Positions 1-64,000 of a stretch of DNA of 64,000 nt are shown here, piece by piece. Positions within the stretch are counted from its first letter, which is position 1; each line of letters begins with the position of its first letter. The position numbers and the translations under genes are program-made. Source of the DNA: Psammoneis japonica (taxonomy: Eukaryota). The notes below the pieces were generated by a model that was not told where the DNA came from, made no database searches, and saw nothing but the letters and a program-made list of their open reading frames with translations. The stretch lies in NCBI GenBank assembly GCA_008632985.1, contig QPGO01000078.1, positions 124,001-188,000 on the forward strand, written 5' to 3'.

Positions 1-2260
1 GGGGAGCCAAGCAAGCGTGGAAAAATTGCATCTGGAGAACCTCACTCAGGTCCAAGAGGGCCACATAGTTGCTGGATCGTACTCCCGACACGGAAATCTC
101 ACCGTTTTCCGTCAGAGGTGCGTACAGCCCCCGACTCACAACAGTGTCGACAGATACAACTTGCTGCGTTTGATCCAACCAGTCACCCATCTGAACATTC
201 TTGGCGAGAGTCAGGGAATCATTCACGTACACCATGTGCCGCCCGGAAATCTCGAGGGTAGTTTGGCGGCTGGTGGTTATCCTCCAAAACTGGTCTAAAC
301 TCTTCTCGTCCTTGTGGGCAAATGAATAGAGACGCGAGTATGTACCATTGGATGTCTCTACCATGTCTCCGATTTGCACATCTTCAATAGAAACGAGACC
401 CTTGTTGAATACCCGAACAGTATTTGAGCTGGAGAAGCAAATAGGTGTACCGGTAATAGGTGTAACAGGTGCCGGCGCAGGAGGCAGTCTCTCGGCCGCA
501 ACACGACAAGCTTCCAATGCATTCACAAACCCGAAACCAGTGCCGAAGTCAAAGCCGGGGTCAGGCCCTGGCGTCCTAGTGTCATCCATATCATCAGAAG
601 TTTGCTCGAGAATGCCATATATTGCATCTGGGTCCAATCTACCTTTCTCGAGCATCAAGGCTGCCACGGCTGCAACATGGGGTGCGGCGGCAGAAGTGCC
701 AAAGAACCGGCCAAAGTGAGTAGTTAAGCCTCCATCGGGGCCAGTAAAGCGAGGCTGGTTTCGAATTTCTGGGGTAGCAAGTCGGTTTCCCGTGGTGTTA
801 AAAAGAATTTGGGTTCCTCCAGCGCTACTGAAATCTTGTGGGACTGCCGGACCTGTTCCAAACCCTGGCGAGCTACCATAAAAAGCTGCACCGACTCCGG
901 CTCCGTTTGCTGCATTGTGGTGCGCCACAAGCGTGGGAGTGGGTATTTCGTACTCGTTCTCGACGATAGTTCCATCGTAAACGATCCATTTCAGATATGT
1001 TGGGTCCCGGTCACCACTGATCTTTGCGATCAAAATATCAAATGTGATTCTAGGCGGTAGCCCTGTAAGCCACATAATCTCCACTGCGTCACCGCCAATG
1101 TTACTACTTCTACTGGCACCAAGCCTGGTTTTTCCCTCATAAGCGTAAATATTCATATCGATGTCACATCCAAGTCCACCGGCGGAGGCGAAGGGAGCGT
1201 CCCACTGAAATACGATCGAAACTTCGCCGTTTGATTCCAAAGTTACAGTATGTCGAACGTCAACAGTTCCATCAGTGGCAAAGTTAACAACCCGGATGGG
1301 GGGAATGTCGGCTGTATCAACGAATGTAATTGGATCAACATTTGCATCTCTATGCCAGCCATTCTGCCCTCGGTTGCCGGCACAACTAAAGAACGGTATT
1401 CCTTGACTGACAACTTCTTCAACGGCTTGATTGACAAGACCATCTTGGAACCATGGCTCTAGCAAATCGCTTACATCGTCTACAATCACATCACAGCCAG
1501 CTTGAGCAAGAGCACGAATTCCATTAGCAAATACAGATATCCCTCCAAATGCCGTGTGGAACGCAAAGCTAGCACCGGGAGCGACATCAAACGCGAGTTG
1601 CATCATGGCTCGACCTTCATCGGTGCCACTAATACAGCCCTCTTCTTCCTGCAAGACTTGGACTCCACTCGGAAGGTCACCTGAGGCAACGTCGTCGGCA
1701 GCCGAGATTGCAGCGTTTCCACAATCGTACGAATCCGACAAAATACCAATCTTGATACCCGCTCCATTAATGGAAAGTTCCTGCCTGGCATCGTCACTAG
1801 ACATTGCCCGGTCGCCTTCCGTTAGAACGCTTCCACTACTTTTGACCGAAAGAACAGGCTGAATCAATCGTACAAAGCTACTGCTGGCAACCAGAGTCAA
1901 ACTATCCATATGCACCGCAGCAGAGATGACGTGTTTGAAACGAGACCGGACTTCGACTCCAGGAATGGCTTCAACTTGCGCCGTCGTCGTTTCTGGTTCA
2001 AGCACAATATTCACAAGAACCTTGTCACCATCCAATGTGATCAACATGTTAGAATACAGAGGCTCCACTTGTGTATTTTGAAAGCCTGCGACGAAATCCC
2101 CCAACAGGACTCCAAATTTTGAAAACTCGGGATGTTCATTATGGCTGTCTGGCCCAAGAGATGCGTAAGCAACAACGCCAACGGATTGCAAAGAGACAGA
2201 CAAAGCCGACAGAGATGCAACGATCCAGGCGGCTCGCCGAATCGAGTTCGAAGCCTTCAT
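1..2260 (-). CDS. Secreted S8/S53-like (DEGRAM-type) serine peptidase with C-terminal Hedgehog-type Hint domain; 3' end lies outside the window
   Basis: Manual translation gives one open frame from ATG at 2260 to the window edge. Motifs in order: signal-like MKASNSIRRAAWIVASLSALSVSLQSVGVVA, GIKIGILSDS (Asp), TDEGRAMMQL (~1600-1624), CAGNRG, FFGTSAAAPHVAAVAAL (Ser at 692-694), a Pro/Thr linker, then the Hint domain CFSSSNTV (Cys at 437-439) to GLYAPLTENGEISVSGVRSSNY (~65). Confidence 0.9.
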   Translation of the reverse strand, partial: MKASNSIRRAAWIVASLSALSVSLQSVGVVAYASLGPDSHNEHPEFSKFGVLLGDFVAGFQNTQVEPLYSNMLITLDGDKVLVNIVLEPETTTAQVEAIPGVEVRSRFKHVISAAVHMDSLTLVASSSFVRLIQPVLSVKSSGSVLTEGDRAMSSDDARQELSINGAGIKIGILSDSYDCGNAAISAADDVASGDLPSGVQVLQEEEGCISGTDEGRAMMQLAFDVAPGASFAFHTAFGGISVFANGIRALAQAGCDVIVDDVSDLLEPWFQDGLVNQAVEEVVSQGIPFFSCAGNRGQNGWHRDANVDPITFVDTADIPPIRVVNFATDGTVDVRHTVTLESNGEVSIVFQWDAPFASAGGLGCDIDMNIYAYEGKTRLGASRSSNIGGDAVEIMWLTGLPPRITFDILIAKISGDRDPTYLKWIVYDGTIVENEYEIPTPTLVAHHNAANGAGVGAAFYGSSPGFGTGPAVPQDFSSAGGTQILFNTTGNRLATPEIRNQPRFTGPDGGLTTHFGRFFGTSAAAPHVAAVAALMLEKGRLDPDAIYGILEQTSDDMDDTRTPGPDPGFDFGTGFGFVNALEACRVAAERLPPAPAPVTPITGTPICFSSSNTVRVFNKGLVSIEDVQIGDMVETSNGTYSRLYSFAHKDEKSLDQFWRITTSRQTTLEISGRHMVYVNDSLTLAKNVQMGDWLDQTQQVVSVDTVVSRGLYAPLTENGEISVSGVRSSNYVALLDLSEVLQMQFFHACLAP

Positions 2261-3511
2261 GCAAAAGTCCAGTTTTTTGGAAGAATGAAGGAGGACTGAT
2301 GAGCCGTAACAACCAACGACAACAGATGTTAAAGAGTGATAATCAGGCTGAGATACTCACGGGGCTGGTGCGGTGGGAAACCAATGAAGCAAGCGGATGA
2401 CTGTGATCGTGCGTGATCGGCCCTGACTGTGTCTGTTGGGGTTGGCATTCCAAGTTTTTGGGGGCAATATCCGATGCATATGTACGTGCGGTCTGAGTAA
2501 CATCTACAATTGATTCATATATCAGGAGTTGAATAATAAATCAAACACAACAGAAAAAAGGCAATCATTTTGGAGTAATATTAAACCTTCATAGTTTATG
2601 TCTATATTTCGATTGATAATTGATATTTCGGAGAAACAGCATCGTCAGGAAGCAGGTAATATCGAATTTCTACACAATGACTATGAACATACCCTGAAGG
2701 AAAAAAGCAATCATGCATGCATGCCATGATTGAAGTGTGGCAGGCCCTACAGCGAGACATGAAATTAAACAAGTTCATGGGACATGAGATGCAAGCAAGG
2801 GCGGAGTGATGCCGCAGTGTGGCTGGATTGCACCCGACTGCAATGTGCTCCTTTGGAAAACAAAACAGAGGTCCATCAGGTGTTCTCAGCTCACCTGGCA
2901 AAAGAGAGCCCTTCTGGACCAAGTGCACAGTGGCGGCTCTGGCCGGCAATTTGTGGTGGAGAGCGGCGTGACCCGACAAAAAGCACAAAAGAATTTTGTG
3001 TTTTCAAGAGCAGGCTTCAAACACCCAAACTTTGTCGTTTCTTGATGCACAGTGTGGCAATGGCAGCAAATGCCACACTCTTGTGGCAGACACAGCAGCT
3101 GCACAAGAAAGCAAAGAAGAGCGACAAATGTGTGTCCTCTCATCAACAAGAAGCTGCCGGCAAAAGAAAACATGCTGGAGCTCTTTTCTTCTTTTGCCTC
3201 CAGCCAATGTGGTGCAAGACAAAAAAGGCAAAAAAAGCACTTTTAGATGAATGCTTTGTCACAGAGTGTCAACAAACAAAATTTGCCAAATGGTGTGGAG
3301 GGGAGAGTCATTGTCAACTGGGCTGATGCGCGCCACACCAAGCACAAAAAAGTCTCTTCCTCTGCTCCTTCTTGTGACAAAATGCAAGCTGCCAGTGTTT
3401 CAAGCTGGGGCTGCATTTTCTCACAACAGCAAATTGGTCTGTCTCAGAAGGATCAAGCATGGGGATGACTTTGAGTCAGCTTTGCCACCTGCAAGACTGT
3501 TGCGTGGGGCA

Positions 3512-3726
3512 TGACAGAATTCTAAGAAGAACCAAAGGTGTGTGTCACTCTCTGGCTGAAACATGTGTGACTATGTACAAAAAGCCTGTCAGTTTGAAGA
3601 AAGCGGTAAATGGTTTAGTCGGTAACCGGTTATAAGAGGACCTAGGTTCGATTCCTGGGTATCGCAATTTTTCAGGTTGATGGGTCGGATTTAATCGAGT
3701 TGGTCAATCTTGTTTAAATCCTGTCA
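3512..3726 (+). repeat. TRIM 5' LTR
   Basis: Matches 4013-4227 except at 3532, 3533 and 3542. Confidence 0.95.
3603..3666 (+). ncRNA. tRNA-like Pol III cassette lacking an anticodon arm (5' LTR copy)
   Basis: Acceptor stem GCGGTA/TATCGC plus discriminator A. A box TGGTTTAGTCGG (3611-3622) and D stem GGTT/AACC. T arm CTAGG-TTCGATT-CCTGG contains the B box GGTTCGATTCC (3645-3655). TTTTT follows at 3668-3672. Only 14 nt separate the D and T stems. Confidence 0.7.
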
Positions 3727-3740
3727 TGGTGCGAGGACCG
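3727..3740 (+). promoter_or_regulatory. Primer-binding site of the TRIM
   Basis: TGGTGCGAGGACCG abuts the CA end of the 5' LTR; TGG is complementary to tRNA CCA. Confidence 0.8.
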
Positions 3741-3964
3741 TTGATGATTTGAACCTAGGTGTGTGTGCTCCTTCAAGATGACTCTAAAACTGAGGAGAGG
3801 CTGCGGTGAGACAGACCGACGATGCACATAGTGCTCTTATTAGGGATGCCGAGGCCGGAATGGCCGCCCAATTATCAGTTCGCCGGGGAGGTCATGACAT
3901 GTGCAGAAAAATGTGGCCCAGGTAGAAGGGGAGCTGTGAGAAGTATCATTGTCCAAAGAAAGGA

Positions 3965-4002
3965 ACGTCAGACAGCTTCGTGACGTCAGACAGCTTCGTG
4001 AC
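3965..4002 (+). repeat. Perfect 18-bp tandem duplication inside the TRIM
   Basis: ACGTCAGACAGCTTCGTG twice, just upstream of the purine tract. Confidence 0.9.
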
Positions 4003-4012
4003 ATATGGGGAG

Positions 4013-4227
4013 TGACAGAATTCTAAGAAGAATTAAAGGTGTATGTCACTCTCTGGCTGAAACATGTGTGACTATGTACAAAAAGCCTGTCAGTTTGAAG
4101 AAAGCGGTAAATGGTTTAGTCGGTAACCGGTTATAAGAGGACCTAGGTTCGATTCCTGGGTATCGCAATTTTTCAGGTTGATGGGTCGGATTTAATCGAG
4201 TTGGTCAATCTTGTTTAAATCCTGTCA
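4013..4227 (+). repeat. TRIM 3' LTR
   Basis: Direct repeat of 3512-3726, followed by the GGGCA TSD. Confidence 0.95.
4104..4167 (+). ncRNA. tRNA-like Pol III cassette lacking an anticodon arm (3' LTR copy)
   Basis: Identical to 3603-3666. Confidence 0.7.
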
Positions 4228-4562
4228 GGGCACTTTTCTGCACGGAAGAGCAAGAAGAAACAACGACAGAGAGAGTTTTGGGAGCTCTTCTTTCCCAAGG
4301 CAAAGTTCCTCTGGATGACAGATCATGCACAAGTTGCTGTCCTTTCGAGCAACTTCAAGTCTGGGGTGTAAAATGGGGCAACACAGCACGAATTTTGTTG
4401 TTGTTGTTGCACACCCGCCTCTCACGTCATGACAAACACAGGACACTGTGTATGACAGGCCCCACATGCCACAGTGCGTGGGGCACTCTGCGGCAGGCAT
4501 GGAGGGGATGACAGACGGTGAAACGCGCGATCGGCGATCGAATACTGTAACTCAAAACCACC

Positions 4563-7500
4563 ATGACGACCTTGTCTTCGTCTTCTTGCGTCGTTCACAA
4601 TGATCCTTGGGTACACCGGGGCTTTCGAAAAGATAAACTACGCGTACGAGAGCGCTATTGGAGATGGCAGGAAGAATTGTCTTTTGCAGAAAATAATGTT
4701 GTCGTGATTCCGAGTGGTGTCGTGTGGCGAACGTACTTGCCGCTCTTGATGCACCTCATCGAGAAGACATCACGCACGAATTGGATCTTGTTGGAGAGCG
4801 CGGCGGATCTCATGGATTGGCGTAATTCGTCTCCAAGTATTAAGTATGAAGGAAGTTTTGTGTGCGAAGCGGCAGCGACGCAGGAACGCAGTCGCATCAA
4901 GAAACTTTTCGCAGAAAAGAAAGTTATCCCTTTTTGTGACTTGTCGGCGCGACAGCAAGAGCACGATGAATGGAACGATTTGAGGTATTCTGAAATGACT
5001 ATTGCGGAACGGAGTCAACACGCGTTGCTGCGTGCTGGGCGCATCGTGCTGTCGTCCTCCAACAATCGAGTCGTTCTGATTCTTGATGAGAGTGAATACG
5101 GCTTTGCTCAAGACCGCGAAGAAGCAGATGAAATTCAAAGATTGAACATGAGTGAATTCATAACATTTCTTGTGGATCAAACACTCATTCTAGACACAGA
5201 AAAGGAACGACTCGAGGAAATGAAGACACGTTGCCAAGAAGAATACAAACGACGCAACTTTGCTGAAGACGGCGGCTCCACAACGGGAACAACGCCTCAT
5301 TTCTCAGATGCACTCGTTCATGAGGGAATCCACAATGGGACATTGCTCCGTGGTCGCTTGGAGGTGACCAAGGAAAATCCGCGAGAGGCCTACGTGACGG
5401 ATGGTGATGGTCAAAAATGGTTTATCAATCAAGTTCTGGGACATTATAACCGGTCCCTTCATCACGATGTCGTGGTGGTGCAACCCTTGCCTCAAGCATC
5501 ATGGGCAAGACCGGTGGGACGGCGAAGACTCCTTCATCATGATGCATCGGACGACACAATGGATGCTTTGGATTCTGAGGAACCACCGGTACCGTCCGCA
5601 CGTGTCGTTGCGATTCACGCACCGTCTCGACGAAGGTTTGTGGCAACCCTTGTAGATCAACCCGCAGCCGACGAAATTGCCTTTTTGGTCATTCCCATGA
5701 GTGTTCAAATCCCAAAGATTCGGCTTCGTTCACGAGGATGGGAAAAGTACGTCAACAAGCGTCTCTTGGTGGAGGTGGATGACTGGGACGAGGGCTCCAA
5801 TTATCCTTCTGGACACTGTGTTCGAATACTGGGTGACGTGGGCGATTTGGAAACCGAAATCACCTGTCTCTTGATGGAACACGGTATTCAATTGGAACCA
5901 TTTAGTGTAAATGCAATGTCGTGCCTCCCTCCAGAAGGAGCAGACTGGACAATTCCCAAAGAGGAAGTTGAGGTTCGACGCGACTTGAGAAAGACGCACC
6001 GCATTTTCAGTGTGGATCCTCCCGGTTGTCAAGACATTGATGACACCATGCACGCTCGGACATTGCCAAACGGTGATGTGGAAGTGGGTGTTCACATTGC
6101 GGACGTTTCACATTTTGTTGCGCACAAGTCGGCACTCGACCTTGAGGCACAGGTGCGCGGAACAACCTTTTATCTCGTGGATCGACGGTTTGACATGCTT
6201 CCCTCCTTGTTGAGCTCCAACTTGTGTTCGTTGCATGGCAACACGGATCGACTCGCTGTGTCGGTGATTTGGACCTTGTCATCCGACCTTGAGACCGTAA
6301 AGTCGTGCTGGTATGGAAGGACAATTATTCACAATATGCAAGCCATGACCTACGAACAAGCGCACAATATTCTGCACGACAAGCCACCCGATGATGCAAC
6401 AAAGGCTCCTCCACCTCCGTTAATGGCCGGTGCCCCCGTTGATCCTGCTAAAATTGGTGCATTGAAGCAAGATTTGTCGATTCTGACTCGTCTATCGCGA
6501 AAGCTTCGAAAGGATCGAGAAGACTTTGGCGGCGCTGTTGACTTGTCCAGTGGCGACTTGGGATCGGAGTTGAAGTTTGTTCTGGATGAGAATGGGTATC
6601 CCATCAAGGTGGCTTCAAATCGAGAACTAGAGATCCATCATACGATTGCCGAGATGATGATTCTTGCAAATCAATACGTGGCAAAGAAAATTTTCAAACA
6701 CTTTCCAGAGTCGTCGCTTCTCCGTATCCACCAAACAGTCCAAGAGCACCGTTTTAATGACTTGGAGAAGGCGCTCAAGGCTGGAGGAGTAGCGTTTGAC
6801 GGCTCAAGCAACATGGCATTAGCCAAGTCATTGAACGTTGCAAAGCAACAAGCTAAAGGCGGTAACAAGCAAGTGAATGCCTTGTTGCAATCACTTGCAA
6901 CTAGAGCAATGTCAGAAGCAAAGTATATTTGCACGGGAGGCCAAGTGGGGACTAGCCTTACGCACTATGGGTTGGGCATTGAGCACTACACTCATTTCAC
7001 CTCGCCAATTCGTAGGTACGCTGATGTGGTTGTCCACAAACAATTGCTTGAAGCTCTTCAAGACCGTCCGGTTGTTGCGATGCCTTCCGTTCAAGATGCA
7101 CGGCAATCTAAACAAACATTTTTGGACGAGATTCCTGACTCAAACGTCATGTCTGTTTTGGGCGGAGAAGGATTGCGCAACGCAAGGGGATCAGAGACGA
7201 CACCAGAAAATGAGCTCGAGGGTGAGGATCTTTTGGATTCATTGATTGAAGGTGCGTCGACTCTTGCAATTGGTGCGGAGACTAGCGATGTCGGTAAGCC
7301 ATCCGAGAAGGATCATCCCGAATTGCTGGTGGCTGATGAGAAAGCCCCTTACACGTCATTAGAGGTTTCCAAGATTTGTGACGGACTGAATTCGCAAAAC
7401 CGTATGGCAAAGCTCTCCTCCTTTGAGTGCCAGAGACTGTTTTTGTCGCTCTACTTTCGAGACAACGTTGTGCAGACACAAGCCGTTGTGACTGATTTAC

Positions 7501-8360
7501 GTGTAAATGGGCTTCTCGTATACGTTCCAATGTTTGATCTAAAGGGTCCGGTGTTCTTGATCGACATCAACGGTAACGTGCAAATTGACCCTGCTTTGTT
7601 GGGATTGCCTCCCGATGCTGGCTTCCCAGCGACGTTGGGATTCACTGCGGTGAAGCGTTGTCGGATGCTTCCTACCGGGTCATGCGTGCTAAAAGAGTCA
7701 GGCGGAGAAAATAAAAAGGACAGCCTCGTTGTGACAATTCCTGATTATGGAGACGGCCACAGTTGTGCCTTTCGGGCTCTCGACGTTGTAACAGTGCAAT
7801 TGTCTTGTGACTTGTCGGATACTAAAGCGCGAGTCCCACCACCTCGGCTTCATCTTGTCTCGGTTGGGTATGATAGGCAACGCAGCAGTGGTGCTTCCAG
7901 AAGGAGTCCCCTAAAATCCGAAATGATTCAGAACCTACAGGGAGTAGATCGTCAGAAGGAAAATACCGCTCCGAAACATTCACCTCTACAGACAGGGAAA
8001 ACGCCAGCAGAGGGCTCTATTGCGGAGGTTTTGGCCTCCATTGACGTCAGACCTCGACTTCCTGGTGTTCCGTTGAGGTGTGAGCACCCACCGAACAAAT
8101 CTAAAGGAGAAATAAGCACGTCTTTTCGACGGCTGGGTGGGCGAATTGTCGTTGGTAACTTCACAAATATGGATACAAGGACAGCCTCTCAAGAGGCAGC
8201 CGTGGCAGCTGCTGCCGAAAGCGCGGCTCAGCGTCGCGCAGCTGCTGCCTCAAGAAGCACCAAAGAAGATGATTACCGATCAACTGAACGAATGGCGACT
8301 TCCCGCATGCAGCGACTTGCAGCACAGAAACGAAACGCGAGAGTTTCAAAGTCAAAATAA
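4563..8360 (+). CDS. DIS3: DIS3/RRP44-family 3'-5' exoribonuclease (degenerate PIN-like N-terminus, CSD, RNB)
   Basis: 1265-aa ORF with RNB catalytic motif FSVDPPGCQDIDDTMH, VGVHIADVSHFV and HYGLGIEHYTHFTSPIRRYADVVVH. The DPPGCxDIDD signature is DIS3/DIS3L-type rather than DIS3L2; the exact paralogue is uncertain. Confidence 0.9.
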   Translation: MTTLSSSSCVVHNDPWVHRGFRKDKLRVRERYWRWQEELSFAENNVVVIPSGVVWRTYLPLLMHLIEKTSRTNWILLESAADLMDWRNSSPSIKYEGSFVCEAAATQERSRIKKLFAEKKVIPFCDLSARQQEHDEWNDLRYSEMTIAERSQHALLRAGRIVLSSSNNRVVLILDESEYGFAQDREEADEIQRLNMSEFITFLVDQTLILDTEKERLEEMKTRCQEEYKRRNFAEDGGSTTGTTPHFSDALVHEGIHNGTLLRGRLEVTKENPREAYVTDGDGQKWFINQVLGHYNRSLHHDVVVVQPLPQASWARPVGRRRLLHHDASDDTMDALDSEEPPVPSARVVAIHAPSRRRFVATLVDQPAADEIAFLVIPMSVQIPKIRLRSRGWEKYVNKRLLVEVDDWDEGSNYPSGHCVRILGDVGDLETEITCLLMEHGIQLEPFSVNAMSCLPPEGADWTIPKEEVEVRRDLRKTHRIFSVDPPGCQDIDDTMHARTLPNGDVEVGVHIADVSHFVAHKSALDLEAQVRGTTFYLVDRRFDMLPSLLSSNLCSLHGNTDRLAVSVIWTLSSDLETVKSCWYGRTIIHNMQAMTYEQAHNILHDKPPDDATKAPPPPLMAGAPVDPAKIGALKQDLSILTRLSRKLRKDREDFGGAVDLSSGDLGSELKFVLDENGYPIKVASNRELEIHHTIAEMMILANQYVAKKIFKHFPESSLLRIHQTVQEHRFNDLEKALKAGGVAFDGSSNMALAKSLNVAKQQAKGGNKQVNALLQSLATRAMSEAKYICTGGQVGTSLTHYGLGIEHYTHFTSPIRRYADVVVHKQLLEALQDRPVVAMPSVQDARQSKQTFLDEIPDSNVMSVLGGEGLRNARGSETTPENELEGEDLLDSLIEGASTLAIGAETSDVGKPSEKDHPELLVADEKAPYTSLEVSKICDGLNSQNRMAKLSSFECQRLFLSLYFRDNVVQTQAVVTDLRVNGLLVYVPMFDLKGPVFLIDINGNVQIDPALLGLPPDAGFPATLGFTAVKRCRMLPTGSCVLKESGGENKKDSLVVTIPDYGDGHSCAFRALDVVTVQLSCDLSDTKARVPPPRLHLVSVGYDRQRSSGASRRSPLKSEMIQNLQGVDRQKENTAPKHSPLQTGKTPAEGSIAEVLASIDVRPRLPGVPLRCEHPPNKSKGEISTSFRRLGGRIVVGNFTNMDTRTASQEAAVAAAAESAAQRRAAAASRSTKEDDYRSTERMATSRMQRLAAQKRNARVSKSK

Positions 8361-8394
8361 ACAAAGTTATGCTTTTTAACATATACGCTTCGTC

Positions 8395-10374
8395 TTATTT
8401 ACTATGCACGGCGCTGTCGTGATGATGATGATTCTTCTTGTATTGAGAGGCGGGACGCCCAGCTGCTTGTCCCTTGCGTCGCATCATTGAGCGCAATATC
8501 TTCATTTCCTTTTTATCCCGATCCACAACCCATTCGGGGGATTTCTCTATTGTGGCGTTTGTCCTTTTCCCTGAAAATATGCTTGAAACTGTTTTTCGTC
8601 CCGAGGGATCGCCACTGCTACTAGAAGCAGCAGATCTTCGCTTTTTGTCGGCGATCCGATCTGACGATTGATTCTTACTATGAGTGCGTTGTTCGGAGCT
8701 TGGTCGTCTCTGCTTTCGTCCAGAAGGCAGGCTGGCTGTGTCGTTCAAGCCCTCCTTGCGAACGCGACTCGGTTTCACTCTACGGCCTCTATTCATCGAA
8801 GGGAGACTAACCGTTGACCTTTCCACGAGACGTTGGCGAGAGGTGTTGAGGCGATCCGAAAAATCAGCAGAACAGACAGGTCGCCACTCTTGTCTTTCGA
8901 TCAGATCAAGCATGGATTGAGATGAATACAAATTCTTCACCCGCGAGAGGTTTGGTCGGGCTGAAACAGGATTATCGGTGTCTCTTGCTTTTCTCCCTCC
9001 GTCGATCTCCCAGCTTCCTGTCGACCCTACCTTTAGTGATTCAGCGAGTGATTGTGCCTTCTCCAGTACCACGCTCACCTCTGATGAGTCAACTGATTCA
9101 GCACAATCCTTTGCAATGCCATTGCCTTGCATATTCGATTTCACTGATCGATGCTCTTCTGATGGTGCACTTTGCGAGTTAATAACTGCCTCGAGTGGAG
9201 TGGGGTGTGCGGGTTTTGCACCACCCGTGTCCACCTCCTCTGCTTTTTTGATCTGAGAAGTGGCTCCAAGGTTAGGAAAAAACGTTGTCTGGAGATACGT
9301 GTTCTCTTGTTGAGAGGGAAACTCTGGCTCATCTTCATCGCTACTGCTGTCTTCAAAAACGGGGGAATGACGCCTCCATGGCTTTGAAGAATTATAGACA
9401 TCTGCCTCCTCGGGACTGCGGAACTCTACCTCTTCGTCGCTACTATCCTCGTATTCTGAAGAACTCATTTCATCTTCTAACTCCTTCATGCCATTGCCGT
9501 TCATGTTCGAGTTGGGTAAAGCCCCTGTTCTCATCGGCGCATCATCGGATGGTTTGCTGTCTATCATCCTTTCCAATTCTTGTCGCCAAGGATGCGTGTA
9601 GCGTGTTTCTGACTCTTCGGGGCTGAACTGCAACCCATTCACGTTGCTTGCGCTCTCGTGGCGGTTGGGCAATGATTGTGATACTCCTTTTACCACAATC
9701 GGGGCAGCAGACTGCACCGCATGGTCGCTGTGGGCATCAAAAAACTCGTGGTTGTCTGAAGCAATGTCATCGGATGTGTGCTCCATGTCAATGTTTGACG
9801 CAGCATCCTGTGACGTTAGTCTTCTTCCCTGAGAATCGAAATGCCTTTCGTGCTCTGTATCATCCAGTTCGTGCGAATCATGCAGGACATCCGTCGAGCT
9901 ACTTGACTCCTCGGGAATTGTAGCTGGCTTTCGCCCCTCAATGGATTTCTTAACCGCATCTATTGTCGCAGTTTGCTTTTGTATAATATCATTGTAACGG
10001 TCACCGATCATCTGGTTCTTTTTCAAATCCGTTGATATCATGTTCAAGAGCCTAAGTTTGGTATTCACGTCGTTTGTTTTTATTTGTTGCACGTGCTTCT
10101 CGAGAGAACCCAGTATCGACTTGCTGCTTTTGTAGCAGAGCAACAACTGCTTCTCAAGGACTTGCATGACGTGTAGTGATCGACACATTTTGGCATTTTC
10201 AAAAACTGATTCTTCCGTTCCGCCGATGGTTTCTTGAATGCACGATACATAGGGTAGTAGAGAATATTGCAACAAGACGGTTGGGTCACGTGCGGAAACA
10301 AGTTGCTCGTGCCTTCGCTCAAACACCTCGGTGATTCTCGACAGCTCGTCGCTTCCGGATAAAGGCTGAGACAT
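8395..10374 (-). CDS. Hypothetical coiled-coil/acidic disordered protein, paralogue of 17361-22273
   Basis: Long ORF with first ATG at 10374; an upstream exon is possible (ttgcag acceptor ~10380). Shares MCRSLHxMxxLExQL, EFxSPEEADVxxxxxPWRR and SSQxxxxxIExQxW with the 17.4-22.3 kb gene. Confidence 0.75.
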   Translation of the reverse strand: MSQPLSGSDELSRITEVFERRHEQLVSARDPTVLLQYSLLPYVSCIQETIGGTEESVFENAKMCRSLHVMQVLEKQLLLCYKSSKSILGSLEKHVQQIKTNDVNTKLRLLNMISTDLKKNQMIGDRYNDIIQKQTATIDAVKKSIEGRKPATIPEESSSSTDVLHDSHELDDTEHERHFDSQGRRLTSQDAASNIDMEHTSDDIASDNHEFFDAHSDHAVQSAAPIVVKGVSQSLPNRHESASNVNGLQFSPEESETRYTHPWRQELERMIDSKPSDDAPMRTGALPNSNMNGNGMKELEDEMSSSEYEDSSDEEVEFRSPEEADVYNSSKPWRRHSPVFEDSSSDEDEPEFPSQQENTYLQTTFFPNLGATSQIKKAEEVDTGGAKPAHPTPLEAVINSQSAPSEEHRSVKSNMQGNGIAKDCAESVDSSEVSVVLEKAQSLAESLKVGSTGSWEIDGGRKARDTDNPVSARPNLSRVKNLYSSQSMLDLIERQEWRPVCSADFSDRLNTSRQRLVERSTVSLPSMNRGRRVKPSRVRKEGLNDTASLPSGRKQRRPSSEQRTHSKNQSSDRIADKKRRSAASSSSGDPSGRKTVSSIFSGKRTNATIEKSPEWVVDRDKKEMKILRSMMRRKGQAAGRPASQYKKNHHHHDSAVHSK

Positions 10375-10706
10375 TGGCTCTGCAAGTTTGTATGTTTGCC
10401 AATGAATCAAACTCTGTCTTTCATGTTACACATAGCCCTACAAATTGTTTTGTTCGCCCTTTTCTTTTTGTGTCGTGTCATGTTGTGTGCTCATCGCTCA
10501 ACGAACAACGAACTGGGAATTCGATGAATGATATGCTTTAAGCAATGAATATATGAATGTTTATTTCGAACTAATAAGCTTTTAATAACTATTTTTAATA
10601 CAAAATTAATCCAACATCCATGCTCTATTAATTAAATAATCGATACTTCGCAAAAAGACGTCAACTTCGTTTTCCTATTGCGCGGCTTACGCGCGTCGTC
10701 CGTCTC

Positions 10707-11290
10707 GTATCGGTCGACGTACATACGACGGCTAGTCGCTCACATTATTTTGATTTCCAAATCCATGATTCCGCCGTCCAGGTCGCTGAGGCCTGGCTTT
10801 TCGTCAAAGTCTATTCTACCCAAGAGACGGCTTGTTCGATCAATCACCTTTGCTGTTGCACTCCCAAAGAGCCAAATATAAAGAGCTTGGTCAATGAGAG
10901 ACTCACTCCAAAGAACCAACAAGAAGAGATTGGCTGCTGAAATGTCGCAACATCAAGAGAGAAGCTGCAAACATGTGCACAATGACTGATGAACTTTGCC
11001 AGGATGGGCTGTGGTCTGTGTGCAGTCCACCACTCTGTGAAGCACCACTGCAAGCACAGCACCCAGAACAATGGGGCTCCTTCCACACAGCACACACCTG
11101 ATGTGCTCCAGTGGCTGCACAGCACACTCGCTCGATGCAACCGAGCTGGAGGCCACAGCTGCAAATGCAACAAATCATCCAGCCCCTCAATGTGCCACTC
11201 TGCTGCCACACCATCACTCACAGTGGGAGACAATTGGAGATGGAAACAGAAAGGTGGTGGGGACAAGCCCTCATGGCCACCACACCAACC
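10707..11290 (-). pseudogene. Partial copy of the 3' end of the membrane-protein gene (15740-16200)
   Basis: 10707-10900 is nearly identical to 15738-15930 (SLIDQALYIWLFGSATAKVIDRTSRLLGRIDFDEK); beyond ~10900 the copy is CpG/TpA-eroded. Confidence 0.85.
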
Positions 11291-11338
11291 AGTGCACAGT
11301 CACCCAGCCAGCGCAACAAGGGGAGGAGGAGCACACAG

Positions 11339-12310
11339 AGAGAACATTGCAACAAGATGGTTGGGTCATGGGCACAAATGAGTCACTCATGCCTCTGCTC
11401 AAACACCTCAGTGATTCTCCACATCTTGTTGCTTCCAGACAAAGACTGAGGCATGGCTCTGCAACTTTGCACATTTGCCAAGATGAGTCAAATGATGTGT
11501 CGTCTGTCATGCTGCACATGCAATTCCACCTTCTCTTTGTGTGTTCGTGTTGTGTCATGTTGTGTCTTTGCCTGTGGCTCAATGAACTGAGAATTTGACA
11601 AACAACATCAAAAGTTGTGCAAAATTTTAAACACTGCAAATCACACATCTCTGAACAGCTGCAAATGTGATTGAACCAACGCAATCTGACAACTTTAAAT
11701 TGTTGGAAAACAATCAACACTCATCAAAAAATGTGAACTTCATCTCATGTTGCACGACTCATGCACATCATGCATCTTGTGTCAGTTGATGCACAGACAA
11801 CCAGACTGCCTCACATCTGTCTCCAAATCCATGATTCCACTGCCCATGTTGCTGAGGCCCAGCTTTGCATCAAAGTCGTCTGTTCTTCCCAAGATGTGGC
11901 TTGTTTGATCAATTGCCTTTGCCGCTGCACTCCCAAAGAGCCAAATGTAAAGAGCTTGGTCAGCAGACTTGCTCTAAAAAAATTGGCTGAAACATCATGA
12001 GAGAAGATGCAAGCATGTGCACATTGACTGGTGAACTTTTCAAGTCAAATGCACAAGCCAGACTGTGGTCAATGTGCAGTCCAAAGAAGCGCCACTGCAA
12101 GCACAGCACACCCAGAATGACATGGCTCCTTCCACACACCTGATGTGCTCCAGCGCAACACACTCAACAAGACCAAACTGGCACAGCTGCAAATGCAACA
12201 AATTGCCCAGTCCTCAACAGAGCACTCTTCTGCCACACCACCACTCACAATGGGAGACAATTGGAGGCAGAAAGCAAAAAGGTGGTGGGGACAAGCCCTC
12301 CACACCTGCC
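11339..12310 (-). pseudogene. Decayed tandem duplicate of ~10260-11290 (5' end of the coiled-coil gene plus membrane-gene fragment)
   Basis: 11341 agaacattgcaacaagatggttgggtcatg matches 10261 agaatattgcaacaagacggttgggtcacg. 11926 tgcactcccaaagagccaaatgtaaagagc matches 10857/15887 tgcactcccaaagagccaaatataaagagc. Confidence 0.85.
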
Positions 12311-13511
12311 AGTGTGCGCAGCCACCAAACTCAACAAGGAAAGACCCCTCATTTCCACTGCAGCTCTGGGGCTGATGAGAGTTCTTTCAATGCACCTTGC
12401 TCATGCTTGACATTGCCTCATTCAAAGTTGGCACCCACACAACAGCCAGCAAGCACTGTCCATCCATGGCACATGTCAGATCAAGAAGTTTCAGCAAATG
12501 CTGAGTCGGTGCTCATTGGATCAATGGTGGGGTGCCAGTCTCAGAGTCCAGTTCAGTCACAAATTGCATTGATTGGGCCAAGGTCAATGCAGTCAGCAGA
12601 GCAAGGCTTTCATGGCACATTCTGTCTGTTTTCCACAGTGCAAGTGCCCTGCATTGGCATTGTGCGGATGCACATCAGGAACGCTCGAGAGGGATCCTCT
12701 GCAAAAAAGTGCTGAGGTGTTCTGAATGGTTTCTTTGTGGTGTGAATGAATGCTTGTTACCGATTGTTGGTCCAGTTGGTCGGTTTGCACCTGGGTGGTT
12801 GTCAGTTCTTTGACTTGTTTCTTTGGTTTTAGCCACAAAGTGCTGCTGCGACTAGAGGCCTCTGGAGTTGGGGCAGTGCTCGCACACCTCCAGTGTGGGA
12901 GTACAATAGAACGTCTTCTTATAATCTGTGAAGAAATCTAGACCCTTGTGTTTAGCATAAACTCGAAGAAGCAGGGTCAACTCTTTTCCACCTCGGAGAC
13001 CAGCCGCCAGCTAGTAGAGCGAGAGAATAAAGTGGGAAACGCGCATGCATGCAGGCACAAAGAATTCTCAAGTCATCACTGCTGCAATAAGACCAGAAAC
13101 ATTTGAAGGAACTGTTAAAGCTCTCAGTTGCGCACGATCTGCAATTACTGCACTGAGTTTTTACTGGAGAGGCAAGAGATGATCTTTCCGCAACTCATAA
13201 AGTGGCTCCAAAACTTGTCGTCTCAATTGTTGTCTGCCGTGCTTGCTTGTTGCTGCTGAGTTGCAAATGCAGGTAAAAATTTCATTGACGACAACGAGGC
13301 AATGTCCGTCGGTTCCTATTTGATCCTCTTCCAGTAGCACTTGTGTCATAGGACATTCCATTGCTTTCTGATATCTCCATTGATCTTGCTACTGCCCCTC
13401 TGAATGAACTTGGGATGCGCCTACCCGTTTCTGAGTCCAGCAGGTAGAGCCACCACAAACAAGAGTCCATTTGTTGCCGGGCTAATCTTGAACAACCTGC
13501 CGGCAAAATAA

Positions 13512-15689
13512 TCATAGCTGGGCGTCCGAGTACTTTTGATCGGGAACACTGTAGCGAAGACAACCGCAGAACCATTTCGCAAAGCGTGTGGCCGACAGAT
13601 CTTTACCTTTACTATCGAAAGCGTGTTGATTTAGGAAACGCAAGAACGCAGGTGGATCTTGTTGGAGCTCCCAGTAGGGCTGCCACTTGACATCGGGAAG
13701 TGACTCATTGAAAAGTATGGGATACAATCGGACACAAAAGTTTGATTCTCCCTTGGGAAGCTCAGTCCACGCTTGACGACAACGTCTGAAAAATGACGCA
13801 AAGATATTAGTTGTATCCAGAGAACACATGCAGAGACTAACAAAGGTCAGATCGGCTCCTGAAGTACAGTCTAGGTGTTGGTGTCGAAGGATTTCAGTAA
13901 CCAAACGCCCCAAGTTGAAGTCTTCCTTATCTGGGCCTACGAAGCACCATTGCTGCAGGAGTACCTGGCAGACTGTGGAAGCTATTTTGCTACAGCTGCA
14001 CACCACATCCAAGTTCTCGAGACTGATGCCCTTATTTACAGCATCCACTAGGACATTGCCCATTGTTTGACGCACAAAGAGAGACAGCTCACAGGCCGCT
14101 TCACCTAGGGACTCAACGGTAGCCAACACGTCACAGCCGGGGTCCTTCCACGCCACAGCTAAACGCTCAATTTCTTGCGCTTTCTCTAGCAGAATATCTT
14201 CGTAACCGTAGCACCATTTGGAGCGATCTTTCAATACAGCTGGAGCCTCGCCCCAGTGGTCGCCAAACAGAGGCATCGACAGGTACCCCGGCATGGCGCG
14301 TCGGTCCTCTCTCCCGATGTCAGCCGAAGAGAAGGACTGGACGAAAGAGTCGCATTCAATGACACACCAAGCTCGACTGTCATAGGCATCGTTGTCAAAG
14401 CGAAGAGATATGGTAATGGAAGCGTTAGCCAAATGTTCCAGGTTGTTCAAGGCTTGACGGAATTCCAAATCTTCCGAGGGAGTGCGGACAACATTTGCCA
14501 GATTTTGTGGCAAACAGCAAAAGTCGTAGAAAATGGCAATTCGAGAAAGTAGACTGTTGGGGTCTTTCGACATGGATGCCAGGACGTCGCCAAAGACGTT
14601 TTGCCGTTTCATTTCCGCAATGAGAAGCCGGACCAGATAGGCAGCCTGGATAGTACCCTCCACCAAGAGAGTTGGGATGTATTGCAGGCGTGTGTCACTT
14701 TCACTCTCATCATTATAAGTCATGGCTGCTAAGAGTTTGACGACTTGCAACAACAATCGCTTCACAGAGAGAAGCTGGCGTCCCGATGGGTCAGGATGGC
14801 TGGGATCTTCCCACACGTGCGACACAAACAGGATCAATAGTGGCTGTTGAACTTGCGCGATAGACAGCAATTCATCTTCTTGCTGTTCTTCCTGTGGCAT
14901 CAACTCTTGGCACACCACGAATTTCGTCATGTCTAGAATCGACTTTGCTGTGAGGAGGCGAGGGAATCGTTGTGCCACTGTTGGCCAATCCATGTATTCG
15001 GTGTTGACACTTTGCGTTCCAACCAGAATTGGCGTAGACCACTCGTGTCCTTGCGACAACTGCTGGGAGGAAGCTTCCGTCAAGTAGTACGGACACAGGA
15101 TTTTGCTGCATTCCAGGACGTGTGCCACGGTTAGATTGTCGTCGGTTTGACTTTTCAGGATTTTGAGGAGCCCTGGTGTGTATTTGACAAAAGCTATACA
15201 GGCTAGCTTCACGGTTTCCCACACGGACTCTGTCAATTCATTTTCTGCCATCGTAATAGGAAAGATTTGCTGCTGACAGAAAGACAGGGTCAACGAATAA
15301 TCTGACTCGTCGCTATTGTCGTCTAGTAGTTGGAGTCGACCTTTAGTATCGGGTTGGCAATTCACAACCTCTAGGTACTCGGACAACCGTGGGTGGTTTC
15401 GACCAACCGACCCGTTCTCCTCTGGAGTGAGGGTAGGGAGCGCCAGGAAAGACACGATACGGCACAGACGCTCCTCGTCATTGGGATGACTACTGGTGGA
15501 TCCTACAGTGAATCGTACATGATAACCATAGGGCAGCAGTTGTTTTCGAAATTCCAACGACTGATGAATTCTACCAAGGTCATCGGTTCGTTGTGTTTGC
15601 TCAAAGGAAATCCTCTTCTGGTGCAGAAGGTTCTTGACAACTCGAAACAAAGAAGCAGATGTGGGTTCGGCTGAAAGATGGTCCGACAT
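13512..15689 (-). CDS. Protein with HET (TIR-like) domain
   Basis: Long ORF with probable ATG at 15689 (MSDHLSAEP). Motifs LFVSHVWEDPSHPDPSGRQL, IFYDFCCLPQ and YDSRAWCVIE match the SHxW / DxxCxxQ / RxWCxxE pattern of HET-like domains. Confidence 0.7.
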   Translation of the reverse strand: MSDHLSAEPTSASLFRVVKNLLHQKRISFEQTQRTDDLGRIHQSLEFRKQLLPYGYHVRFTVGSTSSHPNDEERLCRIVSFLALPTLTPEENGSVGRNHPRLSEYLEVVNCQPDTKGRLQLLDDNSDESDYSLTLSFCQQQIFPITMAENELTESVWETVKLACIAFVKYTPGLLKILKSQTDDNLTVAHVLECSKILCPYYLTEASSQQLSQGHEWSTPILVGTQSVNTEYMDWPTVAQRFPRLLTAKSILDMTKFVVCQELMPQEEQQEDELLSIAQVQQPLLILFVSHVWEDPSHPDPSGRQLLSVKRLLLQVVKLLAAMTYNDESESDTRLQYIPTLLVEGTIQAAYLVRLLIAEMKRQNVFGDVLASMSKDPNSLLSRIAIFYDFCCLPQNLANVVRTPSEDLEFRQALNNLEHLANASITISLRFDNDAYDSRAWCVIECDSFVQSFSSADIGREDRRAMPGYLSMPLFGDHWGEAPAVLKDRSKWCYGYEDILLEKAQEIERLAVAWKDPGCDVLATVESLGEAACELSLFVRQTMGNVLVDAVNKGISLENLDVVCSCSKIASTVCQVLLQQWCFVGPDKEDFNLGRLVTEILRHQHLDCTSGADLTFVSLCMCSLDTTNIFASFFRRCRQAWTELPKGESNFCVRLYPILFNESLPDVKWQPYWELQQDPPAFLRFLNQHAFDSKGKDLSATRFAKWFCGCLRYSVPDQKYSDAQL

Positions 15690-15793
15690 CGTCGTCGTCG
15701 GTTTATAGTTTATAGCGTATAACTGAGAACAACACCATGTATCGGTCGACGTACATACGACGACTACGCTCACATTTTGGTCCAAATCAATGA

Positions 15794-17098
15794 TTAGATT
15801 CCGCCGTCCAGGTCGCTGAGGCCTAGCTTTTCGTCAAAGTCTATTCTACCCAAGAGACGGCTTGTTCGATCAATCACCTTTGCTGTTGCACTCCCAAAGA
15901 GCCAAATATAAAGAGCTTGGTCAATGAGACTCGTTCCAAAGATTGATTGAAACGTTGCGAGAGAAGCCGCAAACATGTGCACAGAATAGAGAGCAGTCTC
16001 AAAGACAAGAAAACTAGTGAATTTTTCAAGTCCAATACCGGGATAGACAGTGGTCAATGTGCAGTCCATGGCTGTGTGAAGCGCCACTGCAAGTAGGGAA
16101 CCCAGAACAAGCGGGCTGTACACCTGATCCTGCGCAATGTACTCGCCGACCGAGCCGGCAACAATTGTAAAAGCAACAAATGATCTCGTAAATGACACCG
16201 CCAAGTGTGTTGCCTGCTGATGAGCAGGAGGGCGATACTGTCGTATGGTTTGGATGATGCCACCAAGGTCGTCGGAAGTATCCGGTGGCGAATGCTGATT
16301 TGGGGGCACTTCTCGAAAGCTTGCTTTTCGGAGGTAGTGAGCGAGATAAATTCCAAAGAACATTGTGATTTCCGCAAACACAAGAATTGTAATTCCTTTT
16401 GATCCAGTTGGATTGACGAGAGTCGTAATGACATCCGCAGGAACACAGACGGCCGTCATTAGGTTGACGAGAGCTTGCGCGTCTAGCAAAGTCGAGGCTC
16501 TCGCCAATTTGTAGCATCCGGCATATATCATGAGCTGACTTGCAGTGTTAAACACTCCCAGTGCTTGAATACCACCTTCGGAAAGACCAAAGAAGTCCAG
16601 TGGTGGATTAAAGTACAGCACTTGAGAAGAAGTATAAACATACCACCAAAGGGTTCCAGCGACAACCCAAGCCAGGTGCCTGTCCGCATTGTCATCTGGC
16701 ACCGTATAGTGCGTCACATTGATTTCTCTTGAGCCGTTCGAGATCTTCACATCTTGTTCCATTTCCATTATTGGAGACTTTTCTTTGTTTTTAATCATTA
16801 TATCCTTCGATGACGTCGACGAGAGGGTCGTTCTCTGAAACTTTGTGACTGACGATATACGACTTGGAACGACATTAAGAGGATTCCACATGTTTCCGAA
16901 TGTCTTCCGATTAGCAGCGAAGTTGGCTAGCGGCCTTAAAGGGAAATGAATTATCTCTACCGGTAGAGAACCGCTATGGGTACTTCTAAGCTGAAAGCCC
17001 GCGATACGCGTTACGTTGGTGTTGCGGTTTCGAACAAAAATTCCCGCCGACATGACGTCATCACTCGCCCACACAGTTAGTGCGTGAGAAACGATCAA
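15794..17098 (-). CDS. Multi-pass membrane protein of unknown function (true start probably a downstream ATG)
   Basis: 434-aa ORF with several hydrophobic segments (LAWVVAGTLWWYVY, ITILVFAEITMFFGIYLA, LVLGSLLAVALH); normal dinucleotide content. Confidence 0.75.
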   Translation of the reverse strand: MIVSHALTVWASDDVMSAGIFVRNRNTNVTRIAGFQLRSTHSGSLPVEIIHFPLRPLANFAANRKTFGNMWNPLNVVPSRISSVTKFQRTTLSSTSSKDIMIKNKEKSPIMEMEQDVKISNGSREINVTHYTVPDDNADRHLAWVVAGTLWWYVYTSSQVLYFNPPLDFFGLSEGGIQALGVFNTASQLMIYAGCYKLARASTLLDAQALVNLMTAVCVPADVITTLVNPTGSKGITILVFAEITMFFGIYLAHYLRKASFREVPPNQHSPPDTSDDLGGIIQTIRQYRPPAHQQATHLAVSFTRSFVAFTIVAGSVGEYIAQDQVYSPLVLGSLLAVALHTAMDCTLTTVYPGIGLEKFTSFLVFETALYSVHMFAASLATFQSIFGTSLIDQALYIWLFGSATAKVIDRTSRLLGRIDFDEKLGLSDLDGGI

Positions 17099-17360
17099 TG
17101 CTCTAAAGTAAGTTGTGCTGTTCGATTTGATTCAAAGCGTTAGTTAGTTGCGTTCTAACCACGGAAAGGGATCAGCTAAACAGGACTCTAGCTAGAGTAG
17201 GGCCCTAGCTTGCAGGAGAATGGTTTCTATTTGTCTCTAGAGTCGCCTTCACATGTGTTGTTGGAGTGAGGCCACCGCACTCTCTAGTAGACAATGAATT
17301 CAAAACTCAACCCCTGAAAGTTGTCTCGCTAGTTGTATCATGTTACTTTTATGGCATCAT

Positions 17361-20300
17361 TCAAAACCTGGTACCGCAGACTGACTCTGCGTCCAGCAAA
17401 GCACTGATTCTGTGCTTTGTGAGTGGCTGAATGCGACCTTGTCCCCGATCGATTTCCCAGCCTTCGTCATCTTCCATTGCATGCTTTGTGAGTTCAGGTG
17501 AATACCAATTCTGTTTCTCGATTTCCAAAATAAGAGCCTGACTGGACATGGACTTCAAAAAGGTAGGTCGTCCGTTAATCGAGCTAATCATACTTCGACT
17601 GCTTTGTGGAATAGAGGGAATACTGTCCGAACGGGATTTACGACTACCATTGCTCTGGGTGTCATTTCTTCCTCTCACTTGCCCGTGTCGTGGAGATGGG
17701 TTGACGTTTTCGGCTTGGAATGAGTCATTTCTTTCATTTGGACCAGACTTCGCATTATCATGCCGTTTGATCAGATTCTCATTCCGAGGCGGTCTAGAAA
17801 CGGGCTCGCTGTCATCGTGATCGATCCTATTTCGGTGGTTGTCAGTGTGAGAGGGGCGCTCCATTTGATCCCGATATTTCCTACTGTTTGGGCCGTCATA
17901 GGGAGCAGCCTGTACTGATCTGCCCCGTTGTGGTACATTCGAGGATGGCTCATGTTTTGGTGAAGGAGATCTCTTTACACTTGCGGTAGTGTTAGAAAAT
18001 CGTTGGGTTGCATCTCGGGTTAACCGTCGCATATTCGCAACCGATCGAGGAGAATAATCCTCGTCTTCTTTCTCAATTTTAGCTCCATACGAGTCAGAAG
18101 GCATTATGACCCGCGCAGATTGTCCTGACTCATGTTCTTGACTCGTCAAAACCTCTGATTCTGAGGAGCTGGAAGCAGAATAATCTGACCCCTCTGATGA
18201 AGCCTCTGAAGCATCGTAGGAACTTGTTGACTCGTCATTGCGATATGAAGACGGAGAATTGCTCCTCATTGTAGGCGGCTCGCCGTTTATCTTGTTCGCA
18301 TTACTCCACCGTTCTTCTGTCTCAGTAAGATCACTTCTTTCAACGGGCTCTTCAGAAAAGCCTTCTACAGCTTCCGTCTCATCCTCATCCACAAACGAAT
18401 CAGCTTCATGCCAGCTCCCTTTCCCTTCTGACGAGTCCTCGTCTACCGAAGAACCTTCGTCCCAACTCTCCTCGCTACTTGCAGATTCCTCGTCACTATA
18501 TTCACTCTCACTCCCCCCGCTAAATCGTCTAGAAAACCCATATCCAACCGGTTCCCTCCAAGATTCTTGAAGATCCTCACTATCCGAGTCACTGTGATGT
18601 GATCCGGAATTGTTGAGCAAACTTTTGTTGAAACTGCTCTCTTCGTCGTCCCTACTGTGCTCGTCCCCGTGGCCTTCCTCTTCGTCGTGTCGGTAATCAC
18701 TTGCTTCAAGCCGTTCATCGTTTTCTTCGTATTTATCTTGACTCGGCGACCGCCTCCATGGATTCATGGCTTTAACATCCGCTTCCTCGGGACTCTGAAA
18801 CTCTGCGCCTTCCATCGTCGAGTCCCCGTCATCGGATTCAGAATCTTCGTAGGATGAGTAGTCTTCATCCTCGCTTTCCGACACTTCTTTCTCTGACAGC
18901 ACCGGATCGACGTTGTGATCTTCTTCATCGTTATCGCCGTGAGCAGTCATTGGTGCGTACTTTTCTTTACTGGACGATCTTCTCCACGGATTCTGAGCAC
19001 TAACGTCCGCCTCCTCAGGACTCTGAAATTCCGAATCTTCAACCACCGACTCTCCTTCGTCTGTATCAGACTCTTCATAACCATAATCTTCGTCTTCGCT
19101 TTCCGAGAAATCATTCTCTTCGCCAATATTATCGACATCGTCGTGGTCACTGTCGCTGCTAACGGTGGGTGTCACTGGCTGGTACTTTTCTTTACTCGAT
19201 GATCTCCGCCACGGATTTGGGCATTCACGTTTGCCTCCTCCGGACTTTGGAATTCGGCGTCTTCAACGAATGACTCGCCTTCAACAGAATCAGACTCCTC
19301 GTACTCGCTAGCTTCATTCTCGCTTTCATCAGATTGCTTCTCAGGACTGACAGCCGCCAAATATTGGTCATTGCCGCCCACGTCATTGTTGAAGTCTTCG
19401 GAAGATTTGTCTTGACTTGATGAACGCCTCCAAGGGTTTTGTACAGTAACATCTGCCTCTTCAGGGCTCTGAAATTCAGCGCCATCATCGGAATCATGGT
19501 CATGACTTTGGTCCTCCATTAGCGTTTCAGTGAACTCAGTCTCTTCGTCGTAGTGAATAGATTCCGCGGTGAACTCTGTTTCTTCGTCGTTATGTCTTCG
19601 TCCATCAGTGAAGTCGGTTTGCTTGTCGAAGCTGCCCACACCAGTGAACTCCTTTTCCTTGTCAGGTTTTGGCTCTTCGGTGTATTCTGTTTCTTCATCA
19701 TAATACTTGCGTTCATCGGTGATATCTGTTTGCTCATCAAGGATGCGCTCGTTCGCTAACTCGGTCTCATCGTCATTACTTGTTGACGGCAAGTCGTAGT
19801 ATCTGCGCTCGTCAGTGAAATCCGTTTGCTCGTCAAAGTTGCGCTCGTTGGTGAACTCGGTCTCTTCGTCCTCGTGTCTTGGCGGCTCGGCGTAGTATCT
19901 GCGCTCGTCTGTGAAATCCGTTTGCTCGTCAAAGTTATGCTCTTTGGTGAACTCGGTTTCTTCATCACCAGATTTCGGTTCTTCAGTGTACTCTGTTTCT
20001 TCACCGTTGTACTTGCGTTCATCAGTGAAATCCGTGCTCTCATCAAAATTTTGCTCGTTGGTGAACTCGGTTTCCTCGTCATTGTGTTTGGGTTCCTCTG
20101 TGAACTCTGTCTCTTCGTCATAGTACCTTCGTTCATCAGTAAAGTCTGTCTGTTCGTCAAAGTTGCGCTCGTTGGTGACCTCCGTTTCCTCGTCATCGTG
20201 CTTGGGTTCCTCTGTGAACTCTGTCTCTTCGTCATAATACCTCCGTTCATCGGTGAAATCCGTTTGCTCATCAAAGTTGCGCTCGTTAGTAAACTCGGTT

Positions 20301-22273
20301 TCCTCGTCATCGTGCTTCGGCTCCTCGGTGAACTCTGTCTCTTCGTCATAATACCTGCGTTCATCGGTGAAATCTGTCTGCTCATCAAAGTTGCGCTCTC
20401 TGGTGAACTCGGTTTCCTCGTCATCGTGCTTGGGTTCCTCGGTGAACTCTGTCTCTTCGTCATAATACCTGCGTTCATCGGTGAAATCTGCTTGCTCGTC
20501 AAAGTTGCGCTCGTTGGTAAACTCGGTTTCCTCGTCATCATGCTTGGGTTCCTCGGTAAACTCTGTCTCTTCGTCATCATACCTACGCTCATCGGTGAAA
20601 TCTGTCTGCTCATCAAAGTTGCGCTCGTTGGTAAATTCAGTTTCCTCGTCATCGTGCTTGGGTTCCTCGGTGAACTCTGTCTCGTCGTCATAATACCTGC
20701 GCTCATCAGTGAAATCAGTTCGCTCATCAAAGTTGCGCTCGTTGGTGAACTCGGTTTCTTCATCATCGTGTTTGGGTTCCTCTGTGAACTCTGTCTCTTC
20801 GTCATCATACCTGCGCTCATCTGTGAAATCTGTCTGCTCATCAAAGTTGCGCTCGTTGGTAAATTCAGTTTCCTCGTCATCGTGCTTGGGTTCCTCGGTG
20901 AACTCTGTCTCTTCGTCATAATACCTGCGCTCATCAGTGAAATCAGTTTGCTCATCAAAGTTGCGCTCGTTGGTGAACTCGGTTTCTTCACCATCGTGTT
21001 TGGGTTCCTCGGTGAACTCTGTCTCTTCATCATAGTACCTGCGCTCATCGGTGAAATCGGTCTGCTCGTCAAAGTTGCGCTCTTTGGTGAATTCAGTCTC
21101 CTCGTCAACGAGTCTAGGTTCCTCTGTAAACTCTGTCCCTTCATCATAGTATCTGCGCTCGTCAGTGAAATCGGTCTGTTCATCAAAGGTATGCTCATCA
21201 TCGGCGACTGAGTGCAACATCAGTTCATTGGAGCTTCTTCTCCAAGGCTTTTCCACTTGAGAGCTAGCTTCGTCTGGACTTACAAACTCAGCTGCTTCGT
21301 CTTCATCACTACTGTCATCACTTATTTCAATGTCTTCCTCATCTGAGCTAAAGTGATCGTGGGCGTTCAGATCCGATGTAGGCGGCTCCTCATCGAAACG
21401 ATCCTGGCTGCTGTTGTAGTCGTAGTCGTCGTCGCCGACGTCCATTGCGGCTGACTTTAGCGGCACACCACTGTGGAAACTGTTCTCGTCCTCCGAGTCA
21501 CCATCCATTTCTGGGCTCTCACTTTCTTTCGAGCTCGAGTCGTCTCCCACTCTAAGAAAGTCTATGGATTCTTCTGCGACTGATCGCCCAGTGACCTCGG
21601 CAGTTCCGAGACTCATGTCTTCCAACTTGAAATCACTATGCGGCTGCGCCAGAGAATGATCCAACATTGAAGCAAGCCGTCCTTCATTGCTCTTCTCTTC
21701 TGTGATGCTTGGCAGCACAAGGCTTGACTCTTCCACAGAGAATTCGGTCAAGGAACGATTCCAAGCTTCTCGCTCCAAATGGTGGAGTGTATCTTCTTGC
21801 TTTTGAATCATTTCCTTGCACTCTTCTTCCAACTCTCGTTTCGAGTTTTCAGCAAGCACCAGTTTGTTTAGGATTTCCATCTCCGCTTTTAGTTCCTCTT
21901 CCTTTTCTTGACTGCCGGTGGCTTCAAGTTCCTCAATGCGGGATTTGCAGTCTTCCTTGGTTATTGTAAGCTGCTCTTCAAGGATTGCCATAATGTGCAG
22001 AGACCGGCACATTCGAGCTTCAAAGGTTGCTACATAGGTGCTCTGGTAGGAGACACTCTTCATGCATTGAGAGTAGGGTTTGAGAGGCAGTTCTCGTAAA
22101 AGTTTTGGACTCAGCGCTTTTTTCAGCTTGTGCTTCATTTGCCGAAGCATATCATCCAACCCGTCTAACTCTAGACTTTGGCGAACACGAGACTGCTGCC
22201 CCTCCATCTTGACATGCCGCAGCTCCAACAGGGCCTTGTCACACGCCGCTTGAATTTCTTCAAGGGCCTCCAT
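17361..22273 (-). CDS. Very large acidic repeat protein; one gene split by a 1-bp frameshift at ~19217
   Basis: ORFs 19172-22273 and 17361-19175 join if one base is restored in the T-run at 19216-19218. This gives AQNPWRRSSSKEKYQPVT, matching the neighbouring repeat AQNPWRRSSSKEKYAPMT. Confidence 0.8.
19520..21190 (-). repeat. Coding minisatellite, 114-bp (38-aa) higher-order unit
   Basis: Unit DEETEFTNERNF-DEQTDFTDERRYY-DEETEFTEEPKHD, about a dozen copies with degenerate ends; built from three related 12-13-aa subunits. Confidence 0.95.
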
Positions 22274-22815
22274 CTCGTTGTTGCGTTACAACGACGCAGG
22301 CGCTTTCGAGGTCTCGTATGTGATTGAAATAACCTTGTAGAGGGGTAAGTTGTTTCTGGTGGTAATTAAAGAGGCGTGTCGTGCAATGCTTTCAGCACTT
22401 GATGCATGGTGTCGTTTGCTCCTCGACGACCATACTTTTTCTGATTTTTATCGTGGCTGACGTGAATTGTATCTGCAATGACCCCAAATGTCTGTGACCG
22501 CACCAACCGCTGTAATGATAGCCTACAAGTATCTTTTGTTTTTATGATAAGTCATTGTTTTTCGTCTTTCAAATTTTCGGTGACATTTCAAGCTAATAGT
22601 GCTAGAAATGACTCCTCGAAGTTAGGCTTATTTCATAACAATGACTTTCGATCCGACAAATTCAAAAATCCTGTTCCGTTTTCCCGCCAAAAAATTGTCT
22701 GTCCTTCGCCCCACGCATCCACCTCTCATTCTGATCTAGCCAACCATGGCCATCAACGCAACGGCCGCATTATTTATCCTCTCATTTGTACAGTACCGTA
22801 GTACTCAGAGAGACC

Positions 22816-24376
22816 ATGTCGAAACGGCCGCGCGAAGAAGATATTGTACCAGTTTGGTGGAAAGCTGCTGTAGAGTGGATTGTCTCGAATGACGGAGTCG
22901 TGCATTCGAGCTTACATCTGGACGAAAGGAGCCGACAAATCTCAGTTGCTAGTAAACCCATATCAGGCGGCGAAACTCTGCTGGTGATTCCACAGAAATG
23001 CCTAGTTTCCTACGAATCGGTCACAAGTACTGTGTATGGAAAGCTACTCGATAGATCTTTGCAAGAAGTTGATTCCACAAAGTTATACAACACTCGACAG
23101 GATCTTGCGATTGCCCTGTTCTTGGCTTGTCACAAAACAAACAAATCATCAAAAGAGACTGCATTTTATAAACCATACCTGGATACGCTTCCAGCGAGTT
23201 CCTCATTTGACGCATTACCCAGACGTTGGTCGGATGAGCAGCTCAGCAGTCTCTTGACCGGCTCTTGTCTGTTGGATAGAGTCAAAAACGCGCAAGAGGG
23301 TGTGCGTAGCGATTACAAACTAGTGCACGAGCAATGGCAGAACCTCACTGATAATCAAGAGGTTGACTGGAAACAATTTCCATCCTTTGCCTCCTTTGAT
23401 GACATGTTGGCTGTCGTTTCTTCCCGAGCGTTTTCAAATGCTGGAGGATCTACCGAGCAAGATGTTGCGCTCGTTCCTTTGTTGGATTTGTGTAACCACC
23501 ATCGAGGAGGCCATGCCAAGAAAAACGTATCCTACAAATGTCAAGCCAATGGAGGTGTCGAGGTGGTGGCGATTGAGTCACTATCCGTTGGTGACAATCT
23601 TCGAATAACGTACGGAGCACAGGGGAATCAACAGCTTTTGTTTAATTACGGTTTTTGCATACCCAACAATCTTGAGCCTGATGGTAAGCATGGCTCCTTC
23701 TCTTTTTGATTGAGTTGTTTGCCATGTCCTGATTAACGTTTGAATCTCTCACATTGGAATAGGTTCTTCCAATGACATTCTTGAGTTTGTCGTCAAACCA
23801 GGATATCCGCCAGTGGAACTCCGCGCAGGACCAAAGTCATACACTTTTGGGGGGTTTGTAAAGGCGCTAGAATTGCATCATACCGAAGGTCGACACGAGA
23901 TTGTTGAAAACACGGCCGAAAACGATGATGATATGGAAGACTTTTTGAACGAATGCGATGCCGAGGGTGATCAATTTTGCGACTTTGGTCATGACGAGGA
24001 CGAAGGAGAAGATGATGAGGAGGGCATGACAGAAGCGTCGTCTGAACAAGCCGCAGTGCGCAACGAATTAAAGGCGCTGGACTCTCTTCGAGAAGCTCTT
24101 GAGCGAGGTCAAGGTGGCTATTCTCTCTGCGGCATAGACTTGGAGGCTGCACAAAGTGCTCGTCAGCTATCCCCACGACATTATGCGGCGATTCTTGTTT
24201 GCTCCGAGCTGAGGACTATTCGGTTGTACCTTCGTGCCATCGATTTGGTCCAGAAACAATTAAAACAAACGGAACAGCTCCCGGAGAACCCGAAGGAATT
24301 GGACGATCTGATGGAGAGCCAGGCTATTATGTTGGCTCGAGCCTTCATTGCAATTCGCTACCCTAGCCATCTTTGA
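22816..24376 (+). CDS. SET-domain protein-lysine methyltransferase (LSMT/SETD3/SETD6-like), two exons
   Basis: Motifs LVPLLDLCNH and ITYG...NQQLLFNYGF. A GT-AG intron at 23684-23762 joins EPD-GSSNDILEF in frame with the 23813-24376 ORF. Confidence 0.88.
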
Positions 24377-24394
24377 TCAACATTTGTGAATTGT

Positions 24395-27300
24395 TCATAC
24401 CAGCATGGCTATCGCTACAGATGAATCTTGATGATCGCCATGGTTTGCCGAGCCGCTGCAAACAATCATCTTTTTCAGACACTGAACGTGGCGAGCATCG
24501 GCTCCGTCTTCGGACCAAGGCTTAAACAGACGTCGTACGCCATTTATGATTGTCGCTGTCCCGCGTTCCTTGCGACAGAAATGACCAAATTTCTGAGGGA
24601 GGTCGCAGAGTAACATTTCGCTGATGCTCGCAAGGATCTCCTCAGGCAGCATGTAATAACATTCAAGGCTTTGTCGCGAGCTTATACATAGGAATGCAAG
24701 TGACAAGTCAGCGTCGTATCCATCGTCCTTCACCCAAATCGCAAGCAGCATTGCCAGAAAATGAACGCCCAATAAACGATTTGGTTCCTCCACCAACACC
24801 AACGCATCAAGAAGCAGCAGTACAATGTCATGCCGCGATGCGGCCGTAACCTCTTTCGTCGTGAACGCTATTTCAAAAGCTACCCGACGAAGAGGGTCGA
24901 CGTGGCGTTGCTCGATGGTACTTGTCAGCCGACGAGCAATCCATGCGACGGCTTTTGTGACCTCGTTTGAATTTCGACCACTCTCTTCAAAGTACCCTGA
25001 TCTGGTTAATAGCATTGTGCATGTGACTCGGAGAATATCAACTTTGACTTCCGCGTTGCCTGTTTTGAAGAAGCCAAGGGTATCAAGTTCCTCAAGCTGA
25101 AGCGCTCCAAGACACTTTGACATTGCTTCCAATAGGAGATACTGGTTGTCCTCTGCCTGTCTTCCATTCCCAACTATTTTATCACTCACGCTAGTGAATG
25201 CTGTATCAATGACAAACTTTCGGAGAAAACTCATTGTTTTTGGCGACATATGGACCTTCCTTTTCTCCGAGGTTGAGTTCGTCGAACGAAGAACCTCGCA
25301 AAGCTGTTTCAAAAACGCTGTTGCAAGCATCAGACTGGAGTCGGTATCGCATAGACGCCAGACATCTCCAAGAGCAGGCTGTACAGAATCAGTGGGAAGC
25401 TTCTGAATAACGTTTGGAAAAGCCGAGATGTAAATGGAAGCTCCGCTGACACCAACTAAGTCCAGAAAATCACGGCTAGAAACTTTCGATATTCGAAGCA
25501 CCATGTTGACAAATTCTCGGGCATCGTACGCTGCTTTCCTTCGACCCACTACCTGAGACATCAAAAGTTCTATGACAGCCGCTTTCACCTCATCTGAATC
25601 GAAACCGCTATTAATCAAGGGCTCCAGTAAAGCCTTGACAAACAGACCAGGTAGAGAAAGCGATCTCAAGGTCCGAAGCAGCCTCGGCAAGACTAGAACA
25701 GAGTGGCCTTCTGGAGACAAAGTGCTCTGTTGGACGAGATCGAGAACGCCTGAAAGGCATGTTCCGCTTTGCGCTTTAAGCATAGTGGCAACCATGGCTG
25801 CTTTTGAACGTTTACTTGATTTCCCTTGATCAGAGGAAAAGTCAATATGATGCGTGGAGGGACTCTTCATTGATGATGCTAGTGCAATGGCTGTAATACT
25901 TGCTTCTCGCTCTCTGACTCCGTTTGAATTGTGTAGAAGGTCCACCATTGCCTTGGTAATGTCTGCAACACTACCTTCTTGAGTTGTTGGATAAAGCCGC
26001 GCTGGATCACAAAATGCGTGGGGTCCAGCGCCTAAACAGGGGATAGAGCCAAGTAGTGACACGGCACCAACAAGAACGGAAAGAGAATCGCCTACGCCGA
26101 AGCGCCCTGCACTCTCGACCAGCAAAGAAAAAGAAGTCGGATCCTTGATCCCGCCATTCAAGCGTGTAACAGAACTTATGCAATAGAACGCGTCCCCGAT
26201 GGCATTGCTGCCGTTCCCCTCCGTTACATGATCTAAAATGTCCTGACAGTCTCGTATAACCTGCTGTATATCTTCTTCACTCAAGAGTTCCAGTGATTGG
26301 CAGGCCGATACAACAGGAGGGAGTGCAAATCCTTTTCCGACGCCGCACCATGGAAGCGCCCGTAATAGCCGATACGATGCGAGAAGTAGATCGGGATCCA
26401 CGACGCGTAACGCCGGCAAAGCAACCGCCATGGCGACGCAAATTGACTTCACTTTCTGGCGAGAGCTATCGCTTACAACTAGCGATGAGTCTTCGACGGT
26501 TTCTACTGCATCCTTGAGGTTCGGAGAAGCCTTTCCACTTTTGATGCAGGCGACAAGGTCAAGAAACACCGACCTGGACGGCTCAATGGTGGATAGGAGC
26601 GAATCAACCAGTGTGCCCGTTATGACTGATATCAGTTTTTTGGCAGTCTCGGTATCACTTAACGTCGACGCTCCAGGCGTCGTGGCAGCTCCGGGTAATG
26701 CCTGTGTAATCAACGCCAAACCATAGGAAGCACCACCAGTCCCCCGGCCACCGAGACCTTGCATTGCCTTCGTCAGCAGGTGCACTTTTGTCGTTACGTG
26801 GCCCATGGAGCGACTGAACGCAGCTCTCGCCCCGAGCAAGCCGACACAAATATGAGCTATGTCCTTGTTCTCGAATGACTGGTGGTCGTTGGCATCCTCA
26901 ACAACACTATTTATCGTTTCAAATAAATCCGTCAATTGGTCTGGGAGAAAGAGAGAAACTGATGCCATAGCCAAATACGCATGATCGGGTGCTCCAAGCA
27001 TTTCACTCCATTCTTGTACATCTCTGATTAGATTCGTCAACACTTCGCGATTATTTGAATCGCCCGTTTGTTCCAACATCGACCACACTTTGCCCATCGC
27101 GTGAAGCCAAGCCTGGACCATCAACGCAAGAGAAACTCCATCTGAGGAGTCGTTTGAGATGTCATTTGCTAGCTCAAATAGCTCCGTTGTGACTTCGTTG
27201 AGTTGTCTCTTTTGACCACCGGCAAGCTGTCCGCAATCGAAACACAGCAACGACGCAATTGCAGAAACGGTGCCAGGGCTATCATTGTGGTACTTGGTTA

Positions 27301-29869
27301 CAAGGGATGGCGAAGGAAGTGCAGTGAGAGCGGATTTCTGAGAGCGGACCTTCTTTGACTTTCCCTTCGATTCGGACACAACTTTTCCACCCTTTTGCCA
27401 GAGAGTATGTCCGAGGACTTCCTCTTCGTATGATATGAGCTTTCTAGCTAAGTCAGCAGCAGCGTCTGGATCCTCTGAGTTGTTGTCACCACCACTGTTA
27501 TTGGATGCCGTGCTCACATCTTGGACACCGCCCAAAATAAGATTTGTCAATACAATGTATCGGTTTGGCGTTGATGCCTTGGACGACGAGTCACCAGTGG
27601 TCTCCGAAATAGACAACGCAGCACGCACTGCATCCTCGTCGACTCCAAGGGCATATAACGAGTAGTTCGACAGTGATTTGTACAGATTGTGGCGTATTCG
27701 ACCTTTAGCCTCTTTTGAATATGTCGTGGTGGTTCCCTCAAATGCTAGTGCAGGAGACAGGCCGAGATCCAGAAGCAATTGAATAGAAGCAGAGACCTGT
27801 GGCGATAAAGCTGGAGCCTCCAAAGCCTGCGACGTCTCGTTGTCGCTATCAATGATACTTTCCGTTCCATCAGATTCTCCGTCTCCGAGTAGAAGAACCA
27901 ACGCCTCCAGACCTACATCAGGTAGACCAAGAATTTCCGTCAAGTCTGTAACTTGACATAACCTCTTGTTCAGCACCTTGATCACAAGGTTGTAATCCAA
28001 CTCCTCGGCAACAATCAGGTGATGCAGACTCATGATTGCATAGTAGACCACAGATGAGTTCTCGTCTGCCAAAAAGGTTTGTATCCACCCAATGACATCG
28101 GAAACATCGCGAATACGATCTTCTTCCGCAAGCTCTGCAATCGTGGCCGCAACAGCTAGCCGCACCTCAGGCTCGGAAGAGGTTGCCGCAACTCCCAAGG
28201 AATCCACGACACGACGGTACAGTTTCTTATTTCTGCGGCACATCTGAGGATAGAGACGAATTACGGAACTCCTCAAGACGGTTGTTTCGTCTTGCATCAA
28301 TTTGACGCCTACAATGTTCCATACTCCTTGTGCGCACTGCGGCTCGAGAACCAAAAAGTCGCACAAATACTCTAGCCAACGCAACAGCTCGCGGCCGTCT
28401 TTGTGACAAGACGAATGGACGGATTCCACGAGAACAGGTAGCAACGTGATTCCGAGTCGAGGAAACTGTTGAAGGATCAGTCGCAGAAATTCTTCACTTG
28501 CTGCCTTTATTCCTGAACTGCTGCTATACAATAGTGACATTGCCATTAGTAAAGCTGCATTCTGTTTCAAAGGAGACAGAACGAGACCTTCGGATGCTGT
28601 AGGCGTGATCACCCGTATGATCCGATCAGTATTCTCTGAATGCTTTTCAAAGAGCTGGATCAAATTCGTAGCACATTCTCCATCCAGCCCGACGGTTTGT
28701 GACAATGCTTTCATCCGGGAAACTTGTTTGAAAAGATTCGGAGGAGTGCCATTGCTTCGATTGACGCATTCCAAAAGTTGCAGCATGGGACGGATCAAGT
28801 CCCAAGCGCTGGCCGCAACTTGACACTTGGAAATCAGTACGGCAATACCAGAGGCATCGTCCGGAAGGGGCGTTGACAATGCAAGCGTTATCAGTTTGAA
28901 TATTATGGCGGGCTCCACTGTCGAATCTATTTTCGGAGAATCCAGAATCTCAACCAGACGATCAAGAATGGAAGTCAATTCGATGCGATACGAGATAGAG
29001 AAAAAGTGTGGAAGAATGTCTCGTAGAATGCCTTGAACAATAGCCGAGATTGAATTCCCCAACTCCTCAGTCACATCTTTCGTGATCAAATGGCCCAACA
29101 CGTCTGTCAGCTGCTGCAACCATCGGTAGGCAATCTCGGAAGCAATTGCCAAGCGCTGTTTATCTCCGGAAGTTCTCCAGAGAAAAAATCGGAGTGACGT
29201 TTGCATCCAAGAAATAAAATGGACAATTCCATCTATTGATTGGTTGGCACGGCTGAATGACCGGCACTTTTGCCATATCAAGTCCAAAAAGAGCGACAAT
29301 TCCTGCGTAGACGACGAAGCTGACATGATACTGGCGGCCATGATGGGTGATAAGAGTAACCTTGCAGAACCAAAATCACGACCCGACGTTTCCACAAAAT
29401 TTCGAACCAAGCATAATCGAGAGCCTGGTACCTTTAGCTTGTGAAATAATTCTGCAATCCCTTCTTCCACCAACGTGGTTCTGACGACTTGTTTGTGTGC
29501 AATCACCGCGTAGGCATGAATAATTGCCGAGAGAGTTTCGAAAGTGTCACTCTCTTGTTCAAATATCATTAAATCGCACCGACAGATCCATTGACTCAAG
29601 GTTTCCAATGACACTTCACCACTAGAAGAGATAACATTGAAATAGGCATGCGGCACGGCTGGATTAACCTGTTTCGAGAGTAGAGACTCCAAAATCTCGT
29701 CTCCAACCGCAGTATCATCATCTTGGATAGACACAAACGACGTTCCGAGACGCCTTCCAAGCGCTGCACTGGATTGATCTGGAGGCTGATCTAAACATGA
29801 TTCGCCTGTTTGGCGATTCAGTCGTTTCAGCAGAGAATCAATCTCGTCCCTGCCTCCGCGACGTGCCAT
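24395..29869 (-). CDS. Large helical ARM/HEAT-like protein, possibly focadhesin/RST1-like
   Basis: ORF of >1800 aa with likely ATG at 29869 (MARRGGRD); Leu-rich helical repeats. EVRLAVAATIAELA resembles the DUF3730 region. The family call is tentative. Confidence 0.6.
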   Translation of the reverse strand: MARRGGRDEIDSLLKRLNRQTGESCLDQPPDQSSAALGRRLGTSFVSIQDDDTAVGDEILESLLSKQVNPAVPHAYFNVISSSGEVSLETLSQWICRCDLMIFEQESDTFETLSAIIHAYAVIAHKQVVRTTLVEEGIAELFHKLKVPGSRLCLVRNFVETSGRDFGSARLLLSPIMAASIMSASSSTQELSLFLDLIWQKCRSFSRANQSIDGIVHFISWMQTSLRFFLWRTSGDKQRLAIASEIAYRWLQQLTDVLGHLITKDVTEELGNSISAIVQGILRDILPHFFSISYRIELTSILDRLVEILDSPKIDSTVEPAIIFKLITLALSTPLPDDASGIAVLISKCQVAASAWDLIRPMLQLLECVNRSNGTPPNLFKQVSRMKALSQTVGLDGECATNLIQLFEKHSENTDRIIRVITPTASEGLVLSPLKQNAALLMAMSLLYSSSSGIKAASEEFLRLILQQFPRLGITLLPVLVESVHSSCHKDGRELLRWLEYLCDFLVLEPQCAQGVWNIVGVKLMQDETTVLRSSVIRLYPQMCRRNKKLYRRVVDSLGVAATSSEPEVRLAVAATIAELAEEDRIRDVSDVIGWIQTFLADENSSVVYYAIMSLHHLIVAEELDYNLVIKVLNKRLCQVTDLTEILGLPDVGLEALVLLLGDGESDGTESIIDSDNETSQALEAPALSPQVSASIQLLLDLGLSPALAFEGTTTTYSKEAKGRIRHNLYKSLSNYSLYALGVDEDAVRAALSISETTGDSSSKASTPNRYIVLTNLILGGVQDVSTASNNSGGDNNSEDPDAAADLARKLISYEEEVLGHTLWQKGGKVVSESKGKSKKVRSQKSALTALPSPSLVTKYHNDSPGTVSAIASLLCFDCGQLAGGQKRQLNEVTTELFELANDISNDSSDGVSLALMVQAWLHAMGKVWSMLEQTGDSNNREVLTNLIRDVQEWSEMLGAPDHAYLAMASVSLFLPDQLTDLFETINSVVEDANDHQSFENKDIAHICVGLLGARAAFSRSMGHVTTKVHLLTKAMQGLGGRGTGGASYGLALITQALPGAATTPGASTLSDTETAKKLISVITGTLVDSLLSTIEPSRSVFLDLVACIKSGKASPNLKDAVETVEDSSLVVSDSSRQKVKSICVAMAVALPALRVVDPDLLLASYRLLRALPWCGVGKGFALPPVVSACQSLELLSEEDIQQVIRDCQDILDHVTEGNGSNAIGDAFYCISSVTRLNGGIKDPTSFSLLVESAGRFGVGDSLSVLVGAVSLLGSIPCLGAGPHAFCDPARLYPTTQEGSVADITKAMVDLLHNSNGVREREASITAIALASSMKSPSTHHIDFSSDQGKSSKRSKAAMVATMLKAQSGTCLSGVLDLVQQSTLSPEGHSVLVLPRLLRTLRSLSLPGLFVKALLEPLINSGFDSDEVKAAVIELLMSQVVGRRKAAYDAREFVNMVLRISKVSSRDFLDLVGVSGASIYISAFPNVIQKLPTDSVQPALGDVWRLCDTDSSLMLATAFLKQLCEVLRSTNSTSEKRKVHMSPKTMSFLRKFVIDTAFTSVSDKIVGNGRQAEDNQYLLLEAMSKCLGALQLEELDTLGFFKTGNAEVKVDILRVTCTMLLTRSGYFEESGRNSNEVTKAVAWIARRLTSTIEQRHVDPLRRVAFEIAFTTKEVTAASRHDIVLLLLDALVLVEEPNRLLGVHFLAMLLAIWVKDDGYDADLSLAFLCISSRQSLECYYMLPEEILASISEMLLCDLPQKFGHFCRKERGTATIINGVRRLFKPWSEDGADARHVQCLKKMIVCSGSANHGDHQDSSVAIAMLV

Positions 29870-30682
29870 GGTGAAGTGCATGCCGCCGAATCCAGAATAA
29901 TTGAAATGCGCGTCCTGCGTCCTGCGTCCATAATTTTCAATTTGGTGAGAACGTGTTGGATTATTGAAAAATAACTTTGATTTGGTCATATTTCGCCAGA
30001 CTTTACAAAAACACATTATTTCCCGTGCAAAAAGCGCCTTTTTATCATAGAGGGTATGTTTTTGACGTACCTAGTAGAAACGGCGGCAGTTTCTGAAATC
30101 AACGCTTGAACATCAGCGACCATGGCCGTCGCCGCCGAAAAGTGCATTATCGATTATGTGTTGATACCGTTGGACCTGCTGTTGTCAACCCAAAATCTGA
30201 TTCATAATGAAAACCAATGAAAATATTCTCTGCACCCGAAATGTGTTTCTTCATTCTCACATTCTCAGTGAGTGCATGCAGCTCGGTATTTGCGATAGTG
30301 ACGGACTCTATTGATTAAATGTATTTTTTTGTTTTCTCAACTTCTTGTTTTGCTTTGTGTGGCGGATGCAGTTGACGCCATCATGTCAAACAGGGCGGCT
30401 CAATAAGTGCACTGTGTCATGCTGTGCGGAGTGGCTCAAGCAGATACCAATATTGAATGTTATATGGAGTGGTCCAAGGGTGAGGAGTATTCTTTTTCTT
30501 AATCTACGATCTACCGCTTTTGGGAAAGTCCCGAAATAAAGGGCAGACGAGGTTGCTCTCGTCTCTAATTATTACGAGCAACTACTGAGGTTGCTGACTG
30601 CAGCAGCGCCTCGGTAATTTTTTCTGCACGACGGCCTACAAGAGCCAAAGGGTGGTTCCCCGGCGAGACTGAGAGTGGTACC

Positions 30683-30973
30683 TGCCGAATATCACGGTCA
30701 TCTATATTCATTCGTATATTCATTCGTGGGTGTCAACCTGGTGTCAAAAGTGTCAAAAGGATGTCAACGATGACACTTTCTAGAAACCTCTTCTCCTTTC
30801 TCGATACATCTCGATGCCTCTCGAAAGATTGTTTCTTTATATTTCTACGCGGTTTCTTAGTATTAATTCTACGAGATTTCGGAGTAGCCGAATCTCTTTC
30901 ATTTCTTCTCACAACATTAGCAACAGTCAACTTTACAACGCTACTTTATACTGTTACTTGGCGCCACTTGGCA
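30683..30973 (+). repeat. Gypsy 5' LTR (291 bp)
   Basis: Matches 35292-35583 apart from 4 substitutions and a 1-bp indel. Confidence 0.97.
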
Positions 30974-31046
30974 TAGTAAATTTACTCCCAAACACTTATT
31001 CATCTCTCTTGAGATATATCTACCGATCATATTGTCCTGACCAGAC

Positions 31047-34000
31047 ATGTCAGCAGAAAACTGCCCATTCGAACTCAAGCGTCCTGACCGCTCTGAGGAA
31101 GAGCGGCGCAAAGACCAATTCGTGTCTTTTGAAAGCCCCATTGATCCTGACGATCCAGATGGGCTTAAAACTACGATCGAGGTACGTAAGTTAGCTTCAA
31201 CTGAACCGGAAGATGTTCTTACCTTCTGGTCAAACTTCGATGAACTTGTCAACGATCTCGGCACGGCTGAAGGACAGCCACGTTTCCGGCTCGTGACCAG
31301 ACTTATGACCGGAACACCAAAAGACGACTGGGAAATCGTCGTAGACGATTACGAAAACCGCGACCAAGTTACATTCGATACTTGTCGTGAAGAATTTCTA
31401 CTCCAATGCATGGATGGAGAAATTGCCCTTGATGCCAAGGAATGGCTTCAAAGCCTTGAGAAACCCAGGAACCAAACTGTCAAGTCATTTGTTAATGACA
31501 TCCGTCGCTTTAATAAGTTGATTAATATCATGCCTACGCCAACCGAAGATGACGCCGAAAGAGTTCCGTCATTCACGGAAGCGGAATTATCCGTAATCCT
31601 TCGAAAATGTGGACCAAGATCATGGGCCGAAACTCAGACTAAAGCCCGTCTTCGCAACTTAAACTTGAACGACCAAGCTCAATGCTACGAGACTCTCCGA
31701 CGTATGGAACGACGTGGTGACAAAGGGTCTACCGACAACAACAGACGCAATGACAATGGGAATCAACGCAACAACGGTCGATGTGCGCGTCGCGGTCAGA
31801 ACAACGACCAAAATCGCGACACCAGGAACAGGAATCAAAACAATCGTGAACAAACATGTCCAATCCATGGCGTTGTACATCCGAACGGTCAAGAGTGCAA
31901 TATCATCCGTCGTGAACGTGAAAATTATGAGCGGAACCGCGCAAATCGGAATGCGCCGAATCAACAAAACAACTCTCGAAACGAGCCGACACACCGCTGT
32001 CCTACACGGAGCCGCACACGGAACGTCGAAAACAATAATGTGGACTCCAAAGCCAGTCGCTCCGCTTCTAACGATGTCGACAGCGTCGCGTCAGACGATG
32101 TCAACGACATTTTTGAAGACGTCACGTCTCTTCTAGACGATTCCATCGAATCCGAAATAGAAGACAATCTTACCACGGAAGCGCGTGTCCAGATGATTGA
32201 CACTCATTCTGGAATGCACAAGTTCCGTGTTGCTCTACTCGATACCGGCGCAAATCGCAATTTTGTGAAGCGCTCAGCCCTTCGCGGGATTCCTCACAAA
32301 ATCCGTAAATGTAACGTTCCCGTTAAAGGCCGTTACAGTGCCGTTAATCTACACGAGATTGCGACGCTGACATTGAAGTTCCCAGATTTCGCATCGTCCA
32401 AGAAGGTTTCCGTCGATGCTCATGTGGAAGACAAAGCCGTAGGAAAACACGACATTATCATCGGAAGAAAAACCGCCACAGAAATGGGACTCGTTTTTGA
32501 TTTTCGACATCAAACAATCACGTGGGACGATGTTACCCTATCCATGCGATCCAAGGGCTCTTTCGACCAAGTCGAAGTTAATGCAATTCATCCCGGCGAT
32601 GCTGAATTACCCAAGTTCTTCCAGAATGCCGTCAACCGTCAGGTTCGAGGTATGACGAGCAATACGTGCGACAAGCACAATTATCGCGACATGGTTCTAC
32701 GCTGCAAACACCTTGATAACGATCAACAGCACCAACTCATCGAACTCTTCGGACGATACCCGCAATTATTCGATGGCACACTTGGAGCTGTACCCGGTAA
32801 ACCCGTCCATTTGACCCTGAAACCAGGATCGCGTCCACACTGTGCGAAAGCTTACACTATTCCGCAAGCGTTATATCCCATGGCTCGCAAAGAAGTGGAT
32901 GAATTGGAAAAAATCGATGTCATTACGCGCAAACTTCACTCTCCTTGGGGCGCACCCTGTCTTTTCCGATCGAAGAAAAGCGGTGGTATCCGTTTCTTAT
33001 CCGATTTACGGAAACTCAACGAGTGTCTCGAACGGCATCCATATCCACTACCTGTTGTCGACGACGTCGTATGGAAAATGAACGGCTTTACCTGTGCGAC
33101 ATGTTTGGACCTCAACCGAGGCTACCATCACTTCGTGCTTGACGACGAGTCAAAAAAACTCTGCGGTGTCATCCTGCCGTGGGGCAAGCATTGCCACAAC
33201 CGCCTACCGCAAGGAATCAAACCGGCAAGCGATATTTTTCAAGCTTACATGACAGACATTTTTCATGATGTGGAAGATGTCATAGTCCACATCGACAACA
33301 TCATCCTTTTTACCAAGAACAACTTCAACCATCACTGTCAACGACTCGAACTCGTCTTGCAACGGCTCCTCGCGAACAATCTTCACGTACATGTCGAAGA
33401 ATCCTATCTCGCCGCCAAGACCGTCGACTACTTAGGCCACACCATGACTGCAAAAGGTGTTCAGCCTCAGAAAAAGAAAATCCCACCCTCACTTCGCTTC
33501 GCTCGCCCTCAAAACCGTCGACAATTACGTGGTTTCATCGGGTTCGTGAATTATTACAAGAAATTGTGGTACCGACGCAGCCACACTCTTACGCCCTTAA
33601 CTGCGCTGTCATCAGACAAAGTCAAATTCAAGTGGACTGACGTCCACACGGAAGCTTTCAATCAGATGAAAAAAATTGTGGCGCGCGAAATCCTCCTCCG
33701 ATTCCCCGACTTCTCTCAACCTTTCAACATCTATCCGGATGCGAGTGATTATCAACTTGGTGCAGTAATTACTCAAGATTTTGACGATGGCGAATGGCCA
33801 ATTGCATTCTACAGCCGAAAATTATCTCAAGCGCAACGAAACTATACGACAATGGAAAAAGAGCTACTGTCGCTCGTCGAAACGACCGAAAATTTCAAAA
33901 GCATCCTTTTTGGTCATCGATGCTACCTATTTACCGATCACAAAAATCTTACATTTGACAAATTCAAGTCAGAACGCGTCAAACGCTGGCGTTTACTTCT

Positions 34001-35270
34001 CGAGGAATACGATTGCTCTTTCGAGCACCTGCCAGGCCATAAGAATGTCGTGGCTGATTTTTTGAGTCGCTATCCTGTTGTCCAAGTCGATCAAAGCGAT
34101 TACGAGGAAATGACTTCGTTGGAAATCGATCCTTCAATATTCCCCGTTACTTTCGATATTATCGCCGACTGTCAGAAAAAAGATTCTGCTCTTCAGCAAC
34201 GACTCAACAAGTCCGAATCCTACTCAGCCGAACTGTTCAACGGAAAACAGATTATCCTTTACAAGAACAAGATTGTCCTCCCTCCAACGCTTTTTCCTGC
34301 AGTTCTACGGTGGTGCCATGAAACTCTCTGCCATCCTGGTGCTAATCGCACCTGCCAAACTTTGGCTTCACATTTTTACATTCGCGACATGCAGACGAAA
34401 GTCCGTACTTTTGTCCGTAAGTGCCGCACGTGTTCCAAATCCAAGCGTACTACGGCAAACTATGGCGAATTACCTCTTCCAGATACTACTTATAAACCTT
34501 GGCAGGCAACTCAAGTCGATCTTTTCGGTCCCTGGACGTGTGCCGATAAAAATGGTGTCGATCGCAAAATCAGAGCCGTTTCAATTATTGATGTCGCAAC
34601 CCGTTGGGTCGAACTCGCGAACTATAAGTCCAAAACGTCCGAAGACATTTCACTTATCGTCGATCGCGAGTGGTTTTGTCGCTATCCGCGACCAGAAATT
34701 GTCATTTATGACAACGGTTCCGAATTCACTTCCGAATTTACAGATCTCCTCTACAGTTATGGTGTTAAACCGAAACCTACAACAATCAAGAATCCTCAAG
34801 CCAACGCGTTCGTTGAACGTATTCATCAAGTGATAGCCGATTCTCTCCGTGCGATGGATCTCCCTTCTCGTGATCATGATGAAGACACAATTCATGGAAT
34901 TTTGCAATCCGTTGCATGGGCCTTACGCAGTACCTACCATACTGCCCTTATGTCGTCTCCCGGACAAATTGTCTTCGGTCGAGACATGGTCATTTCTGCT
35001 ACTTATCTTGCGAACTGGAAAATGATTAATACCCGTCGCAAGCGCGATGTCCTACGCAATAATCTCCGCGAAAACGCAAAACGTCTTACTTACGACTACA
35101 ACATCGGCGATCAAGTCTTCGTTATGACCAAAGACATCCAACGCAAACTCAACACCAAAGATGGTCCTTTCCGTATCGTACGTGTCCATACCAATGGAAC
35201 CGTTACCATCCAGCGCTCGCCTCACGTCACTGAACGTATCAATATCCGCCGTCTTCACCCTGTCTTCTAA
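31047..35270 (+). CDS. Gag-Pol polyprotein (open frame, but RT active site mutated)
   Basis: Zn knuckle CPIHGVVH...C; protease LLDTGA; RT LDLNRGY / RLPQG / HIDN (expected YxDD); RNase H DASDYQLG / EKELL / TDHKNL; integrase H-H-C-C, VDLFGP, YDNGSEF, ANAFVER, GPF. Confidence 0.95.
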   Translation: MSAENCPFELKRPDRSEEERRKDQFVSFESPIDPDDPDGLKTTIEVRKLASTEPEDVLTFWSNFDELVNDLGTAEGQPRFRLVTRLMTGTPKDDWEIVVDDYENRDQVTFDTCREEFLLQCMDGEIALDAKEWLQSLEKPRNQTVKSFVNDIRRFNKLINIMPTPTEDDAERVPSFTEAELSVILRKCGPRSWAETQTKARLRNLNLNDQAQCYETLRRMERRGDKGSTDNNRRNDNGNQRNNGRCARRGQNNDQNRDTRNRNQNNREQTCPIHGVVHPNGQECNIIRRERENYERNRANRNAPNQQNNSRNEPTHRCPTRSRTRNVENNNVDSKASRSASNDVDSVASDDVNDIFEDVTSLLDDSIESEIEDNLTTEARVQMIDTHSGMHKFRVALLDTGANRNFVKRSALRGIPHKIRKCNVPVKGRYSAVNLHEIATLTLKFPDFASSKKVSVDAHVEDKAVGKHDIIIGRKTATEMGLVFDFRHQTITWDDVTLSMRSKGSFDQVEVNAIHPGDAELPKFFQNAVNRQVRGMTSNTCDKHNYRDMVLRCKHLDNDQQHQLIELFGRYPQLFDGTLGAVPGKPVHLTLKPGSRPHCAKAYTIPQALYPMARKEVDELEKIDVITRKLHSPWGAPCLFRSKKSGGIRFLSDLRKLNECLERHPYPLPVVDDVVWKMNGFTCATCLDLNRGYHHFVLDDESKKLCGVILPWGKHCHNRLPQGIKPASDIFQAYMTDIFHDVEDVIVHIDNIILFTKNNFNHHCQRLELVLQRLLANNLHVHVEESYLAAKTVDYLGHTMTAKGVQPQKKKIPPSLRFARPQNRRQLRGFIGFVNYYKKLWYRRSHTLTPLTALSSDKVKFKWTDVHTEAFNQMKKIVAREILLRFPDFSQPFNIYPDASDYQLGAVITQDFDDGEWPIAFYSRKLSQAQRNYTTMEKELLSLVETTENFKSILFGHRCYLFTDHKNLTFDKFKSERVKRWRLLLEEYDCSFEHLPGHKNVVADFLSRYPVVQVDQSDYEEMTSLEIDPSIFPVTFDIIADCQKKDSALQQRLNKSESYSAELFNGKQIILYKNKIVLPPTLFPAVLRWCHETLCHPGANRTCQTLASHFYIRDMQTKVRTFVRKCRTCSKSKRTTANYGELPLPDTTYKPWQATQVDLFGPWTCADKNGVDRKIRAVSIIDVATRWVELANYKSKTSEDISLIVDREWFCRYPRPEIVIYDNGSEFTSEFTDLLYSYGVKPKPTTIKNPQANAFVERIHQVIADSLRAMDLPSRDHDEDTIHGILQSVAWALRSTYHTALMSSPGQIVFGRDMVISATYLANWKMINTRRKRDVLRNNLRENAKRLTYDYNIGDQVFVMTKDIQRKLNTKDGPFRIVRVHTNGTVTIQRSPHVTERINIRRLHPVF

Positions 35271-35291
35271 CGTCTCAATTGGGGAAGCGAG

Positions 35292-35583
35292 TGCCGAATA
35301 TCACGGTCATCTATATTCATTCGTATATTCATTCGTGGGTGTCAACCTGGTGTCAAAAGTGTCAAAAGGATGTCAACGATGACACTTTCTAGAAACCTCT
35401 TCTCCTTTCTCGATACATCTCGATGCCTCTCGAAAGATTGTTTCTTTATATTTCTACGCGGTTTCTTAGTATTAATTCTACGAGATTTCGGAGTAGCCGA
35501 ATCTCTTTCATTTCTTCTCACAATGTTAGCAACAGTCAACTTTACAAACGCTACTTTATACTATTGCTTGGCGCCACTTGGCA
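35292..35583 (+). repeat. Gypsy 3' LTR (292 bp)
   Basis: Direct repeat of 30683-30973, preceded by the PPT. Confidence 0.97.
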
Positions 35584-36866
35584 GTGCCTCCAAGGAAGGG
35601 GGTCCCACTCGACGTGCTATGACCCGAATCTCTGTTAGATAGGGTTCGCCTGCCCTCAAAGGTGGTTTGGATTGTGGATTGTTTGTTCTCTTGATTGGGA
35701 TCGTTCTTTTTTTAGTGACAACTACGTAATGAGAGAACTAAAGGCATAGGATAATAAAATAATGAAGAACAATTGCTATTAACCCAACCTCGGCAACTGC
35801 ATTGTAAATACTACTAGCACTGCTAGTACTGTTGCAATAGAATGATAAAATAGCCGGATTAAATTGATCTAATGTAAGGTTATTGAAAAGCTTGGATGGT
35901 CGTTCGTAGTAGCGCTTCTAGATGCCTCTCCTCTTCTATGCGCTTTTCCATCTTCTTGTGCTTGCGCACCTTCTGACAAAGTCGATCTTGCGTAATGCCG
36001 TCAACTAATCCAATGTCGTCGTGTTGGTCAACGAAACGGGCGAGTGGTGAGGAGTGAGCCAGGCAAGCAAAGGCGCACTGATGAAGACTCTGCCGCGATC
36101 CACCAGTCTTTTTGCATGAGGTCCAAGCTTTTTTTGCAATCGCGTCACACACCTTAGCAGTGCTGCGTCCTGCTTGAGGTGACGCTCTCCAGCAATCAGA
36201 GGGGCTTGAGAGGACTCTCCATCCCAAGGTGGGACTTTTTGGCGCGCACTGGGTCAAAAGTCGGCCCGATCAGTCTGGATTGGCAACACGGCGTTTCTGA
36301 TTGGCTCAATCACAAATGACTTGTGTGGGAGAATGAATTCTTGATCCGGGGTGGGCGATGACCACAAGAACTGCATGTCGGCACGCCTCACAGAAAATCT
36401 GTGGCAAAGGAAACAAAACGGCTTACAGTGCGATCATACAATGTGACTTATGCCTTCGATTTGTCGTAGTGAAAATTGTCCAGTTCACGGATAATGCCAA
36501 ATTCTGGTCATCACAAAAAGAATCAGTGTGTGAGAAAGAACCCAAAAGCAGACATAAATGCCACTTCCACATCAGATTACATGATCGTACACAACAATTG
36601 TCTGGAAGCTTTCTAATTAAAAAGTCTTTGAAATGTCCGTTGAAATAATTGTTGTCGTGATTCCGGTCATTAAAAAGTAGTGTTGTGACAAAGAGTCCAT
36701 CGTAAGATTCTACGAATCCCCCGTAAGACATTTTCACTTAAGCATCGGCCTACTGCAACCCTCACAAAACGAAAAACAAGAATCGAGTCTCTGCTCTAGC
36801 CACTGTTGAGTCTCATCCACTAAAGGCTCACAAAATAGGATCGAGCCAAATCTCGAACAAGAAAAG

Positions 36867-39065
36867 ATGAAAATCATTTGCAAGGGTGTTTCTCTCCTTC
36901 TTGCTTTTGCTCTTTGCGATGCTGCTGGTACGTGCGTTGCTACAAGGCAAATCGTGCTTGGGCGACAGAGCCATTTCGATGAGACAAGAGCGGCTAACAA
37001 ATTTGCATCTTTTTATCTTCTATTCTTCCTCAGACCTGATGACGAAGCCGGGACTTAGGGATGGTGCTTCTCAAAAGGTAAGCAACAACACCGTCCCGGT
37101 GGTGTTCATTCCCTTTCGTCGGTCGTTCTGACACTTCTGCTCGTTCGGTGAAAACTTTCACCTCTGTTCTCGAAGGACGTCGTCAGCCCTAACGCTGAAG
37201 TTGAGTCCGACAGGTTGCTTGGTGTAAGTAAATAAACGATTTCATGCCGTTTAGCTAGAAACTTCTTCGTCATTTTCTAAAACATCCGAATCGCTCGAAC
37301 GTCTTTCAGCATTACTTTCCTGCTGAGGGGGCGTGCTGTGAAGCTGAGCATGGTCAACCTAAATGTACGGTCGCACAGAAACGTGATTGTCAAGGTCGAG
37401 GCGGCCACTACGTTGGAGACGGAAGCAGCTGCAGACCTAACAAGTGTGCAAACGTCCCACGTCCAACGCCACCAACTACGCCGAGTCCTCCGACACCGAC
37501 GTTGGATGGAAAGGAGGGAGCATGCTGCTTGAGGTTCCGGCAGGTCTTGTCTTGGTGAATAAGAATCACTGTCTTCCTATTTTAACCTCAATGCTTTGCC
37601 ACCTTGCTTTGCAAAAATCACATTTTGTGTTTCCAGGGATCGATGCTTTGTTGTTTCGGCAGCCATTTGCCAGGTTAAGAACGGAATTTACCACGGGGAC
37701 GGCACGGTAAGATTCGTCACTATTGTGAGCACAGAATGAACATGCATGAGTAGATCTTGCAATAACCCCTTTCATTCTTTCTTCTTGTTTTCAGACCTGC
37801 ATTTCCGGTGGTTGTAGGACCAGGGGCGCATGTTGCTTGGGTTCTGGTGAATGCCTCCCCTTTGAAAAGAAAAAGACGTGCCAAAGGGCGCTCGGTGGCA
37901 CCTTCCAAGGAGTCGGCACAACTTGTCAGGACGGAGTGTGCCGTGTTACTCCTCCTTCTGGTCCTGGCACTCCGCCATCTGGACCTGGTATGCCTCCGTC
38001 TGGACCTGGTGCTCCTCCTTCTGGTCCTGGTACTCCGCCGTCTGGTCCTGGAACTCCTCCGTCCGGTCCTGGAACTCCTCCGTCCGGTCCTGGTACTCCC
38101 CCGTCGGTCCTGGTACTCCTCCGTCTGGTCCTGGTACTCCCCCTTCTGGCCCGGGTACTCCTCCTTCACCCACGCCGCCCTCTCCGCAAGAGGGAGCTTG
38201 CTGCTTGCCCTTCGGAAACAGGAATTGCGATGTTCTTTCCGAAAAAGACTGCACTCGTCAGGGTGGAGCATACCTCAGAGATGGCAAGATGTGCGCTGCT
38301 ACAAGATGCTCAAGGCAAGGAGCCTGTTGTCGTGACAATGGCACTTGTGGTAGGACGACATTGTCTGGATGCGACAATGGAGTCTTTCAGGGTCGCGGTA
38401 GTGAATGCGAAGATGAGAATGGCTTAACTATTTGTCCAACGCCGGCTCCCACTCCGTCTCCCACGCCTGATCCCACCCCCTCTCCCACGCCTGATCCTAC
38501 GCCTTCTCCCACGGCTGCTCCTACACCTGCTCCAACGGGAGCATGCTGCGTGCCGTTCGGACGGAACACGTGCGAAGTTCTCTCCAGGGCAGACTGCGCT
38601 CTTGAAGGAGGAGTGTACCAGGGAGATAATAAGGCATGCCAAAGGACACGCTGTCCAAGGCGTGGAGCTTGCTGCCTTGAAGATGGCAATTGCTTCTTGA
38701 GCCCCTTGGCTGGTTGCAACAATGGCAAAGTCTTTCAGGGTCGCGGCACTGAATGCCAAGACGTCACCGGTGCACCTGTGTGTCCGGCGGGCCCACCCAC
38801 GGTTCAAGTGGGCCGCTGCTGCCTTCCCAACGGCGATTGTGATGTAACCACCCCCACAGAATGCAATGATCAGTTCGGCGTGTATCAGGGAGCCGGTACT
38901 ACGTGCGGTGGTGCAGATGATCGCTGCAGCGAAAAAGGAAGTTGCTGTGTGGATTTCAAACCATTCTGTATTGACGTCAACGTTGCGGTTTGCAAGAAGA
39001 AGCGCGGTGACTTCCAGGAAGATACCGTTTGCTTTGACACCCGTTGGTGTCCCGGTGAGGCCTAG
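36867..39065 (+). CDS. Secreted Cys-rich GACC-repeat protein with Pro-rich linkers; multi-exon, apparent 1-bp frameshift at ~38105
   Basis: Signal peptide MKIICKGVSLLLAFALCDAA. Predicted GT-AG introns 36928-37033, 37078-37175 and 37224-37309, plus two more at ~37555-37636 and ~37707-37794. Repeated GACC-x-C-x-C-x-GG-x-Y/FQG-x-G-x-C modules; TAG at 39063-39065. Confidence 0.75.
37948..38160 (+). repeat. 21-bp coding tandem repeat (TPPSGPG) x ~10
   Basis: actcctccgtctggtcctggt-like units; the unit at ~38095-38115 is one base short. Confidence 0.92.
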
Positions 39066-40399
39066 GCTTGGAGACGCCAGTGGCCGTGATCGTAATTCGT
39101 AATACGAGTGTTTGTTTTAGTGAGGACATGTGACTGAAGAACAAGAACAAGCCAGTGATGTAATGCCACCATGACACCTCTGTATAATCGCAAAAGTCCG
39201 AGCCCCTCAGCAAGAAGAAGAAGTAAACAGGGCTTGGATCCAATTAAAAAAAAAAATAGTGTCCATGTTTTGTGAATGTTGCGCAAGCAGTTATTGTACC
39301 GAAGCAGTTTCATCGCCTCAACTGTTTCAGAATAATCCACTCACGACCACATGATGATGCAAATTCAAGGCACCAGAACAACTGTTCCAACTGTCTAAAA
39401 AGTCATCATGAACGGCCGCCGTCCACAAGGGTTTGGTCGCAGATCAATCTCATCTTTGATCTTTGCCGCCTCTCTCCACACTCCTGCGCTTCTTTTCCTT
39501 GCACCACCATCCAACTTGGGGGATTCCCTCAAGTGCTCAACAGCACTTTTTGGGATCGCTCAGATCTTGCCGCGGCTCTGTTGACAAGCGCGTGGATGGT
39601 CAGCATGCCAAGTCCCAAGCAAACGGGTGTCACTGCGTGCTTGGCCATGATGCCAACAAGTGCCTTTTGCCATGATTTCAACCCTCTGGGCCATGTGTGT
39701 GCCTGCAACAACCACTTTTCGACTTTTTGATTTGTCCAGGGGGGGGGGGGGGGGGGGCGGTCACTGTGCTGTGAAGCACCTGCACATGTGCAAGCTTTTG
39801 AGTCCATGCAAGCATGTGCTGCCACACCCTCAGCCAACAAGCAGACACAAGCTGTTGAGAAAATGTCCCCATCACAAGGCATCAAAGAGCTCAAATTCAT
39901 GGGCAAACATGGAGACAATCTGCACAATGCTGGCTGGACTGCAGGAGTGAACAAAACATTGACAGCAACAGCCAAAGCAAAAAGGAAGATGAAGATGAAA
40001 ACAAACATGACAGTGCCAACTGTGTGAGCAAGTCAGAAGATGAAAATCATGAAAAAGAACTGGCTCAAATGACAAACATGAAAAAGCAAACAAGATCCCA
40101 TCCAACTAAAAATCAAGCCCCCCCCCCCCCCAATGAACAGCACAAGTTTGAGAACCAAAAAGTCAAGGAAGAAGATTTTGAGCTTCATGAAAAAAACAAA
40201 GAGACTGAAGAAGATGATGGATCCAAAAAGACAAGAGGTGGGAAGGAGACAGATTGGAGGAACAGACAAGAGCCACATCTGGTGGAGTGGCCAGGAAAAG
40301 TGCATCGTTCAACATCAAATCATGCAAACACATGGAGGGGAAGTTTGATTTGCATGTGGCCTGGGACAGCCCAGACACTGTCAAAACAGAATGAGAGCA

Positions 40400-42250
40400 A
40401 AACAAGCTTGAACACTGCCATCATTTGTGAACAAATGTGAGTCCCAACCAAGAGGATGACATTCCACATGCAGGCAGCCAATGGATTGCTTGTGTCCATG
40501 AGAGGCCACACAACATGGATGGCACGTGCCCTGCAATTGCTGCATCATGCACATGAGTCAGGGAGCTTGCCAACAAGAGTTGGGGAAAGGTGGCATTTCC
40601 AAGAGGATCACCATGTGGCACAAGAAGAGTTGACAGAGTGGGCACAGAGCGGGCAATGTTTTCAACTCAAGATCCACACCTTTGCCACAATTCAATGGAT
40701 GTGCATTTGTTGACAGAGAAGGTTGAAAGGAACAAAAAGCTTGCCAGCAGACAAAGCAAATTCAGGAGCACACGGCACAAGCCATGGATGAAGATGCACA
40801 ACCTGGTGCAAAAAGTGCAGTTAAAAGGACGCCATGGAGTGATGAAGTGTGTGAACACATGTCTGCTGCTGCCAATGTTCTCCCTCCATGATGATCTGAA
40901 CCTTTCATCTGAAATCAAATTGCGCGGTGCAGAGGCACACACAAACTCATGATGAACATGACAAAGGACATGTCACAGGATTGCAGGGCAATGATTTGCA
41001 GTTTGCCCTGGACAAGTGTGCTTTCAACAATTTGCAAAGGCTGTTGACAGTCAGTTGCCCCACCTGTGGCATGAATGCACTTGGGGGTTGTGGCTCCCTT
41101 GTGAACCTCAACACCACCCACTTCTCCAGAGGCAAAGCGCAAGTTGATGTGGGCTGGTGCAGAGCAACAACGGCATTGTTTGCAACACTGAGAAGTTGTC
41201 ATTGTTCTTCCACCATGACATTGATCATGCAAGCACCAAGAGTTGGTGTGCTTGTCACAGAATGGAGTTCTTTGAGTTGACTCTTAAGAAGATCAATGGC
41301 TGGATCAAGGACCAGATTGTTGGTGTTCACACAGCAAAGTTGTGTGAGAGAGGCCTCATTGCACTTGTGTGGAGTGCTTTGCAGAGCCTTTTCAATGCAT
41401 TGCATGCTTGTTCAACAACATGGTTGATTGCAGTGATGCAGGAAAGCACACAAATCTGCACACTTGTGATTTGTGGGATGTCAGCACCAAGGCACAACTG
41501 ATGCACCTGGCAACCACATTGTGGTTGATGCAGCACAAGGCCAGTTTCCTCTGGACATGGAGCATCATGGTGTCACATCCATTTGAGTGACAGGAGTGTG
41601 TTGCAACATCTTGATCATGAGAAATCACAGGGAACCCAGACAGATTGAAGGAAAGATGTTTGACTCTTGATGTGGATCATTTGGCAGCTCTTTACAAACA
41701 AGATTTCATCATCACCAATCTCTCTCACATCTTTCAGTTTATCTCACTCTTTGGAGTGAATCATTTTGTTTGCTTGAAGAAATGCACATTTGGCACCACA
41801 AGGCATCTGCTGTGTTGCAAGTTTGAAGTTTGCATTGACAACTTCCATGCAACCCATGGCCTCTACAATCAACCAAGGCAAGTCAAATGAGCAGCACAAG
41901 AAGCCCAGCAGGACTCCCTGTTTTAGTGACATTGACTTGCTGGTTCAACACCAGCTGGTTTTCCTGATTTTAGAATGGAGTGGAGCCTCAAAAGAGCAGA
42001 ACATTCAACACTTGGCTGTCCCCAAGCAGTGACACTGAGAGAAGTCAGAGAGCAGTCAGTCAGGTGACACTCCTGTGGTGGTTGGCCAAACCATGCAAGT
42101 TGGTGGTGCACAATGTGGTTTGTTGCAGAGCATCAACAGAGTGGCTCCACTCACTCCCTTTGAGCAGTCAGAGCCCACAAAACAATGCACTGGACAATGA
42201 TGGCAATGGCACACAGCATTTCAAGATCTGCCCCTTCTGACTGATCTAAC
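40400..42250 (+). mobile_element. Possible hAT-like transposase relic
   Basis: Faint motifs in the expected order: DHAS...CACH..FELTLKK (CxxH-like, ~41220-41295), DVSTKA (DVxTRW-like, ~41480) and RASTEWLHS (SxxxERxFS-like, ~42130). Confidence 0.3.
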
Positions 42251-43420
42251 CAACTGCATCTTTCAGATTTCACAGCAAAGAAAGATGGAGGCAAGTGCAG
42301 AGTGCTGAGACAGCTCTTTCATTGAGCCACAGAGCCAAAATGTCTGGCTCAAGGCAAGGTGGCCACAATGGTGGAGCACAAGAGTTTGTGTGACAATGAA
42401 AAAAAACAGCAACAGAAGACAGCTTTGCATGACGAACAGCAAAGGACATTTGTCCAAGGCAAAGAAGACAATCTTGCATGTGGACATTGTTTCTTGAACT
42501 CAGGAGGAGGCTTCCACAGAGCAGCAAGGTTGCCCATCTTCTTCTGGGTGCTCCTGATCATGCAGTTGAGTGGTGCACAATGTTGCATGCCAGTAATTGG
42601 AGCAGATTGTGAGAGAGCAGACTGGGCAATGACAGTGTTTTGTTTGCTTCTTCATGGAACAAAAGGCAGAAACAAGAAGCAAGCACTTGGCTCTGGATTG
42701 CAACATTTCATCACCAACAAGGCCTGTGTCAATGGCCATGAAATGGCTCTTGTTGAAGGAGACCACCAGCTGCTGATGGCCACTTCCATTTCTAAAGCCC
42801 ACAATGCCTTGACTGGAATGGCATTGATTGCAAAGCTGTTGTGTGCTGGCTGGAGCCAACAAGGGTGGCAAAGGTGAAAATGGGCCACAAAGGCAATTGA
42901 CCCAACTGACAATGAAAATGTCACAATTCTGGAGGCCACCCCTGATGAGCTGACAAAGGCTCTTCTTCATTGGAAAGCTTTGATTTTTGCAAAATGACAC
43001 AGCCACTTGTCAGCTGACTGTGATCTGCCACAGATCCCTCCCAATGTGACTGAGGTTCTTTGCTGCTTTTGCAGCAGTTTCTGTCAGAGAGAATGTGAGT
43101 CTGGCCCAATTTGTTCACTTTCTTGTCAGAGCCAAGACTTGTGGAAGACATGGCAAAGAAGCAGCTTGCTTGAGTGCAACCAAACAATGTGTTCAGAATG
43201 CCAGCACAAGGTCATGCAACATTGTCTGTTGATGCGACAGTGTCAGAAATGCAAACACTGTGCTTTTGTGATTTGAATGGCCTCTGGGGCATGCACTTGC
43301 ATGTGTGTTGTTCTCTGCATGAAAGTGGGTGTGAAGCCAGTGATGCACTGCACACAACAGCCAGAACAGCTGTGTTGTTGACCTTCTTCAGACAGAAACA
43401 ACATGGGGTCTGACAAGCCC

Positions 43421-43946
43421 GTGGTGTAGATTGGGTGTGCAACCCCATTTTTTGCAGTGTCAGTGTGCACACATGGCCATTTGCACATGCGGAACATGGG
43501 ACTGCACACAACTTTTTTGTGGTTTTTTGCACATTTTGGTCATGTTCACACAAGACACATGCAGGCTTGCTGCTTGCATGCTGAAATTGGCAAATTTCTC
43601 TCACATCTGACAATGTCCCATGCATGTGGGATTGTCCCCCCATTGTGTCACACATGACAGGAGATGGCAGCTCAAGTCCTGGATGTGGTGTGGATTGGGT
43701 GTGCAATCTCATTTTTTGCAGTGTCAGTGTGCACACATGGCCATTTGCACATGCGGAACATGGGACTGCGTGCAACTTTTTTGTGGTTTTTTGCACATTT
43801 TGGTCATGTTCACACAAGACACATGCAGACTTGCTGCTTGCATGCTGAAATTGGCAAATTTCTCTCACATCTGACAATGTCCCATGCACGTGGGGTTGTT
43901 CCCCCATTGTGTCACACATGACAGATGTTGTCTCAAGTCCTGGATG
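43421..43946. repeat. 264-bp tandem duplication
   Basis: gtggtgt(a/g)gattgggtgtgcaa... starts at 43421 and 43685; the copies differ at few sites. Confidence 0.92.
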
Positions 43947-43949
43947 ATG

Positions 43950-46900
43950 TGCGCATGGTTTTCAGTGCCTGTGGCATTGGACAACAAGCTCAGCACATTT
44001 GCAAAGTTTTGACAAAGGTTTTGTGACTCTTGCTCATGTCAGAGAGATGGAATCTGATGCTGATGTGACTGAGATGGTGAAGCGTTTGGCCTCTTGCACA
44101 TCTGCTGAAGGGCACAGAGCATGTGAGTTCAGGCACAGCTCAAATCAAATGCACTCAAGCTTCAGTGTGGTGGATGCATGACAGGCAAAGACATGGACAA
44201 GATTTGGATGCAACAGAAGCAACTCCAGAAGCTTTCAAATTGCAAGTCGCTCAAATGAAGATCATCAAAAAGAAGAGGTCTGATGTGGACACAAATGTGA
44301 GTTCTGGCACAAAGTTTGATCCATCAATTGTGTGACATGTGCAAGAGTGCTTTTTGAGTTTGCCATTGCAGAAGGCTGGGGCAATGAAAGTCCCACTGTG
44401 CCATGTTGCTCATGTGGAAGAAATGCCTGAGGAACCTGCAAATGATGAAGAGCATCACACATGGACCAATTGCTGTTTCAAGGCAATGAAAGTTGTGAGA
44501 ATGGCTGCCATGTTGGATGCCAAAGGAGCTCTTGGCCAGTGCACCAGTTGAACATGAATTTCACATTTGGGTGCATCAGAAAACAGATGTGCAGCATTTG
44601 GGGCACAAGCCAACCATTGCAATGGTCAAGGAGAGTCAAGTGAATGGACAGTTGCAGCCAAATGCATCATCAAAATGGTCCATTGTTGAAATGGGAGGGT
44701 TCCTTTTGAAGCTGTGGCTACAAAGTCAACAAAAGCTTTCACTGCTCTTGACAAGGATCTGGACTTGAAACCTTTCAAACATCAAAAGTTGGATGCATTG
44801 TCAAATTGCATCAATGCAACTGATGCTGAGTTGGTGGCCTCTGAAGCCATGATCAGCCAAACCCATCCAACAGATGTTTAGACAGCATGGAAGTGAGACA
44901 ACAACAGATGTGCAGCCATCATTGCTGGTTGTCACATCAAATTCACCACCCACTTCCAAGGAAACAGTTTGATCAAAACTGCTGCAGAACTTCATTTTGG
45001 AGTTCCTCAACAAAGCAACTTTCCTTTCAAATGGCTGTTTGGAATGTTCCTTGCAAAAGCCATGCAATTGTTGTCAGCTTCCATCTGTTTGGCATGTGCT
45101 TCAATGTGAGATGCAATGTGATCACTCCTTTCCAAGTCTGCAACACAACAAAGAACACTGGCCAGGGACAAAACACACAAGTGTTGTTGTTTCCTTGCAA
45201 GAACAATTTCACTGGCAAGCTGCTTGTCCACAACTCAATCTGCATTGGATGACAACATCTTTCCTTCTGGCAATGAGCAAAAACCATCCTCTGGCTTCCA
45301 ATCTTTCAATTCCTTCTAAACATCTGGATGTTGTGTCTTGAAATTGCACTCAGCCCAATCTTGGGTCAAACAGTTTTTGCAGTTTGCCTCAGAGTGCAAA
45401 CAACAAAAGGAGCAACCTTTTGCTGGTTGTGTGGAAGACTGGAAGCTCCTCCTTGCTCAGTCTCTTGAGATTTCACAAACTGTGTTGAACTGCAAATTGC
45501 GCCCATCTTCTGCTGAATCTCATCCCTTCCTTTTGAGTTGTTTTCTGCACTCTGTTGGGTTTGTGCCCAGCATCTGCAATGAGCTCAACACAACTCTTCA
45601 TGGGACAGCCCCTCATTTTGTTGGTGCTGCCAGCAAGCCCATCTCCACACTGCATGCAGCCAGAAACTTTGCTCAATCCAAGTGAATTTTGCAACCCTCA
45701 ACATCACTTGAGCATTGTTGTGCATTTGTTTGGCCATCTCCCTTTCTTTTTGGTGGTGCTCACCTTTGCTCAATGGAGCCAGAGCTGATGGTGCTCTTGG
45801 TCTTGGCTTTGAGGTGCAAAGGACACAAAGATCTTTGTCATTGCTTGCTCCAGTGACAGCTGTTGACATCTCCATCTGGCATTTGCAATGCGTGTCTCCC
45901 ACCCTCTCCCTTCTTTCTTTTTGTCTCCAAATTCTGAGTTTCCTCACTTGAAGCATCCAAGTCTCCCACCTGCTTCTTCTCTCAATTTCATGTCCCAGGT
46001 GACAATGCATCCTTCTGCAAAACAAATGCTGTTGCAGCCAGGGAGCCACCTTGCTTCAATCAACAATGCAAGCCATGAGGTTCCTGTTGCAATGCTTCCT
46101 CCAAACACTTGAGCAAATGTGCAGGCCAACAAGTTGGCGGGCTGCTTTCACAGTCAACACCCCTTTGACACTGCTCACATCACTCCATTCCCCAACTGTC
46201 AGGCCTGTCTCAATTTGTCTGATGGAGCTGTTGCCACCAGACTGAAAGCTGCAGTTTGCCATGTGTGGCTGCTGCCCCGGCGCTCAAGGAATGCATCTGC
46301 AAAAGGAACAAGTGGCATCCTCAGGTGTGGAGTCTGATTGTCAAACTGTTGCATGATTTGCTCCCTGCAAAACAAGATTGCTCATTTTCACAACCGAGTG
46401 CATCCTCATCATTGTCTTCAGTGTGAGCACCCAATGGAAGACAGGGATCATGTTCTTTGCTGCCCAGAGAATGAGGCTCAGTGTCTGAAATTTTTTTCTT
46501 GCAAAATTTGTGAAAGCATTGCAATCAAATTGACATGATGCCTCTGTCATGGGACTTTCTTCTGACTGCCCTGGAGGCATGGTTTTTGGATTAATGCTGC
46601 GTGAGTCTGATTTGACACTGATGCCAGTTCCGCTGTGGAGGGCCCAGTCAAACATTGGCTGGCAACAGCTCTTCAACAGTTGATTCTCCAAGTTGTGGAG
46701 TGTCTTTCAGGAGATTTGTTTGAGGGAGTTTAGATCACTGGATGAGCATCAAAAGGAGAACATGCTTCCTTCAGTCTGGGCAGCCCAAGTTGGGTCCTGC
46801 ATGTGGAGCAAGTGGTGGGAACTGCAGGAGGAGCACAACCAGATTGCACACAGCTGCAATGCGGATTCTCACAAATCATGTTGGTGTCAACTGAGGCAGA

Positions 46901-47100
46901 GCTGATGGCAATCTGCAACAAATGACAAGAGTGCTTGGCAGCACACAGAAATGTGCTTGGACCACAAGGAGCATGCCACATCTCAAATTCAGAATTGGAT
47001 CGCGATGGTGAAACCCATTTTTAGAAAGAGCTTGAAAGATGCAAAGAACCTGGTGCTTCAAGGGACTTGCACAATTCTCAGCCACTTTGGTGGGGACACT
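43950..47100 (+). mobile_element. Decayed non-LTR retrotransposon 3' region (RNase H-like and C-terminal Zn knuckle)
   Basis: CLQCEHPMEDRDHVLCCP (~46413-46466, CCHC), QSNIGWQQLF (~46645) and WSKWWELQEEHNQIAH (WxxRN-like, ~46803); weaker RNase H-like DADV and HGQD near 44055-44200. Confidence 0.55.
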
Positions 47101-48759
47101 GCCACACTTTGCAGCACACTGGAAGTGCAGGTTAGCTGGTGCAGGCACAGTTGACAAAGGAGCAACAGCACTCCAAACAAAGGACTTTCTTTTTTTTAAC
47201 AACAATGTGAGCCAGTGGCTCCTTGAAAAGTTCTTCTTCTTGTCATCTGAGAATTGTTGTTGTGACATTTCTTTGTTGTTTGTGATGGCTTCCACCAACT
47301 TGGAGCACCACGGTGGTGAAACAGACTTGTGCAAACAGTTGCACCTGATTCCAAAAATGGCCCTGTCATTCATGAGAACCTGCAGCACATGACAGCACGC
47401 CACCAACCAGTGACAACATCATGAAATGCCTCTGATGGTGAAACCTTTTCATGTTTGCATGGACCAAATGAAGAAACTTTTTGGCAACCTTGCTGCCAGA
47501 ACAACGCATCAGCACTCTGCATCCTGCATCAGTGGGAAGTTTGGGGATGCAAAGATTGTTCTCCATGTCATTGTCTGAATCATCAGGATCCTTCCTGTTC
47601 AGTTGCTTGTCATGAAAAAGACTGTCCTCATTGTTGTGCTGATCAGATTTCTTCAACTTGTCACATTGTTTGACAACTGGAGCATGGCCATGCTTCTTGT
47701 CCACCTGCTTCCTCTGACACCTTCTGATGCAATGGACCACTGGTTGTGTGTTTCACACCAATTCTCTCTTGATCGTCAAATGGGGGACTTTGTGTCACAT
47801 TCAAACTGGACATGCAATCCCTTTGAGAAACAAATTTTAAATTTGCTCATCTTTCCTGACAGGGACTTCACTCCACAACAACCACAAAACACAATCTTGC
47901 CAAAGGGCAGCCATGCAGTCTTTTGCACTTTTCTAAATTGCCAGCATTGACCTGGCTTCCTTCACTTGTCTTGCACTTGGCAGCACTAAAATGACTGTTG
48001 CCAACACAGCTTTTTGTTTTGTCAAGTGGTTCATCCCAAATGACATGGTGGTCATTGCTTGTCTCAGTGGTGCAGGTGGCACACTTTTGGCTGGAACAAG
48101 GCAATGCCAGAACAATTCTGGAGCTCATTGGAGCAACCAGCTTCTTTGCACATGGTGCAAGAGCATTGTCTTCTGCCAGTGCTTGTGTTGTCACAGCCCC
48201 ATTGCTCAGGGAGTCTTTCACACCTCTGTCATCATTGACCTTTGGCACTCTGTCATGTTGTGGCCTTGCACTGTGCCACAGAACTCTGTGCCAAGCTTTC
48301 CATTTTGACTCATTTGTTTTGTGAGCCTGTTGAGCGAGCCTCATTGTCTGTTCTCAAAACAACTTTTTTCTGGCTTTCCCACAAAGACTGCTGTGCTGCT
48401 TGTGGCAACAGGCATTGGGTGTTTCCCAGCAGATGACCAACAAGAGCCCAGACATGTGCAAGAAACATGCCAGGTTTCATGCAAGCAGCCACAAAAACAA
48501 ATGGCAAAGGCTGTTGCCATTGCCATTGCCATTGCTGTTGCTGTTGCTGTTGACAGAGCAATGGAGCTCAATGCTCTCTGCTGGCATCAACAGCACAGTG
48601 GGAAAAGGCAAATGTTGTTTGATTTGCTGTCTCCAGCAGAGGGGCCTCACTTGCTTTGTGTGCAGGCATTGCTCACAACCTGACAGAGGTCCTTGTGTCC
48701 ATGTGGGAATGGTGCGCTGTCACCTGGGCTCCTCTCCTTGGGTGCTGGGGTGCTTTTGG

Positions 48760-51700
48760 CTCAACAAGCACTGGGTGAAAAATTGGCCTGGCCGAGAGCC
48801 TGGAGTGGCCACCCGGCATTGCTGACAATCACAAATGACTTGTGGGAAAAAGAATTCTTGATCCAGTGTGGGCAATGACCACAAGGGAACTGCATGTCAG
48901 CACATTGCATTTGATCCAAACAAAGTGGCTTGTGACCACAGTCTTCAATTTGTCACAGTGAAAATTGTCCAGTTCAGCAACAATGCCAAATTCTGGTTGT
49001 CACATGAGCAAATGGCTGTGTGTGTGGGAAAGAACCCCAACAGCAGACACAAAATGCCGCTGCCACATCAGATTGCACAATCACACACAACAGTCATCTG
49101 GAAGCTTTCTAATGAGAAAATCTTTGAAGTGTCAATTGAAACGATTGTTGTGGTGATTCTGGTCATTTTGCAGATTGCTTTGACAAAAAACAGTCTCTCA
49201 TGGGATTCTACGATTCGCCACCTCCAGACATTCTCTCTTGGCACCCTGCCTGAAACAACCCTCACAAAATGAAAAACAAGAATTGAGGCTCTCTGGGGGC
49301 ACCATTGAGTTGCATCCACCAAAAGCTCACAAAACAGGATCAAGCCAAATCTCAAACAAGACAAAATGAAGATCATTTGCAAGGGTGTTTCTCTCCTTCT
49401 TGCTTTTGCTCCATGCAATTCTTCTGGCAAGTGGCGTTGCTGCATGGTTTGTGCTGGGACAACAGAGCCATTTTGACCAGACAAGAGAGGCTGACAAATT
49501 TGCACTGCACCCCCAAATCTTCTGTTCTTCCTCAGCCCTGACAACTGAGCCAGAAATCAACAATGGGAATTCTCAAAAGGTGAGCAACAAGACTGCACCC
49601 ATGCTGTTCATTTCCTTTTGTCAGTCGTTCTAACAACGTTTGCTTGTTTGGTGAATGCACCTCTGTTCTCACAGGATGTTGTCAACCCCAACACTGAAGC
49701 CAAGTCCAACAGGTTGCTTGCTGCAAGCAAATTGAGGGTTGCATGTTGCTCAAGTTGAGCCAACTTCTTCATCATTTTCTAAAACATCTGAGTTGCTCAA
49801 AATGTCTTTCAGTGTTGCTTTCCTGCCAAGGGGGCATGCTGTGAAACTGAGTGTGGTCAACCCAAATGTGCAGTCACACAGCAACACAATTGTCAAGGTC
49901 ACAGCAGCCACTGCATTGGAGATGGAAGCAGCTGCAGACCCAACCAGTGTGCAACCATCCCACATCCCATGCAACCAACTGTGCCCAGCCCCCCTGCACC
50001 AATGTTGGATGGAAAGGAGGGAGCATGCTGGTTGAGGTTTTGGCAGGTCTTGTCTTGGTGAGCAAGAACCACTTTCTCTCCCCATCTTTGACCTCAATGC
50101 TTTGCCACCTTGAATTGCACAAATTGCATTTTGCGTTTGCAGGGATTGATGCTTTGTTGTTTTGGAAGACATTTGCAGCAGGTTGAAGAATGGAATTTAC
50201 CATGGGGATGACATGGCTAGACTTGTTGCTGTTGTGAGAACAGAATGAATGTGCATCAACAGACATTGTGATGACCCACATTCTTCTTTCTTCTTGCTTT
50301 CAGACCTTCATTTCCAGTGGCTGCAGGACCAGGAGTGCATGTTGCTTGGGTTCTGGTGAATGCCTTCCCTTTGAAAAGAAAAGCACATGCCAAAGGGCAC
50401 TTGGTGACACATTCCAAGGCATCGGCACAACTTGTCAAGACAAAGGAGCGTGCCGTGTGACCCCTCCTTTTGGACCTGGTGCCTCTTCTTCTGGTCCTGG
50501 CACCCCTCCTTCTGGACCTGGTGCTCTGCCATCTGGTCCTGGTGCCTCTTCCTCTGGTTCTGGTCCTCCTCTTGGTCCTGGCACACCTCCGCCTGGACCT
50601 GGCGACCCTCCCACAGGTCCTGGTGCTCTGTTGTCAGGTCCTGTTGCTCTCCTTCTGGTCCTGGTGCTCCTCCTTCACCCACGCTGCCATCTCTGAAAGA
50701 GGGAGGTTGCTGCTTGCCCTTTGGAAACTGGAGCTGCAACGTTCTTTCCAACAAAGACTGCACTCATCAGAGTGGAGCACACCTTGGAGACAGCAAGACA
50801 TGTGCTGCTGCAAGATGCCCAAGGCAAGGAGCCTGTTGTTGTGACAATGGCACTTGTGGCAGGACAAAATTGTCTGGATGCAATGATGGAGTCTTTCAGG
50901 GTCACGGCAGCAAATGTGAAGATGGGAATGGCTCTGCCATTTGTCCAATGCTGGCTCCCACTCCATCTCCTGTGCCTGCTCCAGTCAAAGAGGGGGCTTG
51001 CTGCCTGCCTTTTGGCAATGAAAATTGCAATGTTCTCACCAAACAAGATTGCACTGGTCAGGATGGAGCACACCTTGGGGAGATGGCAAGACATGCACTG
51101 CCAGATGATGCCCAAGGCAAGGAGCCTGTTGTCACGACAATGGCTGTGGCCGGACCCCTTGTTTGGATGCAATGATGGAGTCTTTCAGGGGTTCAGCAGC
51201 AAATGCAAAGGAGAGAATGGTCTGACCATTTGCCCAACGCACTCTCCAACTCCGTCTCCTGCGCATGCTCCCATGGCTGCTCCTGCACCTGCCCCAACAG
51301 GAGCATGCTGCTTGCCCTTTGGGTGGAAAACATGCAAAGTTCTCTCCAGGGCAGACTGCGACACTGAAGGAGGAGTGTGCCAGGGAGACAATCAGGCACG
51401 CCAAAGGACATGTTGCCCAAGGCAAGGTGCTTGCTGCCTTGAAGATGGCAATTGCTTCTTGAGCCCCTTGGCTGGTTGCAACAATGGCAAAGTGTTTCAG
51501 GGCCGCGGCACTGAATGCCAAGACAGCACCGGTGCTCCAGTGTGTCCAGCGGCAGCCACACCTGAGGCATTTCTAACCCCAAGCCCAGTCAAGGAACCAT
51601 TTGGTGTGTGCTGTGACAACAAGTTCTTGAGGTGCACCAAGACCTTCAAGTCTGCATGCAATGGTGGTTTCTTTAGCAATGGAAGTCAATGTGTTAAACC

Positions 51701-52430
51701 CAATGGACAACCCGGGTTTCCTGCTGCCAGAGGTTGACCCCAAGTCCACCGGTTGTTGAAGTGGGCCGCTGCTGCCTTCCCAATGGCAATTGTGATGCAA
51801 CCACTCCTGCAAAATGCAATGATCAGTCCAGTGTGTGTCAGGGAGCCATCACCATGTGTGGTGGTGCCAATGATCACTGCAGCAAGAAAGGAAGTTGCTG
51901 TGTGGGTTTCAAACTGTTCTGCATTGACATCAACATTGCAGCTTGCAAAAAGAAGCAAGGCAACTTCCAGGAAGACACCGCATGCTTTGACACCCATTGG
52001 TGTCCAGGTGAGGCCTGGGCTTGGAGACGCCAAGTGATTGTGATCACAATTTGTGGTGCAAGTGCTTGTTTTGGCAAGGACATGCAAATCTCAATCCAGT
52101 GAATGCCACCATGATGCCTCTGTGTTGTTGCACCAGTCCAAGCCCCTCTGCAAGAAGAAGATGAAGCAAGTGGGGCTTGGGTCCAACTGCAAAAAAAAAA
52201 CAGTGTCCATGTTTTGTGAATGTTGTGCAAGCAGTGGGTGCACCACAGCTGTTTCATTCATTGCCTCAGTTTTTCATTGGCATGACTGCCTGACCTTTTT
52301 TCAGAGACCCCAGAACAATCCACTGTCACAACAACATGATGGAACATGATGACACCAATTCAATCAAGTCACCAGAGCCACCAAGTGTCTTTGAGTCACC
52401 ATGAATGGCCGGCAGCCACAGGGGTTGCAT
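48760..52430 (+). pseudogene. Decayed paralogue of the Cys-rich gene locus (~36245-39430), including upstream region and introns
   Basis: Colinear with the intact locus: ATGAAGATCATTTGCAAGGGTG at 49366, GACCLEDGNCFLSPLAGCNNGKVFQGRGTECQD retained, stop read through at 52016. It carries extra modules at ~50985-51240 and ~51590-51740. Confidence 0.93.
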
Positions 52431-52639
52431 CACAGATCACTCAAGATTGTTGTTTCTGGTGTCAAACTGGTGTCTGACAGTGCCATGGTGATTGATGTTT
52501 TGGTCGGATTCCATGTGTGGAGATTTTGCACTGTGCGCCCAAGTTTCTTGGTGGTGTTGTTTTCAAAAAGGCAACAGCTTGCTGTTTGCTGTGAAATCCT
52601 TGCAGATGTGCACACAGCCTCCACCTCCATGCTGCTTTT

Positions 52640-54110
52640 GGTGGAGCCAGCATGGCCCACAATCTTTGTGGACGAGGCTCAGCAGCTGCTGGAGAACCTC
52701 CCCTGTCACTTTCTAAATTGTGACAAACCACAGCTGCACTCAGCCTTCTCTGCATTGCTGAAATGTTTCCTTGAGATTGTCAAGACTCAAGATGCAAAAG
52801 GGTGCCCTGTGTTTTCCGGGACTGGTTTGTCCATTGACAAAACAAGGGGTGAATCTAGATTTGCCATGGCAAAACATTCTGCATCAATGCAGTCTGTGAT
52901 TGATCATTTTTTGTGAATTTTGAACAGTTTGGTGCCAGAGCCATCAAGAGCCATTTGAAATCATTTCTTGATTTAGAAGAGCTTGACGATGATGTCTTCA
53001 AACACATTGCCAGGTGGCTTTGTGGACATCCAAGACAGACTGCAAACTTCTTGGAAGTTCACTTGGCAAGAGGCTTGAAGGACTTTGATGGGACACAAAG
53101 CACCTTTGACAACTCAGAAGCCAAAATGGTGCAAGCTCTGGATTGACACCTCACAGCAATGATGACTGCCACCATGGTTGCTGGAAACCAAAGACACTCA
53201 TGGAGTGCTGGCCATGCTTCTGCCTGCTGTGGCATTGATCGAGTCATGACCATGAGCAACATGTGCCAGATGCAGCACTTGCTGGAAACAGCCATGTTCA
53301 TTTTCACTGATGGTGGGAAGACTTTGTTTCTTCAAGAAGAGCCCAAACAGTTGATTGAGGTTGGTGTTGCCGCACTTTCAATGTCAAGAAAGAGGGGAAA
53401 AACTTTGTCAGAGTGTTGAACAAGCCAATCACAGTCCAGGCTGGCATCAACCATTTCAGCTTAGAACACACCCTTCAGGGCCATGTGCTGGCACAGGAAG
53501 CTGGCATCTTTGCCTTTGAGAAAATGGTGCTGCCTGGCCTTCAGAAGAATTTAGAAGACCTCTTGAAAAGGCAGCTGGAGAATCAAAATGGATTCAGCAA
53601 GTTCTTCAGCTCTTCCCACTTGGTGTCTTCTCAATCATCACATGGTGTGCTTGCAATTGACTGCAAAAGTGACGTTGCTGGAACAATCAATTGGATCAAC
53701 TCTGCTGCTTCAGCCAGATTTGAAGGTCTGGCTCCACTGCTCTGCTGCTCGGATGACAATTTTGGACTGGACATGCTGTTCTGATGTGGAACAAGGAACA
53801 CACACCATTTGGTGCTGTCCTCACCCAGGCAAAGTTCAGCAAAAGATTCAATCATCTCAATGCTCTGGCACCAGTGTGAAAAGTGTGACAAACAGGTGAG
53901 GGATGATCTCTGGAACAAGTGGGAAGAAGCAAAGGCAAATCTGGTTCAAAATGGCAAACCCTGTCTTTGCCTTGTGGCTTGGCATCCAGCAAACATCACT
54001 GGGTTGGTGACTCTAGGATGCTTTCATGAAGATGACACATCTCCTTGTGGGGACATGGGTTGCAAGCAAGACCATGACTGGCTTGGAACGGTGAAAGGCA
54101 AAGATGAGCA
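52640..54110 (+). pseudogene. Decayed Crinkler-like P-loop NTPase + restriction-endonuclease-fold gene
   Basis: IFVDEAQQLL (Walker B-like), PVFSGTGLS, WLCGHPRQTANFLE (GRxR-like), LIEVGVAAL, FAFEK and DDNFGLDMLF (GPD-like), interrupted by stops and frameshifts. Confidence 0.5.
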
Positions 54111-57100
54111 ATGAAGTCTTTGTTGTGCAAAAACTGGAACACGATCAAATTTTTGGAGTCTTTGACTTCTTGAGCTGTCATGTCCCCAAAACTCCTCTTT
54201 TTGCCACCCAGCCAAGGGGTTGATTTTGCAAATGGTGGTCTGCAACCCCCATCAATGAGAGTTTTGAAGCTCTGCTGGTGTCTCTGTGGTTCAATCTTCC
54301 CACAACGCACACTCAGCATGGTGTGAGCCAGCTCCCAAACATGCAGACCCCTGATTGATTCAAGAGGATGCCCCCAAAACTGATCCAAGACAAAAAAACA
54401 AAGTAGAAGGTCACAAAGAAGATGATGATGCAATGATGCTTGTGGCCATGACCACCACTCCTCTCTCCATGTGGGCCAAAAGGTGGTCAAAGAACATCTC
54501 CCATGCCTGGACAATGTTCAAGTGATGGCAAAGAAGCACCTGACTGGAAAAGGAAGAGGAGTGGGGCCAGGCTTCTCATTGATGCCATTTGCCATGAATT
54601 CCATGACAGTGAGCCTGTCAAAAAATTGGAGGTGGCTGTGGGTTTGAGCTCATTTCAGACAATGTGATGCCCTTGCAGGCCACAGTGGCAGTGGTCAGAT
54701 CCTTTTGTTGGAAGACAGCACCAGGAGCTCAAAAAGCTTGAACATGGCAACTGCAAAGAGGCCAGCAACATCTGTTGTGTGCTTCTGCAAAAGCAGCTCA
54801 ATGGAGTTGTCATTTGACCCCACGGCAAGGAGCATCAGTGCACATTTGTCAGCTGCAAAGATGCAGAGATGCAAGACTCAGCAAACCCTCATGTCATGCC
54901 TGCACTTCACAATGACATCTTCCCCTCATCATCTCTCACACTGCACAAATGATGAGTGGAGTGCATGGCACTCACATGGCAAGCTTCTCTCAGCAAAAAT
55001 CCAAGCTCCAAGCATGATCCACTGGACTGCACCAGCAGGACTTAAAAGGCACTCTTGGAGTGTCTTGGAGTGCTGCTGTTCATCATGGAAGCACCGCAAT
55101 GGATCTGAACAGCTGCAAAGAGCACAAAGGTGATTGGAGGAGGTGCAGATTGTCAGTGGGAGGCATTGAGCCATCAGAGCCATCACCGGAGGAATTGGTC
55201 AACTGTGCAAGCTCCACTCCTGTGGCCCTCAAAGCATGAGAGTGCTCTTCTTCCTTCTCCTTGAGGAAGTGCTCTTCTTCCTCCTCCTTGAGGAAGAGGG
55301 CTCTTGCTCTTGCATTGACTCATCAAGGTGCAATCATTGGCATCATCATTTTGCAGCTCCTCCTCTGAAAGAGAGGCAGTGTTGCTGCTGTTGTCATCCT
55401 CCAGCTCCACAAGCTTGTCTGCTGTTTCTTGCTCTGCTTTCAAAATCATCTGCTGCCCCACCAACTCTCCATCCTTTGCAACAGACTTTGTTTCCATGGC
55501 AGCAGAAGTGCCTTTTTCTTCTTCTTCTTTCTCTTCCTCCTCCTCATTGGAGAGCTCCTCCTCCTCCTCCTCCTCCAGCAGCAAGTCTCTGCATGAAAAG
55601 ACTTCACACTCCACAAGACCATTGCACGCCCTGGACAACTGGGCACAAACCTCCTTGCACAGCAACCAGATCTCTGCACCCCCAACAAAGCAGATTCAAG
55701 GTCACACTTCCTCCTTAAAATGCTTTCTGGTGTCAGATTTTGACCAAATGTTGGTGGGCCATGCTGGGTCCTCACCACTTCCACTCAAACCGCAGGGCTG
55801 CAATCATTGCCTTGTTGCACAACAGGTGGCAAAGCAACAGCTTTGCGCACTTGCATGAGCACTGGTTTGCTCTTCATGCTGCTGCTGCTGCAAGTCTCTG
55901 CTGCTCAGCCATGGCTGATGCCACTTGCAAATGAAGAACAGCTGTGGGTGAATGTGAGAGCAAAACACAGATGCTCCAAAAGCACTTTGTCACAGCTGGC
56001 ACCCCAAAGCTCATCCAGCATGCATGCTTGGCTGCCTTTGTTTGGTGAGCACATGCTTCAACAAGGCTGGAATTGCACAGTCATCTTGTTGTTTGTGACC
56101 AGAGAGGGTGACAAGCCAAAGCAGCAGATGCCAAGCCAGCTTTGTGAATGATCTTCATGTGTGGGGAAACAAGGAGGGGTGGCACTGCCATGTGAAAAGA
56201 CACATTGTTGCATGCCGCTGCATTGCTGATCTGTCCCACCAGCAGGTTGAGAAAAAACTCAAAGAGGAGGAGGCACAATCTTTTTGCAAGCTTCTGAAAG
56301 AATTTTTGAAACACCTCAACCTTTTGTCAGCATGATCCAAGGAAGGAGATGTGAGTGGTGGCAGCCAAAATGCAGGTGGAGCAATGATGTGCTCAGCAGC
56401 TTGCTTGTCAGGAAGAAGTTGCTGCTGGGCTGCTGCACCAACAATTTGCAACATCTGGCAAAACATGCTGAAGCAGCCCACAGGTCAAAAGGCTGTTTGT
56501 TGGTGTCTCCAACAGGGAGAAAAATGTTGCAAAAAAGGTGCTGGAGCAGTGCATCAACAAACTGCAGCAAATTTGCCAGCAGCCCTTTGTGTGGCACATG
56601 GAGAGAGGCAATTGCTGTGACCACAGCGGGGCTGCCCAAATCTCTGCACAGCATGGCAAGAGCCACTTTGGAGCCTGAGACACTCTGCCCATGAGCAACT
56701 GCAAGCATTTTCTCCATGTTTCAAGTGTCACAAAAGCAAAAAAAGGAGAAAAAACAGCTGCCCATGCAACTGGTTGTTTGAGCACAATTCACAGAAGCCA
56801 AGAAAGATGGAGGTTGTTGCACTCACAACCTCAAAAAATTTGTGCATTCACAATGGCAGCATCAGCTGCTTTGATGTCATTCAAGATTTGACAAAAAATG
56901 TCATGAGCAAAAAAAAAGTGGGAGAAAAGCGCTTTGAAGCACAATTTGCAACTTCCATGCTGGGCACAACTGCAGCAATGAGACAGTGCCACAGAGCAGC
57001 AAGGTGGTGTTGAGCAAAAAGCTTGCAGGCTTGAGCATGAAATGAGAAAGAAAGGCTTTTGATCAAACACACCATGTCATGTCAAAAAATGAACTCACAA

Positions 57101-57779
57101 ACAAGGAAGAATGCCCCCAACCCAACTGGAGCTGCAGCACTGCAGAGACAGATGAGACACAGGAGCTCACAGCAAAAGCAGCACCAGGGGTGTGTGCAGA
57201 CAAAGCGGCTTGAGAGAGGCAGACAAGCTGATGCCAGCTGGCAAGTCATCATCAGTTTGTGTTGCATTTTTGAAAAGCAACCACATTTCTGCATTTAATT
57301 TCAAAAGTGCAGCTGGCACAGTTTGGGGCTTGAACCTTGAGACAACCTCTGACATGCTGCAAGGCACTGCTGGATGAACCAACCAGCCCACCACCAGGCT
57401 GCAGTGCCACCTCCTGGTGTGTCTTGTCAGCAACTCATTGTGGTTCTGTTCTGCCCACATTGGACGGTTCTCTTTTGTGCACACTTTTTGTGGCTCTTCT
57501 TTCTTCTGCAAGATGCATTGACATGCCATAGACATGTCACTTTGAAAGGGCCAGTCACATCAATTCCATGACACTGGGCACCCCCAATTTTGGAAATGAA
57601 AAATGGCACCAAACATTGAATGCACACCAGCACGCAGTTGTTGAAGCAATGTGCCAATGGCACTCACCACTTGCCACTCAACAAATTCTTCAAGATTGAC
57701 TGTGTGACAGTGTTTCTCTTTGCATTGATGGGACAATGTGTGCCCTTTTTTGCCCAATCTTCCCATGTTCCTGCCCAGC

Positions 57780-58930
57780 CCTGCTTGCCAAATTCACCAG
57801 GTCATGCAAGGAGACTCCTTGACATGGGGTGCCATTCATTTTCTTGAGTTGATGAGAGATGGCAATCCTGGTTTTGATTTCCATCTAAAAAGGGATGATG
57901 AAACTGGCTGGCCCAAGGCTTTGTTGCACATGTTGCTGGAGATGTGTCAAGACCTTCAGCAATGTGGTGATGTTGTTCACCTTCATGCACAGAAGCAGCA
58001 GCACAACAAAGCTGGTTGGCCCATTGTCAAGAATTCAGAGATGAAGACATGCACTGTCTCTGAGTGCATTTGCCTTGAGGAGGACTTCAAGCATTTTGTT
58101 CTTTGGTCTGTGGAGGAAATGATGGACAGAAAATGGTCAACCAAAGACATGTGCATTTTGTTGTCAACCAAATGCTGGCTGAAGGTTTTGTGCAGGGACT
58201 TGGGGATGACAGAAACATGCTGTTGCAGTGTGACTGTTGTCACACTTTCCTCAAAGTTTGGCCAAAGCCAGAAAACTTTGGTGTGTTTGTCCACTGCAAG
58301 AAGATCAAGGACCAGTTGCAGCAGATGCTTCTCTCAGATGCTGTCCAGCAATGGGATGAAGCATCCACTGAGACCAAAGAACACCTGGCGGATGATGCAC
58401 AGAAGCTTTGCCTTTTGTGTTTGAACTGTGACAATGCACAACATTGTGTGCCAGGATGCCACCTGTCAAGCAAGTTCCTGGCAACCTTTGCTTGAAAGGA
58501 TCCGCATCAACAGAACAAAACCATGCCAGCATCGCAGCTCACTTGGGGAAAGGAGCCCCATGGAGCATTGTGAAGTGCCTGAAAATGTTGTTGGAATGCC
58601 AAGCATCCATTGCAAAGAAGTGCTGCAAGGAGCAAAACAACCTGTTCATGAGGTCCTCTCAATGCTGCTCCACATCACAAAAGGGCACAGTTGCACATGA
58701 GACAGCAAAACAGTCTTTGTCATGCTCTGCATGCAAAGGTTTGTTTGCACCAGCATTCCATGCCAAGCACACTCTTCAAAATGTTTAAGATCTCAATGTG
58801 CATCAAGCAAGGCATGCATTGCAGCTGCAACCAATCTGCTGGGTTCTTGCATCAGTGCATGCACAAGGTGTCAGTTGATGGCCAAAAAATCATGATGGAC
58901 AAACACAGCCAGTGCTGGCTTTCAGAAAGA
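57780..58930 (+). mobile_element. Decayed MULE/Mutator transposase with SWIM finger
   Basis: FDFHLKRDDETGWPKALLHM..EMCQDLQQCGDVVHLHAQKQQHNKAGWP resembles the YGDxxxLDxxxxxxNxxxWP MULE core; CSCNQSAGFLHQCMH (~58820-58865) is SWIM-like. Confidence 0.6.
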
Positions 58931-59726
58931 GGGTCCAACTCCCAGGTTCCAGAAAATTTGTTCACAGCCAACAGACAAGTCCAGCCAGAGATGAACGCAG
59001 CAGCAGGTGTTGATGATGATGATGACTTGGATGATGAATGAAGCAACATTGTGCTTCATGATGTGAACCAGGCCATCAAAAGGTGTGATGGCTTGGACAG
59101 CAAAATGGCTGCTGAATCATCTGACATGGTCAACAATGATGCACAAGCTGCTGAATGAGTGGCACATGGTTGCATTGTTCTCAAGGGTCATCAACTGGCA
59201 GAGCATCCACAGAATGACATGGAACAGCTGTCAAACAATGTTGGGCCATGGACAAAAGAGCATGTCAAAGAATGCAACCTTTGAAGCCATGGTGCCAATG
59301 AGTCTGGTGCAGGTCAATCATGATCACCCTCTTTTGGGACAAAGCAAGAGTGGCAACATGGCAGCAAAACAAAGATGGCTCATGTCTTCCCAAGAGCATT
59401 GTCACACAGTGTCTGTGGGAACTTGAAAATGTTCAACAACTGTTGCTTGTCTTTCCTCCAATGATGAAGACATCATTGGTCTGCCCAGGAAACAAGGAAG
59501 TTGAAAGTGCTCCATGTGCAAAAAGATGGGTCATTTTCAAGACAACTGCCCACGTCTCCCCGCTTTCAGGAGACCAGCCACCCCTCAAGGCAAAAGATGC
59601 AAGGCAAAGGTCTGTGTTTTTCACTCAACTGCAAAACATGGGTGTGGTCCCAACCATGAGCAGGGGTGCTGATGATGATCATGTGGTTTCTGAAATGCAC
59701 CTCAACAAGATGAGTGGGGTTGTCAT

Positions 59727-59844
59727 TCACCACTTGCTCCATGTGGCAGACAATCACCATGAAAGTTGCCTCTGGAGTGTTCTTGTCACCACTTGCTCCA
59801 TGTGGCAGACAATCACCATGAAAGTTGCCTCTGGAGTGTTCTTG
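59727..59844. repeat. Perfect 59-bp tandem duplication
   Basis: tcaccacttgctccatgtggcagacaatcaccatgaaagttgcctctggagtgttcttg twice. Confidence 0.92.
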
Positions 59845-61399
59845 GCCAACCACCAAGATGGCAAACACAGACCCTGACTTTGAGAAAAAAAACTGTTTGC
59901 TGTTGGTGCAGCAACCATGTTTGTCAACAAATTGTCCACTGTCATGTGGTCTGTGAGATGGATGCTGGTGTGGTTGCATGTCTGGCAACATCTTCCCAGA
60001 TGTGCACATTGAGTGCAACAGCAAAAAGGAGGAACCAGCAAAAGCAGCAGCAGTGGTGGCAGCAGCAGTCTTTTCTCTGCCAGCTGTGCTGTTGCTGTCT
60101 TTGCAAACTGCTCCATGCAGAACAATGACAATTGCATCCAGTGGCAGGCAGTGACAGCAGAGCCCTCTGACCACCATCATCAAAGAGAAAGATCATTGTT
60201 GAGAAAGCAAAGCATCCTTCACTTGCCACCCAGCCAACTGTGCTTTTTGCACAGGGCCCAGCAAGCACAATGGCACTTTGTTTGTTTCATGGAACACAAA
60301 AGGGTGGCAACAAGAACAACCACTTGGCTCTGGATTGCATTGTTTTGTCACAAATGGCTGTTCCTGTCCAAACCCACCACCAGAGGCATCTTCAACATGT
60401 TTCTGTGCTGAACCAGAGCAATGCTTGCCAACAATTAAAAATTGCACACATTTGCCTCCTGATGTTTCTGCCGATCTTCATCATGCACAGACACTGACTC
60501 TCATCATGGACGGTTGTCAATTCATGTGTCATCCAACCAATTTTTCTCTTTTAAGTTGCATGTTGTGCTTTTGTGTGTGCATCATTAAACTTGTTAAGTT
60601 TGCATGCATTTCATCCCTTTTCCTTCCAATTGCAAGTTGTTTCCCTTCTGTTTTGCTCAGTTTCTGCCAGATCTGTCCTTTTTTCCCACACTGCACACAC
60701 CACAACACGCCTGCTGACCCAAAGTCTGCCAATGACAATGGCACACCCCTGTTGCAATCCACTCTCTCCTGGTTGGATGCTGGTTGGATGTCTGACAACA
60801 ATGACCAGCATGCTCTCCGCTGACATTTTCAAAGGTGTCCCCAGTGCTCTTCCTTTTTTTGTTGTGGCCTCAACAATGCATCTTCCTCTCCCAACCACTC
60901 TCTGAGTGACAATGATGGTGCCTCCATCTCTTTTGATGCATCAGTGCCTCCCAACCATTCTCTTGATTCAAGCACCAAAGGATTTTTGTTCCTGTCTCTT
61001 CATGATGGCAATCCATTGTCCCACCTTTTCTGGATGGCAGTGATCATGAGTTTCAACCATCCACCCACAGTGACCCCTCCTCCAATGAACCACCATTGGA
61101 TTTTTCCTTTGACAACATTGTTGTTGATTCTCATCCTGCGCCACTGCTGGAGGAACTTAGCGCTGGGTCTCTTGCCCCAGTCCCTTCTGATGATGGCATC
61201 TGCTGTGATGAAGTCCTTTTCCTTGAGGAGGAGTTTGACATGCTCTCAGCACAATGCTCTGTGTCATCCTCTTCCCTCCCCAACAATGACAATGACAATG
61301 AAGGATTGCGCCACATTGGCACACTTGATTTGGGGGAGATGGAAGAAGCTGTTGCAACCTCCTTGCATTTGTGACACCAATGCCACCAAGAAGCTTCAT

Positions 61400-63970
61400 C
61401 TGGTGGAGGAAGAGGTGGGTGTGATGATGAAGAAGCACCGCCTCTCCCATGGTTTGTACAAGGCTTTTCTTTCTTGGGCCAAATGTGCCAAGGAGAGTGA
61501 CTGTGAGCACAAGTCTCTCTCATGCTCTGCTGCCTTGCAATGCATGAAAGACAAGAGCATTTTGATTTTGTTGGCCCAGAGCCCATTTGCTCCACAGTGC
61601 AATTGGGCCCCGATTTCCCCCCATGCATGTGTGCCAATGCTCCTTTCTGCATCATGTGAGAAGGGTCTTTTGTGATCCCCAGGTTGTCCAGTCATGTCAG
61701 TGGATGTGCAATGAGAGTTGCTGCCCCAAAACAAATGAGTGCATTTGTGACTCTCTTGACACTGGTGACTGGTGGAAGCAAGCAGAGCATGATCTCAAAT
61801 CTTCCCTTGACAACTCGGCAATGGCTGCCCATCTGGGTCACACTTTGTTTGCCCAGTTGTGCTGTTTGACGATTCCACCTTTTGTGACAACACAGGGCAT
61901 TTGCAAGCACAATCTGTTCTTGTGACATTGGGCATTTTTAATGAGAGTTGTTGCAGCCACTCCCTTTGGTCAACACTTGGAATGCTTCCACGACACCCCA
62001 AGACAAGCAACAAGCACACCACTGACCATCAGCCCAAGCTTGGACAGGAGACACACATCAAGTTCCACCACAGCACTTTGTGCAAGACATTCGCTGAGTT
62101 GCTTCAACTGTCAAAGCAAAAGACCAGTTTTCTGTTTGTGGTGCCATCTCTTGGCATTTGTCATCTTCACTTTTGATTGTGCATGACAATCAGCAATGTG
62201 AAAGAACTCCCATTCCAGCAACATCTCCCAGATGAACAGGGACTGTGACTTGCCACAGCATTTTGGTGACAATCCCTTGTTTGCTTGCAATTTGGTGGAA
62301 CAAGAGAACATCAAGGCACAGTGGAGGCTGCCATGGTGGCCGTGGAGGAAAGGCATCATGGCAAGGTGACTGCAGCTTGCAAATGGTGCAAGGACATTTC
62401 TCAGCACTTGGCTCATCCTGTGTTTTGGGACATCCCTCATGGCAGAGGAAAGCACAGCATTTTTGGCATGCTCCCCTGGGAACTGTTGCATGCCTTGCAC
62501 TTGGGTCTTTGCAAGCACCTGCTTCATGGCTTCTTCAACCTGCGTCAAGTCCCAGAAAAAATGTTGTCATGGTGCCATGAACATCATGTGGCCGGGGACT
62601 GCACAATGGACAAATGACCATCCATCACATTCAAGGAGCTCCCCAAGCTGTTTGAAAAAGCTGAGTTTGAGAGATGCTTCAGGGTTGTCACAGATGCGTC
62701 CAGGAGACAAAGCCATTGGAAGATGCCAAGAACTCCATTTAAGACAGGAGTCACTGACCAGACTTGTCTTTCTGGCCAAGAGCATCCAGGTTTGTTGCTT
62801 GTGACACTTGCTGCAATGAAAGGCATGCTGTCAAAAGAAGACAACAGCCACAAGCCACTGGAGAGTCACTTTGCCCACCTCATGTTCATGTCTTTGGGAT
62901 TGGGTGCAACACTGTCCATGTCCTCCAACAAGGAAAGCTTTCTCACTTGGCTTCAGAAATGCCTTTTCAAGTGTCTCCAATTGTTTGAATTTGCAGTCAG
63001 CCTGTTCAGAGAGTGCCGCCCTTGCTCTGGACTTCACACATCCAAGTTCCACGGCCTTCTTCACTTTCTTTTTTATGTTTGTCAGTGCAGCAATGCCAGC
63101 AATTTTTTTGGTGGATTCTGTGAAGCTCTTCTCAAGATGCTGCTTTTGAAGCAACCTGCTAAAACCACAAGTCGTTGGCATGACAGGCTTGACCCAGATG
63201 TGACAAATTGCCACCATGAGGACCTTGTGGTCAGGGAATCAGAGAAGCATTTGCTGGAGGTGGGTTGGACCTGCAGCTGGATTCAAACTGCACAAATCTG
63301 TGTTGACAGCCACTTGTGCTGCAAAGGCAGGTCACACCAATGCCGCATGGTTTGTAAAATGTGGCAACAAACAGCTTGAGACACCGTCACATCCTTTTGT
63401 TCCTGGCCATTGTGGGAACAAGTGGGTGACCTCCTTGCCAGATCATGCTGATCAACATGAAGCTTTCCCTGTTGACATTGTCAATTTTCATTTTGGATGC
63501 AGTGCTCTGGGCCCAGCCAATGACAAATGACATTCTAGGATGCCACCCCAACTTTCACTCCTGTCCATGGGAATGCAGGAGTTGGCATGACTGGGCCATG
63601 ATGAACTGGGACAAGAATGAAACAAGCTGTTCTGCAGCAGCTTGTGTGTCGTTGTGGGCAACCTTTGAAAATGAAACAACAGAGTGCAGCAAATCCATGG
63701 TTTGTGCAATCCAATCACTTTGGAGCTTCACACCATCCAAAGATTTGCTGCTGACCTTTTTCATCATGGATGCAATGGAGTCAGAAATCAAAGTCAATGA
63801 TGCTTCTGACACATTGTCCGCTGTCTTTGGTCTTCCATTGATGAGGTCAGAACAAGACCCCTTTCCCAACAATTTAGAGGATGCTGCTCATTTTGTTGTT
63901 GTCCCACCAAGGATTGACTGGTGCAACATGACTTTGTCATCAATGGAGGAACATTTGGCCCCTCAAAATT
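61400..63970 (+). mobile_element. Decayed Plavaka-like transposase
   Basis: LDTGDWWKQAE, LFDDSTFCD..GHL...VTLGIFN...WSTLGMLP, GMLPWELLHALHLGL, KFHGLLHF..NFFGGFCE..KQPAKTT and HPNF...WHDWAMMNW in the expected order, with frameshifts. Confidence 0.6.
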
Positions 63971-64000
63971 AGGAGGATTGCTGGTGAAGCATTGACAATT

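Follow-up and report, generated by a model that had tools for sequence, protein, structure and literature searches.

Positions 3512-4227 of the window, by which we mean the whole 64-kb stretch of DNA that was analysed, are a complete non-coding TRIM, and we hold this structural classification with high confidence. The best explanation of the element, with a probability of roughly 0.55, is a young TRIM copy of the Helenus/TRIMp3 kind, in which a unit derived from a tRNA gene would act as a Pol III promoter and define the R region of the LTRs. This kind of element was already described in 2024; a diatom host is new as far as could be found.

The coordinates of the element, its parts and the two neighbouring genes are given in Table 1. 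As first annotated, the element is complete with TSD, LTRs, PBS and PPT over a total of 716 bp, which was borne out by the sequence, repeat and alignment checks, and the 5-bp TSD is perfect. The two LTRs differ at 3 of 215 positions (LTR positions 21, 22 and 31), all within the first 31 nt. The place and form of the PBS are those expected for pairing with the 3' end of a tRNA; the PPT is short, and weak as a polypurine tract. No coding capacity was found in the internal region, which is too short for gag or pol (ORFs of at least 90 aa were sought). The junction of the 18-bp tandem duplication is a perfect palindrome, TGACGTCA (3980-3987), which we take to match a CRE/bZIP-type site.

Table 1. 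Features of the element and of its neighbours, in window coordinates.
Feature	Position	Strand	Basis
Hint/subtilase ORF, intact	2-2356, first ATG 2260	-	Domain search
TSD left, GGGCA	3507-3511	+	Sequence; identical 5 nt at 4228-4232
5' LTR, 215 bp, TGACAG...CCTGTCA	3512-3726	+	Repeat search and alignment, 212/215 identical to 3' LTR
tRNA-derived unit, 5' LTR, 64 nt (A box 3611-3621, B box 3645-3655)	3603-3666	+	RF00005 alignment, box motifs
T5 run, candidate Pol III terminator, 5' LTR	3668-3672	+	T-run scan
Internal region, 286 bp	3727-4012	+	No ORF of at least 90 aa inside
PBS, TGGTGCGAGGACC, no spacer after 5' LTR	3727-3739	+	Sequence
Post-PBS box, GATTTGAACCTAGGT	3746-3760	+	Inverted-repeat search; reverse complement of tRNA T arm
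18-bp unit, ACGTCAGACAGCTTCGTG, two tandem copies, 100% identical	3965-4000	+	Repeat search
PPT, GGGGAG, abuts 3' LTR	4007-4012	+	Sequence
3' LTR, 215 bp, TGACAG...CCTGTCA	4013-4227	+	Repeat search and alignment
tRNA-derived unit, 3' LTR, 64 nt (A box 4112-4122, B box 4146-4156)	4104-4167	+	RF00005 alignment, box motifs
T5 run after 3' LTR unit	4169-4173	+	T-run scan
TSD right, GGGCA	4228-4232	+	Sequence
DIS3L1 (DIS3-like exonuclease, RNB domain), intact	from 4563	+	Domain search

The unit in the LTRs was compared with Rfam using cmscan on positions 3400-4400 (4227 families, E up to 10). The tRNA family RF00005 reached 17.5 bits, with an E-value of 1.3 over the 4227 families, or approximately 3e-4 when the tRNA family is considered by itself over the searched 1 kb. 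For the Infernal comparison that the initial annotation had proposed, the outcome was divided: the model aligned end to end with the 64-nt unit (model positions 1-71), but the score lies below the RF00005 gathering score of 29. Acceptor, D and T arms are present in the alignment, and 4 nt stand where the model has about 13 positions of the anticodon arm. The tRNA-shaped unit with A and B boxes and a T5 run that had been annotated was recovered by the RF00005 alignment, the box scan and the T-run scan, and the 14 nt said to stand in place of the anticodon and variable arms were seen by eye between the D stem and the T stem (GGTTATAAGAGGAC, 4129-4142). This linker contains a TATA-like TATAAG (4132-4137 and 3631-3636), which is altered by the family variant 4135 A>T. 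Weak Rfam matches to mir-3572 (4270-4313) and beta_tmRNA (3856-3917) were far below threshold and were taken as chance.

The A box, TGGTTTAGTCG, agrees with TRGYNNARNNG and the B box, GGTTCGATTCC, with RGTTCRANTCC, the consensus strings printed in the available part of PMC7954030. Within the 64 kb the B-box pattern is found at two places, one in each of these LTRs, versus 0.27 occurrences expected by chance. The unit sequences of the two LTRs are identical and count as one observation, because identity between LTRs is expected from how LTRs are made. The T5 run starts 2 nt past the end of the unit (discriminator position), and CCA is not encoded at the 3' end. The absence of CCA and the T5 run that follows as in a native gene suggest that the unit was derived from a tRNA gene and not from a mature tRNA. 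Support for a tRNA origin comes from the full-length RF00005 alignment minus the anticodon arm, the match to both box consensuses and a B box found nowhere else in the 64 kb; against it stand the Rfam score below the family cut-off and a thermodynamic fold that is not exceptional (z = -1.29), and the case for a tRNA origin is thus one of sequence and architecture rather than of stability. As a functional tRNA gene the unit failed, with no anticodon arm, no ARAGORN call and an RF00005 score below gathering; ARAGORN called no tRNA gene in the window, and no Rfam family reached its gathering score anywhere in the window. The unit is evidently unable to decode, because about 10 nt of the anticodon stem-loop have been lost.

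Only self and LTR matches were returned when further copies of the element were sought in the 64-kb window (blastn, word size 7). A single copy in the window would suit a locus that is not mobile at all, namely a local tandem duplication or an assembly artefact with a tRNA pseudogene. We give that reading next to no credence: the TSD is a perfect 5 bp, the ends are TG..CA, the PBS is at its exact position, and the reading is already contradicted by many contigs at several levels of likeness and with other flanks at the LTR end. These are Logan contigs from three DNA runs of one sample in one study, which were compared with 3400-4340. In run X1, 75 contigs matched, 28 of them at ≥99% likeness, 22 at 95-99%, 17 at 90-95% and 8 at <90%. 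Summed contig depth, which is not a copy number, was 59 in the flank bins and 281-2567 in 21 of the 22 element bins (4.8 to 43 times), with one bin at 32.6. Among the contigs listed, three depart from the window sequence precisely where the LTR ends (4228), which points to other insertion sites. On this contig evidence the element is part of a repeated family with young and older members, and the copy in the window appears to be a young complete member of a multi-copy non-autonomous family. In one Logan contig the sequence goes from 3729 through CAC back to 3667, a variant with a rearranged or duplicated U5 segment.

Contigs were also informative on longer relatives. A 1183-nt contig from run X2 equals 3662-3843 without difference and continues in approximately 1 kb of unlike sequence, and one contig and a group of three contigs join the element at 3983 and 3986, with other sequence upstream of these points. 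Because contigs diverge after 3843 and enter at 3983 and 3986, longer relatives would seem to have both ends of the internal region in common with the TRIM, a pattern to be expected of a TRIM that arose from a partner by internal deletion or that parasitises it. An apparently intact Ty3/Gypsy element lies at 30683-35547 (+) of the window, with one 1409-aa ORF (RT, RNase H, integrase zinc domain and integrase core) and LTRs of at least 256 bp that are 99% alike, a similarity that seems to extend about 35 nt further with an indel. This element was rejected as the partner; neither its LTRs nor the sequence that follows them has anything in common with the TRIM. Elsewhere in the 64-kb window the PBS has no good match, two sites with 2 mismatches being within chance expectation. 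Relatives elsewhere were sought using pattern scans built from the D arm and the T arm, with no match in JGI metagenome contigs (strict pattern), IMG/VR viral contigs or prokaryote genome contigs. With a loose pattern, the sole match in JGI metagenome contigs was an unrelated intron-bearing tRNA-Thr on a 52-kb contig, a chance match.

In the proposed mechanism the unit would be an internal type-2 Pol III promoter and TFIIIC site with its terminator, which defines the R region of the LTR, with Cassandra as the analogy. Transcription would start near 3603, in which case the LTR would be divided into U3 (3512-3602), R (the unit) and U5 (3673-3726). Most transcripts would end at the first T5 run, giving a tRNA-like RNA of approximately 66-70 nt, and a read-through fraction would end at the T5 run of the 3' LTR as an RNA of approximately 571 nt with the unit at both ends. 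Such terminal redundancy of the transcript is what LTR replication needs. A tRNA primer on the PBS would start reverse transcription of the longer RNA, integration would leave the 5-bp duplication, and the proteins would be supplied in trans by a longer relative having the ends of its internal region in common with the TRIM. We put forward this Pol III route to the genomic RNA tentatively, at somewhat less than even confidence. On its + strand the element has no T runs of at least 4 other than the two T5 runs after the units; 23% of shuffles were also free of internal runs, and the observation is not significant.

Several observations weigh against the mechanism. A canonical tRNA gene has a gap of about 33 nt between the A and B boxes. 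In the unit the two boxes are 23 nt apart, about 10 nt less (a spacing of approximately 30-40 nt is called typical in the available part of PMC12498455), and this makes correct placement of TFIIIC uncertain, which argues against an efficient Pol III unit. Directly after the promoter of the 5' LTR, the T5 run should stop most transcripts before the PBS, given that five or more T suffice for Pol III termination according to the portion of PMC7954030 available, and this speaks against a Pol III genomic RNA. Nor is the unit measurably more conserved than the rest of the LTR in the comparison that the initial annotation had named as a refuting test: 12 variant sites were listed in the 3' LTR (variants at ≥5% share among the contigs listed), 2 of them in the 64-nt unit and 10 across the remaining 151 nt of the LTR (Fisher p = 0.52). 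Those in the unit are 4135 A>T in the linker and 4161 in the 3' strand of the acceptor, with none in the A or B box. The family appears too young for conservation to be judged either way.

The shortened gap and the T5 run right after the unit, the lack of excess conservation among the listed variants, the Rfam score below threshold and the position of variant 4135 A>T in the linker would all suit an ordinary TRIM transcribed by Pol II, in which the tRNA-gene fragment is a relic with no promoter role. The fragment would have been captured when a SINE or a tRNA gene inserted into an ancestral LTR, and the Pol II promoter would come from U3 or from the TATAAG-like motif in the linker (4132-4137). 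We consider this unlikely, since both boxes fully match their consensus and a native-like terminator has been kept, the youth of the family leaves conservation saying nothing either way, and Cassandra and Helenus are precedents for retained Pol III modules.

The origin of the unit was examined through the PBS region. The first 8 nt of the PBS (TGGTGCGA) are complementary to the 3' end of the unit, given an added CCA, and the post-PBS box is 87% complementary to the T arm of the unit (3640-3654) by inverted-repeat search. Read as its reverse complement, 3727-3770 looks like the 3' part of a tRNA and is similar to the 3' half of the unit; with CCA appended to the latter, the two have ACCTAGGTTC (T arm) and TCGCA(CCA) (acceptor end) in common. 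Only 1 of 2000 shuffles scored as well as this alignment, the null being shuffles and not other diatom tRNAs. Taken from the PBS region alone, the primer tRNA would end in ..GGTCCTCGCA and have the T arm CCTAGGTTCAAATC. Because the unit resembles the tRNA implied by the PBS and the post-PBS box, the captured gene was probably that of the primer tRNA or of a close relative of it, and the same resemblance would explain why the T arm of the unit is complementary to the box after the PBS. Ty1/Ty3 and retroviruses make extended primer contacts, with a box downstream of the PBS that is complementary to the T arm of the primer, and HIV-1 has a tRNA-like element, a sequence near the PBS that mimics tRNA. 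The post-PBS T-arm box and the tRNA mimic near the PBS are points of likeness to these systems; the difference is that the putative mimic here is a whole tRNA-gene remnant in the LTR.

Complementarity of this kind could also mean that the unit acts as RNA in reverse transcription. In cis, its T arm would pair with the post-PBS box and present or occlude the PBS; in trans, a processed and CCA-tailed tRNA-like RNA would anneal to TGGTGCGA and the box and prime the cDNA. Consistent with such a role, the inverted repeat is paired in the MFE fold of 3603-3800, the PBS and the unit end with CCA have 8 contiguous complementary nt, and one Logan contig has the LTR and the 8-nt core in common, its match being exact as far as the last position of the core (3734), beyond which it diverges. 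The fold as a whole is, however, no better than shuffles (z = -0.58), and the variant is a single contig; 8 bp are short for a PBS, the 12-13 nt of which fit another tRNA better, CCA addition to a mimic with no anticodon arm is only hypothetical, and Kojima found no such complementarity between module and PBS in other Helenus families (PMC10886601, section 3.6). We regard a role in reverse transcription as distinctly unlikely.

A bolder reading, which we consider very unlikely, is that the element carries in its LTR unit a copy of its own primer tRNA gene, and that the unit itself supplies the primer. The 66-70-nt tRNA-like RNA would be a Pol III product that undergoes end processing and CCA tailing, and the tailed RNA would anneal to the 8-nt core and the post-PBS T-arm box, where reverse transcription would start. 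Self-supplied priming is possible, and it is a weak proposal, with 8 bp only and a PBS of 12-13 nt that fits another acceptor stem better. If it were true, a self-priming TRIM would carry its own promoter and primer and would need only the proteins of a partner.

The element sits in a divergent intergenic region of approximately 2.3 kb between the Hint/subtilase ORF and DIS3L1. The best named relatives of DIS3L1 are all diatoms, with 62-63% identity to Cylindrotheca, Seminavis and Nitzschia; identity is 67% to Fragilaria over part of the length and 42-48% to oomycetes. By these homologues the host is a diatom. The initial annotation had set the element in silenced DNA, for which no support was found: the immediate flanks are at single-copy contig depth and both divergent genes are intact. 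TFIIIC-only sites have a perfect B box with a suboptimal A-B gap, and the perfect B box and suboptimal gap of the unit resemble them. The B box may then recruit TFIIIC without transcription, in the manner of an ETC, as an insulator, the second option of the initial annotation, or as a boundary or landing mark, and insertion in a divergent promoter region would be in keeping with this. However, the surroundings of the element in the window show no silenced or repeat DNA, with single-copy flanks and intact neighbouring genes, and a chromatin or targeting role is in our judgement highly unlikely.

Other repeats were noted in the window. At 19529-21221 a unit of 114 bp recurs in tandem about 14 times, with copies that are 70-82% alike; the array lies within long overlapping ORFs on both strands, at 19172-22285 on the minus strand, and is probably a repeat-rich protein-coding gene, without a Pfam match. 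A segmental duplication of approximately 2.5 kb (36556-39079 and 49052-52032) is 82-86% identical, with its copies about 12.5 kb apart. It holds tandem repeats of 21 bp (37912-38167 and 50424-50697) as well as 95-nt repeats that look cysteine-rich, without a Pfam family. A repeat of approximately 390 nt (10707-11078 and 15739-16117) has 77% identity and a 133-nt core that is 99% identical (10767-10899 and 15797-15929); it is not LTR-like and may reflect gene conversion between paralogous segments.

The element was then compared with known systems. In the naming of Kojima 2024, Helenus are TRIMs with a tRNA-derived sequence in the LTRs, Ajax are TRIMs of nemerteans that carry part of a 5S promoter (boxes A, IE and C), and TRIMp3 is the collective name for Helenus, Ajax and Cassandra (PMC10886601). 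The initial annotation had used the name Ajax for tRNA-carrying TRIMs, which is wrong, as it is Helenus that carries tRNA and Ajax that carries 5S (PMC10886601). Its statement that such TRIMs are known from animals is right for six animal phyla, and the hosts of Helenus also include Pucciniales, a few Agaricomycetes and Selaginella (PMC10886601). It had known of none from stramenopiles, and this agrees with Table 1 of PMC10886601, which contains no stramenopile, and with the literature searches; no report of a tRNA-carrying TRIM in stramenopiles or diatoms was found in that table and one supplement file, and other supplement files may list more hosts.

With 716 bp (below about 1000 bp), no coding capacity, LTRs with a TSD in the range of 4-6 bp, a PBS, a PPT and a tRNA-derived sequence with boxes A and B in the LTR, the element belongs to Helenus/TRIMp3 by definition, an assignment made on architecture. 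The name does not require common descent with a published Helenus family, because Kojima argues for multiple independent origins. Kojima also proposes that Helenus arose when a SINE2 inserted into an LTR (PMC10886601). Like Helenus, the element is a short non-coding LTR element with PBS and PPT, a 5-bp TSD as in fungal and plant Helenus, a length in the published range of 311-1263 bp, and in each LTR a tRNA-like sequence with A and B boxes that is unlikely to encode a working tRNA (PMC10886601). Helenus LTRs conserve both boxes (PMC10886601, section 3.5), and Pol III promoter function was left unvalidated for Helenus by Kojima (PMC10886601). The element differs in its host, a diatom (stramenopile) rather than fungi, six animal phyla or Selaginella, in the deletion of the whole anticodon arm with shortened box spacing, and in a PBS that pairs with the 3' end of a tRNA, whereas most fungal Helenus PBS pair with the anticodon loop. 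It differs also in that the unit resembles the tRNA implied by its own PBS, a relation that would be new if it holds, as Kojima reports none. Two points are new here, namely the A-B gap shortened by about 10 nt and the likeness of the 3' half of the unit to the PBS-implied tRNA.

The LTRs of Cassandra, a plant TRIM, carry a 5S-derived Pol III promoter with terminators and are transcribed, according to the available parts of PMC7215508 and PMC12486564. The element is in a similar size class and likewise has a small-RNA-gene module in the LTR, with an internal Pol III promoter (here a candidate) followed by a terminator. It differs in that the module comes from tRNA and not from 5S, in its unrelated lineage, and in that transcription has been shown for Cassandra and is a prediction for the element. 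Ajax, also a TRIMp3 member with a 5-bp TSD, has the 5S boxes A, IE and C instead of tRNA. No 5S family, by which Cassandra and Ajax are recognised, and no hammerhead family, by which retrozymes are recognised, was found in 3400-4400 by cmscan with E up to 10. A tRNA-derived head with A and B boxes is also found in SINE2; the element differs in having LTRs, PBS, PPT and a 5-bp TSD, in being without a LINE-derived or A-rich tail, and in keeping a gene-like T5 run directly after the acceptor end. Where a tRNA-derived SINE has no LTRs, a 3' tail recognised by a LINE and a variable TSD, LTRs, PBS and PPT are present here.

The finding would extend Helenus/TRIMp3 to diatoms, a fourth major eukaryotic lineage, in support of repeated capture of Pol III modules by LTR elements. 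In algal genomes, predictions of tRNA genes and SINEs can be inflated or confused by elements of this kind, which also spread B boxes, and with them potential TFIIIC sites, close to genes, in this case approximately 340 bp upstream of the DIS3L1 start codon. The likeness between the unit and the primer tRNA, if true genome-wide, would be a testable hint on how such modules are acquired.

Follow-up and report, generated by a model that had tools for sequence, protein, structure and literature searches.

The stretch of DNA that we analysed (the window, 64,000 nucleotides of a Psammoneis japonica contig) contains an intact Ty3/gypsy element of 4901 bp at 30683-35583. The element splits a repeat and is flanked by a target site duplication (TSD) whose two copies differ at one base. 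The features at this site are listed below.

30266..36090, no strand: host repeat of ~0.9 kb, split by the gypsy element into about 30266-30682 + 35584-36090 (contig depth; limits approximate)
30678..30682, no strand: left TSD, GTACC (sequence; the same 5-mer stands single in the empty-site contigs of run X2)
30683..30973, + strand: 5' LTR, 291 bp, TG...CA (LTR alignment)
30915..30916, + strand: CA, against TG at 35524-25, two adjacent transitions (LTR alignment)
30953..30956, + strand: G..A, against A..G at 35563 and 35566, each a TA/TG difference in TAY context (LTR alignment)
31047..35270, + strand: gag-pol ORF without interruption, 1407 aa, P0001 (ORF translation)
32235..32252, + strand: LLDTGA motif, retropepsin-like (read off the translation)
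32973..33443, + strand: reverse transcriptase, RVT_1 (Pfam E=3.1e-15, residues 643-799)
33633..34010, + strand: RNase H, RT_RNaseH_2 / RT_RNaseH (Pfam E=3.4e-29 and 1.6e-28, residues 863-988)
34281..34796, + strand: integrase, H2C2 zinc domain and then rve core (Pfam E=7.2e-13 and 8.3e-10, residues 1079-1250)
35280..35291, + strand: purine-rich tract TGGGGAAGCGAG, adjoining the 3' LTR (sequence)
35292..35583, + strand: 3' LTR, 292 bp, TG...CA, one extra A at 35546 (LTR alignment)
35584..35588, no strand: right TSD, GTGCC (sequence)

The element has direct LTRs with TG...CA ends, a pol region in which reverse transcriptase is followed by RNase H and, last, by integrase, and a 5-bp TSD whose copies agree at 4 of 5 positions and can be set against an empty site. 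Pfam gave no match to a protease domain in the gag-pol ORF; the LLDTGA motif is presumably the mark of the protease. From its position, the purine-rich tract is likely to be the polypurine tract, and we identified no tRNA-complementary primer binding site downstream of 30973. The LTR pair is 98.3% identical over 292 columns. Diatom Ty3/gypsy elements (Metaviridae) have the same LTR-gag-PR-RT-RH-INT-LTR layout and 5-bp TSD, and next to them this element shows nothing unusual; its own family is absent from the databases searched. Searched as protein, the pol region matches environmental proteins of about 1400 aa at 55-59% identity and a Fistulifera solaris protein at 41%, and nothing above 59%; an exact LTR 22-mer had 0 matches in metagenome contigs. 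The element is an intact LTR retrotransposon that inserted very recently into a diatom nuclear genome. A DIS3-like ORF near the element has its best named matches in diatoms, at 47-51% identity.

We compared read-derived contigs with the window over 29500-36800; run X3 contributed none, and X2 had no cover inside the element. The host-repeat flanks have a contig depth of 360-790, versus about 62 in unique DNA; several contigs bypass the element, and a unique 9269-nt contig stops at 30265. The element is thus nested inside a dispersed repeat of roughly 0.9 kb. Neither Rfam nor ARAGORN detected an RNA gene in the window, so insertion next to a Pol III gene as target is unsupported. Two contigs show the site without the element: in one, of 101 nt, 90 nt identical to the left flank are followed by the right flank, and in the second the left flank ends in GGTA directly before 35587. 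Contigs of run X2 join the flanks via a single GTACC. The original prediction had expected an empty site reading GTACC, and the exact-flank contig does read so, but in one X1 contig 30677 is followed by 35584, consistent with an empty copy that has GTGCC. At the place of the TSD, paralogous copies that lack the element have GCATC, ACACC and possibly GTGCC.

The same prediction held that all substitutions between the LTRs and between the TSD copies lie at TA or CG sites, and took the element to be caught early in a mutational process. On re-reading the sequence, the bases and positions it gave are all exact. The LTRs differ by four transitions and a 1-bp indel, the extra A in an A-run of the right LTR at 35546, which is, as claimed, the single difference other than a substitution; with the TSD there are five substitutions, and transitions account for 5 of 5. 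Two of these give ctGttAc at 30951-57 and ctAttGc at 35561-67. The statement about TA/CG sites is true of all five. As a criterion it is weak, since a transition within a pyrimidine-purine step necessarily leaves one of the two sides with TA or CG. Such steps take up 47% of the 296 TSD and LTR positions. Its probability by chance is P=0.024 for five independent events and 0.05 if the adjacent pair is one event. Tests specific to TA overall give P of about 0.018-0.028; for example, 3 of 46 TA-containing columns differ versus 2 of 250 other columns (Fisher P=0.028). The clean TA/TG differences (TSD, 30953 and 30956) are all three in TAY context, but 17 of 22 TA sites have a 3' pyrimidine, and this agreement therefore says little. 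Clean CG differences between the LTRs number 0 among 15 CG sites per LTR, though the TA/CG-poor blocks described below lose CG as fully as TA. Furthermore, the LTR events are clustered at LTR positions 233-274 of 291, a span of 41 bp, with the TSD difference 20 bp further on. The distribution of TA fails to explain this, with 6 of 21 LTR TA sites in the last 60 bp; four random points would fall within such a range with about P=0.01 by our own rough arithmetic. The indel within the cluster is no product of TA/CG erasure. The five differing sites carry little statistical weight and cannot prove an origin by TA/CG erasure.

Nor is a single ancestral CG or TA resolved both ways, as had been proposed for 30915-16, the simplest reading of that pair. 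By contig depth, CA is the family majority there (about 2143 of 2378) and TG the minority (235); a TA or CG state is absent among the 40 family variants listed, of 458. To arrive at TG, the right LTR must then have undergone two neighbouring changes or received the sequence from a donor copy. TG at this position is also present in a diverged LTR copy with 11 differences (X2 record 16).

Evidence for a process that erases TA and CG comes, first, from the remainder of the window. As a whole, the window has TA at 0.32 of expectation and CA/TG at about 1.45. Three blocks have almost lost both TA and CG, and the largest contains one copy of an internal duplication.

2975..3571, no strand: small block, nearly TA/CG-free, 2 TA and 6 CG in 597 bp (dinucleotide counts)
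10880..12664, no strand: block, nearly TA/CG-free, 4 TA and 15 CG in 1785 bp (dinucleotide counts)
36246..39313, + strand: unconverted duplicate copy, ~3 kb (self-comparison of the window)
39637..63969, no strand: large block, nearly TA/CG-free, 58 TA and 127 CG in 24333 bp (dinucleotide counts)
48768..52257, + strand: converted, frameshifted copy of the 36246-39313 segment, inside the large block (self-comparison of the window)

The three blocks have sharp boundaries, with TA at 0.01-0.06 and CG at 0.04-0.18 of expectation. In the large block, which reaches the window end, CA and TG are about 1.8-2.0 times expectation. GC in the blocks is 0.45-0.52, as in the remaining window, and near 47% without a drop. 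Pfam found 0 families in 16 ORFs from the blocks. Strand tracts gave z=0.07 for the large block as a whole and 70 runs versus 81±6 expected in the paired duplicate alignment (P=0.047); none is convincing. On indirect grounds, we judge it unlikely that the blocks are a base-calling artefact of modified DNA. That the reads of the run with the converted family copies are accurate is evident from its contigs, up to 315 kb long at a depth of about 62. Miscalls on mixed strands would also create TA, which is absent in the blocks, and the converted duplicate copy has frameshifts and about 10% background divergence.

The duplicate pair reveals what happened to the lost dinucleotides. The unconverted copy has an open frame of 399 codons (37866-39065) for a Cys-rich repeat protein; the converted one is a frameshifted pseudogene, and this sets the direction in which the change went. 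TA in the normal copy has become CA or TG in the block copy at 57 of 75 sites, and CG at 105 of 140 (60 CA and 45 TG); CA and TG themselves were kept unchanged at 144 of 185 and 193 of 228 sites. Divergence per site is 52% at TA, 46% at CG and 9.7% elsewhere, where transitions make up 90 of 123 changes. The process is thus specific for two dinucleotides. Its outcome also depends on the flanks: YTAY gave TG 9 times and CA 3 times, versus 5 and 14 for RTAR (P=0.012), and TCGB gave TG 14 times and CA 11 times, versus 3 and 15 for VCGA (P=0.0125). The gene duplicate with its upstream region is non-retroelement DNA, converted in situ. The original prediction had spoken of a TpA mutator; a strong directional change of TA to TG/CA is indeed found, but it is not specific to TpA, as the loss of CpG is equally strong.

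The process acts on the gypsy family as well. The family is high-copy, with a depth of roughly 1000-2500 versus 62 in unique DNA. Relative to the window copy, the contigs of run X1 show 123 A>G, 116 T>C, 71 C>T, 63 G>A and 80 transversions, so that transitions are strand-symmetric, A>G matching T>C and C>T matching G>A. Among the 40 variants listed, 18 are TA/CG in the window copy and CA/TG elsewhere, and in one older copy 12 of the 13 covered TA/CG dinucleotides are converted, with just 2 other changes. Older copies of the family are already heavily converted. The copy in the window is nearly unconverted (CG 1.42 and TA 0.59 of expectation).

These data show the direction, dinucleotide specificity and strand symmetry of the change, as well as its action on the gypsy family. 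They are best explained by a DNA-level, strand-symmetric hypermutation in this genome by which TpA and CpG become TpG/CpA via transitions, A to G at TA and C to T at CG. It is confined to sharply bounded domains and runs near completion inside them, with a preference for A in 5'-TAY and for C in 5'-TCG. The TA/TG differences at the TSD, 30953 and 30956 are then most likely its first hits after insertion. We infer that the five differences of the element come from this process and that the process is still active. It may be tied to silencing or methylation; its chemistry could combine deamination of 5mCpG with an A:T to G:C activity at TpA, such as adenine deamination or an error-prone repair patch. 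As a whole, this explanation (a young gypsy element in a ~0.9-kb repeat, TA/CG hypermutation of the genome, and the differences of the element as first hits) is one to which we give a probability of roughly 0.55.

The alternative that survives best is one local event at the element's right end, with the left LTR and left TSD preserving the insertion state. All six differences (35524, 35525, +A 35546, 35563, 35566 and 35586) would have arisen together within 63 bp, either through error-prone repair (gap or long-patch) where the element integrated, or through gene conversion or recombination with a diverged LTR of the family over a short tract, plus a separate change in the TSD. The clustering, the indel within it and the polarities fit such an event just as well. 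Both testable polarities (CA as the commoner family state at 30915-16, GTACC as the reading of the exact-flank empty site) place the change in the right copy, though two of two would do so by chance with P=0.25. TG is carried by the LTR of a diverged copy, and since family polymorphism is mostly between TA/CG and CA/TG, a donor tract would also bring differences at pyrimidine-purine steps. However, the TSD lies outside the element and beyond the reach of a donor element, 35563 would be a change of TG to TA, opposite to the prevailing direction, and a donor with the whole right-end haplotype is absent among the 40 of 458 variants listed. Taken together, we find a local event unlikely, if a serious contender.

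An assembly or polishing chimera, in which the right junction took up variants that belong to other gypsy copies and to paralogues of the host repeat, seems quite improbable. The LTR end and the flank are multi-copy, as the depths above attest; 50 contigs fit two places in the window, the paralogous empty copies vary at the TSD, and TG at 30915-16 exists in other copies. Yet the differences all lie within 63 bp, the LTR, just as repetitive elsewhere, is identical over its other 230 bp, and the ORF is perfectly open. Mis-polishing would have no reason to pick out TA/TG sites, except that variation within the family is itself of this type. The least credible reading is that ordinary neutral transitions, the commonest substitution throughout the window (as at the other sites of the duplicate), fell in pyrimidine-purine steps of LTRs about 1.4% diverged: almost half of all positions qualify, but the TA-specific tests speak against chance, an independently demonstrated process that acts on this family predicts exactly such a pattern, and 4.2 kb without a stop or frameshift fits an age below that implied by 1.4% neutral divergence.

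Returning to TA/CG hypermutation, the closest known systems are repeat-induced point mutation (RIP) of ascomycetes and the TCG-targeted hypermutation of Microbotryum. In the portions of PMC3318451 and PMC5381629 available to us, these share with the process here a DNA-level, transition-only action in a di- or trinucleotide context and an inactivation of transposon copies far faster than background, with inflated LTR divergence as a result; TCG is the preferred context of the CpG half here, as those portions report for Microbotryum. RIP is C to T only, classically CpA to TpA, and makes TA, whereas here TA is consumed via A:T to G:C. RIP mutates both duplicate copies; here 36246-39313 keeps normal TA/CG and only 48768-52257 is converted. 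Also, RIP lowers GC, which in the blocks is unchanged, and the large block shows no strand tracts. RIP depends on a RID-type DNMT and takes place before meiosis. A RID-related methyltransferase, DNMT4, of unknown function, is present in many diatoms, and diatom transposons are CpG-methylated, according to the portion of PMC9998398 available to us. Decay of 5mC at CpG, as in vertebrates, resembles the process in being a strand-symmetric and domain-confined change of CG to TG/CA, as the two outcomes of CG in the duplicate illustrate, and it explains half of the pattern. It leaves TpA alone, however, and here the loss of TA is even deeper than that of CG. Vertebrate CpG depletion is to roughly 0.2 of expectation; in the blocks it is deeper. 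Another source of A to G change is ADAR, which prefers a 5' U, i.e. a TA context. Editing of retroelement RNA or cDNA by ADAR (A-to-I) and APOBEC (C-to-U) yields hypermutated retrotransposon copies with A to G and C to T/G to A changes, similar to those here, as described in the available part of PMC4866542. Such editing is pre-integration and strand-asymmetric, in contrast to the symmetric counts in the X1 contigs; unlike its products, the gene duplicate was converted in situ, and the LTRs and TSD differ after integration. To our knowledge, known transposon mutators (RIP, 5mC decay and APOBEC) act by cytosine deamination only.

In the literature searched, mostly outside subscription journals, we came across no account of TA and CG being erased together, whether in diatoms or in other organisms; apparently, its occurrence in a diatom genome is undescribed so far. 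We may be dealing with a new defence-like hypermutation, domain-bounded and strand-symmetric, that would convert A in 5'-TA(Y) to G as efficiently as C in 5'-(T)CG to T, would rid silenced DNA of the two self-complementary pyrimidine-purine dinucleotides roughly 20-50 times faster than background, and would still be active, the young gypsy element bearing its first hits. We hold this fuller proposal tentatively, at somewhat less than even odds. If the TA half is real, it amounts to directed A:T to G:C hypermutation of nuclear DNA, and no known transposon defence would offer a precedent for a targeted mutator of this kind. It would also offer a testable genome-defence mechanism for diatoms, a major algal group with a RID-like DNMT4.

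Converted repeats escape homology-based repeat finders. Searches of the window with the element, by blastn or tblastn, returned only the element itself and LTR matches (extra tblastn matches were non-significant, E above 2) and no converted relatives. Long-silenced DNA could be mapped in a simple way by its TA/CG-free tracts, and the young gypsy element could provide a natural zero-point from which to measure the rate. By a rough estimate, mutation is raised about 48x at TA and about 22x at CG. Given this and the action of the process on the gypsy family, the predicted overestimation of ages by LTR-divergence dating follows: LTR clocks would overestimate insertion age, by up to about ten-fold, roughly, for a fully exposed LTR of such composition.

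The element at 30683-35583 is a structurally intact Ty3/gypsy retrotransposon and, in itself, an ordinary diatom gypsy. Its inter-LTR region is a single unbroken frame of 1407 codons that encodes a protease-like LLDTGA motif and has reverse transcriptase, RNase H and integrase domains in the order seen in gypsy; a purine-rich tract adjoins the 3′ LTR. The bases and the LTR and TSD coordinates of the original prediction match the sequence, and the four LTR-LTR substitutions are transitions without exception.

Gypsy element and differences between its ends
30683-35583, gypsy element, 4901 bp
LTRs of the element, 291 and 292 bp, TG...CA in both
30678-82, left TSD, GTACC; 35584-88, right TSD, GTGCC
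30915-16, LTR difference, CA left versus TG right
30953, LTR difference, G left versus A right
30956, LTR difference, A left versus G right
35546, 1-bp indel, an additional A within an A-run of the right LTR

The interest lies in the process that this element samples: the loss of TA and CG dinucleotides, which become CA or TG, in bounded blocks. Across the window, the observed/expected ratio is 0.32 for TA, 0.63 for CG and about 1.45 for CA/TG, but composition varies as a mosaic beneath this average: the first 39 kb is for the most part ordinary, at ~45 TA+CG per 500 bp, and three blocks have 2-5.

TA/CG-poor blocks
2975-3571, small block, sharp edges, flanked by long ORFs
10880-12664, small block, sharp edges, flanked by long ORFs
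39637-63969, large block, sharp edge, continues past the window end

The large block has observed/expected ratios of 0.01-0.06 for TA, 0.04-0.18 for CG and 1.6-2.1 for CA and TG, at the same GC content as elsewhere. Sixteen ORFs from the TA/CG-poor blocks gave no Pfam matches. At the start of the large block are homopolymers of 19 G (39739-39757) and 14 C (40118-40131), which may be natural, or may betray a join in the assembly or the difficulty that long reads have with homopolymers. Beside a small block, at 3590-3660, a tRNA-like stretch with a GGTTCGATTCC-like motif was picked out by eye; ARAGORN and Rfam found nothing there. An ORF on the minus strand (2-2356), running off the window edge, encodes the C-terminal part of a subtilase (Peptidase_S8) and a Hint module.

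A ~3-kb duplication in the window gives the direction of change. The copy at 36246-39313 has normal composition and contains an open frame encoding a Cys-rich repeat protein, whereas the copy at 48768-52257, within the large block, is frameshifted; TA and CG therefore became CA and TG. The 75 TA of the normal copy are represented in the block copy by 30 CA, 27 TG and 4 unchanged TA, and its 140 CG by 60 CA, 45 TG and 16 unchanged CG, so that about 75% of both dinucleotides were converted. CA and TG were unchanged at 144/185 and 193/228 sites. Divergence per site is 52% at TA, 46% at CG and 9.7% outside pyrimidine-purine steps. Since only one duplicate copy was converted, the process, unlike RIP, is not homology-dependent in RIP's manner. 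Tandem repeats of 21 bp at 37912-38167 and 50424-50697 encode a Pro/Gly/Thr/Ser-rich stretch in the Cys-rich protein and in the converted pseudogene.

Whether CA or TG results is settled site by site (runs z = 0.07 over the whole large block), with at most weak clustering of outcomes at paired sites of the duplicate (P = 0.047). Flanking bases influence this choice. At TA, YTAY yielded 9 TG and 3 CA, and RTAR 5 TG and 14 CA (P = 0.012); at CG, VCGA yielded 15 CA and 3 TG, and TCGB 14 TG and 11 CA (P = 0.0125). The large block retains 58 TA, of which 41 are in CTAA/TTAG or TTAA (that is, YTAA/TTAR) and essentially none in RTAY; CG survival is lowest in TCGA, CCGA and ACGA. Taken together, the survivor contexts and the flank-dependent outcomes point to A in 5′-TAY and C in 5′-TCG, on either strand, as the targets. 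From the large-block counts (58 TA, 127 CG and about 5600 CA+TG), and assuming near-equilibrium, our own rough arithmetic puts hypermutability at about 48-fold for TA and 22-fold for CG. The large block also contains a 264-bp tandem duplication (43421-43660 versus 43685-43924, 96% identical). Its copies differ by transitions only, including TA/TG, CG/TG and CACA/CGTG, which suggests that the mutation spectrum of the process persisted after this duplication.

Other copies of the gypsy family came from read-derived contigs of three sequencing runs of one sample, compared with 29500-36800. Contig depth in the element is roughly 1000-2500 versus about 62 in the unique flank, and the family is therefore high-copy. 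Contigs of one run, X1, differ from the window copy by 123 A>G, 116 T>C, 71 C>T and 63 G>A changes and 80 transversions. Changes this symmetric between the strands cannot stem from editing of RNA or cDNA prior to integration. Variant classes were counted in 40 of the 458 variant rows, a set that does not contain 30953 or 30956: 18 have TA or CG in the window copy and CA or TG elsewhere, 6 make up three adjacent CA->TG pairs, 5 run in the opposite direction, 7 are other transitions and 4 are transversions. One family contig, at 34405-34497, has 12 of 13 clearly covered TA/CG converted and 2 other changes, indicating a conversion rate tens of times that of background. The window copy is almost pristine (observed/expected 1.42 for CG and 0.59 for TA).

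Adjacent CA<->TG double transitions occur in the family at 30915-16, 32777-78 and 33126-27, and in the duplicate at 15/185 and 13/228 (6-8% of CA/TG sites). This exceeds the ~1.7% that independent transitions predict by our own arithmetic, and is expected if any TA or CG that arises is rapidly turned into CA or TG. At 30915, C accounts for about 2143 of 2378 by depth and T for 235, with G at 30916 in the same two contigs as T; a diverged 5′ LTR copy from a second run, X2 (11 differences), also has TG. CA is thus the majority by depth, and the left LTR has the family-majority state. The family variants listed include no TA or CG at 30915-16. The idea that one ancestral TA or CG was resolved both ways here is possible, but with CA as the family majority it is not the simplest.

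The element is nested in a dispersed repeat of ~0.9 kb (about 30266-30682 and 35584-36090) with a normal, TA-rich composition. Flank depth is 360-790, about 6-11 times that of unique DNA, and the unique contig stops at 30265. Because the flanks are themselves a repeat, many contigs skip the element. The empty site had been predicted to read GTACC, and this is what X2 contigs read: one of 101 nt matches the left flank exactly over 90 nt and continues directly, by way of one GTACC, into the right flank, with a loose end common to three contigs, and in another the left flank ends GGTA immediately before 35587. An X1 contig of depth 49, however, joins 30677 to 35584 and fits GTGCC. Paralogues of the repeat have GCATC and ACACC at the TSD position, and TA would be the most parsimonious ancestor of the TA, TG and CA found among the copies. 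One of the long ORFs nearby, all free of introns, encodes a DIS3-like exonuclease whose best named relatives come from diatoms (Cylindrotheca, 51%; Seminavis, 48%; Nitzschia and Chaetoceros, 46-47%); its best unnamed match is 54% identical. This marks the window as nuclear DNA of a diatom, one absent from the protein collection that was searched.

That the LTR and TSD substitutions all fall at TA/CG sites is true of all five, but any transition in a pyrimidine-purine step would qualify: in each of CA<->TA, TG<->TA, CA<->CG and TG<->CG, one of the two states is TA or CG. Such steps cover 47% of TSD and LTR positions, and all five hits would land in them by chance with a probability of 0.024, or 0.05 with the adjacent pair taken as one event. 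A sharper test on the TSD+LTR alignment points the same way: 3/46 columns with TA differ versus 2/250 others (Fisher P = 0.028). TA enrichment at these five sites alone is suggestive, not decisive.

We favor a process-driven origin of the differences, at a probability of roughly 55%. A single local event at the right end is a tentative alternative: either error-prone repair where the element joined the host DNA, or gene conversion over a short tract by a family member with TG, accompanied by a separate hit in the TSD. An artefact, mis-polishing of this doubly repetitive junction, we consider improbable. The six differences, an indel among them, are confined to 63 bp at the right end (35524-35586), and both testable polarities, the TSD by its empty site and 30915-16 by the family majority, put the change in the right copy. 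Independent hits in both LTRs explain these observations only slightly better than a local event or mis-polishing does. A further point, absent from the original prediction, is that LTR positions 233-274 (of 291) contain all four LTR events. By our own arithmetic, four random points cluster that tightly with about P = 0.01, and the distribution of TA does not explain it, since 6 of 21 TA sites are in the last 60 bp of the LTR. Pure chance is the least probable source of the differences, given the independent evidence for the process.

The process acts at the DNA level and is strand-symmetric, transition-only and domain-bounded, with trinucleotide preferences, and it removes both self-complementary pyrimidine-purine dinucleotides. 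Deaminated 5-methylcytosine in silenced, methylated DNA may account for the CpG half. CpG methylation of diatom transposons has been described, as has a RID-related DNMT4 of unknown function in many diatoms (PMC9998398). The TpA half would require an A:T->G:C activity limited to the domains of the CpG half. Candidates for such an activity would be deamination of plain or modified adenine in TpA, oxidised thymine that mispairs, or CpG lesions that set off error-prone patch repair. No account of TA and CG being erased together, in diatoms or in other organisms, was found in the full-text literature searched, most subscription journals excepted. The process belongs with context-specific hypermutation of silenced repeats, and there is a substantial chance that its TpA arm is something categorically new.

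The proposal that LTR dating overestimates age holds if the process reaches the element. The LTR offers about 44 TA and 30 CG positions in about 294, and by our own arithmetic the divergence of an exposed LTR would proceed at roughly ten times the background rate. The 1.4% by which the two LTRs differ would in that case mean a much younger insertion, in agreement with the fully open 4.2-kb frame.

Follow-up and report, generated by a model that had tools for sequence, protein, structure and literature searches.

A Ty3/gypsy retrotransposon copy with an open gag-pol frame, clade-wide Asn in reverse transcriptase motif C and tyrosine losses suggestive of a TpA-directed mutation process

Fungal repeat-induced point mutation (RIP) strikes repeats and duplicated sequences with dense transitions at particular dinucleotides, on both DNA strands, and the point mutations inactivate transposons. 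It changes CpA to TpA, with the creation of stop codons, and acts on both copies of a duplicate. The 5′ neighbour preferred by ADAR is U; hypermutation of the ADAR type (A>G) and the APOBEC type (G>A) is reportedly fixed in retroelements, as Knisbacher and Levanon are said to have described in 2015. Among diatom retrotransposons, the GyDi Ty3/gypsy elements have TG...CA LTRs, a 5-bp target-site duplication and a single gag-pol frame in the order PR-RT-RH-IN; in the part of the account available to us no mention of a Y-x-D-N motif C was found (Maumus et al., 2009; PMC2806351). In Ty1 reverse transcriptase (RT), replacing the second YXDD Asp by Asn (D211N) leaves polymerase activity in vitro (Pandey, Patel & Gabriel, 2008; PMC2148107). 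This laboratory mutant has a 223-fold lower kpol, prefers Mn and transposes only when RNase H carries suppressor mutations; similar flexibility of Ty3 RT is cited in the same paper.

The window, by which we mean the whole 64 000-nucleotide stretch analysed, holds one structurally complete copy of a Ty3/gypsy LTR retrotransposon at 30683–35583, a member of a multi-copy family in a diatom-like genome. Its features are as follows.

30678–30682, + strand: target-site duplication, left copy GTACC (right copy GTGCC at 35584–35588)
30683–30973, + strand: 5′ LTR, 291 nt with TG...CA ends, direct repeat of 35292–35583
31047–35270, + strand: single gag-pol ORF, 1407 aa from ATG (stop to stop 31041–35270)
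32235–32252, + strand: protease active-site motif LLDTGA, aa 399–404, read from the translation
32973–33443, + strand: RT domain, aa 645–801 (RVT_1, PF00078; 56.9 bits, E 3.1e-15)
33288–33299, + strand: RT motif C, HIDN (CAC ATC GAC AAC); clade norm YIDN
33633–34010, + strand: RNase H domain, aa 865–990 (PF17919 RT_RNaseH_2, aa 865–960; PF17917 RT_RNaseH, aa 890–990)
34281–34796, + strand: integrase, with zinc-binding Integrase_H2C2 (PF17921, aa 1081–1136) and catalytic core rve (PF00665, aa 1153–1252)
35281–35291, + strand: candidate polypurine tract GGGGAAGCGAG, purine-rich, directly before the 3′ LTR, read by eye
35292–35583, + strand: 3′ LTR, 292 nt

The TG...CA direct repeats with a short target-site duplication are those of a Ty3/gypsy LTR element, and the pol domains follow the order PR-RT-RNase H-IN, as recognized by Pfam (RVT_1, RT_RNaseH, Integrase_H2C2 and rve) and, for the protease, by motif; no Pfam model for a protease was found in the ORF at E 0.01, only LLDTGA. 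No tRNA-complementary stretch was recognized after 30973 as a primer-binding site, and ARAGORN found no tRNA gene in the window. In its LTR ends, 5-bp duplication, single frame and domain order the element is like the GyDi elements, as far as a comparison by description allows, and its relatives were found in transcriptomes of diatoms and in marine metagenomes. The LTRs are 98.288% identical across 292 columns, differing by four transitions and one single-base indel, and the copy is fairly young. The two target-site copies agree at four of five bases, the mismatch being TA versus TG. Contigs of run X1, from the same organism, connect 30677 directly to 35584 with the element absent; if the joined contig that reads GTGCC is the true empty site, this mismatch may be a TG>TA change. 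Asp690 of RT motif A, Asp752 of motif C and integrase residues H1093, H1098, C1128, C1131, D1160 and D1224 are invariant in the clade and retained here, and the tip of this copy in the tree is not long, which indicates that it is not generally degenerate.

The original prediction held that HIDN had replaced YIDD through one TA>CA change (Tyr to His) and one CG>CA change (Asp to Asn). The reading of the motif in an open 1407-aa frame is confirmed, as is the Tyr change, but the second substitution does not stand, as Asn is found clade-wide. The motif is YIDN in all 12 closest relatives, and all 13 aligned clade members share Asn753. Among proteins of at least 55% identity, the fourth position is Asn in 73 of 76 and Asp in none; the relatives encode this Asn by AAC or AAT. 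In a 93-tip tree, 17 of the 18 xxDN tips fall in one clade (support 1.0). The motif was read in 11 of 78 metagenome loci, those matching a short motif query: the ten close loci give YIDN (eight), FIDN (one) and NIDN (one), and the single distant locus YIDD. HIDN occurs once among the relatives (P0389). As the normal motif C of the clade is Y-x-D-N, the Asn is ancestral and is presumably working; an Asp>Asn lesion is refuted by its presence throughout the clade. Neither the copy (HIDN) nor the clade (YIDN) thus carries the Y-x-D-D of Ty3/gypsy motif C, and in this the entire clade is unlike the GyDi elements. Homology and architecture still place the element in Ty3/gypsy, and we regard the motif as a clade variant.

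The xxDN clade looks active. The ORF is intact in two loci, L001 (1440 aa) and L002 (1444 aa), which have YIDN motifs and terminal overlaps that are 100% identical; the motif is YLDN in a culture transcript and YIDN in a Ditylum protein. A whole-word search found no literature pairing YIDN with 'reverse transcriptase'. A parallel is Ty1 D211N, in which Asn likewise takes the place of the second Asp and polymerase activity is retained (PMC2148107). In that case the Asn is a laboratory mutation; here it is natural to a clade that has intact, transcribed members.

Alignment to the 12 closest relatives locates the tyrosine changes as follows.

31683–34316, + strand: span with ten Tyr>His/Cys codons
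31683 (C215), 32667 (C543), 34014 (C992) and 34314 (C1092), + strand: starts of the Tyr>Cys codons
33126 (H696), 33189 (H717), 33195 (H719), 33288 (H750), 33438 (H800) and 34026 (H996), + strand: starts of the Tyr>His codons

When a conserved Tyr position is defined as Tyr in at least 90% of these relatives, ten of 28 such columns are His or Cys in the element, compared with two of 312 in the relatives (Fisher p 1.6e-10); in the opposite direction, His/Cys>Tyr is seen in none of 23 conserved His/Cys columns. Mutation direction is thereby polarized without recourse to paralogues, as had been proposed, and the Tyr losses are genuine, derived changes. All of the His/Cys strings quoted in the original prediction are present in the translation, and its usual-Tyr positions hold at 696, 717, 719, 750, 800 and 996 (Tyr>His) and at 992 and 1092 (Tyr>Cys); the exception is FTCAT (685), a Phe/Tyr column in which close relatives have Phe in 32, Tyr in 17 and Cys in one, with 26 lacking coverage. 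Positions 215 and 543 are two further losses outside its list. The hits cluster: five of the seven conserved Tyr residues at aa 695–800 are changed, and after aa 1092 none of eight conserved columns is His or Cys (seven kept, one Phe). Among 357 Ty3/gypsy sequences of less than 55% identity, His occurs at position 696 in 19 and at 800 in 72, and at Tyr 717, 719 and 750 in none, four and five. His at 696 and 800 may therefore be harmless, and is weak evidence of damage because it is natural there in distant elements. Taking the positions together, we infer from conservation that this copy would be enzymatically crippled.

The mutation spectrum is markedly one-directional. Private single-step changes, once polarized, comprise nine A>G and seven T>C versus three G>A and no C>T, and 14 of the 16 A:T>G:C changes lie at TpA. 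By strand, the Tyr codon hits are six T>C and four A>G. None of 33 conserved CGN Arg codons has become His, Cys, Gln or Trp (p 1.5e-4 versus Tyr), ρ(CpG) in the element is 1.40, and CpG decay is absent from it. Of the transitions invoked in the original prediction, the TA type is supported in this element and the CG type is not. Conserved Tyr codons are hit at TpA more often (10/28) than the LTRs (about 4/40; p 0.015, with 40 LTR sites assumed), so that many hits may predate insertion or arise during retrotransposition.

Other copies of the family bear the same kind of change. In run X1, 952 contig pieces were placed on 30000–36300, and the variable places comprise 607 transitions versus 145 transversions, with 181 versus 196 variable places on the two strands family-wide. 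The identities of the variants refer to the 40 of 759 variant places listed, which give the reading of other copies at three of the ten codons. Among these places, 18 of 33 single transitions within the element are TA<>CA/TG (binomial p 5e-4), against a baseline of 25–26% from 20 control TE pairs, whose transition:transversion ratio is about 2:1. HIDN is not common to the other copies at codon 750: position 33288 reads T (Tyr) in 14 contigs and 967 of 1002 depth (97%), so that His750 is carried by roughly one copy's worth of depth, and the window's C is itself present in X1 at a depth of about 35. At the places listed, the conserved Tyr residues 696 and 904 are replaced by Cys in other copies and the invariant Tyr 1215 by His; at Tyr 800, Cys is found on three loose contig ends.

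Loss of TpA also extends beyond the element, to the following parts of the window.

39650–64000, unstranded: long tract nearly without TpA and CpG, reaching the window end; TA loss begins near 39397
48768–52257, + strand: paralogue of gene region 36246–39313 (normal composition), converted, 77–79% identity
10880–12757, unstranded: second converted tract (TA 4, CG 17), paralogue of 15738–16117 and 10259–10997
2767–3522, unstranded: third converted tract (TA 1, CG 14), with low TA/CG again over 4231–4500

The long tract (24 351 nt), counted from assembly letters alone, has 59 TA, 127 CG and 5619 CA+TG, compared with 600, 971 and 2419 in 13001–30000 (17 000 nt). Every 2-kb bin has ρ(TA) of 0.01–0.06 and ρ(CG) of 0.04–0.18, and G+C stays near 47–48%. 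Non-TE paralogues are also converted, at the DNA level. In the pair 36246–39313/48768–52257, the 89 TA of the normal copy are now CA at 37 sites and TG at 31, with four kept, and its 175 CG are CA at 68 and TG at 55, with 20 kept; of eight Tyr residues, four became His and two Cys. Conversion is confined to the second copy. An unconverted LTR-type insertion (3505–4230, target-site duplication GGGCA) interrupts the third converted tract. Within the long tract, the members of a 265-nt tandem pair have nearly all CA/TG states in common, with two swaps, and conversion is therefore older than that duplication.

Several known processes share part of this pattern. Both-strand dinucleotide transitions, and tracts with sharp borders and a skewed dinucleotide content, recall RIP, but the direction here is its mirror image: TpA is destroyed (TA>CA/TG) and no stop has arisen in 1407 codons. 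Fungal-type C>T change at CpA does not describe the element, with 16 A:T>G:C versus three G:C>A:T changes and no gain of Tyr, nor are both members of the gene pair affected, 36246–39313 being normal. As in methyl-CpG deamination decay, the long tracts convert a self-complementary YpR step to TpG/CpA about 50:50, and CpG decay is found there and not in the element; it leaves the TpA loss unexplained. ADAR/APOBEC hypermutation offers the precedent of a host deaminase footprint frozen in integrated LTR elements, from which this case differs in its equal strands, strict TpA context and conversion of non-retroelement DNA. ADAR-type RNA hyperediting would give clusters of A>G restricted to the transcribed strand, whereas the coding strand carries T>C and A>G in similar number; the plus-strand G>A of APOBEC-type cDNA editing makes up three of 19 polarized single-step transitions.

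In our view, the pattern is probably due to a strand-symmetric host process that acts at the DNA level and converts TpA to CpA or TpG. Such a process would be specific to the self-complementary step TpA, giving A:T>G:C transitions on either strand, and Tyr>His/Cys would be its visible protein footprint because, among sense codons, TA occupies positions 1–2 in the TAY family alone. The frame would stay open however many hits accumulate, since no sense codon can become TAA, TAG or TGA through A>G or T>C. Acting alongside CpG>TpG/CpA decay, this process would also have brought the older tracts of the window near saturation. Its agent would act on chromosomal DNA, presumably silenced or repeated DNA; candidates are that adenine at TpA, plain or modified, is deaminated, and that a modified thymine mispairs. 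No matching enzyme was identified, and no such TpA process was found in the literature searched. The element has TA hits without CpG hits and the tracts have both, so that one common cause may not hold.

The higher hit rate of Tyr codons over LTR sites, which fits hits before LTR duplication, the mid-pol clustering and the confinement of His750 to about one copy's worth of depth would suit editing in the course of retrotransposition. If element RNA and/or single-stranded cDNA were edited by an adenosine deaminase preferring a 5′ U/T (ADAR- or ADAT/TadA-like), this would leave A>G and T>C changes with a 5′ T, and copies would arrive premutated, like the APOBEC-edited endogenous retroviruses of vertebrates. 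We consider this unlikely: if nothing but the genomic RNA were edited, A>G alone would result, whereas the strands are about equal both in the Tyr codons and family-wide, the post-integration LTR differences are of the same type, and TA>CA/TG change reaches non-TE paralogues and long tracts that made no passage through reverse transcription. It seems rather improbable that heavily modified TpA and CpG were misread, in which case neither the Tyr changes nor the TA/CG-free tracts would be in the DNA. X1, inferred to be accurate-read data (longest contig 315 kb; a 9.3-kb contig with 0 differences from the flank), is itself polymorphic for TA<>CA/TG among copies and contains the window's C at 33288. 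The retained CpG of the element is incompatible with methyl-CpG misreading, and host ORFs as long as 1269 and 1891 aa are intact, so that the assembly is not a raw noisy-read consensus. The unconverted insertion with its target-site duplication and the common states of the tandem pair likewise argue for real conversion. Misreading does gain something from the CA/TG split near 50:50, as expected if a palindromic site were misread and the consensus drawn from both strands, and from X1 containing only 0.61 of the sampled words of 29500–37000; at many places listed no X1 contig carries the window's letter, and the long tract (39.4–64 kb) is known from the assembly alone, so that an assembly or base-calling artefact may play a part there.

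That the copy is functional and belongs to an active sub-lineage in which the His and Cys residues are tolerated or selected is very improbable in spite of the open frame, the LTR identity of 98.3%, the retention of all catalytic Asp, Glu, His and Cys residues, a tip branch that is not long, the natural occurrence in other lineages of His at positions 696 and 800, and the one HIDN relative. Ten independent hits of one mutational type fall on clade-conserved residues, His is rare or absent at 717, 719 and 750 in distant sequences, and the other copies keep Tyr at 750 and are changed at different Tyr positions, a pattern of a mutation process and not of a selected lineage. The original reading taken whole, in which a dead copy decayed by ordinary point mutation (TA>CA and CpG>CpA) and YIDD lost its Tyr as well as its second Asp, we hold to be scarcely credible. 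A GAC>AAC change would indeed lie in a CpG context, the preceding codon being ATC, and CpG>CpA/TpG conversion is present elsewhere in the window; against this stand the invariant Asn, the absence of Asp from close proteins and the absence of CpG decay from the element. The spectrum is one-directional and TpA-specific, as that of the control TE pairs is not, and the copy has no stops or frameshifts, which degenerate metagenome relatives do carry (longest ORFs 232–573 aa in nine of 11 loci).

We thus favour the host process at TpA as the explanation of the Tyr losses. As had been anticipated, an ORF-based call would label this copy intact. Furthermore, YIDN and not YIDD is the motif C normal for its clade.

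The domain order of the element is of the Ty3/gypsy type, and its parts are as follows.

30683–35583, + strand: complete LTR retrotransposon, recognized from its LTRs, flanking pentamers and Pfam domain order
30683–30973, + strand: 5' LTR, starting TG and ending CA
35292–35583, + strand: 3' LTR, starting TG and ending CA
31041–35270, + strand: open gag-pol frame with its ATG at 31047, giving 1407 aa in one frame
aa 399, + strand: protease motif LLDTGA (sequence motif)
aa 645–801, + strand: RVT_1 (Pfam)
aa 865–960 and aa 890–990, + strand: RT_RNaseH_2 and RT_RNaseH, respectively (Pfam)
aa 1081–1136, + strand: Integrase_H2C2 (Pfam)
aa 1153–1252, + strand: rve (Pfam)

The LTRs are 98.288% identical over 292 columns, differing by four transitions and one single-base indel, and the element is flanked by the pentamers GTACC and GTGCC. 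No second copy was found in the 64 kb window. The gag zinc knuckle (window position 31857 onward, aa 273–286), a motif whose usual form is CCHC, reads C-x2-H-x4-H-x5-C in this copy and C-x2-H-x4-H-x4-C in the clade consensus. The nearest proteins, found in marine metagenomes and in assemblies of sequencing runs, are 55–59% identical over aa 560–1400. Protein and representative searches returned no closer paralogue, with none above 64% over the RT–RH region or above 71% over a short piece, so that copy-by-copy comparison draws solely on contigs of X1, a sequencing run from the same organism. Matches with a name lie farther off and are all diatom sequences: one from Mayamaea at 40%, a fragment from Ditylum, and a transcript from a culture. 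Homology and architecture make the element a member of the diatom Ty3/gypsy group, but its clade as a whole lacks the textbook Y-x-D-D.

We note that the flanks of the element (~30270–30682 and 35584–35900) are multi-copy in X1, with a summed depth of 730–1100 where the unique contig beside them has 62, and that at least three X1 contigs join them without the element, which is therefore either nested in an older repeat or polymorphic as an insertion. A reading of these 'empty-site' contigs as a hemizygous insertion was dropped, as the flanks are multi-copy and the joining contigs are three different ones.

A column was counted as conserved if 90% or more of the 12 other aligned sequences share its residue. 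By this measure, ten of 28 conserved tyrosines are His (six) or Cys (four) in this copy, compared with two of 312 in the 12 relatives pooled (Fisher p = 1.6e-10), and the reverse change is seen at none of 23 conserved His/Cys columns. These losses are real, derived and of a single kind, in agreement with the original prediction of derived Tyr>His/Cys changes at TA dinucleotides. Most of the tyrosine positions that it had quoted are indeed conserved, although aa 685 belongs to a Phe/Tyr column. At aa 696 and 800 His is common and natural in other Ty3/gypsy lineages.

Of the private changes that a single base substitution can explain, nine are A>G, seven T>C and three G>A, and no C>T is unambiguous. 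A TpA context accounts for 14 of the 16 A:T>G:C changes, namely the ten Tyr codons together with T132A, I710V, I807V and I1242V, in each of which the altered first base is preceded by a codon ending in T. The element shows a directional, TpA-specific and strand-symmetric A:T>G:C process. TAY is the only sense-codon family with TA at positions 1 and 2, which makes Tyr>His/Cys the footprint in the protein, and since A>G and T>C never create a stop from a sense codon the frame survives; by contrast, a stop would result from 117 of the 1996 G:C>A:T transitions that this ORF allows. The CpG-type change that had also been proposed is not seen in the element: a CGN codon is retained at 33 of the 39 columns with conserved Arg, replacement by His, Cys, Gln or Trp is seen at none (p = 1.5e-4 compared with Tyr), and ρ(CpG) is 1.40. 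CpG is untouched here and behaves separately from TpA.

The catalytic motif HIDN was located at 33288–33299 (CAC ATC GAC AAC), as predicted, and all of the other strings quoted with it occur in the translation. The Asn, which had been taken for an Asp>Asn lesion of this copy, is instead the state of the whole clade: in a 21-sequence alignment YIDN is shared by all of the 12 closest relatives, the eight more distant sequences having Y[L/I/M]DD, and in the alignment of 13 members I751, D752 and N753 do not vary. The original observation therefore stands for the strings and the Tyr losses and fails for Asp>Asn, and its interpretation is supported in part. We surveyed 433 fetched proteins aligned to aa 680–810. 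Among the 76 with at least 55% identity, the motif is YIDN in 61, FIDN in four, YVDN in two and YTDH in two, with HIDN, YIHN, -IDN, YTDN, YINN, YMYN and YIDK once each; none of the 76 has Asp at the fourth place. Below 45% identity, the 341 proteins have YLDD in 149 cases and YIDD in 139, the remainder being different xxDD motifs or less frequent ones. A short motif query matched 11 of 78 related metagenome loci, ten of them close (YIDN in eight, FIDN in one and NIDN in one, with Asn encoded by AAC or AAT) and a single distant one with YIDD.

An RT–RH tree (MAFFT and FastTree) was built from 93 tips: the window copy, all 22 proteins with at least 50% identity, and 70 drawn at random from the remaining 317. 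In this tree 17 of the 18 xxDN tips fall in a single clade with support 1.0, in which the window copy is the first branch and its tip is not long. Members of the clade look alive, to judge from intact frames and transcription: in the metagenome loci L001 and L002 the ORF is intact (1440 and 1444 aa), the motif is YIDN and the terminal overlaps are 100% identical, and the culture transcript reads YLDN. We note a well supported marine and diatom Ty3/gypsy clade with Y-x-D-N (P0002–P0013, L001, L002 and others) that includes intact and transcribed members. Asn at this position is chemically plausible by analogy. A Ty1 RT with the second Asp of YXDD changed to Asn keeps polymerase activity, with kpol 223-fold lower and a preference for Mn, and similar flexibility is cited for Ty3 RT (PMC2148107). 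A literature search, mostly outside subscription journals, found no description of the YIDN motif.

X1 contains 0.61 of the sampled words of 29500–37000; in two further runs, X2 contigs matched eight of 30 bins, mainly LTRs and flanks, and X3 gave no match. No RNA run was among those listed as matching the stretch. On 30000–36300, 952 X1 contig pieces align at 80% likeness or better, and the element family is therefore multi-copy. The variable places comprise 607 transitions and 145 transversions, compared with a ratio of about 2:1 in a control of 20 related-element pairs from metagenomes. Among the 40 of 759 variable places that were listed, 33 are single transitions inside the element, of which 18 are TA<>CA/TG, eight CpG-type and seven other; the TA-type share in the control pairs is 25–26% (binomial p = 5e-4 for 18/33). 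The same kind of change is found at other Tyr codons of other copies. Among the listed places, two that are still Tyr in this copy have the derived state in abundant X1 copies, namely Cys at aa 904 and His at aa 1215, an invariant Tyr. At aa 696 the abundant copies encode Cys by TGT and this copy has CAT; at aa 800 three loose X1 contig ends have Cys and this copy CAC. Three of the ten altered codons are represented among these places. From a TAY ancestor, CAY and TGY in different copies are each a single change away.

We weighed whether the His/Cys copy might belong to a functional sub-lineage. The fragmentary relative P0389 also reads HIDN. At position 33288, however, 14 X1 contigs carry T, amounting to 967 of 1002 in depth, so that Tyr750 is the family norm and His is present at about the depth of one copy; sharing of HIDN by the other copies, which would have counted against a derived change, is thus not observed at codon 750. 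Separately, the fragmentary relatives P0389, P0380, P0401, P0412 and P0418, which come from other samples, show sporadic changes of one Tyr to His or Cys at the same conserved RT positions. The plain decay of a dead copy, as originally proposed, was likewise considered. The number of private changes in this copy (77) is ordinary beside those of P0011 (78) and P0005 (55), and the distinctive part is their spectrum.

Unrelated DNA of the same window also appears, from its composition and from paralogue alignments, to have undergone TA conversion. The tracts, recognized from dinucleotide counts, are as follows.

39650–64000, to the window end: large converted tract, with TA loss from ~39397
2767–3522: small converted tract (TA 1, CG 14)
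4231–4500: low-TA/CG stretch
10880–12757: small converted tract (TA 4, CG 17)

The large tract (24351 nt) has 59 TA, 127 CG and 5619 CA+TG, compared with 600, 971 and 2419 in 13001–30000 (17000 nt), and in each 2 kb bin of 40001–64000 ρ(TA) is 0.01–0.06, ρ(CG) 0.04–0.18 and ρ(CA/TG) 1.7–2.0. The tracts are sharply bounded, with CpA/TpG almost doubled. TA depletion exceeds CG depletion in 2767–3522, in 10880–12757 and along the left margin of the large tract, just inside which lie a run of ~21 G (39740–39760) and one of 14 C (40118–40132).

A paralogue pair, 36246–39313 (normal composition) and 48768–52257 (in the large tract), is 77–79% identical. The 89 TA of the former correspond in the converted copy to 37 CA and 31 TG, with four kept, and its 175 CG to 68 CA and 55 TG, with 20 kept; in the protein, His or Cys replaces six of eight Tyr, and His, Trp, Cys or Gln replaces 11 of 28 Arg. 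Two more paralogue pairs show the same pattern. CA and TG outcomes are only partly set by flanking bases and are weakly clustered (82 runs compared with 95 expected, P = 0.03). The region 36246–39313 is Cys-rich and Pro-rich, with an ORF at 37866–39065 (399 aa, no Pfam family); most of the Cys pattern survives in the converted copy, whose aligned part contains one stop. No Pfam family was found in 30 ORFs of 39.6–64 kb, and in a tblastn search of 11 window ORFs against the large tract only this Cys-rich gene matched. An exact look-up of ten window proteins in the protein collection, three of them host genes serving as positive controls, gave no match. None of the 78 metagenome loci contains a TA- and CG-free tract, the lowest TA+CG count in any 500 nt being 20, and our literature search, mostly outside subscription journals, found no description of TA/CG>CA/TG tracts. 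Elsewhere in the window, a tandem array at 19899–21188 (11.3 copies of a 114 nt unit, 87% matches) lies within a minus-strand ORF (19172–22285) and encodes a 38 aa protein repeat with no Pfam family. A minus-strand ORF at 2–2356, open at the window edge, contains the end of a subtilase (Peptidase_S8) domain and a Hint module.

The TpA/CpG losses, those of the long tracts above all, might be an assembly artefact. In our view X1 consists of accurate-read data, given its longest contig of 315 kb, a single-copy depth of ~62 and a 9.3 kb contig that matches the flank without a difference. Within a converted tract, an LTR-type insertion at 3505–4230 with the target-site duplication GGGCA has normal TA and CG, and a 265 nt tandem pair in the large tract has nearly all of its CA/TG states in common; for these two reasons the conversion looks historical rather than a read-out property of the region. 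The insertion has 225 nt direct repeats (3505–3729 and 4006–4230; 97.3% alike, TG...CA ends) with a tRNA-like T-arm string visible by eye, although ARAGORN calls no tRNA. Editing during retrotransposition is a further alternative for the TpA changes. Ten of 28 conserved Tyr codons are affected, compared with about four of 40 LTR TpA sites, and many of the changes may therefore predate this insertion, either by such editing or by in-trans mobilization of an already mutated source.

The best explanation, and a reasonably probable one, is a strand-symmetric TpA>CpA/TpG process of the host acting at the DNA level. The agent would act on chromosomal duplex DNA at the palindromic TpA step, where adenine, plain or modified, would be deaminated or a modified thymine would mispair. 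Its targets would be DNA that is silenced or repeated, and the RT of this copy would be crippled. Like RIP, the process is specific to a dinucleotide, affects both strands alike and forms tracts, but it does not match the defining direction and products of RIP, and it is none of methyl-CpG decay, APOBEC editing or single-strand ADAR editing. A fuller proposal, which we offer tentatively and regard as rather less than probable, is that a dedicated system, acting on either strand of DNA that is silenced or repeated, erases TpA through A:T>G:C changes as a mirror image of RIP, producing Tyr>His/Cys without stops and, with CpG decay, leaving TpA/CpG-free tracts of tens of kilobases; that its agent is a duplex-DNA adenine or N6-methyladenine deaminase acting at TpA or a thymine-modifying enzyme with a G-mispairing product; and that a diatom Ty3/gypsy clade replicates with a natural Y-x-D-N.

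The finding matters more than a dead transposon would, because it gives an outgroup-polarized view of an unusual TpA-erasing process. Affected elements keep long ORFs and near-identical LTRs while conserved tyrosines vanish, and since these changes yield no stops, ORF and LTR criteria would over-count active elements in such genomes. The Y-x-D-N clade, as its sequences suggest, shows the second Asp of the RT catalytic motif to be dispensable in nature, which to our knowledge had been seen only in yeast laboratory mutants; these enzymes may need Mn or carry compensating changes. The repeat-directed mutagenesis known to us (RIP, methyl-CpG decay and APOBEC) is all G:C>A:T. If real, the process would be a new kind of eukaryotic genome-defence mutagenesis, novel in both its specificity (TpA) and its direction (A:T>G:C), and would suggest a natural activity that deaminates adenine or modifies thymine in DNA, of interest to epigenetics and base editing.

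Follow-up and report, generated by a model that had tools for sequence, protein, structure and literature searches.

What kind of mutation could strip a long stretch of DNA of both its CG and its TA dinucleotides while leaving its base composition as it was? The question is raised by a 64,000-nucleotide stretch of contig QPGO01000078.1 of the diatom Psammoneis japonica (here called the window), in which a reading made from the letters alone (the sequence-only reading) had noticed about 24.5 kb (39450..64000) almost without CG or TA. It had proposed a repeat-targeted hypermutation in which CpG loss is joined, within the same tracts, by a second, TpA-specific A:T>G:C process.

Results

Extent and limits of the depletion

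The depletion is confirmed as real and extreme. At the density of the window's normal part, the main converted tract (39397-64000, 24,604 bp; the block) would hold ~1446 CG and ~885 TA, and it holds 140 and 59, respectively. CA and TG together number 5665 where ~3508 are expected, so that their surplus of ~2157 approximates the 2132 CG and TA steps lost, and the GC content is flat (block 0.476, normal DNA 0.480). Windows of 2 kb over 40001-64000 give observed/expected (O/E) values of 0.04–0.18 for CG, 0.01–0.06 for TA and 1.64–2.10 for CA/TG; the remainder of the window has a CG O/E of ~0.9–1.4 and a TA O/E of ~0.35–0.85, and its normal intergenic DNA has 0.91 and 0.59, respectively. Conversion in silico of all CG and TA in the window's normal DNA gives CA/TG O/E values of 1.90/1.93, and those of the block are 1.82/1.88. 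The left boundary is sharp, with the final TA at 39396 and CG sparse beyond 39758. As a control we computed the index (CG+TA)/(CG+TA+CA+TG) in 500-bp windows of 80 unrelated metagenome loci (887 kb); 0 of 3415 windows fell below 0.228, and the block windows lie at 0.00–0.09.

Table 1. Features of the window discussed in the text, with positions counted from its first letter.
Feature	Position	Strand	Remarks
Small converted tract between two genes	2790..3510	.	TA 1 (26 expected), CG 14 (42 expected)
Fragment copy 'a', C-terminus of ORF 15794-17098	10767..11078	-	Spans tract boundary at ~10900
Small converted tract within tandem array of paralogous genes	10900..12850	.	TA 6 (70 expected), CG 21 (115 expected)
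Fragment copy 'b', C-terminus of ORF 15794-17098	11833..12087	-	Entirely within tract
Intact gene	15794..17098	-	Source type for copies 'a' and 'b' (C-terminal part)
Young intact Gypsy LTR retrotransposon, unconverted	30683..35547	+	256-nt LTRs 99% identical; negative control for repeat targeting
Intact unconverted Cys-rich locus	36246..39313	+	ORF 37878-39065, Cys-rich repeat protein; reference state
Edge zone of main tract	39397..39760	.	TA 0 (13 expected), CG 15 (21 expected)
Main converted tract	39397..64000	.	Nearly every CG and TA replaced by CA/TG; at least 24.6 kb, continues past window end
Tandem duplication inside block	43421..43924	.	264-bp unit, 1.9 copies, 95% matches
Decayed converted copy of Cys-rich locus	48768..52257	+	78–79% identity to 36246-39313; frameshifts, TGA stops

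Two extra tracts that were absent from the earlier list, 2790-3510 and 10900-12850, carry the same signature. The second contains decayed fragments of adjacent genes (tblastn, ORFs 15794-17098 and 8395-10410). Copy 'a' differs from its intact gene at 2 of 142 aligned bases outside the tract and at 35 of 162 inside it, where 9 of the 35 differences are CG/TA>CA/TG and 0 are the reverse; copy 'b' has 52 differences in 272 aligned bases (17 CG/TA>CA/TG, 2 reverse). This jump in divergence of copy 'a' across the tract edge, together with the O/E values of normal intergenic DNA, means that the signature is tract-specific and not genome-wide.

The tract edges separate the two losses. A 300-bp window at 39401 was flagged for loss of TA only, and the left 210 bp of the first small tract (2790-2999) have TA 0 (8 expected) and CG 8 (12 expected). 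Pooled, the two edge zones have 0 TA where 21 are expected and 23 CG where 33 are expected (~70% retained), and no window shows loss of CG only; the CpG and TpA processes are thus separable.

Direction, context and recurrence of the changes

The intact Cys-rich locus and its decayed copy are 79% identical over 3131 aligned columns, and their comparison bears out the CG>TG/CA and TA>TG/CA changes that the sequence-only reading had described. Among 163 CG of the intact copy, 118 are CA (61) or TG (57) in the decayed copy and 18 are kept; among its 84 TA, 64 are CA (31) or TG (33) and 4 are kept. The predicted direction, with CG and TA ancestral, holds at 189 sites and the opposite at 8, where direction is judged from this one 3.1-kb pair, the two short gene fragments and coding logic. 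The TAG stop at 39063 reads TGG in the decayed copy, as had been noticed, and the seven Tyr codons of the intact copy have become 3 His, 3 Cys and 1 Asp. Arg CGN codons are kept at 4 of 16, with changes to Cys, His, Gln or Trp, and the conserved Tyr of a G-x-Y-Q-G motif, which the intact copy shares with 5 of 5 outgroup proteins, has become Cys in the decayed one. Decayed copies diverge by a further ~14–16% at other sites; by our own arithmetic the pair strictly needs just a ~12–16-fold enhancement over background transitions, which is a lower bound.

Within the pair, transitions of A occur at 42% after T and at 7–11% after other bases (A[A] 8.8%, C[A] 10.8%, G[A] 7.1%), and transversions at TA stay at the background level (9 of 83). 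A second, TpA-specific process in the tracts of CpG loss is thereby upheld, with A>G enriched at TpA over other A contexts after polarisation. Transitions of C occur at 35% in [C]G and at 4–12% at other C. Flanking bases matter for both changes: TAY is favored over TAR at 26 of 34 discordant sites (p=0.003), where an A-directed change at TAY is the same in sequence as a T-directed change at RTA on the opposite strand, and WCG is favored over SCG at 42 of 60 discordant sites (p=0.003). TA is nevertheless lost in every flank context, and each of the four NCG contexts is nearly exhausted (3–5 kept of 31–46). Across the block, relative to the random-strand expectation, GCA/TGC stand at 1.25x and TCA/TGA at 0.74x. 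Changes of one class are not clustered on the same strand (runs, CG 60 vs 59.9 expected and TA 34 vs 32.9), so that a processive single-strand deaminase is not indicated. Finally, CA<>TG double transitions are found at 36 of 467 sites, and the other twelve dinucleotides give 44 of 2380 (p=1e-9); this excess is expected if newly arisen CG and TA are converted again. The action is chronic, with new CG and TA recycled in the tracts.

Targets

The idea that repeats are the target fared less well. The larger share of the block has no repeat partner within the window, a Pfam search matched 0 of 99 block ORFs, and the young Gypsy element, with a 1407-aa pol that has RT, RNase H and integrase, is unmutated (CG O/E 1.24–1.44, TA O/E 0.52–0.73). 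Targets do include host-gene duplicates, whose intact partners are untouched.

Discussion

We think it rather probable that these are discrete tracts of diatom nuclear DNA, probably both silenced and non-functional, in which two context-specific transition processes are near completion and ongoing. The CpG>TpG/CpA change would be the expected outcome of deamination of methylated cytosines, the methylation here being presumed. The TpA>TpG/CpA change is an A:T>G:C change that requires the TpA step and prefers 5'-TAY-3', and is of one kind with the hypermutation measured in Bigelowiella natans mutation-accumulation lines. Its simplest source would be a putative adenine deaminase of DNA that turns A into inosine, read as G; it would be targeted to the chromatin where CpG decays and might serve in defence. 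Since both processes yield CA/TG, GC content is kept while both self-complementary pyrimidine-purine steps are lost.

The sequence-only reading knew of no description of such a genome defence, a statement now superseded by a 2026 preprint (Mettrop et al., bioRxiv 10.64898/2026.01.13.699255). As far as its available text goes, integrated viral DNA of B. natans undergoes TpA>TpG/CpA hypermutation; two viral inserts account for 231 of the 302 new mutations, including 230 A>G or T>C changes that all lie on TpA, a 1000-fold mutation excess was measured, and an ADAT2-like deaminase and a defence role were proposed. The diatom TpA change is alike in consisting only of A:T>G:C transitions, only at TpA, in discrete regions that adjoin normally mutating DNA. 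B. natans is, however, a chlorarachniophyte (rhizarian) and P. japonica a diatom (stramenopile); the NCLDV region there has a Rho of 0.45, whereas Rho TpA is 0.00–0.08 over at least 24.6 kb here; and CpG, erased in the diatom tracts, has 0 occurrences in the preprint's available text. The targets described there are viral, whereas the diatom tracts show no viral or transposon domains (Pfam, block ORFs) and have host-gene duplicates among their targets, and mutations were measured directly there, whereas the diatom case is a sequence footprint.

Other origins of the pattern have to be weighed. It is very doubtful that it arose other than by mutation in place, whether as an artefact of miscalling or over-polishing modified bases, or as foreign or RNA-derived DNA with CG/TA (CpG/UpA) avoidance selected elsewhere. 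RNA viruses and cytoplasmic RNAs are under selection against CpG and UpA, by the part of the account available to us (PMC3829696), but O/E values of 0.03–0.1 lie far under any selective avoidance in our 887-kb control (its minimum index being that given above), and the host's own neighbouring-gene copies are converted inside the tracts while the intact copies are not. Logan contigs of run X1 (734–3558 nt, k-mer depth ~55–65), a run of unrecorded library type made from a single sample that may also underlie the assembly, match the block with 38 differing letters in 9,781 bases. Since exact-31-mer contigs at depth ~60 come from accurate reads, and noisy long reads would not yield them, the long-read base-calling artefact that had been raised as an objection is unlikely. 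We find it hardly credible that TpA loss reflects a process akin to antibody hypermutation, with error-prone patch synthesis by Pol eta where deaminated 5mC has undergone mismatch repair, the first candidate of the sequence-only reading. Such synthesis would link TpA loss to methylated tracts and could let TA loss extend some hundreds of bases past the zone of CG loss, as at two edges. The Pol-eta signature is WA (TA and AA) with a large transversion share, and it fits poorly; transitions at A[A] resemble those at C[A] and G[A], there is no transversion excess at TA, and TA, gone where CG is mostly kept, is lost more completely than CG, which the process would require. In addition, B. natans has TpA mutations without CpG mutations in the available text of Mettrop et al.

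Misdirected T:G mismatch repair seems to us quite improbable. Here a methyl-CpG-associated thymine glycosylase or endonuclease (MBD4/TDG- or Vsr-like) would be recruited to methylated tracts, a polymerase would place G opposite the T of TpA, the error would be fixed as G:C, and TpA would shift toward TpG/CpA in CpG-methylated DNA only. In E. coli, very-short-patch (Vsr) repair, a pathway that owes its existence to cytosine methylation, depletes CTAG by incidentally turning TA into CA/TG; that depletion is mild and bound to one recognition site, whereas the diatom tracts lose TA in all contexts. This repair predicts transitions only, a need for 5'-T on the G-gaining strand, changes limited to methylated tracts and events unclustered by strand; we count all four as seen, with methylation presumed. 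Its rate, however, would be limited by polymerase error, a poor fit with the excess in B. natans reported in the available text of Mettrop et al., and efficient T:G>C:G repair should spare CpG, yet ~90% of CpG is gone. A small but appreciable chance remains for one ADAT2/TadA-like DNA deaminase of dual specificity that would be directed to silenced tracts, edit both (T)CG at its C and TA(Y) at its A, and make CpG loss enzymatic rather than spontaneous 5mC decay. Both changes give the same product in the same tracts, and, at CG, a C preceded by T or A has changed more often than one preceded by C or G (42 vs 18; TCG has 39 wins and 24 losses). Deaminases in general (ADAT2/3, TadA, ADAR, AID/APOBEC) offer a likeness, as A>I reads as A>G, and both tRNA A34 editing and ADAR naturally act on an A with U/T at its 5' side, although ADAR prefers a 3' G, unlike the 3' pyrimidine (TAY) of the diatom, where strand clustering is also lacking. 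In the accessible parts of the respective papers, amphioxus ADAT2 (BjADAT2) deaminates DNA at both C, preferring 5'-TCG-3', and A (PMC10354150), and Pucciniomycotina hypermutate TpCpG in repeats (PMC3318451). BjADAT2, however, favours A in GAA and not in TA (PMC10354150), near-exhaustion extends to all four NCG contexts, the hypermutable regions of B. natans have 230/231 A:T>G:C with no C>T component in the available text of Mettrop et al., and the CG retained in edge zones without TA means that the changes differ in reach or rate.

The favored pair of processes also has partial parallels in known systems. CpG decay in methylated repeats is alike in that CG>TG/CA is equal in both orientations (57 and 61) and confined to tracts, but the 5' flank order of the diatom pair, with T or A ahead of C or G, is unlike spontaneous 5mC decay in mammals, and CpG decay alone never removes TpA. 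Diatom transposable elements are reported, in the part of the paper available to us, to carry DNMT5a-dependent CpG methylation (Hoguin et al. 2023, PMC9998398). Like fungal RIP and its Pucciniomycotina TpCpG counterpart, the tracts show duplicated or unwanted DNA ruined, within sharp bounds, by transitions in specific contexts, and the CpG-directed Pucciniomycotina variant also favours 5' T, by the accessible text (Horns et al. 2012, PMC3318451). They differ from RIP in losing TpA with GC flat, and in that intact duplicate partners and the young LTR element are untouched. RIP in ascomycetes converts CpA to TpA, yielding AT-rich DNA.

We found no report of TpA hypermutation in diatoms in the literature, and what is new here is the diatom lineage of the TpA>TpG/CpA footprint, its near-saturation across at least 24.6 kb, the erasure of CpG together with TpA, the presence of host-gene duplicates among the targets while a young Gypsy element is untouched, and the TAY flank preference. 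These tracts point to a TA-specific DNA-editing activity that acts where CpG decays and was previously measured only in one unrelated alga.

Extent and composition of the converted tracts

Between 40001 and 64000, 2-kb windows have observed/expected (O/E) ratios of 0.04–0.18 for CG, 0.01–0.06 for TA and 1.64–2.10 for CA/TG, at a G+C content of 0.45–0.52. These sliding-window ratios, together with the counts below, bear out the near absence of CG and TA over about 24.5 kb that a sequence-only reading of this DNA had claimed. We call DNA converted when its CG and TA steps are replaced by CA or TG, and refer to the main converted tract, which runs off the end of the window, as the block. Its left limit is marked by the last TA before it, at 39396, and CG is sparse beyond 39758. 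With expected counts taken from the step density of the window's normal part, the block contains 140 CG (1446 expected), 59 TA (885 expected) and 5665 CA plus TG (about 3508 expected), so that a loss of 2132 CG and TA steps stands against a gain of about 2157 CA and TG steps. Random in silico conversion of CG and TA to TG or CA in the window's normal DNA gives CA/TG O/E values of 1.90/1.93, and the block has 1.82/1.88; its G+C content is 0.476, compared with 0.480 for normal DNA.

Two small tracts with the same signature, absent from the list of the sequence-only reading, bring the number of converted tracts in the window to three, all with edges sharp to about 100 bp and adjoining normally evolving DNA. 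The index (CG+TA)/(CG+TA+CA+TG), measured in 500-bp windows, is 0.00–0.09 throughout the block. None of 3415 such windows from 80 unrelated metagenome loci (887 kb) falls below 0.228; these loci came from a Dis3L alignment scan and nearly all are distant RNase II/R genes, which makes them a control for chance and not a test of diatoms, although one of them (L009, 44% identity) is possibly stramenopile. Metagenomes scanned with the Gypsy pol yielded no relative.

Three general causes of such a composition were rejected. Genome-wide mutation bias is ruled out by the window's normal intergenic DNA, which is not depleted (CG O/E 0.91, TA O/E 0.59), GC-biased gene conversion is ruled out by the nil net change in G+C, and selection against CpG and UpA was considered and likewise set aside. 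We also dropped a candidate TA-only edited patch at 36006-36424 (418 bp with 1 TA and 22 CG, at the left limit of the intact Cys-rich paralogue), since similar TA-free gaps occur in the window's ordinary coding DNA (for example 263 bp at 5908-6171 in the Dis3L gene).

Features of the window and the position of its converted tracts
Feature	Position	Strand	Description
Subtilase/Hint ORF	2-2260	-	Runs off the window start; end of a subtilase (Peptidase_S8) domain and a Hint (hedgehog/intein-type) module
Small converted tract	2790-3510		Same signature as the block
Tandem array	8395-22273	-	Five long ORFs without Pfam domains, with pieces in common
Small converted tract	10900-12850		Same signature as the block
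Gypsy LTR retrotransposon, complete	30683-35547	+	256-nt LTRs, 99% identical; uninterrupted 1407-aa pol (RT, RNase H, integrase)
Cys-rich locus, intact copy	36246-39313	+	3.1-kb locus with a 395-aa ORF
ORF of the intact copy	37878-39065	+	Cys-rich protein with repeats GACC..G.C....C...G.YQG..T.C....CP
Block	39397-64000		Main converted tract; runs off the window end
Cys-rich locus, decayed copy	48768-52257	+	Inside the block
Tandem duplication	59727-59844		Perfect (100%), 59-bp unit; inside the block

Direction of change

The intact Cys-rich locus and its decayed copy are 79% identical over 3131 aligned columns. Where the intact copy has CG (163 sites), the decayed copy keeps 18 and has CA at 61 and TG at 57; at its 84 TA sites the figures are 4 kept, 31 CA and 33 TG. 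Among 620 differences in columns with ungapped flanks, 189 have CG or TA in the intact and CA or TG in the decayed copy, and only 8 have the reverse. The coding consequences are marked: of the seven Tyr codons three now encode His, three Cys and one Asp, the Arg CGN codons are down from 16 to 4, and the TAG stop of the intact copy at 39063 is TGG in the decayed one, as had been read from the sequence. The Cys-rich repeat has distant relatives, for the most part annotated from Phycisphaerales; the Tyr of their G-x-Y-Q-G motif is present in the intact copy and in all five outgroup sequences, and is Cys in the decayed copy. The outgroup Tyr and the codon changes, with the 189 to 8 imbalance, indicate that TG/CA is the derived and not the ancestral state in the decayed copy, as judged by sequence comparison.

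The tract at 10900-12850 holds decayed pieces of two genes from the tandem array of paralogues that surrounds it, and looks like a dead member of that array. Pieces are shared between the N-terminal part of 8395-10410 and 19172-22273, and between 17361-19175 and 19172-22273. A fragment straddling the edge of the tract has 2 mismatches to the intact gene in 142 bases outside the tract and 35 in 162 inside; the inside mismatches comprise 9 changes of CG/TA to CA/TG, none in reverse, and 26 (of 162) at other sites. Given this higher divergence at other sites, either homogenisation has affected the outside part of the fragment or mutation in the tract is faster overall.

Sequence specificity and strand symmetry

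From the intact to the decayed copy, adenine shows transitions at 42% of sites after T, compared with 8.8% after A, 10.8% after C and 7.1% after G. Of 83 adenines preceded by T, 35 have undergone transition and 9 transversion, a transversion share like that of other contexts. Cytosine shows transitions at 35% of sites before G and at 4–12% in other contexts; in CA the figure is 10%, which is background. Thus the proposed excess of A>G at TpA over other adenine contexts persists after polarisation, and the central suggestion that a second, TpA-specific mutator acts on the same domains as CpG loss holds.

A TA step has an adenine on either strand, and whether it turns into CA or TG shows which of the two changed. 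At the 34 sites where the two flanks were discordant, the adenine in TAY beat the adenine in TAR 26 times to 8 (p=0.003), and an adenine with a 3' G won 9 contests with its partner and lost 20. In the corresponding CG contests, the cytosine with a 5' A or T beat the cytosine with a 5' C or G in 42 of 60 (p=0.003). Across the block GCA/TGC stands at 1.25 times and TCA/TGA at 0.74 times the random-strand expectation; this bias is compatible with both the TAY and the WCG preference. On sequence grounds the attacked base could be either the A of TAY or the T of RTA on the opposite strand.

We found no sign of transcription- or replication-linked asymmetry, and no trace of processive single-strand editing, in strand runs or in TG/CA bins. 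In the intact/decayed pair the number of strand runs is 60 for CG-derived changes (59.9 expected) and 34 for TA-derived changes (32.9 expected); a test pooling the two reaches only p=0.02. Of the block's 25 1-kb bins, 24 show no skew between TG and CA.

Relation between TpA and CpG loss

The edges of the tracts separate the two changes. At 39397-39760 there are no TA steps (13 expected) and 15 CG (21 expected), and at 2790-2999 no TA (8 expected) and 8 CG (12 expected); the opposite pattern, CG lost and TA kept, occurs in none of the 300-bp windows. TpA change therefore reaches wider or proceeds faster than CpG change, and the loss of TpA is no simple by-product of the loss of CpG.

Double transitions between CA and TG number 36 of 467, compared with 44 of 2380 at the other twelve dinucleotides (p=1e-9). 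Such an excess is predicted by recycling, in which ordinary transitions return CA or TG to CG or TA and the step is soon re-converted to either product. With 11% of CG and 4.8% of TA kept against about 9% background transitions, the pair requires an enhancement of only about 12- to 16-fold per base. This figure is a minimum, given the saturation of the sites and the share of background changes contributed by the intact copy.

Reads

Contigs from read run X1 (exact 31-mers, depth about 55–65) match the block as pieces of 734–3558 nt with 38 other letters in 9,781 bases, so the changes are in the reads. X1 comes from the one sample whose runs contain the stretch, possibly the assembly's own, and thus tests the assembler and the read chemistry and not an independent isolate. 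Since accurate reads contain the CA/TG-rich sequence, long-read miscalling of modified bases is no explanation; host paralogues, moreover, are converted inside the tracts, and an artefact or an imported composition is accordingly very improbable.

X1 differs from the window at 205 places, 153 of them transitions. Among the differences listed (40 of 216), 24 lie inside the block, 19 of which are transitions; 14 of these 19 fall at CA/TG<>CG/TA steps (chance 49.5%, p=0.03), and allele polarity among the differences listed is 11 vs 3. These listed transitions are at most a weak hint of recent activity in the block. Three of 30 depth bins are several-fold higher than the others, which suggests some dispersed repeats.

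Contigs from a second run, X2, cover only the Cys-rich gene region, and a third, X3, gives no coverage; the runs listed as containing the stretch include no RNA run. One X2 contig joins the ends of the intact (39130) and decayed (52087) Cys-rich loci with 5 letters between them, and X2 contig loose ends at 50453 and 51299 run on into CG-rich sequence. Further unconverted Cys-rich paralogues elsewhere in the genome are suggested.

Content of the tracts and their neighbours

Pfam searches (E<=0.01) matched none of the 99 block ORFs (stop-to-stop, at least 100 aa) and none of the 6 small-tract ORFs, and tRNA and Rfam searches gave no match in the tracts. The longest read-through frame of the block, 60203-61672, is non-protein in appearance. 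Between 39500 and 64000 TAA and TAG together number 104 on both strands and TGA 1237; because TAA and TAG are nearly gone, long false ORFs abound, with a high content of Cys, His and Trp, and gene callers would probably predict spurious proteins in such tracts.

Genes are closely packed in the left 39 kb, and their long ORFs are uninterrupted; they encode a Hint-plus-subtilase protein, a DIS3-like exonuclease, a focadhesin-like protein and the Gypsy pol. The best named relatives of the DIS3-like protein are from Cylindrotheca closterium (51%) and Seminavis robusta (48%), followed by Mayamaea, Nitzschia, Chaetoceros and Epithemia and then by oomycetes at 37%, with a maximum of 54% for any match. 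Since these relatives are diatoms, the window is nuclear diatom DNA with no near relative in the protein collection. The Cys-rich protein has its best relatives in bacteria, several of them annotated as Phycisphaerales 'choice-of-anchor' domain proteins (E to 3e-34, 32–36% identity), and no diatom is named among its 42 matches; the gene family could be acquired or very patchily distributed.

The sequence-only reading had the process aimed at repeats, which is not established here. Within the window, the block's repeats are limited to the Cys-rich paralogue and a pair of small tandem duplications. When the 12 long ORFs were compared with the whole window by tblastn, the matches were confined to the paralogues described here, with no decayed Gypsy pol copy in the block. 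The young Gypsy element, apparently active and only 4 kb from the block, is wholly unconverted and unusually rich in CG (O/E 1.24–1.44). Two of the three tracts hold decayed copies of adjoining host genes, and the common denominator of converted DNA in the window is dead DNA, host-gene duplicates included. The 59-bp tandem duplication in the block arose very recently, amid DNA that is otherwise old and decayed.

Comparison with known systems

A 2026 preprint (10.64898/2026.01.13.699255), the single account of TpA-specific DNA hypermutation to date, concerns two partly depleted viral inserts of the chlorarachniophyte Bigelowiella natans (B. natans) and, in another lineage, overtakes the earlier statement that no such defence had been described. 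Its 15 mutation-accumulation lines yielded 302 new single-nucleotide mutations, of which 231 lay in an integrated giant-virus region and a virophage region; 230 of these 231 were A>G or T>C, all on TpA, at rates of about 6e-7, 1000-fold over the remaining genome. That preprint also describes 124 genomic clusters of TpA-poor, CpA+TpG-rich windows and proposes an ADAT2-like adenine deaminase with a role in defence. Applied to the present DNA, its criteria for such windows select 27 of 64 1-kb windows, among them an unbroken run of 25. The diatom tracts share with B. natans the restriction to transitions, the need for TpA and the confinement to discrete regions. They differ in that CpG is lost too (the text of the preprint has 0 occurrences of CpG), in being saturated where the B. 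natans regions are far from it (Rho TpA 0.45), and in their targets, which are not recognisably viral and include host-gene duplicates. Literature searches brought up no diatom in which TpA hypermutation, or the erasure of CpG and TpA together, had been described, and Maumus 2009 and the SPLASH preprint contain nothing that bears on it. New here are the diatom lineage, the saturated footprint, its coupling with the loss of CpG, targets that are not recognisably viral, and the flank preference.

Ascomycete RIP mutates C to T mainly at CpA, creates TpA and leaves AT-rich DNA, the opposite of these tracts, in which TpA is removed and G+C is unchanged. RIP also mutates every duplicate copy, whereas here the duplicates at 36246-39313 and 15794-17098 keep normal CG and TA and the Gypsy LTRs are untouched, although hits on intact duplicates could be hidden by selection. 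Editing of the ADAR type prefers a 5' U and a 3' G and clusters its edits on one strand; the tracts show the 5' T requirement but neither the 3' G preference nor the strand runs.

Mechanism and alternatives

Our preferred explanation, which we consider probable, is that two co-localised processes are at work, deamination of methyl-CpG and TpA-specific editing of the B. natans type. CpG would be lost through deamination of cytosines whose methylation we infer. Decay driven by methylation yields equal shares of CG>TG and CG>CA, as found in the decayed copy (57 TG and 61 CA of 163). Diatom transposable elements are CpG-methylated via DNMT5a, and many diatoms also have DNMT4, a protein of unknown function related to RID, the enzyme of RIP (PMC9998398). 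TpA would be lost through A:T>G:C editing, most simply by an adenine deaminase that acts on DNA and targets the same chromatin; this putative enzyme would act on both strands alike and prefer TAY.

That a single deaminase of both A and C makes both changes would explain why the CpG and TpA changes share a product and why CpG shows a 5'-T/A preference, and we regard it as unlikely but worth keeping in mind. Amphioxus ADAT2 deaminates DNA at the C of TCG and the A of GAA (PMC10354150), and TpCpG hypermutation affects repeats in Pucciniomycotina fungi (PMC3318451). Misdirected T:G mismatch repair in methylated DNA seems to us distinctly improbable. In phase 2 of somatic hypermutation, Pol-eta mutates A at WA (both TA and AA) and makes many transversions. 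Patch synthesis by Pol-eta, a candidate of the sequence-only reading, has little chance of being correct, since in the decayed copy AA is at background (0.088) and transversions at TA are not in excess.

Implications

Beyond two co-localised processes, it is conceivable, though we think it a long shot, that diatoms, and perhaps the SAR clade, have a chromatin-targeted editing defence that erases CpG and TpA from any silenced DNA, possibly by way of one dual A/C deaminase of the ADAT2/TadA fold (T-C-G, T-A-Y). If true, the defence would act on viruses and on any silent DNA, the host's own gene duplicates included, as a GC-neutral counterpart of fungal RIP that scrambles codons permanently, with Tyr and Arg lost and TAA and TAG stops removed.

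The TAY and WCG flank preferences set a requirement for any candidate enzyme, and an index (CG+TA)/(CG+TA+CA+TG) below 0.1 offers a genome-wide marker of such tracts. A natural, double-strand-symmetric, TA-specific DNA adenine editor would be of interest both to genome-defence research and to base-editing technology. A diatom footprint at saturation would mean that the TpA process is old, widespread among marine algae and able to reach completion, and that it operates beside CpG decay on DNA without recognisable viral features.

Follow-up and report, generated by a model that had tools for sequence, protein, structure and literature searches.

Composition and elements of the locus

The window, that is, the whole 64,000-nucleotide stretch of pennate diatom (Psammoneis japonica) DNA analysed here, carries a young LTR retrotransposon, members of a multigene family and a long domain of old repeats (Table 1). 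A SET domain was assigned to 22816–23706 by protein atlas look-up. In 2-kb bins before position 40001 the observed/expected ratio (o/e) is 0.33–0.73 for TpA and 0.45–1.41 for CpG; in all bins from 40001 on, the values are 0.01–0.06 and 0.04–0.18. TpA decay is thus near completion in the domain and accompanied by CpG depletion, and since the gene-bearing flank retains its TpA, depletion is confined to repeated DNA. The initial annotation placed a mutator domain at 40800..64000; this interval is depleted throughout, but the true edge lies near 39400, with just two TAs in 39397–41284. Inside the domain AA and TT steps are over-represented, and 7052 of 24,601 bases align to loci elsewhere in the genome, in addition to the in-window paralog match.

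Table 1. Features of the window (o/e, observed/expected ratio)
Feature	Position	Strand	Remarks
Young Ty3/Gypsy LTR retrotransposon	30683..35583	+	ORF 31041–35270 with reverse transcriptase, RNase H and integrase
TpA-spared part of the Gypsy element	34500..35500	+	Near-intact in 11/19 copies, even ones 60–100% mutated just upstream
Lightly mutated paralog of 48768..52455	36246..39464	+	TpA o/e ~0.4–0.45; ORF 37866–39065; in-window reference
TpA- and CpG-depleted domain, old repeats	39400..64000	.	~26 kb in total, including ~2 kb beyond the window end, where depletion tapers off
Degenerate dispersed repeat	40941..41950	.	68% to other TpA-depleted copies
Degenerate multi-copy repeat, two blocks	44901..48171 (44901–46135, 47198–48171)	.	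Genomic copies
Hypermutated member of a cysteine-rich-repeat multigene family	48768..52455	+	Compared with neighbouring paralog
Degenerate multi-copy repeat	60373..63984	.	69–85% to other copies, all with TpA o/e <=0.11

The depletion is no assembly artefact, because contigs from one public DNA run (X1, possibly the sample behind the assembly itself) reproduce it, spanning 30/30 bins of 40001–60000 with 86 differences from the window. Among the 40 differences listed out of these 86, TA is gained or lost at 7, and in 5 it is absent from the window. Across 40001–53340, 2/8 non-YTAR sites and 0/27 YTAR sites are lost in X1, a weak contrast (P 0.047) among the differences listed.

The two LTRs of the Gypsy element (30683–30973 and 35292–35583) are 98% alike and differ at two TA/TG sites and one CA/TG site. 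Within the element 50/231 TA sites are already altered, and its genomic copies serve to calibrate rates. The examined copies of the two-block repeat all have TpA o/e of 0.01–0.11, some with CpG at 0.5–0.76. No TA-rich relatives of the domain's repeats occur among the copies examined, so the direction of change is not polarisable there. The cysteine-rich-repeat copy has no Pfam match and is not recognisable as a transposon; protein atlas leads for its product all score below 0.8.

Surviving TpA sites

Between 40800 and 64000, 58 TA dinucleotides are left: TTAA 16, TTAG 13, CTAA 12 and CTAG 4, making 45 YTAR sites (78%). The other 13 are YTAY (7), RTAR (5) and a single RTAY, the GTAC at 61456; ATAT, ATAC and GTAT are absent. 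The initial annotation had thus read correctly the predominance of YTAR and the near absence of these four tetramers, and its seven named sites all lie within 1–2 bases of where it put them, although "overwhelmingly" YTAR overstates a 78% majority.

A first-order Markov model predicts 18.7 YTAR sites (P 1.9e-12), the tetramer spectrum of positions 1–39300 10.8, and the NCAN plus NTGN precursor pool 13.2. Local base composition, a match to which the initial annotation had named as refuting its reading of NTAN tetramers, gives 14.5, and the residual frequencies do not fit it. The excess recurs in each half of the interval (23/31 and 22/27) and at other loci, where 113 deeply depleted 1-kb tiles, which are not independent, hold 200 YTAR among 290 sites. 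T two bases 5' of TA is also enriched among survivors (54/90 strand contexts versus 167/494 in the flank). In the proposed NCGN comparison, surviving CpG does not obey the TA rule: YCGR accounts for 19/121 sites and TCGA for 1 versus 7.8 expected. Because TA is palindromic, survivors alone cannot reveal which flank counts.

Directional rates from retrotransposon copies

Rates were calibrated on three LTR-retrotransposon families (Gypsy, Copia) from the same genome, represented by 73 copies in a partly mutated state; these comprise 387 sites and 7998 site-copy observations, with intervals from a site bootstrap. Sites with TA in one copy only (21, 14 and 28) were excluded; fast sites are thereby lost, so the estimated context effect is conservative. 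The direction of change in all three families supports a context-dependent TpA mutator, as had been proposed.

Of 4015 changed TA states, 3902 have become TG or CA (97% transitions, with transversions under 3%). Per copy-site, A>G reaches 0.213, 0.273 and 0.277 at TA in the three families, versus 0.007, 0.005 and 0.013 at AA (21–53-fold rarer) and 0.003–0.005 at GA; private A>G at AA, CA and GA is 0.001–0.002. Gypsy copies have lost 7–77% of their TAs despite 0–9 private other substitutions per 1.3–3.4 kb, which places TA mutation hundreds-fold above background in terms of relative loads. A weak leakage beyond TA favours AAY (35/10820, versus 40/24121 at CAY plus GAY; P 0.006), about twice the CAY/GAY level, with AAR at baseline. 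Raised CA>CG and CA>TA in the Copia families most likely came from columns where nearly all copies had lost TA, and these were later masked.

The base after the target is the main determinant. Relative to A at +1, rates are 3.55 for C (2.65–4.60), 2.90 for T (2.23–3.78) and 1.17 for G (0.87–1.58), an effect present family by family and also without TATA-adjacent sites. At +2, C (1.99) and G (1.66) are favoured. T three bases upstream of the target A halves mutation (0.48). Of the bases directly before TA (-2), just A is favoured (x1.5), with C, G and T at 0.64–0.67. On the mutated strand the favoured motif is therefore almost certainly A-A-T-[A]-Y-S, and TA followed by a pyrimidine mutates about three times faster. 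The preference for a 3' pyrimidine claimed from the survivors holds on the mutated strand; that for a 5' purine as a class does not, and because 5' G gives no gain, it is mostly the mirror image of the opposite strand's 3'-pyrimidine effect. TAT ranks among the fastest contexts, and TACG (0.39) is not hotter than other TACN (0.34–0.36). The hypermutated gene-family copy, compared with its neighbour paralog, changed at RTAR to CA 18 times and TG 4 times, and at YTAY to TG 10 times and CA 5 times; where at least two family members agree on TA, RTAR changes are CA 11 and TG 4.

Both strands are mutated equally (strand factor 1.09, 0.94–1.24). Copies mutated largely independently, since 166/237 sites carry both TG and CA among copies. 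The LTR differences within a single insertion place the process on chromosomal copies after insertion, and mutations are grouped in kilobase tracts. Same-strand pairing of adjacent mutations is marginally raised up to 15 bases (0.588 versus 0.559, z 2.8); the calibration copies show no per-copy strand bias and no strand coordination beyond 15 bases, a signal that many mutation rounds could dilute.

The Gypsy-derived rates order the window's 10 survivor classes (Spearman -0.92), and the best of eight doses fitted to contexts predicts a TA retention of 0.072 (observed 0.074). The tetramer model under-predicts YTAR (38/58 versus 45/58, P 0.034), as does a wider context model (59% versus 78%). An equilibrium of gain and loss, with new TA arising from CA/TG, was rejected as it yields just 26.5/58 YTAR; survivors are thus mostly old sites, with some turnover.

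CpG loss in the same regions

CpG decay is a separate, slower process in the same places. C>T at CpG is 0.015, 14-fold below A>G at TpA (0.208), and it is 2.9 times higher in TA-mutated tiles (63/2111 versus 10/957). C>T at non-CpG sites is near background, and at CA in young Gypsy copies it is 0.004, the same as at CC and CT. The loss may represent ordinary 5-methylcytosine decay within the same domains.

Mechanism and competing explanations

The YTAR residue is best explained, with a probability of roughly 0.55, by a host A-to-G process on repeated DNA that combines this context rule with a TadA/ADAT2-type agent. The process turns A into G in repeated genomic DNA, nearly always at an A after T. 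Each TpA offers two target As, one per strand; YTAR, which reads T-A-purine on both strands, decays slowest, and RTAY, T-A-pyrimidine on both, vanishes first. About even odds are given to the agent itself being a putative DNA adenine deaminase of TadA/ADAT2 type. Once recruited to repeat chromatin that is silenced and probably CG-methylated, this enzyme would convert A to hypoxanthine, then read as G, and might act distributively across many cell generations.

A profile search found ADAT2-like and TadA-like genes, with 9 matches to PF00383, 5 to PF14437 and 4 to PF02137. The deaminase matches resemble housekeeping genes without chromatin domains, and the two PF02137 loci are known by profile match. 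Other diatoms encode close homologues of the TadA-like protein. No fusion of a chromatin domain to a deaminase occurs in the frames examined for PF00383, PF14437 and PF02137. In the available text, TadA-derived editors reach peak efficiency at TAY (PMC10879117), and TadA contacts the +1 base (PMC3239186); that of PMC12398605 and PMC12442613 offers no usable flanking motif. The diatom process thus shares A>G change and the best context, TAY, with TadA-derived editors and TadA/ADAT2-ADAT3, enzymes that are engineered or act on tRNA A34. It differs in that its leak favours AAY. Engineered editors are also far less TA-exclusive. Promoted motifs in the accessible part of the TadA-derived editor paper include CAT, GAC and GAT and none that begins with A, so the weak, W-A-like AAY leak may count against a deaminase.

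A less probable, though still serious, alternative is a Y-family polymerase (a Pol eta-like paralog or a Pol iota-like enzyme) that fills short repair gaps in repeat chromatin and inserts G opposite template T at TpA. The genome encodes two Pol eta-like proteins and one Pol iota-like protein. Pol iota is a distributive enzyme with a preference for G opposite T. According to the sections available, Pol eta converts WA to WG via dGTP insertion opposite T (PMC11507097), and ATA/TAT is its named hotspot (10.1101/783118), consistent with the fast TAT context. The AAY peak of the leak points the same way, as does the co-location of CpG loss with TA mutations, which T:G mismatch repair predicts. Although Pol eta somatic hypermutation thus resembles the diatom process in A>G change at TA, the near-sparing of AA argues against it because its defining WA motif fails, a judgement made on the motif. 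The purity of transitions, the lack of longer-range strand coordination or per-copy strand bias, the unexceptional TACG rate and the much faster loss of TA than of CpG also oppose a polymerase. Tetranucleotide bias alone, which the initial annotation expected to separate deaminase from polymerase, does not do so: the published preferences, TAY for the TadA editors and ATA/TAT for Pol eta, both fit. The discriminating tests are TA versus AA and transition purity, and by these the mutator appears closer to an adenine-editing enzyme than to a textbook error-prone polymerase.

It is improbable that a TpA-specific adenine mark (methyl or other) in repeats deaminates or mispairs, with A>G a by-product of silencing akin to 5mC decay. 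The strict dinucleotide palindrome, action on both strands, bounded domains and CpG co-location do resemble a writer followed by decay. However, no such TpA adenine modification is known to us, and eukaryotic 6mA is written at ApT, whereas TAC is mutated here at least as often as TAT. The elevation over background also stands against it.

A-to-I editing (ADAR/Tad1-like) of RNA or cDNA from retrotransposons, fixed upon reinsertion, is very unlikely, despite the two PF02137 loci and the use of retrotransposons for calibration. It is already largely refuted by strand symmetry. The LTRs of a single insertion differ at TA/TG sites, and mutation is complete in a gene-family copy that cannot be recognised as a retroelement. 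ADAR also prefers a 3' G, a slow context here. Composition, codon selection or assembly error behind the YTAR excess is least likely of all, and the tests made here refute it: over-represented TT/AA lifts the YTAR expectation to 32%, still far below the count observed and repeated elsewhere, coding Gypsy DNA under-uses YTAR (27/237 sites), and the separate run reproduces the depletion.

Relation to known systems and significance

TpA hypermutation has been described in integrated viral DNA of Bigelowiella natans (Mettrop et al., bioRxiv 10.64898/2026.01.13.699255). As its main text presents it, A:T to G:C change falls nearly all at TpA on either strand and yields TpG or CpA, at a ~1000-fold rate per generation and in some lines only; ADAT2 is proposed, not shown. 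The diatom process agrees in A>G/T>C change, restriction to TpA (0.21–0.28 versus 0.003–0.013 at AA and GA), strand symmetry and limitation to foreign or repeated DNA. It differs in host, a pennate diatom and not a chlorarachniophyte, on a different supergroup branch; in the targets examined, here LTR retrotransposons, other repeats and one gene-family copy; and in extent, near completion with CpG loss, expressed as relative loads. The flanking rule and the TA-versus-AA comparison were measured here, and the main text of the preprint does not use the terms context, trinucleotide, CpG, diatom or polymerase. That preprint was the sole relevant report in a search on TpA hypermutation in diatoms or centromeres that covered few subscription papers. 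As far as found, a TpA-directed A-to-G mutator had been described in one alga, in one preprint.

Ascomycete RIP requires the RID methyltransferase and a sexual cycle; the diatom genome has 27 C5-methylase matches. Like RIP, the diatom process makes dinucleotide-specific transitions in repeats on both strands and kills transposons. Its direction is opposite: in the text available, RIP converts C to T with a preference for CpA (PMC2621366) and so makes TpA, which is destroyed here, and C>T at CA is not raised.

The flanking rule allows candidate deaminases and polymerases to be judged by TA exclusivity, the threefold effect of a +1 pyrimidine, the halving by -3 T and strand symmetry, and diatoms are amenable to genetic work. 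The TpA bias also skews dating and annotation of diatom transposons, as copies near zero background divergence appear 5% diverged. More tentatively, a host deaminase of the TadA/ADAT clade could be a natural adenine base editor that targets silenced repeats by the A-A-T-[A]-Y-S word, a defence that erases TpA in the direction opposite to RIP. It would be common to diatoms and rhizarian algae, perhaps with an old origin among SAR eukaryotes. If true, a natural DNA adenine deaminase would bear on the evolution of genome defence and on base-editor design.

Surviving TpA sites in the depleted domain

The genome searched (G000) comprises 91.4 Mb in 597 contigs, the window being C75:124001-188000; for one of its proteins, the named homologues are all from pennate diatoms (47-61% identity). 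From ~39400 to the window end, observed/expected (o/e) values are 0.01-0.06 for TpA, 0.04-0.18 for CpG and 1.7-2.0 for CpA+TpG. TpA-depleted patches occur again and again along the contig, and in many TpA is lost while CpG is mostly retained. Base-calling error is excluded as the source of depletion because contigs assembled from a public DNA run, X1, show the same depletion. Run X1 differs from window 40001-60000 at 86 positions (72 transitions) and by several homopolymer indels, representing either a second allele or leftover assembly errors.

The 58 TA sites left in 40800-64000 comprise 45 YTAR, 12 YTAY or RTAR and 1 RTAY, in agreement with the initial annotation, which described the survivors as mostly Y-TA-R. 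Under four null models the expected YTAR count is 10.8-18.7 (P ≤ 2e-12); composition is not sufficient. The excess recurs at other loci, with 200/290 in 113 deeply depleted, non-independent tiles and 65/133 in 38 tiles chosen by TpA alone. CpG survivors in the window follow a weaker, distinct pattern (TCGA rare, CCGC/GCGG common).

Direction of change and target motif

A TA site is palindromic, with one target A on each strand, so "RTA" and "TAY" rules give identical survivors. The discriminating outcome is that in RTAR: TG under an RTA rule, CA under a TAY rule. Between window 36246-39464 and its mutated copy (48768-52455), RTAR became CA 18 times and TG 4 times, YTAY became TG 10 times and CA 5 times, and RTAY gave 9 and 9; sites backed by other family members gave 11:4, 9:4 and 7:6, respectively.

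Calibration of the rates drew on 19 copies of the Gypsy element and on two Copia families with 24 and 30 members, a TA site being accepted when at least two copies show TA. A competing-risk fit over 387 sites (mutated strand; relative to A; intervals by resampling of sites) yielded C 3.55, T 2.90 and G 1.17 at +1; C 1.99, G 1.66 and T 1.41 at +2; 0.64-0.67 for C, G and T at -2; and T 0.48, C 0.64 and G 0.77 at -3, with strand bias absent. On these rates the target is T-A-Y, and the rate rises modestly when A, as opposed to G, precedes the T; the proposed preference for a 5' purine or a 3' pyrimidine thus holds for the pyrimidine and fails for purines as a class. Both outcomes occur, in different copies, at 166/237 Gypsy sites despite shared descent, and copy pairs carry the same allele at just 54-76% of doubly mutated sites.

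Gypsy-copy rates correlate with the ten strand-folded survivor classes of the window (Spearman -0.92). Of eight doses, the one with the best fit predicts a TA retention of 0.072 (0.074 observed) and 38 YTAR against 45 (P 0.034). A wider model places 57/58 survivors under the median rate of the flank, predicts T at -3 at 0.49 (0.60 observed, 0.34 in the flank; the excess is partly predicted) and puts YTAR at 59% only. Given this under-prediction, the context rule accounts for most, not all, of the survivor bias. Ascertainment has likely removed the fastest sites, and the gene-bearing flank likely represents ancestral repeats poorly.

Nature of the process

At TA the A>G frequency per copy-site is 0.21-0.28, versus 0.003-0.013 at AA and GA; where a TA state has changed, it reads TG or CA in 97% of cases. 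In Gypsy copies that carry 0-9 private other substitutions, 7-77% of the TA sites are gone; TA load does not track the private-substitution clock in Gypsy (rho 0.10) and does so in the Copia families (rho 0.41 and 0.50). Hits form tracts: neighbouring sites share state at 0.687 (null 0.630), one copy has 19/20 hits inside 1 kb, and hits on both strands are intermixed. The LTRs of the window's Gypsy element differ at TA/TG sites and a copy of a gene family is also mutated; the process therefore works on chromosomal DNA. TpA o/e ranges from 0.04 to 0.76 among copies of the cysteine-rich-repeat family (zero hits in a Pfam search), which shows that the process also mutates host-like multigene families.

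C>T at CpG is 14x slower than TpA A>G, correlates with TA load among copies (rho 0.85, 0.46, 0.56) and is 2.9x higher within TA-hit tiles. From the sequence, this loss may be read as 5mC decay. Phaeodactylum transposons are silenced by DNMT5-dependent methylation, according to PMC9998398.

Features of the window and of the genome (C, contigs; L, loci)
Feature	Location	Remarks
Ordinary genes	window 1-39400	RNB/Dis3, SET, focadhesin-like; young Gypsy element
Small patches amid genes	window 2001-4230, 10259-12339	partial TpA/CpG depletion
Direct repeat	window 3505-3729/4006-4230	97%
Degenerate copies of 15733-16181	window 10707-12203	
Acidic tandem-repeat gene	window 18728-21196 (-)	long repeat of ~38 residues
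Spared part of Gypsy	window 34500-35500; Gypsy copies among L001-L030	spared in 11/19 copies, up to 100% mutation immediately upstream; sharp, shared boundary of mutated domain (perhaps a chromatin border specified in cis, or copies recombining with one another)
Cysteine-rich-repeat family	window 37866-39065; C12, C136, C193, C404 and others	Pro/Ser/Gly linkers; large, 155 matches
Copia family, 11 copies	L058-L075	nearly unmutated, TpA o/e 0.50-0.68; probably very recent burst
C5 DNA methyltransferase genes	L208-L210; C301, C297	within TpA-depleted sequence (o/e 0.07-0.10), a number of them interrupted by stops; perhaps carried by elements and themselves mutated
A_deamin (Tad1/ADAR-type) candidates	L213-L216; C40, C79	two separate loci
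Deaminase-fold domain + 2OG-Fe(II) dioxygenase	L045:313-1785 (-)	one open frame; probably nucleobase metabolism
One Pol iota-like, two Pol eta-like genes	L146 (C22:251128-254793), L147, L149	by best PDB match; iota-like: Pol iota E 2e-26 vs kappa 2e-14

Candidate enzymes

A deaminase is given about an even chance (0.5) of being the agent. TadA-derived editors work best at TAY (PMC10879117), WA is the defining motif of Pol eta (PMC11507097) and ATA/TAT is one of its hotspots (10.1101/783118). The tetramer bias therefore fits both, and the expectation that it would help to separate polymerase from deaminase does not hold for the bias alone. The faint leak outside TA obeys the +1 pyrimidine rule (75/34941 vs 33/46396) and is highest at AAY, which counts against a simple TadA reading. 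A Y-family polymerase, equally compatible with the tetramer bias, is a less likely agent than a deaminase; against Pol eta acting as in mammals, AA hits and transversions are nearly absent. ADAT2-like and TadA-like candidates are also encoded in the genome; the presence of deaminase or polymerase genes settles nothing on the agent.

Comparison with known systems and significance

RIP is not matched, its direction of change being opposite, nor is Pol eta mutagenesis, whose WA motif fails. All features of the Bigelowiella natans process (10.64898/2026.01.13.699255) testable here are also found in the diatom. The supplements of that preprint may hold flanking data relevant to whether the rule is new. 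The observation is real, well supported and mechanistically informative, with candidate agents only, and belongs to a recently described kind of process; contributed here are proof from the direction of change, a longer motif, the comparison of TA with AA, the arrangement of hits in tracts and the difference in rate from CpG loss.
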